NCBI RefSeq assembly: GCF_036365525.1
Contig: NC_090378.1
Location: 118,343,593 to 118,407,592, forward strand
Source: Heterodontus francisci
Lineage: Eukaryota
Direction of reading: 5' to 3'
DNA length: 64,000 nucleotides
Positions 1-64,000 of this stretch are shown here, piece after piece; positions within the stretch are counted from its first letter, which is position 1; the number at the start of each line of letters is the position of its first letter. Position numbers and translations under genes: made by a program. The notes below the pieces were generated by a model. That model was not told the DNA's origin. It did not search any database and saw nothing but the letters and a program-made list of their open reading frames with translations.

Positions 1-224
1 TCTGGCGAATGCTGGCAACTGACTCCCACGACTTGTGATCAATGTCACACGATTTCATGTCGCGTTTGCAGACGTCTTTATAACGGAGACATGGACGGCC
101 GGTGGGTCTGATACCAGTGGCGAGCTCGCTGTACAATGTGTCTTTGGGGATCCTGCCATCTTCCATGCGGCTCACATGGCCAAGCCATCTCAAGCGCCGC
201 TGACTCAGTAGTGTGTATAAGCTG
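1..224 (-). mobile_element. RTE-clade (BovB-like) LINE, 5'-truncated copy that continues off the left window edge
   Basis: Reverse complement of 1-224 matches 12892-13115 of the RTE copy with no mismatch by eye (encodes SLYTLLSQRRLRWLGHVSRMEDGRIPKD...). Confidence 0.95.
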
Positions 225-247
225 TATAGTGTGTATAGTGTGTATAA

Positions 248-3200
248 TATATATATTATATATAACTGTGGGATGTGTCAGTACAGGAGGTGGGACTTTG
301 TGTCCATTATTATATATTATATATAACTGTGGGATGCGTCAGTACAGGAGGTGGGACTTTGTGTCCATTACTATATATTATATATAACTGTGGGATGCGT
401 CAGTGCAGGAGGTGGGACTTTGTGTCCATTATTATATATTATATATAACTGTGGGATGCGTCAGTACAGGAGGTGGGACTTTGTGTCCATTACTATATAT
501 TATATATAACTGTGGAATGTGTCAGTACAGGAGGTGGGACTTTGTGTCCAATACTATATATTATATATAACTGTGGGATGCGTCAGTGCAGGAGGTGGGA
601 CTGTGTGTTCATTATTATTTATTATATATAACTGTGGGATGTGTCAGTACAGGAGGTGGGACTTTCTGTCCATTACTATATATTATATATAACTGTGGAA
701 TGTGTCAGTACCGGAGGTGGGACTTTGTGTCCATTACTAGATATTATATATAACTGTGGGATGTGTCAGTACAGGAGGTGGGACTGTGTGTCCATTATTA
801 TATATTATATATAACTGTGGAATGTGTCAGTACAGGAGGTGGGACTTTGTGTCCATTACTATATATTATATATAACTGTGGGATGTGTCAGTACAGGAGG
901 TGGGACTGTGTGTTCATTATTATTTATTATATATAACTGTGGGATGTGTCAGTACAGGAGGTGGGACTTTGTGTCCATTACTATATATTATATATTACTG
1001 TGGAATGTGTCAGTACAGGAGGTGGGACTTTGTGTCCATTACTATATATTATATATAACTGTGGGATGTGTCAGTACAGGAGGTGGGACTGTGTGTTCAT
1101 TATTATTTATTATATATAACTGTGGGATGTGTCAGTACAGGAGGTGGGACTTTGTGTCCATTACTATATATTATATATAACTGTGGGATGCGTCAGTGCA
1201 GGAGGTGGGACTTTGTGTCCATTATTATATATTATATATAACTGTGGGATGCGTCAGTACAGGAGGTGGGACTTTGTGTCCATTACTATATATTATATAT
1301 AACTGTGGAATGTGTCAGTACAGGAGGTGGGACTTTGTGTCCAATACTATATATTATATATAACTGTGGGATGCGTCAGTGCAGGAGGTGGGACTGTGTG
1401 TTCATTATTATTTATTATATATAACTGTGGGATGTGTCAGTACAGGAGGTGGGACTTTCTGTCCATTACTATATATTATATATAACTGTGGAATGTGTCA
1501 GTACCGGAGGTGGGACTTTGTGTCCATTACTAGATATTATATATAACTGTGGGATGTGTCAGTACAGGAGGTGGGACTGTGTGTCCATTATTATATATTA
1601 TATATAACTGTGGAATGTGTCAGTACAGGAGGTGGGACTTTGTGTCCATTACTATATATTATATATAACTGTGGGATGTGTCAGTACAGGAGGTGGGACT
1701 GTGTGTTCATTATTATTTATTATATATAACTGTGGGATGTGTCAGTACAGGAGGTGGGACTTTGTGTCCATTACTATATATTATATATTACTGTGGAATG
1801 TGTCAGTACAGGAGGTGGGACTTTGTGTCCATTACTATATATTATATATAACTGTGGGATGTGTCAGTACAGGAGGTGGGACTGTGTGTTCATTATTATT
1901 TATTATATATAACTGTGGGATGTGTCAGTACAGGAGGTGGGACTTTGTGTCCATTACTATATATTATATATTACTGTGGAATGTGTCAGTACAGGAGGTG
2001 GGACTTTGTGTCCATTACTATATATTATATATAACTGTGGGTTGTGTCAGTACAGGAGGTGGGACTGTGTGTTCATTATTATTTATTATATATAACTGTG
2101 GGATGTGTCAGTACAGGAGGTGGGACTGTGTGTTCATTATTATTTATTATATATAACAGTGGGATGTGTCAGTACAGGAGGTGGGACTGTGTGTCCATTA
2201 TTATAGATTATATATAACTGTGGAATGTGTCAGTGCAGGAGGTGGGACTTTGTGTTCATTATTATTTATTATATATAACTGTGGGATGTGTCAGTACAGG
2301 AGGTGGGACTGTGTGTCCATTATTATATATTATATATTACTGTGGGATGTGTCAGTACAGGAGGTGGGACTGTGTGTCCATTATTATAGATTATATATAA
2401 CTGTGGAATGTGTCAGTGCAGGAGGTGGGACTTTGTGTTCATTATTATTTATTATATATAACTGTGGGATGTGTCAGTACAGGAGGTGGGACTTTGTGTC
2501 CATTACTATATATTATATATAACTGTGGGATGCGTCAGTACAGGAGGTGGGACTGTGTGTTCATTATTATTTATAACATATAACTGTGGGATGTGTCAGT
2601 ACAGGAGGTGGGACTTTGTGTCCATTACCATATATTATATATAACTGTGGGATGTGTCAGTACAGGAGGTGGGACTTTGTGTCCATTACCATATATTATA
2701 TATAACTGTGGGATGCGTCAGTACAGGAGGTGGGATTGTGTGTTCATTATTATTTATAACATATAACTGTGGGATGTGTCAGTACAGGAGGTGGGACATT
2801 GTGTCCATTACCATATATTATATATAACTGTGGGATGTGTCAGTACAGGAGGTGGGACTTTGTGTCCATTACTATATATTATATATAACTGTGGGATGTG
2901 TCAGTACAGGAGGTGGGACTTTGTGTCCATTATTATATATTATATATAACTGTGGGATGCGTCAGTACAGGAGGTGGGACTGTGTATTCATTATTATTTA
3001 TTATATATAACTGTGGGATGCGTCAGTACAGGAGGTGGGATTGTGTGTTCATTATTATTTATAACATATAACTGTGGGATGTGTCAGTACAGGAGGTGGG
3101 ACTTTGTGTCCATTACCATATATTATATATAACTGTGGGATGTGTCAGTACAGGAGGTGGGACTTTGTGTCCATTACTATATATTATATATAACTGTGGG

Positions 3201-6200
3201 ATGTGTCAGTACAGGAGGTGGGACTTTGTGTCCATTACTATATATTATATATAACTGTGGGATGTGTCAGTACCGGAGGTGGGACTTTGTGTCCATTACT
3301 ATATATGAGATATAACTGTGGAATGTGTCAGTACAGGAGGTGGGACTTTGTGTCCATTACTATATATTATATATAACTGTGGAATGTGTCAGTACAGGAG
3401 GTGGGACTTTGTGTCCATTACTATATATTATATATAACTGTGGAATGTGTCAGTTCAGGAGGTGGGACTTTGTGTCCAATACTATATATTATATATAACT
3501 GTGGTATGTTTCATTGCAGGAGGTGGGACTGTGTGTCCATTATTATATATTATATATTACTGTGGGATGTGTCAGAGCGGGAGGTGGGACTGGGTGTCCA
3601 TTATTATATAATATATATTACTTTGGGATGTGTCAGTACAGGAGGTGGGACCGTGTGTGCATTAATATATATTAGATAAACCTGTGGGATGTGTCAGTAC
3701 AGGAGGTGAGTCTGTGTGTCCAAAATTATGCATTATATATAACTGTGGGATGTGTCAGTCCGGGAGGTGTTACTGTTTGTACATTATCATATATTATATA
3801 TAACTATGGGATGTGTCAGTACAGGAGGTGGGACTGTGTGTTCATTATTATTTATTATATATAACTGTGGGATGTGTCAGTACAGGAGGTGGGACTTTGT
3901 GTCCATTACTATATATTATATATAACAGTGGGATGTGTCAGTACAGGAGGTGTGACTGTGAGTCCATTATTATATCTTATATAAACACTGTGGGATGTGT
4001 CAGTGCGGGAGGTGGGACTTTGTGTCCATTACTATATATTATATATAACTGTGGAATGTGTCAGTACAGGAGGTGGGACTTTGTGTCCATTACTATATAT
4101 TATATATAACTGTGGGATGTGTCAGTACAGGAGGTGGGACTTTGTGTCCATTATTATACATTATATATAACTGTGGAATGTGTCAGTACAGGAGGTGGGA
4201 CTTTGTGTCCATTATTATACATTATATATAACTGTGGGATGTGTCAGTACAGGAGGTGGGACTGTGTGTTCATTATTATTTATTATATATAACTGTGGGA
4301 TGTGTCAGTACAGGAGGTGGGACTTTGTGTCCATTACTATATCTTATATATTACTGTGGAATGTGTCAGTACAGGAGGTGGGACTTTGTGTCCATTACTA
4401 TATATTATATATAACTGTGGGATGTGTCAGTACAGGAGGTGGGACTGTGTGTTCATTATTATTTATTATATATAACTGTGGGATGTGCCAGTACAGGAGG
4501 TGGGACTTTGTGTCCATTACTATTTTTTATATATAACTGTGGAATGTGTCAGTACAGGAGGTGGGACTTTGTGTCCATTACTATATATTATATATAACTG
4601 TGGGATGTGCCAGTACAGGAGGTGGGACTTTGTGTCCATTACTATATATTATATGTAACTGTGGGATGTGCCAGTACAGGAGGTGGGACTTTGTGTCCAT
4701 TATTATATATTATATATAACTGTGGGCTGTGTCAGTACAGGAGGTGGGACTGTGTGTCCATTATTATATATTATATATAACTGTGGGATGTGTCAGTACA
4801 GGAGGTGGGACTTTGTGTCCATTACTATATATTATATATAACTGTGGGATGTGTCAGTACAGGAGGTGGGACTGTGTGTCCATTATTATATATTATATAT
4901 AACTGTGGGATGTGTCAGTACAGGAGGTGGGACTTTGTGTCCATTACTATATATTATATATAACTGTGGGATGTGTAAGTGCTTGAGGTGGGACTGTGTG
5001 TTCATTATTATTTATTATATATAACTGTGGGATGTGCCAGTACAGGAGGTGGGACTTTGTGTCCATTACTATTTTTTATATATAACTGTGGAATGTGTCA
5101 GTGCAGGAGGTGGGACTGTGTGTCCATTATTATATATTATATATAACTGTGGGATGTGTCAGTACAGGAGGTGGGACTGTGTGTTCATTATTATTTATTA
5201 TATATAACTGTGGGATGTGCCAGTACAGGAGGTGGGACTTTGTGTCCATTACTATTTTTTATATATAACTGTGGAATGTGTCAGTACAGGAGGTGGGACT
5301 TTGTGTCCATTACTATATACTATATATAACTGTGGGATGTGTCAGTACAGGAGGTGGGACTGTGTGTCCATTATTATATATTGTCTATAACTGTGGGATG
5401 TGTCAGTACAGGAGGTGGGACTTTGTGTCCATTACTATATATTATATATAACTGTGGGATGTGTCAGTACAGGAGGTGGGACTATGTGTCCATTATTATA
5501 TATTATATATAACTGTGGGATGTGTCAGTGCAGGAGGTGGGACTTTGTGTCCATTACTAAATATTATATATAACTGTGGGATGTGTCAGTACAGGAGGTG
5601 GGACTGTGTGTCCATTATTATATATTATATATAACTGTGGGATGTGTCATTACAGGAGGTGGGACTGTGTGTTCATTATTATTTATTATATATAACTGTG
5701 GGATGTGACAGTACAGGAGGTGGGACTGTGCGTCCATTATTATATATTATATATAACTGTGGGATGTGTCAGTACAGGAGGTGGGACTTTGTGTCCATTA
5801 CTATATATTATATATAACTGTGGGATGTGTCAGTACAGGAGGTGGGACTGTGTGTTCATTATTATTTATTATATATAACTGTGGGATGTGTCAGTACAGG
5901 AGGTGGGACTGTATGTCCATTACTATATATTATAAATAACTGTGGAATGTGTCAGTACAGGAGGTGGGACTTTGTGTCCATTACTATATATTATATATAA
6001 CTGTGGAATGTGTCAGTACAGGAGGTGGGACATTGTGTCCATTACTATATATTATATATAACTGTGGAATGTGTCAGTACAGGAGGTGGGACTGGGTGTC
6101 CATTATTATATAATATATATTACTTTGGGATGTGTCAGTACAGGAGGTGGGACCGTGTGTGCATTAATATATATTAGATAAACCTGTGGGATGTGTCAGT

Positions 6201-9200
6201 ACAGGAGGTGAGTCTGTGTGTCCAAAATTATGCATTATATATAACTGTGGGATGTGTCAGTCCGGGAGGTGTTACTGTTTGTACATTATCATATATTATA
6301 TATAACTATGGGATGTGTCAGTACAGGAGGTGGGACTGTGTGTTCATTATTATTTATTATATATAACTGTGGGATGTGTCAGTACAGGAGGTGGGACTTT
6401 GTGTCCATTACTATATATTATATATAACAGTGGGATGTGTCAGTACAGGAGGTGTGACTGTGAGTCCATTATTATATCTTATATAAACACTGTGGGATGT
6501 GTCAGTGCGGGAGGTGGGACTTTGTGTCCATTACTATATATTATATATAACTGTGGAATGTGTCAGTACAGGAGGTGGGACTTTGTGTCCATTACTATAT
6601 ATTATATATAACTGTGGGATGTGTCAGTACAGGAGGTGGGACTTTGTGTCCATTATTATACATTATATATAACTGTGGAATGTGTCAGTACAGGAGGTGG
6701 GACTTTGTGTCCATTACTATACATTATATATAACTGTGGGATATGTCAGTACAGGAGGTGGGACTGTGTGTTCATTATTATTTATTATATATAACTGTGG
6801 GATGTGCCAGTACAGGAGGTGGGACTTTGTGTCCATTATTATATATTATATATAACTGTGGGCTGTGTCAGTACAGGAGGTGGGACTGTGTGTCCATTAT
6901 TATATATTATATATAACTGTGGGATGTGTCAGTACAGGAGGTGGGACTTTGTGTCCATTACTATATATTATATATAACTGTGGGATGTGTCAGTACAGGA
7001 GGTGGGACTGTGTGTCCATTATTATATATTATATATAACTGTGGGATGTGTCAGTACAGGAGGTGGGACTTTGTGTCCTTTACTATATATTATATATAAC
7101 TGTGGGATGTGTAAGTGCTTGAGGTGGGACTGTGTGTTCATTATTATTTATTATATATAACTGTGGGATGTGCCAGTACAGGAGGTGGGACTTTGTGTCC
7201 ATTACTATTTTTTATATATAACTGTGGAATGTGTCAGTGCAGGAGGTGGGACTGTGTGTCCATTATTATATATTATATATAACTGTGGGATGTGTCAGTA
7301 CAGGAGGTGGGACTGTGTGTTCATTATTATTTATTATATATAACTGTGGGATGTGCCAGTACAGGAGGTGGGACTTTGTGTCCATTACTATTTTTTATAT
7401 ATAACTGTGGAATGTGTCAGTACAGGAGGTGGGACTTTGTGTCCATTACTATATACTATATATAACTGTGGGATGTGTCAGTACAGGAGGTGGGACTGTG
7501 TGTCCATTATTATATATTGTCTATAACTGTGGGATGTGTCAGTACAGGAGGTGGGACTTTGTGTCCATTACTATATATTATATATAACTGTGGGATGTGT
7601 CAGTACAGGAGGTGGGACTATGTGTCCATTATTATATATTATATATAACTGTGGGATGTGTCAGTGCAGGAGGTGGGACTTTGTGTCCATTACTAAATAT
7701 TATATATAACTGTGGGATGTGTCAGTACAGGAGGTGGGACTGTGTGTCCATTATTATATATTATATATAACTGTGGGATGTGTCATTACAGGAGGTGGGA
7801 CTGTGTGTTCATTATTATTTATTATATATAACTGTGGGATGTGACAGTACAGGAGGTGGGACTGTGCGTCCATTATTATATATTATATATAACTGTGGGA
7901 TGTGTCAGTACAGGAGGTGGGACTTTGTGTCCATTACTATATATTATATATAACTGTGGGATGTGTCAGTACAGGAGGTGGGACTGTGTGTTCATTATTA
8001 TTTATTATATATAACTGTGGGATGTGTCAGTACAGGAGGTGGGACTGTGAGCCCATTATTATATATTCTAGATAACAGTGGGATGTGTCAGTACAGGAGG
8101 TGGGACTGTGAGTCCATTATTATATCTTATATAAACACTTTGGGATGTGTCAGTGAGGGAGGTGGGACAGTGTGTCCATTATTATATATTATATATAACT
8201 GTGGAATGTGTCAGTGCAGGAGATGGTACCATGTGTCCTTTATTATATATTATATATAACTGTGGGATGTGTCAGTGCTGGAGGTGGGACCGTGTGTGCA
8301 TTATTATATATTATATATAACTGTGGGATATGTCAGTGCAGGAGATGGTACCATGTGTCCTTTATTATATATTATATATAACTGTGGGATGTGTCAGTCC
8401 AGGAGGTGGGACTGTGTGTCCATTATTATATATTATATATAACTGTGGGATATGTCAGTGCAGGAGATGGTACCATGTGTCCTTTATTATATATTATATA
8501 TAACTGTGGGATGTGTCAGTCCAGGAGGTGGGACTGTGTGTCCTTTATTATATATTATATATAACTGTGGGATGTGTCAGTGCTGGAGGTGGGACTGTGT
8601 GTCCTTTATTATGTATTATATATAACTGTGAGATGTGTCAGAATAGGAGGTGGGACTGTGTGTCCATTATTATATAATATATATAACTGTGGGATGTGTC
8701 AGTGCTGGAGGTGGGACTGTGTGTCCTTTATTATGTATTATATATAACTGTGTAATGTGTCAGTACTGGAGGTGAGTCTGTGTGTCCATTATGATATATT
8801 ATGTATAACTGTGTGATGTGTCAGTGCGGGAGGTGTGACTGTTTGTACATTATCATATATTATATATAACTATGGGATGTGTCAGTGCAGGAGGTGGGAC
8901 TGTGAGTCCATTATTATATATTGTATAAACACTGTGGGATGTGTCAGTGCGGGAGGTGGGATTCTGTGTCCATTATTATATATTATATAAACCTGTGGGA
9001 TGTGTAAGTGCTTGAGGTGGGACTGTGTGTCCATTATTATATATTATATATAACTGTGGGATGTGTCAGTGCGGGAGGTGGGACTGTGTGTCAATTATTA
9101 TATATTATATAAACCTGTGGGATGTGTCAGTGCAGGAGGTGGGTCTCTGTGTCCATTATTATATATTATATAAACCTGTGGGATGTGTCAGTACAGGAGG

Positions 9201-11920
9201 TGGGACTGTGTGGACATTATTATATATTATATGTAACTGTGGGATATGTCAGTACAGGAGGTGGGACTCTGTGTCCATTATTATATATTATATATAACTG
9301 TGGGAAGTGTCAGTTCGGGAGGTGGTACTGTGTGTCCATTATTATAGATTATATAAACTTGAGGGATGTGTAAAGGTGGGAGGTGGGGCTGTGTGTCCAT
9401 TATTATATATTATATATAACTGTGGGATGTGTCAGTACGGGAGGTGGTACTGTGTGTCCATTATTATATATTATATGTGACTGTGGGATGTGTCAGCACA
9501 GGAGGTGGGACTGTGTGTCCATTATTATATATTATATATAACTGGGATGTTTCAGTGCAGGAGGTGGGACTGTGTGTCCTTTATTATGTATTATATATAA
9601 GTGTGAGATGTGCCAGTACAAGAGGTGGGACTGTGTGTCCATTATTATATATTATATAAACGTTTGGGATGTGTCAGAGCGGGAGGTGGGACTGTGTGTC
9701 CATTATTATGTATTATATATAACTGTGGGATGTGTCAGTACAGGAGGTGGGACTCTGTGTCCATTATTATGTATTATATATAACTGTGGGATGTGTCAAT
9801 ACAGGAGGTGGGACTCTGTGTCCATTATTATATATTATATATATCTGTGGGATGTGTCAGAGCGGGAGGTAGGACTGTGTGTCCATTATTTTATATTATA
9901 TATAACAGTGGGATGTGACAGTACAGGAGGTGGGACTGTGTGTCCATTATTATATTTTATATAAACCTGTGGGATGTGTCAGTGCAGGAGGTGGGACCGT
10001 GTGTGCATTATTATATATTAGATATAACTGTGGGATGTGTCAGTGCAGGAGGTGGGACTGTGTGTCCATTATTTTATATTAGATATAACTGTGGGATGTG
10101 TCAGCACAGGAGGTGGGACTGTGTGTCCATTATTATATATTATATATAACTGTGGGACGTGTCAGTGCAGGAGGTGGGACTGTGTGTCCATTATTTTATA
10201 TTAGATATAACTGTGGGATGTGTCAGCACAGGAGGTGGGACTGTGTGTCCATTATTATATTTTATATAAACCTGTGGGATGTGTCAGCACAGGAGGTGGG
10301 ACTGTGTGTCCATTATTATATTTTATATAAACCTGTGGGATGTGTCAGTGCCGGAGGTGAGACTGTGTGTCCATTATTATAGATTATATAAACCTGTGGG
10401 ATGTGTCAGTGCAGTAGGTGGGACTCTGTGTCCATTATTATATATTATATAAACCTTTGGGATGTGTCATTGCGGGAGGTGGGACTCTGTGTCCATTATT
10501 ATACATTATATATAACTGTGGGATGTGTCAGTGCAGGAGGTGGGACTCTGTGTCCATTATTATATTTTATATAGAACTGTGGGATGTGTCAGAACATGAG
10601 GTGGGACTGTGTGTCCATTATTATATATTATATATAACTGTGGGATGTGTCAGAGCATGATGTGGGACTGTGTGTCCATTATTATATATTATATATAACA
10701 GTGGGATGTGTCAGTGCAGGAGGTGGTACCGTGTGTCCTTTATTATGTATTATATATAACTGTGAGATGTGCCAGTGCAGGAGGTGGGACTGTGTGTCCA
10801 TTCTTATATATTATATAAACCTTTGGGATGTGTCAGTGCGGGAGGTGGGACTGTGTGTCGATGATGATATATTATATATTACTGCGGGATATGTCAGTAG
10901 AGGAGGTGGGTCTGTGTGTCTATCATTATATATTATATATAAATGTGCTATGTTTCAGTGCAGGAGGTGGGACCGTGTGTCCATTATTAAGTATTATATA
11001 TAACTGTGAGATGTTTCAGTGCAGGACGTGGGACTGTGTGTCCATTATTACATATTATATATAACTGTGGGATGTGTCAGTACGGGAGGTGGGACTGTGT
11101 GTCCTTTATTATATATTATATATAACTGTGAGATATTTCAGTGCAGGACGTGGGACTGTGTGTCCATTATTACATATTATATATAACTGTGGGATGTGTC
11201 AGTACGGGAGGTGGGACTGTGTGTCCATTATTATATATTATATATAACTGTGGGATGTGTCAGTGCCGGAGGTGGGACTGTGTGTCCATTATTATGTATT
11301 ATATATAACTGTGGGATGTGTCAGTCCAGGAGGTGGGACTGTGTGTCCATTATTATATATTATATATAACTGTGGGATGTTTCATTGCGGGAGGTGGGAC
11401 TGTGTGTCTATCATTATATATTATATATAAATGTGCTATGTTTCAGTGCAGGAGGTGGGACCGTGTGTCCATTATTAAGTATTATATATAACTGTGAGAT
11501 GTGCCAGTCCAGGAGGTGGGACTGTGTGTCCTTTATTATATATTATATATAAATGTGCTATGTTTCAGTGCAGGAGGTGGGACCGTGTGTCCATTATTAA
11601 GTATTATATATAACTGTGAGATGTTTCAGTGCAGGACGTGGGACTGTGTGTCCTTTATTATATATTATATGTAACTGTGGGAAGCGCCAGTACAGGAGGT
11701 GGGACTGTGTGTCTATTATTACATATTATATATAACAGTGGGATGTGTCAGTACGGGAGGTGGGACTGTGTGTCCATTATTATATATTATATATTACTGT
11801 GGGATGTGTCAGTACAGGAGGTGGGACTGTGTGTCCATTATTATATATTATATATAACTGTGGGATGTGTCAGTACAGGAGGTGGGACTGTGTGTTCATT
11901 ATTATTTATTATATATAACT
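248..11920. repeat. 61-bp tandem satellite, left block (~190 units)
   Basis: Monomer AACTGTGGGATGTGTCAGTACAGGAGGTGGGACT(G/T)TGTGTCCATTA(T/C)TATATATTATATAT with period 61. Most diverged between ~8000 and ~11800. Confidence 0.98.
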
Positions 11921-13321
11921 GGCTTTCGTGCAGAGAGATTGACTATTGACATGCTGTTCTCCCTTCGTCAGATACAGGAGAAATGCCGTGAACAACAGAT
12001 GCCCCTCTACATTGCTTTCATTGATCTCACCAAAGCCTTTGACCTCGTCAGCAGACGTGGTCTCTTCAGACTACTAGAAAAGATCGGATGTCCACCAAAG
12101 CTACTAAGTATCATCACCTCATTCCATGACAATATGAAAGGCACAATTCAACATGGTGGCTCCTCATCAGAGCCCTTTCCTATCCTGAGTGGTGTGAAAC
12201 AGGGCTGTGTTCTCGCACCCACACTTTTTGGGATTTTCTTCTCCCTGCTGCTTTCACATGCGTTCAAATCCTCTGAAGAAGGAATTTTCCTCCACACAAG
12301 ATCAGGGGGCAGGTTGTTCAACCTTGCCCGTCTAAGAGCGAAGTCCAAAGTACGGAAAGTCCTCATCAGAGAACTCCTCTTTGCTGACGATGCTGCTTTA
12401 ACATCTCACACTGAAGAATGCCTGCAGAGTCTCATCGACAGGTTTGCGTCTGCCTGCAATGAATTTGGCCTAACCATCAGCCTCAAGAAAACGAACATCA
12501 TGGGGCAGGATGTCAGAAATGCTCCATCCATCAATATTGGCGACCACGCTCTGGAAGTGGTTCAAGAGTTCACCTACCTAGGCTCAACTATCACCAGTAA
12601 CCTGTCTCTAGATGCAGAAATCAACAAGCGCATGGGTAAGGCTTCCACTGCTATGTTCAGACTGGCCAAGAGAGTGTGGGAAAATGGCGCACTGACACGG
12701 AACACAAAAGTCCGAGTGTATCAGGCCTGTGTCCTCAGTACCTTGCTCTACGGCAGCGAGGCCTGGACAACGTATGCCAGCCAAGAGCGACGTCTCAATT
12801 CATTCCATCTTCGCTGCCTTCGGAGAATACTTGGCATCAGGTGGCAGGACTATATCTCCAACACAGAAGTCCTTGAAGCGGCCAACATCCCCAGCTTATA
12901 CACACTACTGAGTCAGCGGCGCTTGAGATGGCTTGGCCATGTGAGCCGCATGGAAGATGGCAGGATCCCCAAAGACACATTGTACAGCGAGCTCGCCACT
13001 GGTATCAGACCCACCGGCCGTCCATGTCTCCGTTATAAAGACGTCTGCAAACGCGACATGAAATCGTGTGACATTGATCACAAGTCGTGGGAGTCAGTTG
13101 CCAGCATTCGCCAGAGCTGGCGGGCAGCCATAAAGACAGGGCTAAATTGTGGCGAGTCGAAGAGACTTAGTAGTTGGCAGGAAAAAAGACAGAGGCGCAA
13201 GGGGAGAGCCAACTGTGCAACAGCCCCAACAAACAAATTTCTCTGCAGCACCTGTGGAAGAGCCTGTCACTCCAGAATTGGCCTTTATAGCCACTCCAGG
13301 CGCTGCTTCACAAACCACTGA
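11921..13321 (+). CDS. Partial RTE reverse transcriptase ORF (RT domain plus C-terminal Zn finger, no endonuclease)
   Basis: Uninterrupted frame to the stop at 13319-13321. The first 18 codons of track ORF 11867..13321 are satellite read-through. Confidence 0.85.
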   Translation, partial: GFRAERLTIDMLFSLRQIQEKCREQQMPLYIAFIDLTKAFDLVSRRGLFRLLEKIGCPPKLLSIITSFHDNMKGTIQHGGSSSEPFPILSGVKQGCVLAPTLFGIFFSLLLSHAFKSSEEGIFLHTRSGGRLFNLARLRAKSKVRKVLIRELLFADDAALTSHTEECLQSLIDRFASACNEFGLTISLKKTNIMGQDVRNAPSINIGDHALEVVQEFTYLGSTITSNLSLDAEINKRMGKASTAMFRLAKRVWENGALTRNTKVRVYQACVLSTLLYGSEAWTTYASQERRLNSFHLRCLRRILGIRWQDYISNTEVLEAANIPSLYTLLSQRRLRWLGHVSRMEDGRIPKDTLYSELATGIRPTGRPCLRYKDVCKRDMKSCDIDHKSWESVASIRQSWRAAIKTGLNCGESKRLSSWQEKRQRRKGRANCATAPTNKFLCSTCGRACHSRIGLYSHSRRCFTNH

Positions 13322-13382
13322 CCACCTCCAGGCGCGTATCCATTGTCTCTCGAGATAAGGAGGCCCAAAAGAAGAAAAAAGA
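11921..13382 (+). mobile_element. 5'-truncated RTE-clade (BovB-like) LINE inserted in the satellite, with target-site duplication
   Basis: RT motifs (GFR, FIDLTKAFDLV, GVKQGCVLAPTLF, LFADD, FTYLGS), RLRWLGHV, C-terminal CxxC-x12-H-x3-C, short 3' UTR and A/GAA-rich tail. TSD ATATATAACTG at 11911-11921 and 13383-13393. Confidence 0.95.
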
Positions 13383-16300
13383 ATATATAACTGTGGGCTG
13401 TGTCAGTACAGGAGGTGGGACTGTGTGTTCATTATTATTTGTTATATATAACTGTGGGATGTGTCAGTACAGGAGGTGGGACTGTGTGTTCATTATTATT
13501 TATTATATATAACTGTGGGATGTGTCAGTACAGGAGGTGGGACTGTGTGTTCATTATTATTTATTATATATAACTGTGGGATGTGTCAGTACAGGAGGTG
13601 GGACAGTGTGTCCATTATTATTTATTATATATAACTGTGGAATGTGTCAGTACAGGACGTGGGACAGTGTGTCCATTATTATTTATTATATATAACTGTG
13701 GAATGTGTCAGTACAGGAGGTGGGACTGTGTGTCCGTTACTATATATTAGATATAACTGTGGGATGTGTCAGTACAGGAGGTGGGACTGTGTGTTCATTA
13801 TTATTTATTATATATAACTGTGGAATGTGTCATTACAGGAGGTGGGACTGTGTGTCCATTAATATATATTACATATAACTGTGGGATGTGTCAGTACAGG
13901 AGGTGGGACTGTGTGTCCGTTACTATATATTAGATATAACTGTGGGATGTGTCAGTACAGGAGGTGGGACTGTGTGTCCATTATTATATATTATATATAA
14001 CTGTGGGATGTGTCAGTGCAGGAGGTGGGACTGTGTGTCCGTTACTATATATTAGATATAACTGTGGGATGTGTCAGTACAGGAGGTGGGACTGTGTGTC
14101 CATTATTATATATTATATATAACTGTGGGATGTGTCAGTGCAGGAGGTGGGACTGTGTGTCCATTATTATATATTATATATAACTGTGGGATGTTTCAGT
14201 GCAGGAGGTGGGACTGTGTGTCCATTATTATATATTATATATAACTGTGGGATGTGTCAGTGCAGGAGGTGGGACTGTGTGTCCATTATTATATATTATA
14301 TATAACTGTGGGATGTGTCAGTGCAGGAGGTGGGACTGTGTGTCCATTATTATATATTATATATAACTGTGGGATGTGTCAGTGCAGGAGGTGGGACTGT
14401 GTGTCCATTATAATATATTATATATAACTGTGGGATGTGTCAGTCCAGGAGGTGGGACTGTGTGTCCATTATTATATATTATATATAACTGTGGGATGTG
14501 TCAGTGCAGGAGGTGGGACTGTGTGTCCATTATTATATATTATATATAACTGTGGGATGTGTCAGTGCAGGAGGTGGGACTGTGTGTCCATTATAATATA
14601 TTATATATAACTGTGGGATGTGTCAGTCCAGGAGGTGGGACTGTGTGTCCATTATTATATATTATATATAACTGTGGGATGTGTCAGTGCAGGAGGTGGG
14701 ACTGTGTGTCCATTATTATATATTATATATAACTGTGGGATGTGTCAGTGCAGGAGGTGGGACTGTGTGTCCATTATAATATATTATATATAACTGTGGG
14801 ATGTGTCAGTCCAGGAGGTGGGACTGTGTGTCCATTATTATATATTATATATAACTGTGGGATGTGTCAGTGCAGGAGGTGGGACTGTGTGTCCATTATT
14901 ATATATTATATATAACTGTGGGATGTGTCAGTGCAGGAGGTGGGACTGTGTGTCCATTATAATATATTATATATAACTGTGGGATGTGTCAGTCCAGGAG
15001 GTGGGACTGTGTGTCCATTATTATATATTATATATAACTGTGGGATGTGTCAGTGCAGGAGGTGGGACTGTGTGTCCATTATTATATATTATATATAACT
15101 GTGGGATGTGTCAGTGCAGGAGGTGGGACTGTGTGTCCATTATAATATATTATATATAACTGTGGGATGTGTCAGTCCAGGAGGTGGGACTGTGTGTCCA
15201 TTATTATATATTATATATAACTGTGGGATGTGTCAGTGCAGGAGGTGGGACTGTGTGTCCATTATTATATATTATATATAACTGTGGGATGTGTCAGTGC
15301 AGGAGGTGGGACTGTGTGTCCATTATAATATATTATATATAACTGTGGGATGTGTCAGTCCAGGAGGTGGGACTGTGTGTCCATTATTATATATTATATA
15401 TAACTGTGGGATGTGTCAGTGCAGGAGGTGGGACTGTGTGTCCATTATTATATATTATATATAACTGTGGGATGTGTCAGTGCAGGAGGTGGGACTGTGT
15501 GTCCATTATAATATATTATATATAACTGTGGGATGTGTCAGTCCAGGAGGTGGGACTGTGTGTCCATTATTATATATTATATATAACTGTGGGATGTGTC
15601 AGTGCAGGAGGTGGGACTGTGTGTCCATTATTATATATTATATATAACTGTGGGATGTGTCAGTGCAGGAGGTGGGACTGTGTGTCCATTATAATATATT
15701 ATATATAACTGTGGGATGTGTCAGTCCAGGAGGTGGGACTGTGTGTCCATTATTATATATTATATATAACTGTGGGATGTGTCAGTACAGGAGGTGGGAC
15801 TGTGTGTCCATTATTATATATTATATATAACTGTGGGATGTTTCAGTGCAGGACGTGGGACTGTGTGTCCATTATTCTATATTATATATAACTGTGGGAT
15901 GTGTCAGTCCAGGAGGTGGGACTGTGTGTCCATTATTATATATTATATATAACTGTGGGATGTGTCAGTGCAGGAGGTGGGACTGTGTGTCCATTATTAT
16001 ATATTATATATAACTGTGGGATGTGTCAGTGCAGGAGGTGGGACTGTGTGTCCGTTATTATATATTAGATATAACTGTGGGATGTGTCAGTACAGGAGGT
16101 GGGACTGTGTGTCCATTATTATATATTATATATAACTGTGGGATGTGTCAGTGCAGGAGGTGGGACTGTGTGTCCATTATTATATATTATATATAACTGT
16201 GGGATGTGTCACTACAGGAGGTGGGACTGTGTGTCCGTTACTATATATTAGATATAACTGTGGAATGTGTGTCCATTATTATATATTATATATAGCTGTG

Positions 16301-19300
16301 GGATGTTTCAGTCCAGGAGGTGAGACTGTGTGTCCATTATTATATATTGTATATAACTGTGGGATGTGTCAGTCCAGGAGGTGGGACTGTGTGTCCATTA
16401 TTATATATTATATATAACTGTGGGATGTTTCAGTCCAGGAGGTGGGACTGTGTGTCCATTATTATATATTGTATATAACTGTGGGATGTGTCAGTCCAGG
16501 AGGTGGGACTGTGTGTCCATTATTATATATTATATATAACTGTGGGATGTGTCAGTACAGGAGGTGGGACTCTGTGTCCATTATTATATATTATATATAG
16601 CTGTGGGATGTGTCAGTCCAGGAGGTGGGACTGTGTGTCCATTATTATATATTATATATAACTGTGGGACGTGTCAGTACCGGAGGTGGGACTGTGTGTC
16701 CATTATTATATATTATATATAGCTGTGGGATGTGTCAGTGCAGGAGGTGGGACTGTGTATCCATTATTATATATTATATATAGCTGTGGGATGTGTCAGT
16801 ACAGGAGGTGGGACTGTGTATCCATTATTATATATTATATATAGCTGTGGGATGTGTCAGTCCAGGAGGTGGGACTGTGTGTCCATTATTATATATTATA
16901 TATCACTGTGGGATGTGTCAGTACAGGAGGTGGGACTGTGTATCCATTATTATATATTATATATAGCTGTGGGATGTGTCAGTACAGGAGGTGGGACTGT
17001 GTATCCATTATTATATATTATATATAGCTGTGGGATGTGTCAGTCCAGGAGGTGGGACTGTGTGTCCATTATTATATATTATATATCACTGTGGGATGTG
17101 TCAGTACGGGAGGTGGGACTGTGTATCCATTATTATATATTATATATAGCTGTGGGATGTGTCAGTCCAGGAGGTGGGACTGTGTGTCCATTATTATATA
17201 TTATATATCACTGTGGGATGTGTCAGTACGGGAGGTGGGACTGTGTGTCCATTATTATATATTATATATAGCTGTGGGATGTCTCAGTCCAGGAGGGGGA
17301 CTGTGTGTCCATTATTATATATTATATATAACTGTGGGATGTGTCAGTACAGGAGGTGGGACTCTGTGTCCATTATTATATATTATATATAGCTGTGGGA
17401 TGTGTCAGTCCAGGAGGTGGGACTGTGTGTCCATTATTATATATTATATATAACTGTGGGACGTGTCAGTACCGGAGGTGGGACTGTGTGTCCATTATTA
17501 TATATTATATATAGCTGTGGGATGTGTCAGTGCAGGAGGTGGGACTGTGTATCCATTATTATATATTATATATAGCTGTGGGATGTGTCAGTACAGGAGG
17601 TGGGACTGTGTATCCATTATTATATATTATATATAGCTGTGGGATGTGTCAGTCCAGGAGGTGGGACTGTGTGTCCATTATTATATATTATATATCACTG
17701 TGGGATGTGTCAGTACGGGAGGTGGGACTGTGTGTCCATTATTATATATTATATATAGCTGTGGGATGTCTCAGTCCAGGAGGGGGACTGTGTGTCCATT
17801 ATTATATATTATATATAACTGTGGGATGTGTCAGTACAGGAGGTGGGACTCTGTGTCCATTATTATATATTATATATAGCTGTGGGATGTGTCAGTCCAG
17901 GAGGTGGGACTGTGTGTCCATTATTATATATTATATATAACTGTGGGACGTGTCAGTACCGGAGGTGGGACTGTGTGTCCATTATTATATATTATATATA
18001 GCTGTGGGATGTGTCAGTGCAGGAGGTGGGACTGTGTATCCATTATTATATATTATATATAGCTGTGGGATGTGTCAGTACAGGAGGTGGGACTGTGTAT
18101 CCATTATTATATATTATATATAGCTGTGGGATGTGTCAGTCCAGGAGGTGGGACTGTGTATCCATTATTATATATTATATATAGCTGTGGGATGTGTCAG
18201 TCCAGGAGGTGGGACTGTGTGTCCATTATTATATATTATATATCACTGTGGGATGTGTCAGTACGGGAGGTGGGACTGTGTGTCCATTATTATATATTAT
18301 ATATAGCTGTGGGATGTCTCAGTGCGGGAGGTGGGACTATTTGTCCATTATTATCTATTATATATAACTGTGGGATGTGTCAGTCCAGGAGGTGGGACTG
18401 TGTATCCATTATTATATATTATATATAGCTGTGGGATGTGTCAGTCCAGGAGGTGGGACTGTGTATCCATTATTATCTATTATATATAACTGTGGGATGT
18501 GTCAGTACCGGAGGTGGGACTGTGTATCCATTATTATATATTATATATAGCTGTGGGATGTGTCAGTCCAGGAGGTGGGACTGTGTATCCATTATTATAT
18601 ATTATATATAGCTGTGGGATGTGTCAGTCCAGGAGGTGGGACTGTGTATCCATTATTATATATTATATATAGCTGTGGGATGTGTCAGTCCAGGAGGTGG
18701 GACTGTGTATCCATTATTATATATTATATATAGCTGTGGGATGTGTCAGTCCAGGAGGTGGGACTGTGTATCCATTATTATATATTATATATAGCTGTGG
18801 GATGTGTCAGTCCAGGAGGTGGGACTGTGTATCCATTATTATCTATTATATATAACTGTGGGATGTGTCAGTCCAGGAGGTGGGACTGTGTGTCCATTAT
18901 TATATATTATATATCACTGTGGGATGTGTCAGTCCAGGAGGTGGGACTGTGTATCCATTATTATATATTATATATAGCTGTGGGATGTGTCAGTCCAGGA
19001 GGTGGGACTGTGTGTCCATTATTATATATTATATATCACTGTGGGATGTGTCAGTCCAGGAGGTGGGACTGTGCGTCCATTATTATATATTATATATAAC
19101 TGTGGGATGTGTCAGTCCAGGAGGTGGGACTGTGTATCCATTATTATATATTATATATAACTGTGGGATGTGTCAGTCCAGGAGGTGGGACTGTGTGTCC
19201 ATTATTATATATTATATATAACTGTGGGATGTGTCAGTCCAGGAGGTGGGACTGTGTGTCCATTATTATATATTATATATCACTGTGGGATGTGTCAGTC

Positions 19301-22300
19301 CAGGAGGTGGGACTGTGTATCCATTATTATATATTACATATAACTGTGGGATGTGTCAGTCCAGGAGGTGGGACTGTGTGTCCATTATTATATATTATAT
19401 ATAACTGTGGGATGTGTCATTCCAGGAGGTGGGACTGTGTGTCCATTATTATATATTATATATAACTGTGGGATGTGTCAGTCCAGGAGGTGGGACTGTG
19501 TGTCCATTATTATATATTATATATAACTGTGGGATGTGTCAGTCCAGGAGGTGGGACTGTGTGTCCATTATTATATATTATATATAACTGTGGGATGTGT
19601 CAGTCCAGGAGGTGGGACTGTGTGTCCATTATTATATATTATATATCACTGTGGGATGTGTCAGTCCAGGAGGTGGGACTGTGTGTCCATTATTATATAT
19701 TATATATAGCTGTGGGATGTGTCAGTCCAGGAGGTGGGACTGTGTGTCCATTATTATATATTATATATCACTGTGGGATGTGTCAGTCCAGGAGGTGGGA
19801 CTGTGCGTCCATTATTATATATTATATATAACTGTGGGATGTGTCAGTCCAGGAGGTGGGACTTTGTATCCATTATTATATATTATATATAACTGTGGGA
19901 TGTGTCAGTCCAGGAGGTGGGACTGTGTATCCATTATTATATATTATATATAACTGTGGGATGTGTCAGTCCAGGAGGTGGGACTGTGCGTCCATTATTA
20001 TATATTATATATAACTGTGGGATGTGTCAGTCCAGGAGGTGGGACTGTGTATCCATTATTATATATTATATATAACTGTGGGATGTGTCAGTCCAGGAGG
20101 TGGGACTGTGCGTCCATTATTATATATTATATATAACTGTGGGATGTGTCAGTCCAGGAGGTGGGACTGTGTATCCATTATTATCTATTATATATAACTG
20201 TGGGATGTGTCAGTCCAGGAGGTGGGACTGTGTATCCATTATTATATATTATATATAGCTGTGGGATGTGTCAGTCCAGGAGGTGGGACTGTGTATCCAT
20301 TATTATATATTATATATAGCTGTGGGATGTGTCAGTCCAGGAGGTGGGACTGTGTATCCATTATTATATATTATATATAGCTGTGGGATGTGTCAGTACA
20401 GGAGGTGGGACTGTGTATCCATTATTATATATTATATATAGCTGTGGGATGTGTCAGTCCAGGAGGTGGGACTGTGTATCCATTATTATATATTATATAT
20501 AGCTGTGGGATGTGTCAGTCCAGGAGGTGGGACTGTGTGTCCATTATTATATATTATATATCACTGTGGGATGTGTCAGTACGGGAGGTGGGACTGTGTG
20601 TCCATTATTATATATTATATATAGCTGTGGGATGTCTCAGTGCGGGAGGTGGGACTATTTGTCCATTATTATCTATTATATATAACTGTGGGATGTGTCA
20701 GTCCAGGAGGTGGGACTGTGTATCCATTATTATATATTATATATAGCTGTGGGATGTGTCAGTCCAGGAGGTGGGACTGTGTATCCATTATTATCTATTA
20801 TATATAACTGTGGGATGTGTCAGTACCGGAGGTGGGACTGTGTATCCATTATTATATATTATATATAGCTGTGGGATGTGTCAGTCCAGGAGGTGGGACT
20901 GTGTATCCATTATTATATATTATATATAGCTGTGGGATGTGTCAGTCCAGGAGGTGGGACTGTGTATCCATTATTATATATTATATATAGCTGTGGGATG
21001 TGTCAGTCCAGGAGGTGGGACTGTGTATCCATTATTATATATTATATATAGCTGTGGGATGTGTCAGTCCAGGAGGTGGGACTGTGTATCCATTATTATA
21101 TATTATATATAGCTGTGGGATGTGTCAGTCCAGGAGGTGGGACTGTGTATCCATTATTATATATTATATATAGCTGTGGGATGTGTCAGTCCAGGAGGTG
21201 GGACTGTGTATCCATTATTATCTATTATATATAACTGTGGGATGTGTCAGTCCAGGAGGTGGGACTGTGTGTCCATTATTATATATTATATATCACTGTG
21301 GGATGTGTCAGTCCAGGAGGTGGGACTGTGTATCCATTATTATATATTATATATAGCTGTGGGATGTGTCAGTCCAGGAGGTGGGACTGTGTGTCCATTA
21401 TTATATATTATATATCACTGTGGGATGTGTCAGTCCAGGAGGTGGGACTGTGCGTCCATTATTATATATTATATATAACTGTGGGATGTGTCAGTCCAGG
21501 AGGTGGGACTGTGTATCCATTATTATATATTATATATAACTGTGGGATGTGTCAGTCCAGGAGGTGGGACTGTGTGTCCATTATTATATATTATATATAA
21601 CTGTGGGATGTGTCAGTCCAGGAGGTGGGACTGTGTGTCCATTATTATATATTATATATCACTGTGGGATGTGTCAGTCCAGGAGGTGGGACTGTGTATC
21701 CATTATTATATATTACATATAACTGTGGGATGTGTCAGTCCAGGAGGTGGGACTGTGTGTCCATTATTATATATTATATATAACTGTGGGATGTGTCAGT
21801 CCAGGAGGTGGGACTGTGTGTCCATTATTATATATTATATATAACTGTGGGATGTGTCTGTCCAGGAGGTGGGACTGTGTGTCCATTATTATATATTATA
21901 TATAACTGTGGGATGTGTCAGTCCAGGAGGTGGGACTGTGTGTCCATTATTATATATTATATATAACTGTGGGATGTGTCAGTCCAGGAGGTGGGACTGT
22001 GTGTCCATTATTATATATTATATATCACTGTGGGATGTGTCAGTACAGGAGGTGGGACTGTGTGTCCATTATTATATATTATATATAACTGTGGGATGTG
22101 TCAGTCCAGGAGGTGGGACTGTGTGTCCATTATTATATATTATATATCACTGTGGGATGTGTCAGTCCAGGAGGTGGGACTGTGTATCCATTATTATATA
22201 TTATATATAGCTGTGGGATGTGTCAGTCCAGGAGGTGGGACTGTGTGTCCATTATTATATATTATATATCACTGTGGGATGTGTCAGTCCAGGAGGTGGG

Positions 22301-25300
22301 ACTGTGCGTCCATTATTATATATTATATATAACTGTGGGATGTGTCAGTCCAGGAGGTGGGACTGTGTATCCATTATTATATATTATATATAACTGTGGG
22401 ATGTGTCAGTCCAGGAGGTGGGACTGTGTGTCCATTATTATATATTATATATAACTGTGGGATGTGTCAGTCCAGGAGGTGGGACTGTGTGTCCATTATT
22501 ATATATTATATATCACTGTGGGATGTGTCAGTCCAGGAGGTGGGACTGTGTATCCATTATTATATATTACATATAACTGTGGGATGTGTCAGTCCAGGAG
22601 GTGGGACTGTGTGTCCATTATTATATATTATATATAACTGTGGGATGTGTCAGTCCAGGAGGTGGGACTGTGTGTCCATTATTATATATTATATATAACT
22701 GTGGGATGTGTCTGTCCAGGAGGTGGGACTGTGTGTCCATTATTATATATTATATATAACTGTGGGATGTGTCAGTCCAGGAGGTGGGACTGTGTGTCCA
22801 TTATTATATATTATATATAACTGTGGGATGTGTCAGTCCAGGAGGTGGGACTGTGTGTCCATTATTATATATTATATATCACTGTGGGATGTGTCAGTAC
22901 AGGAGGTGGGACTGTGTGTCCATTATTATATATTATATATAACTGTGGGATGTGTCAGTCCAGGAGGTGGGACTGTGTGTCCATTATTATATATTATATA
23001 TCACTGTGGGATGTGTCAGTCCAGGAGGTGGGACTGTGTATCCATTATTATATATTATATATAGCTGTGGGATGTGTCAGTCCAGGAGGTGGGACTGTGT
23101 GTCCATTATTATATATTATATATCACTGTGGGATGTGTCAGTCCAGGAGGTGGGACTGTGCGTCCATTATTATATATTATATATAACTGTGGGATGTGTC
23201 AGTCCAGGAGGTGGGACTGTGTATCCATTATTATATATTATATATAACTGTGGGATGTGTCAGTCCAGGAGGTGGGACTGTGTATCCATTATTATATATT
23301 ATATATAACTGTGGGATGTGTCAGTCCAGGAGGTGGGACTGTGCGTCCATTATTATATATTATATATAACTGTGGGATGTGTCAGTCCAGGAGGTGGGAC
23401 TGTGTATCCATTATTATATATTATATATAACTGTGGGATGTGTCAGTCCAGGAGGTGGGACTGTGCGTCCATTATTATATATTATATATAACTGTGGGAT
23501 GTGTCAGTCCAGGAGGTGGGACTGTGTATCCATTATTATCTATTATATATAACTGTGGGATGTGTCAGTCCAGGAGGTGGGACTGTGTATCCATTATTAT
23601 ATATTATATATAGCTGTGGGATGTGTCAGTCCAGGAGGTGGGACTGTGTATCCATTATTATATATTATATATAGCTGTGGGATGTGTCAGTCCAGGAGGT
23701 GGGACTGTGTATCCATTATTATATATTATATATAGCTGTGGGATGTGTCAGTACAGGAGGTGGGACTGTGTATCCATTATTATATATTATATATAGCTGT
23801 GGGATGTGTCAGTCCAGGAGGTGGGACTGTGTATCCATTATTATATATTATATATAGCTGTGGGATGTGTCAGTCCAGGAGGTGGGACTGTGTGTCCATT
23901 ATTATATATTATATATCACTGTGGGATGTGTCAGTACGGGAGGTGGGACTGTGTGTCCATTATTATATATTATATATAGCTGTGGGATGTCTCAGTGCGG
24001 GAGGTGGGACTATTTGTCCATTATTATCTATTATATATAACTGTGGGATGTGTCAGTCCAGGAGGTGGGACTGTGTATCCATTATTATATATTATATATA
24101 GCTGTGGGATGTGTCAGTCCAGGAGGTGGGACTGTGTATCCATTATTATCTATTATATATAACTGTGGGATGTGTCAGTACCGGAGGTGGGACTGTGTAT
24201 CCATTATTATATATTATATATAGCTGTGGGATGTGTCAGTCCAGGAGGTGGGACTGTGTATCCATTATTATATATTATATATAGCTGTGGGATGTGTCAG
24301 TCCAGGAGGTGGGACTGTGTATCCATTATTATATATTATATATAGCTGTGGGATGTGTCAGTCCAGGAGGTGGGACTGTGTATCCATTATTATATATTAT
24401 ATATAGCTGTGGGATGTGTCAGTCCAGGAGGTGGGACTGTGTATCCATTATTATATATTATATATAGCTGTGGGATGTGTCAGTCCAGGAGGTGGGACTG
24501 TGTATCCATTATTATCTATTATATATAACTGTGGGATGTGTCAGTCCAGGAGGTGGGACTGTGTGTCCATTATTATATATTATATATCACTGTGGGATGT
24601 GTCAGTCCAGGAGGTGGGACTGTGCGTCCATTATTATATATTATATATAACTGTGGGATGTGTCAGTCCAGGAGGTGGGACTGTGTATCCATTATTATAT
24701 ATTATATATAGCTGTGGGATGTGTCAGTCCAGGAGGTGGGACCGTGTGTCCATTATTATATATTATATATCACTGTGGGATGTGTCAGTCCAGGAGGTGG
24801 GACTGTGCGTCCATTATTATATATTATATATAACTGTGGGATGTGTCAGTCCAGGAGGTGCAACTGTGTATCCATTATTATATATTATATATCACTGTGG
24901 GATGTGTCAGTCCAGGAGGTGGGACTGTGTGTCCATTATTATATATTATATATAACTGTGGGATGTGTCAGTCCAGGAGGTGGGACTGTGTATCCATTAT
25001 TATATATTATATATAACTGTGGGATGTGTCAGTCCAGGAGGTGGGACTGTGTATCCATTATTATATATTATATATAACTGTGGGATGTGTCAGTCCAGGA
25101 GGTGGGACTGTGCGTCCATTATTATATATTATATATAACTGTGGGATGTGTCAGTCCAGGAGGTGGGACTGTGTATCCATTATTATATATTATATATAAC
25201 TGTGGGATGTGTCAGTCCAGGAGGTGGGACTGTGCGTCCATTATTATATATTATATATAACTGTGGGATGTGTCAGTCCAGGAGGTGGGACTGTGTATCC

Positions 25301-28300
25301 ATTATTATCTATTATATATAACTGTGGGATGTGTCAGTCCAGGAGGTGGGACTGTGTATCCATTATTATATATTATATATAGCTGTGGGATGTGTCAGTC
25401 CAGGAGGTGGGACTGTGTATCCATTATTATATATTATATATAGCTGTGGGATGTGTCAGTCCAGGAGGTGGGACTGTGTATCCATTATTATATATTATAT
25501 ATAGCTGTGGGATGTGTCAGTCCAGGAGGTGGGACTGTGTGTCCATTATTATATATTATATATAACTGTGGGATGTGTCAGTCCAGGAGGTGGGACTGTG
25601 TATCCATTATTATATATTATATATAACTGTGGGATGTGTCAGTCCAGGAGGTGGGACTGTGTATCCATTATTATATATTATATATAGCTGTGGGATGTGT
25701 CAGTCCAGGAGGTGGGACTGTGTATCCATTATTATATATTATATATAGCTGTGGGATGTGTCAGTACAGGAGGTGGGACTGTGTATCCATTATTATATAT
25801 TATATATAGCTGTGGGATGTGTCAGTCCAGGAGGTGGGACTGTGTATCCATTATTATATATTATATATAGCTGTGGGATGTGTCAGTCCAGGAGGTGGGA
25901 CTGTGTGTCCATTATTATATATTATATATCACTGTGGGATGTGTCAGTACGGGAGGTGGGACTGTGTGTCCATTATTATATATTATATATAGCTGTGGGA
26001 TGTCTCAGTGCGGGAGGTGGGACTATTTGTCCATTATTATCTATTATATATAACTGTGGGATGTGTCAGTCCAGGAGGTGGGACTGTGTATCCATTATTA
26101 TATATTATATATAGCTGTGGGATGTGTCAGTCCAGGAGGTGGGACTGTGTATCCATTATTATCTATTATATATAACTGTGGGATGTGTCAGTACCGGAGG
26201 TGGGACTGTGTATCCATTATTATATATTATATATAACTGTGGGACGTGTCAGTCCAGGAGGTGGGACTGTGTATCCATTATTATATATTATATATAGCTG
26301 TGGGATGTGTCAGTCCAGGAGGTGGGACTGTGTATCCATTATTATATATTATATATAGCTGTGGGATGTGTCAGTCCAGGAGGTGGGACTGTGTATCCAT
26401 TATTATATATTATATATAGCTGTGGGATGTGTCAGTCCAGGAGGTGGGACTGTGTATCCATTATTATATATTATATATAGCTGTGGGATGTGTCAGTCCA
26501 GGAGGTGGGACTGTGTATCCATTATTATATATTATATATAGCTGTGGGATGTGTCAGTCCAGGAGGTGGGACTGTGTATCCATTATTATATATTATATAT
26601 AGCTGTGGGATGTGTCAGTCCAGGAGGTGGGACTGTGTATCCATTATTATCTATTATATATAACTGTGGGATGTGTCAGTCCAGGAGGTGGGACTGTGTG
26701 TCCATTATTATATATTATATATCACTGTGGGATGTGTCAGTCCAGGAGGTGGGACTGTGTATCCATTATTATATATTATATATAGCTGTGGGATGTGTCA
26801 GTCCAGGAGGTGGGACTGTGTGTCCATTATTATATATTATATATCACTGTGGGATGTGTCAGTCCAGGAGGTGGGACTGTGCGTCCATTATTATATATTA
26901 TATATAACTGTGGGATGTGTCAGTCCAGGAGGTGGGACTGTGTATCCATTATTATATATTATATATAACTGTGGGATGTGTCAGTCCAGGAGGTGGGACT
27001 GTGTGTCCATTATTATATATTATATATAACTGTGGGATGTGTCAGTCCAGGAGGTGGGACTGTGTGTCCATTATTATATATTATATATCACTGTGGGATG
27101 TGTCAGTCCAGGAGGTGGGACTGTGTATCCATTATTATATATTACATATAACTGTGGGATGTGTCAGTCCAGGAGGTGGGACTGTGTGTCCATTATTATA
27201 TATTATATATAACTGTGGGATGTGTCAGTCCAGGAGGTGGGACTGTGTGTCCATTATTATATATTATATATAACTGTGGGATGTGTCAGTCCAGGAGGTG
27301 GGACTGTGTGTCCATTATTATATATTATATATAACTGTGGGATGTGTCAGTCCAGGAGGTGGGACTGTGTGTCCATTATTATATATTATATATAACTGTG
27401 GGATGTGTCAGTCCAGGAGGTGGGACTGTGTGTCCATTATTATATATTATATATCACTGTGGGATGTGTCAGTACAGGAGGTGGGACTGTGTGTCCATTA
27501 TTATATATTATATATAACTGTGGGATGTGTCAGTCCAGGAGGTGGGACTGTGTGTCCATTATTATATATTATATATCACTGTGGGATGTGTCAGTCCAGG
27601 AGGTGGGACTGTGTATCCATTATTATATATTATATATAGCTGTGGGATGTGTCAGTCCAGGAGGTGGGACTGTGTGTCCATTATTATATATTATATATCA
27701 CTGTGGGATGTGTCAGTCCAGGAGGTGGGACTGTGCGTCCATTATTATATATTATATATAACTGTGGGATGTGTCAGTCCAGGAGGTGGGACTGTGTATC
27801 CATTATTATATATTATATATAACTGTGGGATGTGTCAGTCCAGGAGGTGGGACTGTGTATCCATTATTATATATTATATATAACTGTGGGATGTGTCAGT
27901 CCAGGAGGTGGGACTGTGCGTCCATTATTATATATTATATATAACTGTGGGATGTGTCAGTCCAGGAGGTGGGACTGTGTATCCATTATTATATATTATA
28001 TATAACTGTGGGATGTGTCAGTCCAGGAGGTGGGACTGTGCGTCCATTATTATATATTATATATAACTGTGGGATGTGTCAGTCCAGGAGGTGGGACTGT
28101 GTATCCATTATTATCTATTATATATAACTGTGGGATGTGTCAGTCCAGGAGGTGGGACTGTGTATCCATTATTATATATTATATATAGCTGTGGGATGTG
28201 TCAGTCCAGGAGGTGGGACTGTGTATCCATTATTATATATTATATATAGCTGTGGGATGTGTCAGTCCAGGAGGTGGGACTGTGTATCCATTATTATATA

Positions 28301-31300
28301 TTATATATAGCTGTGGGATGTGTCAGTACAGGAGGTGGGACTGTGTATCCATTATTATATATTATATATAGCTGTGGGATGTGTCAGTCCAGGAGGTGGG
28401 ACTGTGTATCCATTATTATATATTATATATAGCTGTGGGATGTGTCAGTCCAGGAGGTGGGACTGTGTGTCCATTATTATATATTATATATCACTGTGGG
28501 ATGTGTCAGTACGGGAGGTGGGACTGTGTGTCCATTATTATATATTATATATAGCTGTGGGATGTCTCAGTGCGGGAGGTGGGACTATTTGTCCATTATT
28601 ATCTATTATATATAACTGTGGGATGTGTCAGTCCAGGAGGTGGGACTGTGTATCCATTATTATATATTATATATAGCTGTGGGATGTGTCAGTCCAGGAG
28701 GTGGGACTGTGTATCCATTATTATCTATTATATATAACTGTGGGATGTGTCAGTACCGGAGGTGGGACTGTGTATCCATTATTATATATTATATATAGCT
28801 GTGGGATGTGTCAGTCCAGGAGGTGGGACTGTGTATCCATTATTATATATTATATATAGCTGTGGGATGTGTCAGTCCAGGAGGTGGGACTGTGTATCCA
28901 TTATTATATATTATATATAGCTGTGGGATGTGTCAGTCCAGGAGGTGGGACTGTGTATCCATTATTATATATTATATATAGCTGTGGGATGTGTCAGTCC
29001 AGGAGGTGGGACTGTGTATCCATTATTATATATTATATATAGCTGTGGGATGTGTCAGTCCAGGAGGTGGGACTGTGTATCCATTATTATATATTATATA
29101 TAGCTGTGGGATGTGTCAGTCCAGGAGGTGGGACTGTGTATCCATTATTATCTATATATATAACTGTGGGATGTGTCAGTCCAGGAGGTGGGACTGTGTG
29201 TCCATTATTATATATTATATATCACTGTGGGATGTGTCAGTCCAGGAGGTGGGACTGTGCGTCCATTATTATATATTATATATAACTGTGGGATGTGTCA
29301 GTCCAGGAGGTGGGACTGTGTATCCATTATTATATATTATATATAGCTGTGGGATGTGTCAGTCCAGGAGGTGGGACTGTGTGTCCATTATTATATATTA
29401 TATATCACTGTGGGATGTGTCAGTCCAGGAGGTGGGACTGTGCGTCCATTATTATATATTATATATAACTGTGGGATGTGTCAGTCCAGGAGGTGGGACT
29501 GTGTATCCATTATTATATATTATATATCACTGTGGGATGTGTCAGTCCAGGAGGTGGGACTGTGTGTCCATTATTATATATTATATATAACTGTGGGATG
29601 TGTCAGTCCAGGAGGTGGGACTGTGTATCCATTATTATATATTATATATAACTGTGGGATGTGTCAGTCCAGGAGGTGGGACTGTGTATCCATTATTATA
29701 TATTATATATAACTGTGGGATGTGTCAGTCCAGGAGGTGGGACTGTGCGTCCATTATTATATATTATATATAACTGTGGGATGTGTCAGTCCAGGAGGTG
29801 GGACTGTGTATCCATTATTATATATTATATATAACTGTGGGATGTGTCAGTCCAGGAGGTGGGACTGTGCGTCCATTATTATATATTATATATAACTGTG
29901 GGATGTGTCAGTCCAGGAGGTGGGACTGTGTATCCATTATTATCTATTATATATAACTGTGGGATGTGTCAGTCCAGGAGGTGGGACTGTGTATCCATTA
30001 TTATATATTATATATAGCTGTGGGATGTGTCAGTCCAGGAGGTGGGACTGTGTATCCATTATTATATATTATATATAGCTGTGGGATGTGTCAGTCCAGG
30101 AGGTGGGACTGTGTATCCATTATTATATATTATATATAGCTGTGGGATGTGTCAGTCCAGGAGGTGGGACTGTGTATCCATTATTATCTATTCTATATAA
30201 CTGTGGGATGTGTCAGTCCAGGAGGTGGGACTGTGTGTCCATTATTATATATTATATATCACTGTGGGATGTGTCAGTCCAGGAGGTGGGACTGTGTATC
30301 CATTATTATATATTATATATAGCTGTGGGATGTGTCAGTCCAGGAGGTGGGACTGTGTGTCCATTATTATATATTATATATCACTGTGGGATGTGTCAGT
30401 CCAGGAGGTGGGACTGTGCGTCCATTATTATATATTATATATAACTGTGGGATGTGTCAGTCCAGGAGGTGGGACTGTGTATCCATTATTATATATTATA
30501 TATAACTGTGGGATGTGTCAGTCCAGGAGGTGGGACTGTGTGTCCATTATTATATATTATATATAACTGTGGGATGTCTCAGTACAGGAGGTGGGACTGT
30601 GTGTCCATTATTATATATTATATATAACTGTGGGATGTGTCAGTCCAGGAGGTGGGACTGTGTGTCCATTATTATATATTATATATAACTGTGGGATGTG
30701 TCAGTCCAGGAGGTGGGACTGTGTGTCCATTATTATATATTATATATAACTGTGGGATGTGTCAGTCCAGGAGGTGGGACTGTGTGTCCATTATTATATA
30801 TTATATATAACTGTGGGATGTTTCAGTCCAGGAGGTGGGACTGTGTGTCCATTATTATATATTATATATAACTGTGGGATGTGTCAGTCCAGGAGGTGGG
30901 ACTCTGTGTCCATTATTATATATTATATATAACTGTGGGATGTGTCAGTCCAGGAGGTGGGACTGTGCGTCCATTATTATATATTATATATAACTGTGGG
31001 ATGTGTCAGTCCAGGAGGTGGGACTCTGTGTCCATTATTATATATTATATATAACTGTGGGATGTTTCAGTCCAGGAGGTGGGACTGTGTGTCCATTATT
31101 ATATATTATATATAACTGTGGGATGTGTCAGTACGGGAGGTGGGACTGTGTGTCCATTATTATTTATTATATATAACTGTGGGCTGTGTCAGTCCAGGAG
31201 GTGGGACTCTGTGTCCATTATTATATATTATATATAACTGTGGGATGTTTCAGTCCAGGAGGTGGGACTCTGTGTCCATTATTATATATTATATATAACT

Positions 31301-34300
31301 GTGGGATGTTTCAGTCCAGGAGGTGGGACTGTGTGTCCATTATTATATATTATATATAACTGTGGGATGTATCAGTCCAGGAGGTGGGACTGTGTGTCCA
31401 TTATTATATATTATATATCACTGTGGGATGCGTCAGTACGGGAGGTGGGACTGTGTGTCCATTATTATATATTATATATAGCTGTGGGATGTCTCAGTGC
31501 GGGAGGTGGGACTATTTGTCCATTATTATATATTATATATAACTGTGGGATGTGTCAGTCCAGGAGGTGGGACTGTGTATCCATTATTATATATTATATA
31601 TAACTGTGGGATGTGTCAGTCCAGGAGGTGGGACTGTGTGTCCATTATTATATATTATATATCACTGTGGGATGTGTCAGTCCAGGAGGTGGGACTGTGT
31701 ATCCATTATTATATATTATATATAGCTGTGGGATGTGTCAGTCCAGGAGGTGGGACTGTGTGTCCATTATTATATATTATATATCACTGTGGGATGTGTC
31801 AGTCCAGGAGGTGGGACTGTGTATCCATTATTATATATTATATATAGCTGTGGGATGTGTCAGTCCAGGAGGTGGGACTGTGTGTCCATTATTATATATT
31901 ATATATCACTGTGGGATGTGTCAGTCCAGGAGGTGGGACTGTGTATCCATTATTATATATTATATATAACTGTGGGATGTGTCAGTGCAGGAGGTGGGAC
32001 TGTGTGTCCATTATTATATATTATATATAACTGTGGGATGTGTCAGTACAGGAGGTGGGACTGTGTATCCATTATTATATATTATATATAACTGTGGGAT
32101 GTGTCAGTCCAGGAGGTGGGACTGTGTATCCATTATTATATATTATATATAACTGTGGGATGTGTCAGTCCAGGAGGTGGGACTGTGTATCCATTATTAT
32201 ATATTATATATAACTGTGGGATGTGTCAGTGCAGGAGGTGGGACTGTGTGCCCATTATTATATATTATATATAACTGTGGGATGTGTCAGTCCAGGAGGT
32301 GGGACTGTGTGTCCATTATTATATATTATATATAACTGTGGGATGTGTCAGTGCAGGAGGTGGGACTGTGTGCCCATTATTATATATTATATATAACTGT
32401 GGGATGTGTCAGTCCAGGAGGTGGGACTGTGCGTCCATTATTATATATTATATATAACTGTGGGATGTGTCAGTCCAGGAGGTGGGACTGTGTATCCATT
32501 ATTATATATTATATATAACTGTGGGATGTGTCAGTCCAGGAGGTGGGACTGTGCGTCCATTATTATATATTATATATAACTGTGGGATGTGTCAGTCCAG
32601 GAGGTGGGACTGTGTATCCATTATTATCTATTATATATAACTGTGGGATGTGTCAGTCCAGGAGGTGGGACTGTGTATCCATTATTATATATTATATATA
32701 GCTGTGGGATGTGTCAGTCCAGGAGGTGGGACTGTGTATCCATTATTATATATTATATATAGCTGTGGGATGTGTCAGTCCAGGAGGTGGGACTGTGTAT
32801 CCATTATTATATATTATATATAGCTGTGGGATGTGTCAGTCCAGGAGGTGGGACTGTGTATCCATTATTATCTATTCTATATAACTGTGGGATGTGTCAG
32901 TCCAGGAGGTGGGACTGTGTGTCCATTATTATATATTATATATCACTGTGGGATGTGTCAGTCCAGGAGGTGGGACTGTGTATCCATTATTATATATTAT
33001 ATATAGCTGTGGGATGTGTCAGTCCAGGAGGTGGGACTGTGTGTCCATTATTATATATTATATATCACTGTGGGATGTGTCAGTCCAGGAGGTGGGACTG
33101 TGCGTCCATTATTATATATTATATATAACTGTGGGATGTGTCAGTCCAGGAGGTGGGACTGTGTATCCATTATTATATATTATATATAACTGTGGGATGT
33201 GTCAGTCCAGGAGGTGGGACTGTGTGTCCATTATTATATATTATATATAACTGTGGGATGTCTCAGTACAGGAGGTGGGACTGTGTGTCCATTATTATAT
33301 ATTATATATAACTGTGGGATGTGTCAGTCCAGGAGGTGGGACTGTGTGTCCATTATTATATATTATATATAACTGTGGGATGTGTCAGTCCAGGAGGTGG
33401 GACTCTGTGTCCATTATTATATATTATATATAACTGTGGGATGTTTCAGTCCAGGAGGTGGGACTGTGTGTCCATTATTATATATTATATATAACTGTGG
33501 GATGTGTCAGTACGGGAGGTGGGACTGTGTGTCCATTATTATTTATTATATATAACTGTGGGCTGTGTCAGTCCAGGAGGTGGGACTCTGTGTCCATTAT
33601 TATATATTATATATAACTGTGGGATGTGTCAGTCCAGGAGGTGGGACTCTGTGTCCATTATTATATATTATATATAACTGTGGGATGTTTCAGTCCAGGA
33701 GGTGGGACTGTGTGTCCATTATTATATATTATATATAACTGTGGGATGTGTCAGTCCAGGAGGTGGGACTGTGTGTCCATTATTATATATTATATATCAC
33801 TGTGGGATGCGTCAGTACGGGAGGTGGGACTGTGTGTCCATTATTATATATTATATATAGCTGTGGGATGTCTCAGTGCGGGAGGTGGGACTATTTGTCC
33901 ATTATTATATATTATATATAACTGTGGGATGTGTCAGTCCAGGAGGTGGGACTGTGTATCCATTATTATATATTATATATAACTGTGGGATGTGTCAGTC
34001 CAGGAGGTGGGACTGTGTGTCCATTATTATATATTATATATCACTGTGGGATGTGTCAGTCCAGGAGGTGGGACTGTGTATCCATTATTATATATTATAT
34101 ATAGCTGTGGGATGTGTCAGTCCAGGAGGTGGGACTGTGTGTCCATTATTATATATTATATATCACTGTGGGATGTGTCAGTCCAGGAGGTGGGACTGTG
34201 TATCCATTATTATATATTATATATAGCTGTGGGATGTGTCAGTCCAGGAGGTGGGACTGTGTGTCCATTATTATATATTATATATCACTGTGGGATGTGT

Positions 34301-34874
34301 CAGTCCAGGAGGTGGGACTGTGTATCCATTATTATATATTATATATAACTGTGGGATGTGTCAGTGCAGGAGGTGGGACTGTGTGTCCATTATTATATAT
34401 TATATATAACTGTGGGATGTGTCAGTACAGGAGGTGGGACTGTGTATCCATTATTATATATTATATATAACTGTGGGATGTGTCAGTCCAGGAGGTGGGA
34501 CTGTGTATCCATTATTATATATTATATATAACTGTGGGATGTGTCAGTCCAGGAGGTGGGACTGTGTATCCATTATTATATATTATATATAACTGTGGGA
34601 TGTGTCAGTGCAGGAGGTGGGACTGTGTGCCCATTATTATATATTATATATAACTGTGGGATGTGTCAGTCCAGGAGGTGGGACTGTGTGTCCATTATTA
34701 TATATTATATATAACTGTGGGATGTGTCAGTGCAGGAGGTGGGACTGTGTGCCCATTATTATATATTATATATAACTGTGGGATGTGTCAGTCCAGGAGG
34801 TGGGACTGTGTGTCCATTATTATATATTATAAATAACTGTGGGATGTCTCAGTACAGGAGGTGGGACTGTGTGT
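13383..34874. repeat. 61-bp tandem satellite, right block (~350 units, homogeneous, with higher-order repeats)
   Basis: Same monomer with variants GTGC/GTCC, TGTAT/TGCGT and TAAC/TAGC/TCAC. Ends 5 bp from the V-gene nonamer. Confidence 0.98.
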
Positions 34875-34879
34875 ATTGA

Positions 34880-34907
34880 GGATTTTGTACGGCTCTGTCT
34901 CACTGTG
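34880..34907 (-). other. Recombination signal sequence (12-RSS) of the V segment
   Basis: Minus strand reads CACAGTG (34907-34901), 12-bp spacer AGACAGAGCCGT, then ACAAAATCC (34888-34880; 8/9 to ACAAAAACC), directly after CDR3 codons ...AAC ACC CCT TA. Confidence 0.96.
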
Positions 34908-35205
34908 TAAGGGGTGTTGTAACCGTTCTGACAGTAATAATCTGCGACATCCTCATTCTGCACATTGCTGATTGTCAGAGTGAATTTGGTGTTCTGTTGA
35001 CTGCCGGTGAATCGGTCGGATGTTCCTGTGCATCGAGTTGTTGCACTATAGATCAGGAGAGTGGGTTTCTGACCATCTCGCTGCTGATACCATTGAACAT
35101 ATTTGCTAACGTATTCCCTGGCCGTACAGGTGATCGTTGCGGTCTGTCCCAGTGTCACTGACAGTGCCGGTGGAGACTGGGTCATGATGGCGTCTCCACT
35201 GATAC
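34908..35205 (-). CDS. IGKV: Immunoglobulin light-chain V exon, kappa-type (shark type III/NS4-like), germline unrearranged
   Basis: After acceptor TTCAG: (G)ISG-DAIMTQSPPALSVTLGQTATITCTAREYVSKYVQWYQQRDGQKPTLLIYSATTRCTGTSDRFTGSQQNTKFTLTISNVQNEDVADYYCQNGYNTP. Conserved Cys, WYQQ, DxADYYC, short CDR2, no stops. Confidence 0.95.
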
Positions 35206-35391
35206 CTGAAGGGCAATAGAGAAACAGAGTGAAGTAAGAACTGTCACAGAAAGACCCTGTAAAATGAGATATTATTAGAGACAGTGACCGTTCCTCTTGT
35301 TTCAGCATTTTCTCTCCAATCACAAGTCAGTAGAATTGGACTGAAATAAACAGCAGGAAAATATTAACCGTGGAAGGAGAGAGATTTGTAC

Positions 35392-35440
35392 CTGCGACGC
35401 AGAATGCCAGAGGCCAGATCAGCTGGATGAGTGAAATCAT
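35392..35440 (-). CDS. IGKV: Ig light-chain leader exon (L-part1)
   Basis: ATG at 35440 gives MISLIQLIWPLAFCVA+G (49 nt). Donor GTACAA, 186-bp intron (35206-35391), phase-1 join to the V exon. Confidence 0.93.
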
Positions 35441-35500
35441 GGTGCCTGCTCCTGTCTCTGTGCCTGGTTACTGATAAACTCTCCCTTCACTGGGCTCTGC

Positions 35501-35508
35501 TTTATAAA
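35501..35508 (-). promoter_or_regulatory. TATA box of the V promoter
   Basis: TTTATAAA ~60 bp upstream of the leader ATG. Confidence 0.7.
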
Positions 35509-35546
35509 GCTGCAGCCTGTGAGAGTCTGACTGCCTGTTTCTCAGT

Positions 35547-35554
35547 ATGTAAAT
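35547..35554 (-). promoter_or_regulatory. Variant Ig octamer (ATTTACAT versus consensus ATTTGCAT)
   Basis: Light-chain orientation, ~40 bp upstream of the TATA box, one mismatch. Confidence 0.65.
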
Positions 35555-35589
35555 GGTATCACCCAGAGAAAGGCACGTCAGCAACTCTC

Positions 35590-36115
35590 ATTTCCTCTTA
35601 TCTTTCCCTCTTCCACCCTCTTCCACCCTCTCTCTCCCTCTCCATCCCCTTCTCTCTCTCTCTCTCTTTCTTTGTCCCTTTCCTTCTCTCACTGTCCGTT
35701 TCCCTTATTCTTTTTTTCTCATTTTCCGTCTCTCCTTGTCTCTCTTGCTTTTTGAAAGTCTTTCTTTGCCTGTCATCTCTCTCTGTCTCTCTCTGTCACT
35801 CTGTCTCACTGTTTCTCCTCTCTCGCTCACCCTCTTTCTCTCTCTCCATCTCTCTATCACAATATTCAAGCCTCTATCTTTGTCACCCTGTTTCTCCATG
35901 TCTTCGTGTCAGTCTCTCTGAATCATACTTCCTCCTCTCTCTTCCCCTTCTCTTTCTCTCTCTCTCTCTCCATTTCAGTCTCACAGCCTCTATCTCTCTC
36001 TCACTTGTTCTCGGCCTGTCACCCTGTAAAACCACTCCCTGTTTTGCTCTCTCTCCCTCCCTTTCTCTCTCTCTCTATTTTTTGTCTCTCTGCTGACTCA
36101 TCTCTCTCTCCCACT
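35590..36115. repeat. CT-rich low-complexity (polypyrimidine) tract
   Basis: Degenerate (CT)n runs, which produce the Leu/Ser-rich spurious ORFs. Confidence 0.85.
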
Positions 36116-36155
36116 CTCCATTGTTCTGTAATTCTGTTACTGATCTCTATAACAG

Positions 36156-36191
36156 GAGTTATTACTGGAGACTGGAACACTTTGAGGCCTG
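36156..36191 (+). CDS. Candidate micro-exon A of an unidentified gene (SYYWRLEHFEA)
   Basis: TACTGAT branch-like site and TCTCTATAACAG acceptor, 36 bp, phase 2-2, weak donor GTGCAG. Confidence 0.25.
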
Positions 36192-36265
36192 GTGCAGCAG
36201 TTAAATGTCTCCCTCTCTCTCTCACTCTGTCTCACAATCTCCACCATGCTCTCTCTTTCCCACAG

Positions 36266-36295
36266 TCTCCCAGGTGGAGCACAGTTAAATGAAAG
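36266..36295 (+). CDS. Candidate micro-exon B of an unidentified gene (LPGGAQLNE)
   Basis: CTCTCTTTCCCACAG acceptor, AAG/GTAAAA donor, 30 bp, phase 2-2. Confidence 0.35.
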
Positions 36296-36750
36296 GTAAA
36301 ACTCCCTGTGCTCTGCCCCATCAATGGATGTTAACCCTTGACCCCAGAAGCATGCCTTCTCCTGGAGTAAGGCCCCATACCCCACAGTGACCATGCTTTG
36401 GCCTCTCTCAGTAAGACTGGCAGATTATTGTCAAATTTAGGACAGTTCTGTGCTGTTGGCCTATTCTCACTGGGACTGGTTTGGACAGAAAGCTCATTTC
36501 ATGAAGGCCCAGCAGAGAGAGGAGATCCTCACCCCATCACTGGGAGCTGGAGGGACAGGATAGGGTCTGACCCACTGCCCCATCCTGTCAGCTCATAACA
36601 TGTTCAAATCCCTTCCCCTCTCCATCCCCTTCCATGGTCAGGCTCCGGGTCATGGAGTTTTACTGGGATGAGGGGTCGACAATTACACATTTACAACAAA
36701 AAGGAACTGACCACCACATCAACCATAATGTTCATGTTCCACTGGATCTA

Positions 36751-37400
36751 CAATAGGGACCAGTAAACATGGGCCTCCTTCCCACAGGACCTTCAATAGG
36801 GAACGGTAAACATGGGCCTCCTTCCCTCTGGACCTCCAATAGGTACCAGTAAACATAGGCCTCCTTCCCACTGGGTCTCCAATAGGGACCAGTAAACATG
36901 GGCCTCCTTCCCACTGGGCATCCAATAGGGACCAGTAAACATGGGCCTCCTTCCCAGTGGGTCTCCAATAGGGACCAGTAAACATGGGCCTCCTTCCCAC
37001 TGGACCTCCAAAAGGGACCAGTAAACATGGGCCTCCTTCCCACTGGACTTCCAATAGGGACCAATAAATATGGGCCTCCTTCCCACTGGACCCTCCAATA
37101 GGGACCAGTAAACATGGGCCTCCTTCCCACTGGACCCTCCAATAGGGACCAGTAAACATGGGCCTCCTTCCCACTGGGCATCCAATAGGGACCAGTGAAC
37201 ATGAGCCTCCTTCCCACTGGACCCTCCAATAGGGACCAGTGAACATGAGCCTCCTTCCCACTGGACCTCCAATTGGGACCAGTAAATATGGGCCTCCTTC
37301 CCACTGGACCTCCAATAGGGACCAGTAAACATGGGCATCCTTCCCACTGGACCTCCAACTGCGACCAGTAAATATGGACCTCCTTCCCACTAGGCCTCCA
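36751..37400. repeat. 43-bp minisatellite (~15 units)
   Basis: Unit CAATAGGGACCAGTAAACATGGGCCTCCTTCCCACTGGACCTC, period 43-44. Confidence 0.93.
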
Positions 37401-37435
37401 GTAGTTGAGCTTCAAACCCCACATCCTCTCCATCA

Positions 37436-37697
37436 TGTTGGCCTCTTATGTCTATCTCCACAACATTGCCCGTCTCTACACTACATCAGCCCCTTGACCA
37501 TACAAACCCTCATCCCTGCTTGCCTCGCCTCCTAACTCCATTATTCCCACAGTCTCTGCCAGATTCCTTCATTCACAAACCTCAACTTGTCTGAAATGCA
37601 GTTGTCCCCTCATCCCAACCCCTCCCCACTATTTCTCTTACTCTGGCTCTGTGAAGCATTTTGGGATGTTTTGTACATACTATATAAATGCAAATTC
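37436..37697 (+). mobile_element. Degraded L2-clade LINE 3' fragment
   Basis: Similar to the L2 pieces at 38.4 and 40.3 kb (HLHNIARL-like). Ends in the tail motif TGTGAAGCATTTTGGGATGTTT...TATATAAATGCAA. Confidence 0.55.
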
Positions 37698-38014
37698 TGT
37701 GTGGATTTCAGGTGGGGACAGAATTGGACACTGTGATGATGGCCAATGTAGTCAAATGTCTTGTTGACAGGCTTACACACACAGAATGGGGAAGTGGATG
37801 AGGCTGGAATGTGTTGTTGGGGCCCATGGAACTATTACCCCAGCATGAAGTGTCCCTCAGGAGGGGTGACGGAATGTTCGGAGTCCTGAGCTCCATTTCC
37901 CACACCAGGCATTTTGTCTTCCAATGAATGAATGAGATGCCAATTTCGAGCCTAGTTTAGGGACAGTCTCGTACTGTGGGCCCAGGTCTAGAAGAGGGAA
38001 TTGGAGATAGATCT

Positions 38015-38125
38015 GAAAAGGAAAGATTTGCTGGGTTATGGGGCTGGAGAGGGGCAGTGGGAGTAATTGGGTAGCTCACAGGCACGATGGGCTGAATGGC
38101 CTCCTTCTGTGCTGTAAGATTCTAG
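38015..38125 (+). mobile_element. CR1-type 3' end fragment
   Basis: GGCACGATGGGCTGAATGGCCTCCTTCTGTGCTGTAAGATTCTA resembles a CR1 3' terminal motif. Confidence 0.6.
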
Positions 38126-38369
38126 GTAGTGTGTGCGGTTCACAGTTTTCTCCCGTGTCATTACCAAACGTCCAGCTGCTCCGAGCTCCTTATTTCACTT
38201 CCTCTGTTGGTTAAGTTTCAATCTTCCGATCTGACAGTCTTTGCAGTTATTTTTTACATTGGGGATTTGTGCTGTGGTCGGAGTCTCTAATAATAACCGT
38301 CCAATCAGTGAAAATAACAGCAGCTAAGACCAGTCAGCACTGAGGACCCAGTCTCACTGGGAAACACAT

Positions 38370-39015
38370 TGGGAAGATCAAAGCCATTGTCTTCAGTTCC
38401 TGGTACAAACTCCATCCCTCTCCCTGAACACTGTCTGCTGCCGAACCAGACTCTTTACAACCTTAGCCTCATCTTTGACCCTGATCTGACCCCAAATCCT
38501 CCACATCTCAATGATTATCCACTTCCCCCTCTGTAACATTGCCCATCTCTGCCCCTCCCTCACTCCTTCCGCTACTGAAACTCTTCTTCATGTCTTTGTC
38601 ACCTCCAACTTTACTATTCCAGTGCTCTCCTGACCAGACTGCCATCCTCCACTCTCTGTATTCTTCAGCTCATCCGAAGCTCTGCTCTCTCTATCCTGTT
38701 CCAAACCAAGTCCTGTTCACCATCACCCACGTCCATGCTGACCTACATTGGGCTTCCATCCCCAAACACCCTCAAATTTCAATGTAAAATTCTACTCTCT
38801 GGATTTAAATCCCTCCGTCGTCTTGACCCACCCCCCGTATCTAGAACCTCCTTTAACCTTGGTCTCCTTGAAACACTTCACCCTCCTTAAAACCCACATC
38901 TTTAACCAAGCATTTGGTCACCCCTCCGAATCTCTCTGTATTACTTGTGTCTGTTTTCCTGATGTCATGTGAGGTGGCGTGCGATGTTTCTCTACATTAA
39001 AGAGGTGACTTGTTG
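38370..39015 (+). mobile_element. Degraded L2-clade LINE 3' fragment
   Basis: Decayed KxxAIVF...HFxLxNIAxL...ETLxHxFVTS...YSxAL and LKTHIFNQAFG motifs. Confidence 0.7.
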
Positions 39016-39502
39016 CTGATATATATCGATGATTTGGTCTTGGACAGAGGGAGCACGATCATTGGAATGTGCTGATTACACAGAAGGAGAGGTTTGACAA
39101 ACAGGGAGGAGAAGAGACAAAGACTCGGGGAGAGGGATCAGGGAAGGGACAGATCGGAGACTGACACAATTCAATGCCGAGGGGTTTGAGATGATGGGTT
39201 TTGGAAGGAAAACGAGTGAAAAGCTGATGAAGGATGTGTAGAAGCAGAGAGATCTCGGGTTCAATTACATCATTCCTTGAAAGTGGAAATGCAGATCGAT
39301 AAACCCTTGAATTAAAACAATCAACAGCGTTTGGAAACTAAAAACTACAGATAGTAGAAATCTGAAATCAAAACCGAGAATTCACTAAACATTCAGCAGC
39401 CTCTCGGGATTAAACTTCAGGTTTTTATTCAAATTGTATTCAATAAACATGTGAATCTGAGGAGAATACAGGACTATGGGGATAGAGCAGGGTAGTGGGA
39501 TT

Positions 39503-40310
39503 GGGAATATAGGAACAGGAGGAGGCTGTTCAGCCCATCGAGCCTGTTCTATCCTCCAGTTTGATCATCTGATCTGTATCTGATCTCCATCTCCCTGCCT
39601 TGGTTGCATAACCCACAATACCCCGACCCAACAAAATCTATCAAGCTCATTGTTAAATATTTAAATTGATCTTCAGCCTCAACAGCTTTATGAGGGAGAG
39701 AGTTCCCGATTTCCACTCGCCTTTATGTGAAGAAATGCCTCCTGACATCACCCCGAGCTCTAATATTAAGATTATGTCCCCTTGTTCTCGACTCCCCCAC
39801 CAGTGGAAACAGTTTCTCTCCATCTCTCCGAATCATCTTAATCCTTTATTCATCTTAAATACCTCAATGAGATCATCCCTAAATTCTCTAAACTCAAGGG
39901 AATACAAGCCTAGTCTATACAGTCTGTCCTGATAATTTAACCCTTTCAGTCCCGGTATCATTCTGGTGAATCTGTGCTGCACCCCCTCCAAGGCCAATCT
40001 CTTCTTCCTGAGGTGCGGGGCCCAGAACTGAACACAGTTACTCCAGATGCAGTCAAACCAGAGCTGAATACAACTGGAGTAAAACCCCTTTGTATTCCAG
40101 TCCCCTTGATAGAAAGACCAACATTCCATTCGCCTTATTCAATATGTTTTATACCTGTCACTAGATTTTAATGCTTTCTGTACTTGGACCCCTAAATCTC
40201 TCTGTTCCTCCACAGTTGCCAGCTTCTCACCATTTAGAAATTACTCTGATTTATCTTTCTCAGGTCCAAACTGGATGACCTCACACTGTCCACATTGAAC
40301 TCCATCTGCC
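39503..40310 (-). mobile_element. CR1 LINE 3' fragment
   Basis: CVQFWAPHLRK...LEGVQHRFTRMIPGLKGLNYQDRL...GLYSLE and WQMEFNV, plus a CR1 3' tail near 39510-39550. Confidence 0.88.
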
Positions 40311-40735
40311 ATTGTCTTCGGTCCCCGTCACAAACTCCATTCCCGAGCCACTGATTCCATCCCTCTTCCAGGGACTGTCTGAGACTGAACCAGGCAGTTC
40401 ACAGCCATGGTGTTGTATTTGACCCTGAGATGTGTTACTGACCACATAAACCACATCATCATTAAAACCACCTATTTCCACCTCCGTAACCTCGCCCGAG
40501 TCCTCCCTGCCTCAGCTCATCTACTGCTGAAACCCTCATCCATGCCTTTGTTACCTCTAGACTTGACTATTCCAATGTTCTCCTGACCGCATCACAGTTA
40601 CCATCCTCTGTAAACTAGAGCTGATCCAAAACTCTGCTGCCCATGTCTGAACCCAGACCATGTCACATTCCCCCATCACTGTGATCACTGACCTACATTG
40701 GCTCCTGTTCCAGCAACACCTCAAATGTTGCCTCA
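40308..40735 (+). mobile_element. L2-clade LINE fragment lying between two CR1 pieces
   Basis: Encodes YFHLRNLAR...ETLIHAFVTSRLDYSNVLL...LELIQNSAA. Confidence 0.8.
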
Positions 40736-40741
40736 TCTTGG

Positions 40742-41180
40742 ATATTTGTGTCATCTGCAATCTTGGATAGATGTCTCTATTCCTTCATCCAAGTCATTGA
40801 TCAATATAGTGAAAAGCTGACACTCCAGCACAGATCCCTGGGGACACCACTATTCACATCTTGCTAACTGGAGTAAATACACATTATCCCTACTCTCTGT
40901 CTCCTACCTCCTAACCAATTCCTTACCCATGTCAAAACATTTCCTCACATTCCATATGCTTCCATTTTGCGAACAGTCTCTTGTGTGGAACCTTCTCAAA
41001 TGCCTTCTGGAAATCCATATAAATAACATCCATAGACATTCCCTTATCGACCACATTAGTGACCGCTTCAAAAAATACAACTCGGTTAGTTAAACATGTT
41101 TCACCCTTTTTAAATCCGTGCTGACTCTCTCTGATCAGTTTATATTTGTCAGTCATTCTGTCCCTAATAACAGATTCGAA
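40742..41180 (-). mobile_element. CR1 LINE RT fragment
   Basis: SQHGFKKG..CLTN...DVIYMDFQKAFEKVPH, GVPQGSVL and an ADDT remnant. Confidence 0.85.
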
Positions 41181-41333
41181 TAACTCGAGCAAACAGCTGG
41201 CAGAGAGACGAGTGGCTGAACGGCCTCCTCCTGTGCTGCAGAATTATACGGCTCTTTGGCTGAAACATGTGGATTGGAACAGGAGGTGTGCTGGAGTTTA
41301 AACAATGAGTTAAATGTGGTCGTAGTGTCATTA

Positions 41334-41692
41334 ATTTAGTTGAGTTTAGTTTTGAGATACAGCACTGAAACAGGCCCTTCGGCCCACTGAGTCTGTGCCG
41401 ACCATCAACCACCCATTTATACTAATCCTACACTTATCCCATATTCCTACCACATCCCCACCTCTCCCTATATTTCCCTACCACCTACCTCTACTAGTGG
41501 CAATTTATAATGGCCAATTTACCTACCAACCTGCAAGTCTTTTGGCTTGTGGGAGGAAACCGGAGCACCCGGAGAAAACCCACGCAGACACAGGGAGAAC
41601 TTGCAAACTCCACACAGGCAGTACCCGGAATTGAATCCGGGTCGTTGGAGCTGTGAGGCTGCGGTGCTCACCACTGCGCCACTGTGCCGCCC
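41334..41692 (-). mobile_element. tRNA-derived V-SINE (HE1-like, elasmobranch)
   Basis: 5' GGGCGGCACAGTGGCGCAGTGG (A box), GGATTCAATTCC (B box), V-domain TGTGTGGAGTTTGCAAGTTCTCCC...CTCCGGTTTCCTCCCACA, CR1-like 3' tail ending in (AAACT)n. Confidence 0.92.
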
Positions 41693-41797
41693 TGACTGGG
41701 ACATTATTCCCTGGAATTTAGAATAATGGGTAATGCACAGTCTACATTGTGTCCATGACCCTCTCTAAAAGATGTCTTTCTCTTTTTCCCTTTTCAG

Positions 41798-41888
41798 GTC
41801 CAGGGCTGTAATTAAGGAGCTGAAAGAATATTTAGTGAAGAAGTTTCCGGACTGTGCGGTGTGTGTGAAGGTGTTCGGCAGTGACTGA
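41798..41888 (+). CDS. Candidate terminal coding exon of an unidentified gene (SRAVIKELKEYLVKKFPDCAVCVKVFGSD*)
   Basis: Strong acceptor TCTTTCTCTTTTTCCCTTTTCAG, phase compatible with exon B, tandem TGA TGA, ATTAAA at 42131. Confidence 0.4.
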
Positions 41889-42186
41889 TGATTACAGCTC
41901 CTTGTTCAGTCTGCTCCGCCCTCACCACTGATCAAGCCATGTAACCTCCTGTCACACTGAGTGAAATTACAATCGATATCATAGTGTCAGTCCCAGAAAA
42001 CAACAGCATCGCAGTCTGAGTCACTGGGACAGACATCACTGCCTCACATCAAAGAACAGACCCCTAATCCCCTCTCACCATGTTCATAAACAATACAGTA
42101 GAGAAAATATACTGACAAACACCACCTGAGATTAAACACTCACATCCATAGAACACCATCAGAGGTAGAAGACGGGATACAGATTG

Positions 42187-42237
42187 AGAGAGAGATAGAT
42201 AGAGAGAGTGAGATGGAGAGAGAGAGAGAGAGAGAGA
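42187..42237. repeat. (GA)n microsatellite
   Basis: Interrupted GA dinucleotide run. Confidence 0.8.
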
Positions 42238-42251
42238 CTCTGTGTCAGCTC

Positions 42252-42715
42252 CTGTACATGGAAGAGTGAAGAAGTCTTATTGCAGTTGGATCGGACCTTG
42301 CTGAGACCACACCCGGAGAACTGTGGACAGTTTTGGTCTCTTTACCTCAGGAAGGATATACTGGCCTTGGAAGGAGTGCAGCAAAGATTCACCAGACTGA
42401 TTCCTGGGATGAGGGGATTGTCCTATGAGGAGAGATTGAATAGACTGGGACATTATTCCCTGGAATTTAGAATAAGAAGAGATGATCTCATTGAAACGTA
42501 TACAATTTGTAATGTGATTGACAGGATAGATACTGGGAGGATGTTTTCCCCTGGCTGGGGAATCTCGAACTAGGGGTCACAGTCTCAGAATAAGGGGTCG
42601 GCCATTTAGGACTGAGATAAGGAGAAAGTTCTTCACTCAAGGGGCTGTGAATCTTTGGAATTCTGTTTCCCAGAGAGCAGTGGATGCTCAGTCATTGAAG
42701 ACAGGAGTCTATAGA
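42252..42715 (+). mobile_element. CR1 LINE 3' fragment
   Basis: KSEEVLLQL..TLLRPH.E.C.QFWS.YLRKDILALEGVQQRFTRLIPGMRGLSYEERL...DLIETY...RGHSLRI. Confidence 0.9.
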
Positions 42716-42837
42716 TCCGGAGTGCGCCAGTTCCTGCCCAATTTCTAATACAATGGTGGAATTACACTCGAACCCTTGCTGCATGTAAAGTATCAGCCAT
42801 GGCTCAGTGTTTGGAGTCAAGATTATATTCATCAGTT

Positions 42838-43310
42838 TCCAGCCAGGGCTCCATTCATCCTGTGCAATCTCCAGCCAGGGCTCCGTTCATCCAGTGCAGT
42901 CTCCAGCCAGGGCTCCATTCATCCAGTGCAGTCTCCAGCCAGGGCTCCATCCATCCTGTGCAGTCTCCAGCCAGGGCTCCGTTCATCCAATGCAGTCTCC
43001 AGCCAGGGCTCCGTTCATCCAGTGCAGTCTCCAGTCAGGGCTCCATCCAACCTGTGCAGTCTCCAGCTAGGGCTCCATTCATCCAGTGCAGTCTCCAGCC
43101 AGGGCTCCATCCATCCAGTGCTGTCTCCAGCCAGGGCTCCGTTCATCCAGTGCCCTCTCCAGTCAGGGCTCCATTCATCCAGTGCCGTCTCCAGCCAGGG
43201 CTCCGTTCATCCAGTGCAGTCTTTAGCCAGGGCTCCATTCATCCAGTGCAGTCTCCAGCCAGGGCTCCATTCATCCAGTGCAGTCCCCAGCCAGGGCCCC
43301 ATTCATCCAT
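42838..43310. repeat. 32-bp minisatellite (~15 units)
   Basis: Unit CCAGCCAGGGCTCCATTCATCCAGTGCAGTCT. Confidence 0.93.
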
Positions 43311-43434
43311 CATATCAGTAAAAAGTACAAGGTGAAAACCATCTAACTGAAGTGGAGTCTGTCCTCAGGATGGGGGAGCAGGGAGCTGCATGGATTGGTG
43401 AAGGGACAACCTCTTTCCTCTCAGATAAACACCT

Positions 43435-44352
43435 CCCTGAGCTCCATCCCTTCCTCCGTCTGAGCTCCACCCCTCCCCCTATCTGAGCTCCATCCCTCCC
43501 TCTATCTGAGCTCCATCCCTCCCTCTATCTGATCTCCATCCCTCCCTCTATCTGAGCTCCATCCCTCCCTCTATCTGAGCTCCATCCCTCCCTCTATCTG
43601 ACCTCCAACCCTCCCTCTATCTGACCTCCAACCCTCCCTCTATCTGATCTCCATCCCTCCCTCCATCTGATCTCCATCCCTCCCTCCATCTGATCTCCAT
43701 CCCTCCCTCCATCTGATCTCCATCCCTCCCTCTGTCTGATCTCTATCCCTCCCTCTATCTGATCTCCATCCCTCCCTCCATCTGACCTCCATTCCTCACT
43801 CTATGTGATCTCCATCTCTCCCTCCATCTGACCTCCATCCCTCCCTCCATCTGACCTCTATCCCTCCCTCCATCTGACCTCCATCCCTCCCTCTATCTGA
43901 CCTCCATCCCTCCCTCCATCTGATCTCCATCCCTCCCACTATCTGATCTCCATCCCTCCCTCCATCTGACCTCCATTCCTCCCTCCATCTGACCTCCATC
44001 CCTCCCTCTATCTGACCTCCATCCCTCCCTCCATCTGATCTCCATCCCTCCCACTATCTGATCTCCATCCCTCCCTCTATCTGATCTCCATCCCTCCCTC
44101 CATCTGATCTCCATCCCTCCCTCCATCTGATCTCCATTCCTCCCTCCATCTGATCTCCATCTCTCCCTCGATCTGATCTCCATCCCTCCTTCTATCTGAC
44201 CTCCATCCCTCCCTCTATCTGATCTCCATCCCTCCCTCCATCTGATCTCCATCCCTCCCTCTATCTGATCTCCATCCCTCCCTCCATCTGATCTCCATCC
44301 CTCCCTCTATCTGATCTCCATCCCTCCCTCCATCTGTTCTCCATTCCTCCTT
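43435..44352. repeat. 23-bp pyrimidine-rich minisatellite (~40 units)
   Basis: Unit ATCTGATCTCCATCCCTCCCTC(T/C). Confidence 0.93.
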
Positions 44353-44813
44353 CTCTCTATTTCAGCTGCTGGGAGTCAGATCTGAGCTAGTTACAGTCAA
44401 TATCATTCAGAATAATGACTGCATATTTTAAATGTAAGTTTGATGAAGTAAATTTGAACAGCACCAAAAACATTACAAATGGTTTCTACATACAGCAAAG
44501 CAGAAACCAGAGCTTTCTGCCAATAAACACAGAATGGATGAAAGATACAATAAAAGAATTATGAAGATGATTATCAGAGATGTGTCATTATTATAGTTAA
44601 AAAGGTCTCCTTCTCAGTGAAGATATATCCTGCTGAGTAATATATACAGACAGGCTGTGCTAAAGTTGGACAATGTTGAGATGTAGATTTCATATTTTAA
44701 CAATAAGCAGAATTGAGTAAACAAGATGGGAACAAGATGATTAGAAATTGTTTACAGACACTGATGACAGTCTCTGTGTTCCTCAGGCGGTCCCAGTAAT
44801 GTTGTTCACAAAG

Positions 44814-45501
44814 CATGGGGGGAGTTTTATTCCCTCCCCCATGGCGGGTTTGGAGGTGGGAGAGACGATAATCGGGTGGGATGGTGACGGGGGAGAGACC
44901 ACCGCCAATTGAGGCTCTTTAGAGGGTAATTAATTCCCAATTACCTCATTGCACTGCCACCACAATTAGCCCAGCTGTGGGCGGGGCCTGTTGCCACACA
45001 GGGTGCATAACAAGAAAAACCGTGCGAGTTGCTTCCTGGCTCCATTTGGGGAGGGGAGTGTCCCTTGTTAAAAGACACTTAGTGCCTGAACGCAGAACCC
45101 AGTATCGGGAATGGGGGCCCGCTGAGAGTCAACCCCCCTTCCCTTGATGCTGACCCCCCTACACACCTCTCAAATATGACCCCCACCCCACGGGACCACT
45201 CCTGCCCTGACCTACCTGTGACCTGGTTCCTGCACCGCTCCGAGGCCTTGGGTTGGTTCTCCACTGCCAGCAGCCATTGCCTCCACTGTGGCGCTGCTCA
45301 GTTACTCTGATTGGCCGGCAGTTCTCAGAGGGCGGGACTTCAGTGGGGTCCTTGATCCCAGGAAAGGCCCACTGCTGTCCAGTTACGTGCCTAATTGGTA
45401 CTTTATTTGGTGAGCCTCCCACAGAAAAGGTAACGCGGGGTTCTTGGTGGGTCTTTTGCTGGAGTCGGGACCCTGTCACCTGGATAAACTCCTGTCCCAT
45501 G
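44814..45501. mobile_element. Putative non-autonomous DNA transposon (MITE-like)
   Basis: GC-rich block in AT-rich context with imperfect terminal inverted repeats: CATGGGGGGAGTTTTATTCC versus reverse complement of the right end CATGGGACAGGAGTTTATCC. Confidence 0.35.
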
Positions 45502-45669
45502 TTTTGCAGTCAGCCTGCTCTTCTTAAAGGCAGGCTGTCCCTTTTAAAGGAAATCTGAACTGAATAATATTAATGCAATTTAAATGGTTTCAAAGTGAAT
45601 GCTGGGATGATGGATGTGATGCTGGAGGCATTAGCGGTGAAGGTGGTTAGGAAGAGAGACATTATGGAT

Positions 45670-47574
45670 CCAGTGAAAAGGAAGGACTGGAAGAAAAGGG
45701 GTAATCTGCCATGGGTGTCTAAGGAAATAAGGGAGGCTATCAAATTGAAAAAGAAGGCATACAAAGTGGCCAAAAGCAGCATGAAACTAGAAGATTGGGA
45801 AAACTTTAAAGGTCAACAGAAAGCTACAAAAAGAGCTATAAAGAAAAGTAAGATAGGACATGAGAAAAAACTAGCACAGAATATAAAGACAGATAGCAAA
45901 AGTTTCTATAAATATATAAAACGAAAAAGAGTGGCTAAAGTAAACGTTGGTCCTTCAGAGGATGAGAAGGGGAATTTAGTTATGGGATATGATGAAATGG
46001 CTGAGGCATTGAACAGGTATTTTGTATCGGTCTTCACAGTGGAGGACATTAATAACAAGCCAGTAATTGACAAAGAGACGAACGTAGGTGAGGACCTGGG
46101 AACAATCATTATTACGGAAGAGGTAGTGTTGGGCAAGCTAATGGAGCTAAGGATCGATAAGTCTCCTGGCCCTGATGGAATGCATCCCAGGGTACTAAAA
46201 GAGATGGCGGGTGCACTGACGGTAATTTTCCAAAATTCGCTGAACTCTCGGGTAGTCCCAGTTGATTGGAAAACAGCAGATGTGACGCCACTGTTTAAAA
46301 AGGGAGGTAGACAAAAGATGGGGAATTATAGACCGGTTAGCTTAACCTCTGTAGTGGGGAAGATGCTTGAGTCTATTGTCAAGGAAGAAATAGCAGGGCA
46401 TCTCGATAGAAATTGTCCCGTTGGGCAGACACAGCATGGGTTCATGAAGAGCAGGTCATGCTTGACAAATCTTTTGGAATTCTATGATGACATTACGAGC
46501 AAGGTGGGCAATTGGGACCCAGTGGATGTGGTGTACCTAGATTTCCAAAAGGCCTTCGACAAGGTGCTGCACAAGAGGCTGCTGCATAAGATAAGGATGC
46601 ATGGCGTTAGGGGTAAAGTATTAGCATGGATAGAGGATTGGTTGACTAACAGGAAGCAGAGAGTGGGGATAAATGAGTGCTATTCTGGTTGGCAATCAGT
46701 CACTAGTGGTGTGCCTCAGGGATCGGTGTTGGGACCGCAATTATTTACAATTTATATGGGTGATTTGGAGTTGGGGACCACGTGTAGGGTGTCAAAGTTT
46801 GCAGATGACACTAAGATGAGTGGCAGAGCAAAGTGTGCAGATGACTGTGAAACTTTGCAGAGGAACATAGATACATTGAATGAGTGGGCAAAGGTCTGGC
46901 AGATGGAATACAATGTTAACAAATGTGAAGTCATTCATTTCAGTAGGAGTAACAGGAAAAAGCATTACTACTTGAATGGTAAAAAGTTGCAGCATGCTGC
47001 TATGCAGAGGGACCTAGGTGTCCTTGTGCATGAATCGCAGAAGGTTGGTCTGCAGGTACAGCAAGTAATTAGGAAGGCAAATGGAATTTTGTCCTTCATT
47101 GCTAAAGGGATTGAGTTTAAAAGCAGAGAGGTTATGTTGCAGCTGTATAAGGTACTGGTGAGGCCGCACCAGGAGTACTGTGTGCAGTTTTGGTCTCCTT
47201 ACTTGAGAAAGGGTATACTGGCACTGGAGAGGGTGCAGAGGAGGTTCACTAGGTTGATTCTGGAGTTGAGGGAGTTGGCTTATGAGGAGAGACTGAGTAG
47301 ATTGGGATTATATTCATTGGAATTCAGAAGAATGAGGGGGGATCTTATAGAAACATATAAAATCATGAAGGGAATAGATAAGATACAAGTAGAGAGGATG
47401 TTTCCACTGGCAGGTGAAGCTAGGACAAGAGGGCATAGCCTCAAGATTAGAGGGAGCAGATTTAGGACTGAATTAAGAAGGAACTTCTTCACCCAGAGGG
47501 TTGTTAATCTATGGAATTCCTTGCCCAGTGAAGTAGTTGACGCTTCTTCAGTAAACTTTTTAAAGCTAAGGTAG
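45670..47574 (+). CDS. Partial CR1 ORF2 (reverse transcriptase, no endonuclease), apparently frameshifted near the C-terminus
   Basis: More than 630 open codons. The natural C-terminus (FKAKVDIF..NKGIKGYG) continues in another frame after ~47557. Confidence 0.8.
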   Translation, partial: PVKRKDWKKRGNLPWVSKEIREAIKLKKKAYKVAKSSMKLEDWENFKGQQKATKRAIKKSKIGHEKKLAQNIKTDSKSFYKYIKRKRVAKVNVGPSEDEKGNLVMGYDEMAEALNRYFVSVFTVEDINNKPVIDKETNVGEDLGTIIITEEVVLGKLMELRIDKSPGPDGMHPRVLKEMAGALTVIFQNSLNSRVVPVDWKTADVTPLFKKGGRQKMGNYRPVSLTSVVGKMLESIVKEEIAGHLDRNCPVGQTQHGFMKSRSCLTNLLEFYDDITSKVGNWDPVDVVYLDFQKAFDKVLHKRLLHKIRMHGVRGKVLAWIEDWLTNRKQRVGINECYSGWQSVTSGVPQGSVLGPQLFTIYMGDLELGTTCRVSKFADDTKMSGRAKCADDCETLQRNIDTLNEWAKVWQMEYNVNKCEVIHFSRSNRKKHYYLNGKKLQHAAMQRDLGVLVHESQKVGLQVQQVIRKANGILSFIAKGIEFKSREVMLQLYKVLVRPHQEYCVQFWSPYLRKGILALERVQRRFTRLILELRELAYEERLSRLGLYSLEFRRMRGDLIETYKIMKGIDKIQVERMFPLAGEARTRGHSLKIRGSRFRTELRRNFFTQRVVNLWNSLPSEVVDASSVNFLKLR

Positions 47575-47738
47575 ATATCTTTTCGAACAATAAAGGAATT
47601 AAGGGATACGGTGGGAGCACGGGTAAGTGGATCTGAGTCCACGAAAAGATCAGCCATGATCTTATTGAATGGCGGAGCAGGCTTGAGGGGCCGGACGGCC
47701 TACTCCTGCTCCTAGTTCTTATGATCTTATGATCTTAT
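45672..47738 (+). mobile_element. 5'-truncated CR1 LINE with (TCTTATGA)3 tail and probable GATCC target-site duplication
   Basis: Tether and RT motifs (KSPGPDGMHPRVLKE, NYRPVSLTS, QHGF, LDFQKAFDKV, GVPQGSVLGP, FADD). GATCC at 45667-45671 and 47739-47743. Confidence 0.95.
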
Positions 47739-47953
47739 GATCCTCGGAGCGGGGGGAGGGTGCGGTGTTTGCGGGGTGGTCAGGAGGCATTGATGGGAGT
47801 GTGAGGATGAGATGGAGAATCTGACTCTGCGGAGTGAGTCCTGAGTGCCAGGGATTGGTACTGGGTGAGTGATCGGGGTGTGGTGTAATGACCAGCGGGA
47901 GATGTTGGTGCTGTGCTTGGTGAAAGATGTCCTGCGAAGATACATTCACTGAC

Positions 47954-48178
47954 CTTGACCACCCGTGTGAGGTCATTGAACTTCTTGCGACACTGCTGTC
48001 AGGTCCTCAGGTCCAGACTCCATGAACTGAACTCCCTGGTCACCACTCCCATTCTCTTCTCAGCGTTTTGCATTGAGGGCCTCCTGGCAATTTGTGCAAA
48101 CATTGATTCTCTCCTCCTTTGTACCTCCTGTATTAATGTCTCCAGTGTCACATCGGGAAACGTGAGAGCCCTCTCTCT
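47954..48178 (-). pseudogene. Decayed Myb/SANT-like DNA-binding exon of PIF/Harbinger type (NAIF1/MSANTD-like)
   Basis: Manual translation: RERALTFPDVTLETLIQEVQRRRESMFAQIARRPS...(TLRREWE in an alternate frame)...RT*QQCRKKFNDLTRVVK, then donor GTCAGT. TGA at 48001-47999 replaces the conserved Trp. Confidence 0.78.
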
Positions 48179-48183
48179 GCTCT

Positions 48184-51100
48184 CCAGTCTGCGTTTTCAG
48201 GTATATCACACTTCACAATCCAGTCCGTGTACTCAGGTAATCACAATTCACAATCCAGTCTGTGTACTCAGTTACATCACACTTCACAATCCGGTCTGTG
48301 TACTCAGGTACATCACACTTCACAATCCAGTCTCTGTACTCAGGTACATCACACTTCACAATCCGGTCTGTGTACTCAGAAACATCACACTTCACAATCC
48401 AGTCTGTGCACTCAGGTACCTCACACTTCACAATCCAGTCTGTGTACTCAGGTACATCACACTTCACATTCCAGTCTGTGTATTCAGGTACATCAAACTT
48501 CACAATCCGGTCTGTGTACTCAGGTACATCACACTTCACAATCCAGTCCGTGTACTCAGGTACATCACACTTCACAATCCAGTCTGTGTACTCAGATATA
48601 TCACACTTCACAATCCAGTCCGTGTACTCAGGTACATCACACTTCACAATCCAGTCCGTGTACTCAGGTACATCACACTTCACAATCCAGTCTGTGTACT
48701 CAGGTACATCACAATTCAGAATCTAGACTGTGTACTCAGGGACATCACACTTCACAATCCGGTCTGTGTACTCAGGTACATCAGAATTCAGAATCTAGTC
48801 TGTGTACTCAGGGACAACACACTTCACAATCCAGTCTGTGTCCTCAGGTACATCACACTTCAAAATCTGGTGTGTGTCCTCAGGTACATCACACTTCACA
48901 ATCCAGTCTGTGTACTCCGATACATCACACTTCACAATGCAGTCTGTGTACTCAGATACATCACACTCACAAACTGGTCTGTGTACTCAGGTACATCATA
49001 CTTCACAATCTGGTCTGTGTACTCAGATACATCACACTTCACAATCTGGTCTGTGTACTCAGGTACATCACACTTCACAATCCAGTCTGTGTACTCAGGG
49101 ACATCACACTTCACAATGCAGTCAGTGTACTCAGATACACCACACTTCACAATCCAGTCTGTGTACTCAGATACATCACACTTCACAATCTGGTCTGTGT
49201 ACTCAGGTACATCACACTTCACAATCCAGTCTGTGTACTCAGGTACGTCACACTTCACAATCCAGTCTGTGTACTCAGATACATCACACTTCACAATCCA
49301 GTCTGTGTATTCAGGTACATCAAACTTCACAATCCGGTCTGTGTACTCAGGTACATCACACTTCACAATCCAGTCCGTGTACTCAGGTACATCACACTTC
49401 ACAATCCAGTCTGTGTACTCAGATATATCACACTTCACAATCCAGTCCGTGTACTCAGGTACATCACACTTCACAATCCAGTCCGTGTACTCAGGTACAT
49501 CACACTTCACAATCCAGTCTGTGTACTCAGGTACATCACAATTCAGAATCTAGACTGTGTACTCAGGGACATCACACTTCACAATCCGGTCTGTGTACTC
49601 AGGTACATCAGAATTCAGAATCTAGTCTGTGTACTCAGGGACAACACACTTCACAATCCAGTCTGTGTCCTCAGGTACATCACACTTCAAAATCTGGTGT
49701 GTGTCCTCAGGTACATCACACTTCACAATCCAGTCTGTGTACTCCGATACATCACACTTCACAATGCAGTCTGTGTACTCAGATACATCACACTCACAAA
49801 CTGGTCTGTGTACTCAGGTACATCATACTTCACAATCTGGTCTGTGTACTCAGATACATCACACTTCACAATCTGGTCTGTGTACTCAGGTACATCACAC
49901 TTCACAATCCAGTCTGTGTACTCAGGGACATCACACTTCACAATGCAGTCAGTGTACTCAGATACACCACACTTCACAATCCAGTCTGTGTACTCAGATA
50001 CATCACACTTCACAATCTGGTCTGTGTACTCAGGTACATCACACTTCACAATCCAGTCTGTGTACTCAGGTACGTCACACTTCACAATCCAGTCTGTGTA
50101 CTCAGATACATCACACTTCACAATCCAGTCTGTGTACTCAGGTACATCACACTTCACAATCCAGTCTGTGTACTCAGGTACATCACACTTCACAATCCAG
50201 TCTGTGTACTCAGGTACATCACACTTCAAAATCCAGTCGGTGCACTCAGGTACATCACACTTCACAATCCAGTCTGAGCACTCAGGAAAATCACACTTCA
50301 CAATCCAGTCTGTGTACTCAAGTACATCACACTTCACAATACAGTCCGTGTACTCAGAAACATCACACTTCATAATCCAGTCAGTGTACTCAGGTACATC
50401 ACACTTCACAATCAGGTCTGTGTACTCAGGGACATCACACTTCACAATCTAGTCTGTGTACACAAGTACATCACACTTCACAATCCAGTATGTGTACTCA
50501 GGTACATCACACTTCATAATCCGGTCTGTATGCTCAGGTACATCACACTTCACAATAAAGCCTGTGTACTCATGTACATCACACTTAACAATCCAGTCTG
50601 TGTACACAGGTACATCACACTTTGCAATCCGGTCTGTGTACTCAGGTACATCACACTTCACAATCCAGTCTGTGTACTAAGGAAAAACAAACTTCACAAT
50701 CCAGTCTGTGTACTCAGGTACATCACACTTCACAATCCAGTCTGTGTACTCAGGTACATCACACTTCACAATCCAGTCTGTGTACTCAGGTACATCACAC
50801 TTCAAAATCCAGTCGGTGCACTCAGGTACATCACACTTCACAATCCAGTCTGAGCACTCAGGAAAATCACACTTCACAATCCAGTCTGTGTACTCAAGTA
50901 CATCACACTTCACAATCCAGTCCGTGTACACAGAAACATCACACTTCATAATCCAGTCAGTGTACTCAGGTACATCACACTTCACAATCAGGTCTGTGTA
51001 CTCAGGGACATCACACTTCACAATCTAGTCTGTGTACACAGGTACATCACACTTCACAATCCAGTATGTGTACTCAGGTACATCACACTTCATTATCCGG

Positions 51101-54100
51101 TCTGTATGCTCAGGTACATCACACTTCACAATAAAGCCTGTGTACTCAGGTACATCACACTTCACAATCCAGTCTGTGTACACAGGTACATCACACTTTG
51201 CAATCCGGTCTGTGTACTCAGGTACATCACACTTCACAATCCAGTCTGTGTACTCAGGAAAAACAAACTTCACAATCCAGTCTGTGTACTCAGGTACATC
51301 ACACTTCACAATCCAGTCTGTGTACTCAGGTACATCACACTTCAAAATCCAGTCTGTGCACTCAGGTACATCACACTTCACAATCCAGTGTGTACTCAGG
51401 TATATCACACTTCACTATCCAGTCTGCGTAATCAGGTACATCACACTTCACAATCAAGTCTGTGCACTCAGGTACATCACACTTCACAATCCAGTCTGTG
51501 TACTCAGATACATCACTCTTCACAATCCAGTCTGTGTACTCAGATACATCACACTGCACAATCTGGTCTGTGTACTCAGGTACATCACACTTCACAATCT
51601 GGTCAGTGCACTCAGGTACATCACACTTCACAATCCAGTCTGTGTACTCAGGTACATCACACTTCACAATCCAGTCTGTGTACTCAGGTACATCACACTT
51701 CAAAATCCAGTCGGTGCACTCAGGTACATCACACTTCACAATCCAGTCTGAGCACTCAGGAAAATCACACTTCACAATCCAGTCTGTGTACTCAAGTACA
51801 TCACACTTCACAATACAGTCCGTGTACTCAGAAACATCACACTTCATAATCCAGTCAGTGTACTCAGGTACATCACACTTCACAATCAGGTCTGTGTACT
51901 CAGGGACATCACACTTCACAATCTAGTCTGTGTACACAGGTACATCACACTTCACAATCCAGTATGTGTACTCAGGTACATCACACTTCATAATCCGGTC
52001 TGTATGCTCAGGTACATCACACTTCACAATAAAGCCTGTGTACTCAGGTACATCACACTTAACAATCCAGTCTGTGTACACAGGTACATCACACTTTGCA
52101 ATCCGGTCTGTGTACTCAGGTACATCACACTTCACAATCCAGTCTGTGTACTCAGGAAAAACAAACTTCACAATCAAGTCTGTGTACTCAGGTACATCAC
52201 ACTTCACAATCCAATCTGTGTACTCAGGTACATCACACTTCACAATCCAGTCTGTGTACTCAGGTACATCACACTTCAAAATCCAGTCGGTGCACTCAGG
52301 TACATCACACTTCACAATCCAGTCTGAGCACTCAGGAAAATCACACTTCACAATCCAGTCTGTGTACTCAAGTACATCACACTTCACAATCCAGTCCGTG
52401 TACTCAGAAACATCACACTTCATAATCCAGTCAGTGTACTCAGGTACATCACACTTCACAATCAGGTCTGTGTACTCAGGGACATCACACTTCACAATCT
52501 AGTCTGTGTACACAGGTACATCACACTTCACAATCCAGTATGTGTACTCAGGTACATCACACTTCATTATCCGGTCTGTATGCTCAGGTACATCACACTT
52601 CACAATAAAGCCTGTGTACTCAGGTACATCACACTTCACAATCCAGTCTGTGTACACAGGTACATCACACTTTGCAATCCGGTCTGTGTACTCAGGTACA
52701 TCACACTTCACAATCCAGTCTGTGTACTCAGGAAAAACAAACTTCACAATCCAGTCTGTGTACTCAGGTACATCACACTTCACAATCCAGTCTGTGTACT
52801 CAGGTACATCACACTTCAAAATCCAGTCTGTGCACTCAGGTACATCACACTTCACTATCCAGTCTGCGTAATCAGGTACATCACACTTCACAATCAAGTC
52901 TGTGCACTCAGGTACATCACACTTCACAATCCAGTCTGTGTACTCAGGTACATCACACTTCACAATCCTGTCTGTGTACACAGGTACATCACACTTTGCA
53001 ATCCAGTCCGTGTACACAGGTACATCACACTTCACAATCCAGTCTGTGTACTCAGGTACATCACACTTCACAATCCAGTCTGTGCACTCAGGTACATCAC
53101 ACTTCACAATCCAGTCTGTGTACTCCGATACATCACACTTCATAATGCAGTCTGTGTACTCAGGTACAACACACTTCGCAATCCAGTCTGTGTACTCCGA
53201 TACATCACACTTCATAATGCAGTCTGTGTACTCAGATACATCACACTTCACAATCTGGTCTGTGTACTCAGGTACATCACACTTCACAATCAAGTCTGTG
53301 CACTCAGGTACATCACACTTCACAATCCAGTCTGTGTACTCCGATACATCACACTTCACAATCCAGTCTGTGTACTCAGGTACATCACACTTCACAATCT
53401 GGTCAGTGCACTCAGGTACATCACACTTCACAATCCAGTCTGTGTACTCCGATACATCACACTTCATAATGCAGTCTGTGTACTCAGATACATCACACTT
53501 CACAATCTGGTCTGTGTACTCAGGTACATCACACTTCACAATCTGGTCTGTGTACTCAGATTCATCACACTTCACAATCTGGTCTGTGTACTCAGGTACA
53601 TCACACTTCACAATCCAGTCTGTGTACTCAGATACATCACACTTCAGAATCCAGTCTGTGTATTCAGGTACATCACACTTCACAATCCAGTCTGTGTACT
53701 CAGGTACATCGCACTGATCAATCCAGTCTGTGTACTCCGGTCAATCACACTTCACAATCTGGTCAGTGCACTCAGGTACATCACACTTCACAATCCAGTC
53801 TGTGTACTCCGATAAATCACACGTCATAATGCAGTCTGTGTACTCAGATACATCACACTTCACAATCCAGTCTGTGTTCTCAGATACATCACACTTCACA
53901 ATCTGGTCTGTGTATTCAGGTACATCACACTTCACAATCTGGTCTGTGTACTCAGATTCATCACACTTCACAATCTGGACTGTGTACTCAGGTACATTAC
54001 ACTTCACAATCCAGTCTGTGTACTCAGGTACATCACACTTCACAATGCAGTCTGTGTACTCAGATACATCACACTTCACAATCCAGTCTGTGTACTCAGG

Positions 54101-57100
54101 TACATCACACTTCGCAATGCAGTCTGTGTACTCAGATACATCACACTTCACAATCCAGTCTGTGTACTCAGATACATCACACTTCACAATCCAGTCTGTG
54201 TACTGAGGTACATCACACTTCACAATCCAGTCTGTGTACTCAAGTACATCACACTTCACAATCCAGTCTGTGTACTCAGGTACATCACACTTCGCAATGC
54301 AGTCTGTGTACTCAGATACATCACACTTCACAATCCAGTCTGTGTACTCAGATACATCACACTTCACAATCCAGTCTGTGTACTGAGGTACATCACACTT
54401 CACAATCCAGTCTGTGTACTCAAGTACATCACACTTCACAATCCAGTCTGTGTACTCAAGTACATCACACTTCACAATCCAGTCTGTGTACTCAGGTACA
54501 TCACACTTCACAATCCAGTCTGTGTCCTCAGATTCATCACACTTCACAATCCAGTCTGTGTACTCAAGTACAGCACACTTCACAATCCAGTCTGTGTACT
54601 CTGGTGCATCACACTTCCCAATCCAGTCTGTGTACTCAGGTACATCACACTTCACAATCCGGTCTGTGTACTCAGGTACATCACACTTCACAATCCGGTC
54701 TGTGTACTCAGGTACATCACACTTCACAATCCAGTCTGTGTACTCAGGATAATCACACTTCACAATCCAGTCTGTGTCCTCAGATTCATCACACTTCACA
54801 ATCCAGTCTGTGTACTCAGATACATCACACATCACAATCTGGTCTGTGTACTCAGGTACATCACACTTCACAATCCAGTCTGTGTACTCAGGTACATCAC
54901 ACTTCAGATTCTAGTCTGTGTACTCAGGTACATCACACTTCACAATCCAGTCTGTGTACTCAGGATAATCACACTTCACAATCCAGTCTGTGTCCTCAGA
55001 TTCATCACACTTCACAATCCAGTCTGTGTACTCAGATACATCACACATCACAATCTGGTCTGTGTACTCAGGTACATCACACTTCACAATCCAGTCTGTG
55101 TACTCAGGTACATCACACTTCAGATTCTAGTCTGTGTACACAGGTAAATCACACTTCAGAATCTATTCTGTGTACTCCGATATATCACACTTCACAATCC
55201 AGTCTGTGTACTCTCGTACATCACACTTCAGAATCCGGTCTGTGTAATCAGGTGCATCACACTTCAGAGTCTAGTCTGTGTTCTCAGGTACATCACACTT
55301 CACAATCCAGTCTGTGTAATCAGTTGCATCACTCTTCAGAATCAAGTCTGTGCAATCAGGTACATCACACTTCACAATCCAGTCTGTGTACTCAGGTACA
55401 TCACACTTCACAATCCAGTCTGTGTACTTAGAAACATCACACTTCAAATTCCGGTCTGTGTACTCATTTACATCACACTTCACAATCCAGTCCGTGTATT
55501 CAGGTACATCACACTTCACAATCCAGTCTGTGTACACAGGTAAATCATACTTCAGATTCTGGTCTGTGTACTCAGGTACAACAGACTTCACAATCCAGTC
55601 TGTGTACGCAGGTACATAACACTTCAGAATCTAGTCTGTGCACTCAGGTATATCACACTTCACAATCCAGTCTGTGTACTCAGGGACATTACACTTCACA
55701 ATCGAGTCTGTGAACTCAGGTACATCACACTTCACAATCCAGTCTGTGTATTCAGCTACATAACACTTCAGAATCCAGTCTGTGTACTTCGATACATCAC
55801 ACGTCACAATCCAGTCTGTGTACTCAGGTACATCACACTTCACATTCGCTCTGTGCACTCAGATACATCACACTTCACAATCCAGTCTTTGCACTCATCT
55901 GCAGCACACTTCAGAATCCAGTCTGTGGACTCAGGTACATCACACTTCACAATCCAGTCTGTGTACTGAGGTACATCACACTTCACAATCCAGTCTGTGT
56001 ACTCAAGTACATCACACTTCCCAATCCAGTCTGTGTACTCAGGTGCATCACACTTCCCAATCCAGTCTGTGTACTCAGGAAAATCACACTTCACAATCCA
56101 GTCTGTGTCCTCAGATTCATCACACTTCACAATCCAGTCTGTGTACTCAGATACATCACACATCACAATCTGGTCTGTGTACTCAGGTACATCACACTTC
56201 ACAATCCAGTCTGTGTACTCAGGTACATCACACTTCAGATTCTAGTCTGTGTACTCAGGTACATCACACTTCACAATCCAGTCTGTGTACACAGGTAAAT
56301 CACACTTCAGAATCTAGTCTGTGTACTCCGATATATCACACTTCACAATCCAGTCAGTGTACTCTCGTACATCACACTTCAGAATCCGGTCTGTGTACTC
56401 AGGTGCATCACACTTCAGAATCTAGTCTGTGTTCTCAGGTACATCACACTTCACAATCCAGTCTGTGTAATCAGTTGCATCACTCTTCACAATCCAGTCT
56501 GTGTACTCAGGTACATCACACTTCAGTATCAAGTCTGTGCAATCAGGTACATCACACTTCACAATCCAATCCGTGTACTCAGGTACATCACACTTCACAA
56601 TCCAGTCTGTGTACTTAGAAACATCACACTTCACAATCCGGTCTGTGTACTCATTTACATCACACTTCACAATCCAGTCCGTGTATTCAGGTACATCACA
56701 CTTCACAATCCAGTCTGTGTACACAGGTAAATCATACTTCAGATTCTGGTCTGTGTACTCAGGTACAACAGACTTCACAATCCAGTCTGTGTACGCAGGT
56801 ACATAACACTTCAGAATCTAGTCTGTGTACTCAGGTATATCACACTTCACAATCCAGTCTGTGTACTCAGGGACATCACACTTCACAGTCGAGTCTGTGA
56901 ACTCAGGTACATCACACTTCACAATCCAGTCTGTGTATTCAGCTACATAACACTTCAGAATCCAGTCTGTGTACTCCGATACATCACACGTCACAATCCA
57001 GTCTGTGTACTCAGGTACATCACACTTCACATTCGCTCTGTGCACTCAGATACATCACACATCACAATCCAGTCTGTGCACTCATCTGCAGCACACTTCA

Positions 57101-60100
57101 GAATCCAGTCTGTGTACTCAGGTACATCACACTTCACAATCAAGTCTGTGTACTCAGGTACATCACACTTCACAATCCAGTCTGCGTAATCAGGTAAATC
57201 ACACTTCACAATCAAGTCTGTGCACTCAGATACATCACACTTCACAATCCAGTCTGTGTATTCAGGTACATCACACTTCACAATCCAGTCTGTGTACTCA
57301 GGTACATCACACTTATCAATCCAGTCTGTGTACTCCGGTAAATCACACTTCACAATCCGGTCAGTGCACTCAGGTACATCACACTTCACAATCCAGTCTG
57401 TTTACTCAAGTACATCACAGTTCACAATCCAGTCTGTGTACTCAGATACATCACACTTCACAATCTGGTCTGTGTACTCAGCTACATCACACTTCACAAT
57501 CCAGTCTGTGTAGACAGGTACATCACACATTACAATCCGGTCTGTGTACTCAGGAAAATCACACTTCACAATCCAGTCTGAGTACTCAGGTACATCACAC
57601 TTCACAATCCGGTCTGTGCACTCAGGTACATCACACTTCACAATCCAGTCTGTGTACTCAGGAAAATCACACTTCACAATCCAGTCTGTGTACTCAGGTA
57701 CATCAGACTTCAAAATCCAATCCGTGTACTCAAGTGCATCACAATTCACAATCTGGTCTGTGTACTCAGATTCATTACACTTCACAATCTGGTCTGTGTA
57801 CTCAGGTACAACACACTTCACAATCCAGTCTGTGTACACAGGTACATCACACATTACAATCTGGTCTGTGTACTCAGATACATCACACTTCACAATCCAG
57901 TCTGTGTCCTCAGCTACATCACACTTCACAATCCAGTCTGCGTACTCAGGTACATCACACTTCAGATTCTAGTCTGTGTACTCAGGTACATCACACTTCA
58001 CAATCCAGTCTGTGTACACAGGTAAATCACACTTCAGAATCTAGTCTGTGTACTCCGATATATCACACTTCACAATCCAGTCTGTGTACTCTCATACATC
58101 ACACTTCAGAATCCGGTCTGTGTACTCAGGTGCATCACACTTCAGAATCTAGTCTGTGTTCTCAGGTACATCACACTTCACAATCCAATCCGTGTACTCA
58201 GGTACATCACACTTCACAATCCAGTCTGTGTACTTAGAAACATCACACTTCACAATCCGGTCTGTGTATTCAGGTACATGACACTTCACAATCCAGTCTG
58301 TGTACACAGGTAAATCATACTTCAGATTCTGGTCTGTGTACTCAGGTACAACAGACTTCACAATCCAGTCTGTGTACTCTCATACATCACACTTCAGAAT
58401 CCGGTCTGTGTACTCAGGTGCATCACACTTCAGAATCTAGTCTGTGTTCTCAGGTACATCACACTTCACAATCCAGTCTGTGTAATCAGTTGCATCACAC
58501 TTCAGAATCAAGTCTGTGCAATCAGGTACATCACACTTCACAATCTGGTCTGTGTACTCAGGTACATCACACTTCACAATCCAGTCTGTGTACTCAGGTA
58601 CGTCACACTTCACAATCCAGTCTGTGTACTCAGATACATCACACTTCACAATCCAGTCTGTGTACTCAGGTACATCACACTTCACAATCCAGTCTGTGTA
58701 CTCAGGTACATCACACTTCACAATCCAGTCTGTGTACTCAGGTACATCACACTTCAAAATCCAGTCGGTGCACTCAGGTACATCACACTTCACAATCCAG
58801 TCTGAGCACTCAGGAAAATCACACTTCACAATCCAGTCTGTGTACTCAAGTACATCACACTTCACAATACAGTCCGTGTACTCAGAAACATCACACTTCA
58901 TAATCCAGTCAGTGTACTCAGGTACATCACACTTCACAATCAGGTCTGTGTACTCAGGGACATCACACTTCACAATCTAGTCTGTGTACACAGGTACATC
59001 ACACTTCACAATCCAGTATGTGTACTCAGGTACATCACACTTCATAATCCGGTCTGTATGCTCAGGTACATCACACTTCACAATCCGGTCTGTGTACTCA
59101 GGTACATCACACTTCACAATCCAGTCTGTGTACACAGGTACATCACACTTTGCAATCCGGTCTGTGTACTCAGGTACATCACACTTCACAATCCAGTCTG
59201 TGTACTCAGGAAAAACAAACTTCACAATCCAGTCTGTGTACTCAGGTACATCACACTTCACAATCCAGTCTGTGTACTCAGGTACATCACACTTCACAAT
59301 CCAGTCTGTGTACTCAGGTACAACACACTTCAAAATCCAGTCGGTGCACTCAGGTACATCACACTTCACAATCCAGTCTGAGCACTCAGGAAAATCACAC
59401 TTCACAATCCAGTCTGTGTACTCAAGTACATCACACTTCACAATCCAGTCCGTGTACTCAGAAACTTCACACTTCATAATCCAGTCAGTGTACTCAGGTA
59501 CATCACACTTCACAATCAGGTCTGTGTACTCAGGGACATCACACTTCACAATCTAGTCTGTGTACACAGGTACATCACACTTCACAATCCAGTATGTGTA
59601 CTCAGGTACATCACACTTCATAATCCGGTCTGTATGCTCAGGTACATCACACTTCACAATAAAGCCTGTGTACTCAGGTACATCACACTTCACAATCCAG
59701 TCTGTGTACACAGGTACATCACACTTTGCAATCCGGTCTGTGTACTCAGGTACGTCACACTTCACAATCCAGTCTGTGTACTCAGGAAAAACAAACTTCA
59801 CAATCCAGTCTGTGTACTCAGGTACATCACACTTCACAATCCAGTCTGTGTACTCAGGTACATCACACTTCAAAATCCAGTCTGTGCACTCAGGTACATC
59901 ACACTTCACAATCCAGTGTGTACTCAGGTATATCACACTTCACTATCCAGTCTGCGTAATCAGATACATCACACTTCACAATCAAGTCTGTGCACTCAGG
60001 TACATCACACTTCACAATCCAGTCTGTGTACTCAGATACATCACACTTCACAATCCAGTCTGTGTACTCTCGTACATCACACTTCAGAATCCGGTCTGTG

Positions 60101-63100
60101 TACTCAGGTGCATCACACTTCAGAATCTAGTCTGTGTTCTCAGGTACATCACACTTCACAATCCAATCCGTGTACTCAGGTACATCACACTTCACAATCC
60201 AGTCTGTGTACTTAGAAACATCACACTTCACAACCCGGTCTGTGTATTCAGGTACATCACACTTCACAATCCAGTCTGTGTACACAGGTAAATCATACTT
60301 CAGATTCTGGTCTGTGTACTCAGGTACAACAGACTTCACAATCCAGTCTGTGTACTCTCATACATCACACTTCAGAATCCGGTCTGTGTACTCAGGTGCA
60401 TCACACTTCAGAATCTAGTCTGTGTTCTCAGGTACATCACACTTCACAATCCAGTCTGTGTAATCAGTTGCATCACACTTCAGAATCAAGTCTGTGCAAT
60501 CAGGTACATCACACTTCACAATCTGGTCTGTGTACTCAGGTACATCACACTTCACAATCCAGTCTGTGTACTCAGGTACGTCACACTTCACAATCCAGTC
60601 TGTGTACTCAGATACATCACACTTCACAATCCAGTCTGTGTACTCAGGTACATCACACTTCACAATCCAGTCTGTGTACTCAGGTACATCACACTTCACA
60701 ATCCAGTCTGTGTACTCAGGTACATCACACTTCAAAATCCAGTCGGTGCACTCAGGTACATCACACTTCACAATCCAGTCTGAGCACTCAGGAAAATCAC
60801 ACTTCACAATCCAGTTTGTGTACTCAAGTACATCACACTTCACAATACAGTCCGTGTACTCAGAAACATCACACTTCATAATCCAGTCAGTGTACTCAGG
60901 TACATCACACTTCACAATCAGGTCTGTGTACTCAGGGACATCACACTTCACAATCTAGTCTGTGTACACAGGTACATCACACTTCACAATCCAGTATGTG
61001 TACTCAGGTACATCACACTTCATAATCCGGTCTGTATGCTCAGGTACATCACACTTCACAATCCGGTCTGTGTACTCAGGTACATCACACTTCACAATCC
61101 AGTCTGTGTACACAGGTACATCACACTTTGCAATCCGGTCTGTGTACTCAGGTACATCACACTTCACAATCCAGTCTGTGTACTCAGGAAAAACAAACTT
61201 CACAATCCAGTCTGTGTACTCAGGTACATCACACTTCACAATCCAGTCTGTGTACTCAGGTACATCACACTTCACAATCCAGTCTGTGTACTCAGGTACA
61301 ACACACTTCAAAATCCAGTCGGTGCACTCAGGTACATCACACTTCACAATCCAGTCTGAGCACTCAGGAAAATCACACTTCACAATCCAGTCTGTGTACT
61401 CAAGTACATCACACTTCACAATCCAGTCCGTGTACTCAGAAACTTCACACTTCATAATCCAGTCAGTGTACTCAGGTACATCACACTTCACAATCAGGTC
61501 TGTGTACTCAGGGACATCACACTTCACAATCTAGTCTGTGTACACAGGTACATCACACTTCACAATCCAGTATGTGTACTCAGGTACATCACACTTCATA
61601 ATCCGGTCTGTATGCTCAGGTACATCACACTTTACAATAAAGCCTGTGTACTCAGGTACATCACACTTCACAATCCAGTCTGTGTACACAGGTACATCAC
61701 ACTTTGCAATCCGGTCTGTGTACTCAGGTACATCACACTTCACAATCCAGTCTGTGTACTCAGGAAAAACAAACTTCACAATCCAGTCTGTGTACTCAGG
61801 TACATCACACTTCACAATCCAGTCTGTGTACTCAGGTACATCACACTTCAAAATCCAGTCTGTGCACTCAGGTACATCACACTTCACAATCCAGTGTGTA
61901 CTCAGGTATATCACACTTCACTATCCAGTCTGCGTAATCAGATACATCACACTTCACAATCAATTCTGTGCACTCAGGTACATCACACTTCACAATCCAG
62001 TCTGTGTACTCAGATACATCACACTTCACAATCCAGTCTGTGTACTCAGGTACATCACACTTATCAATCCAGTCTGTGTACTCCGGTAAATCACACTTCA
62101 CAATCTGGTCAGTGCACTCAGGTACATCACACTTCACAATCCAGTCTGTGTACTCCGATACATCACACTTCATAATGCAGTCTGTGTACTCAGATACATC
62201 ACACTTCACAATCCAGTCTGTGTACTCAGATACATCACACTGCACACTCTGGTCTGTGTACTGAGGTACATCACACTTCACAATCCAGTCTGTGTACTCA
62301 GGTACATCACACTTCACAATCCAGTCTGTGCACTCAGATTCATCACACTTCACAATCTGGTCTGTGTATTAATGCACATCACACTTCACAATCCAGTCTG
62401 TGTACTCTGATACATCACACTTCACAATCTGGTCTGTGTACTCAGGTACATCACACTTCACAATCCAGTCTGTGTACTCAGATTCATCACACTTCACAAT
62501 CTGGTCTGTGTACTCAGGTACATCACACTTCACAATCCAGTCTGTGTACTCAGGTACATCACACTTCGCAATGCAGTCTGTGTACTCAGATACATCACAC
62601 TTCACAATCCAGTCTGTGTACTCAGGAAAATCACACTTCACAAACCAGTCTGTGTACTCAGGTACATCTCACTTCAAATCCAATCCGTGTACTCAAGTAC
62701 ATCACACTTCACAATCCAGTCTGTGTACTCAGAAACATCACACTTCACAATCAAGTCTGTGTACTCAGGGACATCACACTTCACAATCCAGTCTGTGTAC
62801 TGAGGAACATCACACTTCATAATCCGGTCTGTGTGCTCAGGTACATCACACTTCACAATAAAGTCTGTGTACTCAGGTACATCACACTTCACAATCCAGT
62901 CTGTGTACACAGGTACATCACACTTTGCAATCCGGTCTGTGTACTCAGGTACATCACACTTCACAATCCAGTCTGTGTACTCAGGAAAATCACACTTCAC
63001 AATCCAGTCTGTGTACTCAGGTACATCACACTTCAAAATCCAGTCGGTGCACTCAGGTACATCACACTTCACAATCCAGTCTGCGTAATCAGGTACATCA

Positions 63101-64000
63101 CACTTCACAATCAAGTCTGTGCACTCAGGTACATCACACTTCACAATCCAGTCTGTGTACTCCGATACATCACACTTCACAATCCAGTCTGTGTACTCAG
63201 GTACATCACACTTCACAATCTGGTCAGTGCACTCAGGTACATCACACTTCACAATCCAGTCTGTGTACTCCATACATCACACTTCATAATGCAGTCTGTT
63301 TACTCAGATACATCACACTTCACAATCTGGTCTGTGTACTCAGGTACATCACACTTCACAATCTGGTCTGTGTACTCAGATTCATCACACTTCACAATCT
63401 GGTCTGTGTACTCAGGTACATCACACTTCACAATCCAGTCTGTGTACTCAGGTACATCACACTACACAATGCAGTCTGTGTACTCAGATACATCACACTT
63501 CAGAATCCAGTCTGTGTATTCAGGTACATCACACTTCACAATCCAGTCTGTGTACTCAGGTACATCGCACTTATCAATCCAGTCTGTGTACTCCGGTCAA
63601 TCACACTTCACAATCTGGTCAGTGCACTCAGGTACATCACACTTCACAATCCAGTCTGTGTACTCCGATAAATCACACGTCATAATGCAGTCTGTGTACT
63701 CAGATACATCACACTTCACAATCCAGTCTGTGTTCTCAGATACATCACACTTCACAATCTGGTCTGTGTATTCAGGTACATCACACTTCACAATCTGGTC
63801 TGTGTACTCAGATTCATCACACTTCACAATCTGGTCTGTGTACTCAGGTACATCACACTTCACAATCCAGTCTGTGTACTCAGGTACATCACACTTCACA
63901 ATGCAGTCTGTGTACTCAGATACATCACACTTCACAATCCAGTCTGTGTACTCAGGTACATCACACTTCGCAATGCAGTCTGTGTACTCAGATACATCAC
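48184..64000. repeat. 36-bp tandem satellite (>=15.8 kb, ~440 units, continues off the right edge)
   Basis: Unit TACATCACACTTCACAATCCAGTCTGTGTACTCAGG, with multi-unit duplications. Confidence 0.98.

Follow-up and report, generated by a model that had tools for sequence, protein, structure and literature searches.

The Locus: A Kappa-Type V Gene Beside a 61-bp Satellite

The window, by which we mean the whole 64-kb stretch of DNA analysed, carries on its minus strand a kappa-type immunoglobulin V gene whose RSS lies against a long tandem array. The leader exon (MISLIQLIWPLAFCVA-) occupies positions 35392-35440 and was placed from the sequence, from RNA depth and from its match to the leaders of models P0002 and P0004. 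It is followed by a leader intron of 186 nt (35206-35391), delimited by RNA contig joints from ~35202-35205 to 35392 and by exon-only depth; the leader intron of the nurse shark NS4 (kappa) genes is also 186 bp long (Lee et al., 2000; PMC2193156). The V exon itself (34908-35205) has an open frame with the conserved Cys, Trp and YYC, its translation matches the Pfam V-set domain (E = 1.9e-17), and it is 70-76% identical to kappa-like V genes of the bamboo shark Chiloscyllium punctatum. As judged from RNA contigs, the V family is abundantly expressed. No J motif and no C were found in the 64-kb window.

The V gene ends in a 12-RSS on the minus strand (34880-34907), read from the sequence as a CACAGTG heptamer (34901-34907), a 12-bp spacer AGACAGAGCCGT (34889-34900) and the nonamer ACAAAATCC (34880-34888). 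Outside the array it is the sole site that scores at least 13/16. The preliminary description had placed a satellite directly against the V gene, and this is indeed what is found: the array ends at position 34874, and a linker of 5 bp (34875-34879, minus strand; ATTGA on the plus strand) is all that separates its last unit from the V nonamer. Thus, the sequence that would form the V-J interval begins directly 3' of the V 12-RSS.

Tandem repeat analysis (TRF) returns positions 250-34874 as a single array with a period of 61, 566.9 copies and 90% matches, and motif counts and a per-position table of 540 units describe the same ~567 units of a 61-bp satellite on the minus strand. Read on that strand, the unit consists of a 22-nt flank, a heptamer-like CACAGTT, a 23-nt AT-rich spacer and a nonamer-like ACACAGTCC, and its length of 61 is the sum 22 + 7 + 23 + 9. 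The array is strongly polarised, with 826 copies of CACAGT on the minus strand versus 0 on the plus strand and 2,467 copies of CAC versus 89. It has the hallmarks of a satellite, namely a long head-to-tail arrangement, a fixed unit and local homogenisation. Units are 95% identical to the array consensus, and identity between neighbours falls from 96% to 90% along the array (~96% in the V-proximal third, ~90% in the distal third).

One satellite unit is interrupted by a 5'-truncated LINE with a reverse transcriptase domain (11921-13385, plus strand), recognised from its sequence and from an ORF at 11867-13321 (Pfam RVT_1, E = 4.9e-23); a direct repeat of ~10 bp (TATATAACTG) lies on both sides of it. 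Another 5'-truncated LINE fragment sits at the left edge of the array (1-215, minus strand) and aligns with 100% identity to the copy at 12901-13115. The gradient of homogeneity and the insertion of a fully identical LINE pair are ordinary satellite dynamics. Because the fragment at the left edge is identical to the LINE within the array, the satellite probably does not stop at position 248 but continues past the window.

A 23-RSS-Like Motif in Nearly Every Unit

The example unit given earlier proved exact on inspection: reading the sequence directly, GGACTTTGT lies at 293-301, a 23-bp spacer at 302-324 and AACTGTG at 325-331, which on the minus strand is a heptamer-like element, a spacer and the 7/9 nonamer variant ACAAAGTCC (293-331). 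Over the whole array the commonest minus-strand form is CACAGTT-23-ACACAGTCC (213 units), followed by CACAGCT-23-ACACAGTCC (98 units), CACAGTT-23-ACAAAGTCC (62 units) and CACAGTG-23-ACACAGTCC (46 units). Altogether, ~455 units follow the pattern CACAG(T/C)(T/G), exactly 23 bp, ACA(C/A)AGTCC, all on the minus strand and in the same orientation as the V RSS, while the plus strand of the array gave a single weak RSS match, inside the inserted LINE. The spacer measures exactly 23 bp in 455 of 460 units detected by regular expression, and it begins with a favourable AT. The first three heptamer positions are likewise retained, with C1, A2 and C3 present in 535, 532 and 527 of the 540 in-register monomers, respectively. 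The earlier picture of hundreds of 23-RSS-like units therefore stands, as a CAC heptamer, an exact 23-bp spacer and a nonamer-like element occur in nearly every copy.

The finer features of a functional signal are less well represented. The R-Y-R pattern at heptamer positions 5-7 (PMC9723617) is not that of most units, 454 of 540 being CACNRYY and 55 CACNRYR, so that the deviation is confined to position 7; in mouse assays a pyrimidine at this position carries a ~7-fold cost (PMC9723617). A nonamer matching at 7/9 had been taken as standard, which does not hold: ACAAAGTCC belongs to a minority of ~12% (62-72 units) found only at ~250-9000, the V-distal end. The array consensus ACACAGTCC matches at 6/9, is without A4, A6 and A7, and has no A-tract; with C4, G6 and T7 it is neither A-rich nor of the R4-W5-R6 type (PMC12711392). 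It also holds a second CACAGT core. Whereas the minority ACAAAGTCC fits R4-W5-R6-W7-C8, the majority form fails at position 4, and only 90 of the 540 units have a nonamer of this kind. The preliminary description had cautioned that units lacking A6 may be weak; most units do lack it, but the caution is softened by mouse data, in which top-strand G6 is tolerated and a non-canonical class of functional nonamer, NNNRWRWCT, is recognised (PMC12711392).

How readily would such a motif arise by chance? Random 61-bp units were laid out as tandem repeats and scanned on both strands, requiring CAC, a heptamer of at least 6/7, a spacer of exactly 12 or 23 bp and a nonamer of at least 6/9. Of the random units, 0.2-0.8% pass this threshold, the share varying with the null model, and 0.02-0.1% pass with a nonamer of 7/9 or better. 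The RSS threshold is not reached by any of the window's four other tandem repeats, nor by 8.3 kb of its non-repeat sequence. A looser yardstick is the density published for cryptic signals that pass RIC (5e-4 per bp; PMC2193808), under which ~6% of random 61-mers would be allowed. With a chance level below 1% beside a real RSS, pure coincidence is an uncomfortable explanation.

One way out of this discomfort is descent. The unit could be the decayed relic of a real 23-RSS and its flank, derived for instance from the terminus of a V-type gene segment or from a reinserted signal end and then amplified in tandem behind the V gene. The low chance level and the place directly behind a real RSS speak for it, as does a unit length that decomposes into 22 + 7 + 23 + 9, and RAG activity is known in shark germ cells (PMC2193156). 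Direct comparison is less encouraging. The unit aligned to the V coding end and RSS is not significant (p = 0.62; heptamer-anchored p = 0.66-0.80), the 22-nt flank has no significant similarity to the V end, and the best match of the unit to the whole V gene is a stretch of FR1 (p = 0.2). The earlier suggestion that the satellite was born from an amplified RSS finds, as far as the RSS of this V gene is concerned, no similarity to rest on (p = 0.62-0.80). Furthermore, the "nonamer" is better described as the second CACAGT core and the spacer as a simple AT-rich run. We consider a relic origin unlikely, although it deserves more weight than the other alternatives discussed below.

Genomic Distribution and Conservation in Bamboo Shark

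The window is rich in other tandem repeats, with units of 36, 43, 32 and 23 bp (TRF), and it might be supposed that a generic genome-wide satellite, or an assembly artefact, has come to lie beside the V gene by chance. Word depth in DNA contigs was 5.2e5-9.6e5 over the units versus ~110 for the single-copy flank, corresponding to ~4,750-8,700 units or 0.29-0.53 Mb genome-wide, an estimate that sums contig depths and may be in error by about two-fold. Only ~0.3-0.5 Mb in the genome is little for a generic satellite. An artefact is countered by the units found in short-read contigs of both DNA and RNA runs, with one RNA-run contig crossing the V-RSS-satellite junction.

The bamboo shark provides independent information. 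The Chiloscyllium punctatum models P0007 and P0004 run through the RSS into a unit of the 61-bp satellite in gapless register, with local alignment scores against the unit of 104 and 94 where shuffled sequences reach a maximum of 48-49. The bamboo-shark unit begins 5 nt behind the V nonamer, precisely as it does here. A chance neighbourhood would not be expected to share this junction, and the generic-satellite or artefact reading, highly improbable in our estimation, is largely refuted. A distribution unrelated to antigen-receptor loci, which was to count against a link with them, is not what is seen, given the low copy number and a bamboo-shark kappa V with the unit at the same place.

The Array as a Probable Expanded V-J Intervening Sequence

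Shark light-chain clusters are textbook examples of a compact V-J-C unit, with ~0.5 kb between V and J. At the present locus the interval would be made of tens of kilobases of a satellite that is seemingly almost absent elsewhere in the genome, has a fixed start behind the RSS and is common to another shark. The layout is otherwise that of the nurse shark NS4 split genes, with a leader, a 186-bp intron, V, a 12-RSS and intervening DNA that is excised at joining (PMC2193156). The difference is in the length of that DNA, the V-J intervening sequence of NS4 being ~500 bp (PMC2193156) versus at least 34.6 kb of satellite here.

On balance we lean towards the array being the V-J intervening sequence of a shark kappa (NS4-type) cluster, with the likeness to an RSS a by-product of the unit rather than a selected RAG target. 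As J lies outside the window, this assignment draws on the usual organisation of such clusters. In the ancestor shared with bamboo shark a short unit would already have lain 5 nt from the V nonamer, and here it would have expanded into at least 35 kb of 61-bp satellite. Growth and homogenisation may have proceeded by unequal exchange or replication slippage, and the satellite may then have spread along with duplication of the cluster. The likeness would follow from the sequence of the unit, in which a CACAGT core, a 20-nt AT-rich run and a second CACAGT core that mimics a nonamer succeed one another. If the array occupies the V-J interval, its units would be convergent with the J 23-RSS, and the array would be lost in normal V-J joining, presumably discarded on an excision circle. 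By our judgement the units are at most a weak cryptic signal. The picture of cluster architecture changes even with a neutral repeat, and the satellite helps to account for the breaks at kappa V genes in short-read assemblies of sharks.

Could the Units Be Engaged by RAG?

The 12/23 complementarity of the array to the V 12-RSS, proposed in the preliminary description, holds formally, with a 23-bp spacer facing one of 12 bp. So does the inversional geometry: because the units share the orientation of the V RSS, joining of a unit to V would be by inversion. The units could then be working cryptic 23-RSSs, inactivating the cluster through inversion with the V 12-RSS, serving as a RAG sink, or offering ~2,500 convergent CACs to scanning from the J recombination centre, and their use would help to limit the number of kappa clusters that rearrange. 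Several features invite this view, including the exact spacing (455/460), CAC in >97% of units, a consensus heptamer in 46-55 units, the extreme strand polarity of CACAGT and CAC, and the low genome-wide copy number of the satellite. Moreover, 90 units belong to the non-canonical nonamer class NNNRWRWCT, and the RAG1 nonamer-binding domain tolerates G6 (PMC12711392).

There is also a precedent in the mouse gamma (major) satellite, whose cryptic 23-RSSs show recombination at 0.02-0.6% and undergo cleavage in cells (Cowell et al., 2003; PMC2193808), and which was proposed to be a RAG substrate or safe sink and possibly a relic of RSS evolution (PMC2193808). Like the shark unit, it is a tandem monomer with a CAC heptamer, a 23-bp spacer and a nonamer-like element. 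However, the mouse monomer is 234 bp long and pericentromeric, makes up ~6% of the genome and has no relation to Ig loci, while that of the shark is 61 bp, amounts to ~0.3-0.5 Mb and lies at a kappa cluster. The active mouse signals keep the A-run of the nonamer and have measured activity; the shark unit lacks this run.

Other observations speak against use by RAG. In the per-position table of 540 units the heptamer and nonamer are no more conserved than the rest of the unit, per-position entropy being 0.32 bits (heptamer), 0.245 (nonamer), 0.22 (spacer) and 0.24 (flank). Most units have a nonamer that lacks an A-tract and carries a pyrimidine at position 4. In the two bamboo-shark models the first unit has CAC-TTY-T in one case and CAC-ATH in the other, poor heptamers that keep only CAC. 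No strand-changing V-satellite joint occurs among the joints listed for RNA and DNA contigs, a weak test as contigs drop rare forms and the list omits 8 rows. Were V genes exposed to at least 500 competing partners, many would be wasted, yet expression of the V family is abundant, and the functional rules applied here all derive from mouse RAG. We therefore regard working cryptic signals as improbable. Slightly more doubtful still is the full proposal of a position-conserved kappa satellite of 500-800 co-oriented 23-RSS-like units (~2,500 polarised CACs) between V and J of each cluster that RAG engages as a sink, a scanning impediment or a substrate for inversional V inactivation or J-to-satellite joining, and that tunes the number of clusters, among dozens for kappa, undergoing rearrangement in a single B cell. 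If RAG does touch the units, nature would have set up an experiment on the load of cryptic signals, on the 12/23 rule and on RAG scanning where there are many clusters, and the units would be a handle on how sharks restrict light-chain rearrangement.

The mammalian kappa RS/KDE element had been suggested as a comparison, being likewise a non-coding signal with a 23-bp spacer that can pair with a Vk 12-RSS to give a non-productive rearrangement. C-kappa is deleted when RS/KDE, a single strong RSS on its 3' side, is used. The comparison fails on position: the shark array lies on the J side of V, in the V-J interval, rather than 3' of C, so that C would survive a join to the array, and its hundreds of weak units, co-oriented with the V RSS, would act by inversion and leave J-C in place.

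A Possible Architectural Role

In mouse, the Vk-Jk intervening region holds Cer and Sis (PMC11153149), non-coding elements that share the position of the array between V and J and could shape RAG access and scanning. By analogy, the satellite might act in cis on the architecture or silencing of the cluster, for instance by nucleating heterochromatin or as a barrier to loop extrusion or scanning, and its likeness to an RSS would then be irrelevant. Presence of the unit in a second species would fit, as would a low RNA/DNA depth ratio (~0.02-0.1 per copy, versus ~1 for the V intron). Two TGGGA cores lie on one strand of each unit (P = 0.014), and a CTCF core consensus is matched at 11/14 (P = 0.06), but these motif tests were post hoc and fall short of significance once choice is taken into account. 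Cer and Sis are short clusters of CTCF sites with demonstrated function, whereas the array offers a weak, sequence-based resemblance. Such a role seems quite unlikely to us, given also that in nurse shark a V-J distance of only ~500 bp is enough for clusters to work (PMC2193156).

An Intact Kappa V Gene and the Array Behind It

The V gene lies on the minus strand and is intact, with a leader exon (35392-35440), a leader intron of 186 nt (35206-35391) that matches the leader intron length of the nurse shark NS4 genes (PMC2193156), and a kappa-type V exon encoding a V-set domain (34908-35205). With the V exon alone as protein query, kappa-like V genes from Chiloscyllium punctatum proved 70-76% identical and one from Scyliorhinus torazame 72%. 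The exon ends at a textbook 12-RSS, composed of the heptamer CACAGTG (34901-34907), the spacer AGACAGAGCCGT (34889-34900) and the nonamer ACAAAATCC (34880-34888), and a motif scan of the whole window found no other good RSS or J motif. A gap of 5 bp separates the nonamer from the end of a tandem array at 250-34874, for which TRF reported a period of 61 bp, 566.9 copies and 90% matches, and whose base composition is strongly skewed.

The left edge of the array is formed by a 5'-truncated, inverted LINE copy on the minus strand (1-215). Another 5'-truncated LINE, with an RT domain and a target-site duplication of ~10 bp, lies on the plus strand inside a satellite unit (11921-13385). Aligned with each other, the two copies are 100% identical over 215 bp, and activity of the LINE family is very recent and has struck the array twice. 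The array very likely extends past the window edge, so that 34.6 kb is a lower bound on its length. Within it, an irregularity at 16102-16428 involves a 38-bp partial unit, which gives rise to 99- and 160-bp periods in TRF.

A Probable V-J Interval Grown into a Satellite

In DNA contigs of the sample holding the stretch, word depth summed over the units was 5.2e5-9.6e5, as against ~110 for near-identical single-copy flank. This corresponds to ~4,750-8,700 units (0.3-0.5 Mb) in a genome no smaller than 2.6 Gb, and 6-12% of all 61-bp units are present in the window. The unit also has a counterpart in a second species. Two kappa gene models of the bamboo shark (C. punctatum), P0004 and P0007, run past the V RSS into the DNA downstream, and the cross-species evidence consists of these read-through protein models only. 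Translated in their frame, the window aligns with them without a gap, starting at the heptamer, crossing the nonamer and the 5-nt linker and ending at a stop codon within the AT-rich section of the first unit (the read-through peptide is PLHSETEPYKILNTHSPTSCTETSHSYL in the window and PWHSDTQLYKNLNTHSTTACTDTSHFYI in P0007). The alignment scores of 104 and 94, set against a shuffled maximum of 48-49, make the unit and its RSS junction older than the split of the two sharks. As a protein query, the P0007 read-through tail matched itself only, and a metagenome scan with the unit core returned 0 matches.

Low copy number and presence in a second species make it less likely that the satellite adjoins a V gene merely by chance, and we take the array to be a kappa cluster's V-J intervening sequence, grown into a cluster-specific satellite. 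The V-J intervening sequence of nurse shark is about 0.5 kb (PMC2193156); an interval of ~0.5 kb would here have been enlarged into the satellite, which would act as ordinary satellite DNA within the excised interval. We modestly favor such a cluster-specific V-J satellite, with an RSS likeness that is incidental or at most weakly active, while a generic satellite or an artefact is hardly credible. Literature searches turned up no report of a satellite between V and J in shark kappa clusters. A comparison with the kappa deleting element (KDE/RS), made in the preliminary description, has to be given up because KDE/RS lies 3' of C, whereas the array sits between V and J.

It had further been suggested that the satellite was born from an amplified RSS. 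Comparison of the unit with the coding end and RSS of the window V gave no significant similarity (p = 0.62; heptamer-anchored, p = 0.66-0.80), so its birth from that V's own signal is unsupported and was rejected. Descent from some other 23-RSS, which would make the unit the relic of an amplified signal, seems unlikely. One stretch of the unit resembles V FR1 with p = 0.2.

The array might instead be an architectural element, which we consider very doubtful, and a role like that of Cer/Sis, the mouse Vk-Jk intervening elements, is speculation. In post hoc tests, the two TGGGA cores per unit on the plus strand (e.g., 34560-34620) gave P = 0.014, a CTCF-like core matching the core consensus at 11/14 (ACAGGAGGTGGGAC) gave P = 0.06, and an NF-kB-like site gave P = 0.35. 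The end segments GGAC and GTCC of the unit stretch GGACACACAGTCC form a small inverted repeat.

The RSS-Like Motif and Chance

The units had been proposed as cryptic 23-RSSs, and the example unit quoted at the time is exact when the sequence is read directly. CAC is kept in 97.6-99% of the 540 units in register, and 455 of 460 units have a spacer of exactly 23 bp. On the minus strand of the array, and with this 23-bp spacer, CACAGTT is combined with ACACAGTCC in 213 units and with ACAAAGTCC in 62, while CACAGCT and CACAGTG are combined with ACACAGTCC in 98 and 46 units, respectively; a motif count found essentially no 23-RSS-like forms on the plus strand of the array. The 7/9 nonamer claimed for the standard unit does exist (ACAAAGTCC), but as a minority variant limited to the V-distal 9 kb of the array. 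The consensus nonamer ACACAGTCC matches at 6/9, without an A-tract. The minus strand of the array carries 826 copies of CACAGT and the plus strand none, and from its sequence the consensus "nonamer" is best understood as in truth a second CACAGT core.

Random 61-bp units were required to show CAC, at least 6/7 heptamer matches, a spacer of exactly 12 or 23 bp and at least 6/9 nonamer matches; 0.2-0.8% of trials succeeded, and 0.02-0.1% did so when the nonamer had to match at 7/9 or better. Neither the other four repeats of the window nor 8.3 kb of its unique sequence contained a comparable match. Cryptic signals that pass threshold have a published density of 5e-4 per bp (PMC2193808), which permits ~6% per 61-bp unit by chance. 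The RSS likeness is thus genuine and out of the ordinary, but within chance for one repeat family chosen after the fact.

The Units as Possible RAG Substrates

That the units are a functional RAG substrate or sink is, in our view, decidedly unlikely, even with their exact 23-bp spacing, a spacer that begins with AT and a heptamer that departs from the preferred CACNRYR at position 7 only. The cost of this departure in mouse assays was about 7-fold (PMC9723617), and 55 units carry the full CACNRYR pattern. There is also direct precedent in the mouse gamma-satellite, to which the shark array is alike in form and which carries cryptic 23-signals (PMC2193808). The caveat first attached to the proposal, that most units lack A6 of the nonamer, is weakened by a 2025 nonamer screen in which a top-strand G6 retains the R391 contact and NNNRWRWCT forms a functional non-canonical class (PMC12711392); 90 units match R4-W5-R6-W7-C8. 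The majority nonamer, however, still has a pyrimidine at position 4. Moreover, the RSS parts are no less variable than the rest of the unit, with column values of 0.32 bits for the heptamer and 0.245 for the nonamer versus 0.22 for the spacer and 0.24 for the flank, and both bamboo-shark first units keep CAC alone (CAC-TTY, CAC-ATH). Copy for copy, the satellite is scarcer in RNA than the V intron. No strand-changing V-satellite joint occurred among the RNA and DNA contig rows listed, a weak test given that three of the four runs were contigs.

The orientation of the units bears on the same question. They are co-oriented with the V RSS, so that joining V to a unit would take place by inversion, at the cost of the V. 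They are convergent with the presumed J 23-RSS, and should RAG in sharks scan from a center at J, as in mouse Igh (PMC11153149), it would cross array DNA.

Transcripts and Other Elements of the Window

At 35030-35032 (minus strand) the window V has a Cys codon (TTRCTG) in place of the Phe (RFTG) of its bamboo-shark homologues. At 35031, more than 99% of the RNA depth has a different letter, so the window copy contributes at most a minor share of the very abundant kappa V family transcripts; across its diagnostic positions, too, >99% of RNA depth consists of other letters, and its own expression is not separable from that of its paralogues. One contig from an RNA run (34849-34948, depth ~475, 9 differences) stays colinear with the window from the V end across the RSS and on into the first satellite unit; it is either DNA carried over or a read-through transcript from a paralogous cluster that has not rearranged. 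Directly upstream of the V promoter and an octamer-like ATTTACAT lies a long CT-rich low-complexity tract (35580-36250), which draws reads in a capture run in which the V exon has none.

Three minisatellites, of 43 bp x15 (36739-37404), 32 bp x15 (42833-43309) and 23 bp x40 (43437-44358), contain no RSS-like match. A CR1-like LINE ORF2 of 659 aa with an RVT_1 domain (45595-47574, plus strand) has best protein matches at 80%, with Chiloscyllium at 66% and Mobula at 57%, and is followed by the 8-bp microsatellite (TCTTATGA)x3 (47717-47742, plus strand), a tail characteristic of CR1 3' ends. Another large satellite, built from ~440 copies of a 36-bp unit and with a strong C-over-G skew, lies upstream of the V gene at 48183-64000 and continues past the window end; the V gene is thereby flanked by two unrelated satellites.
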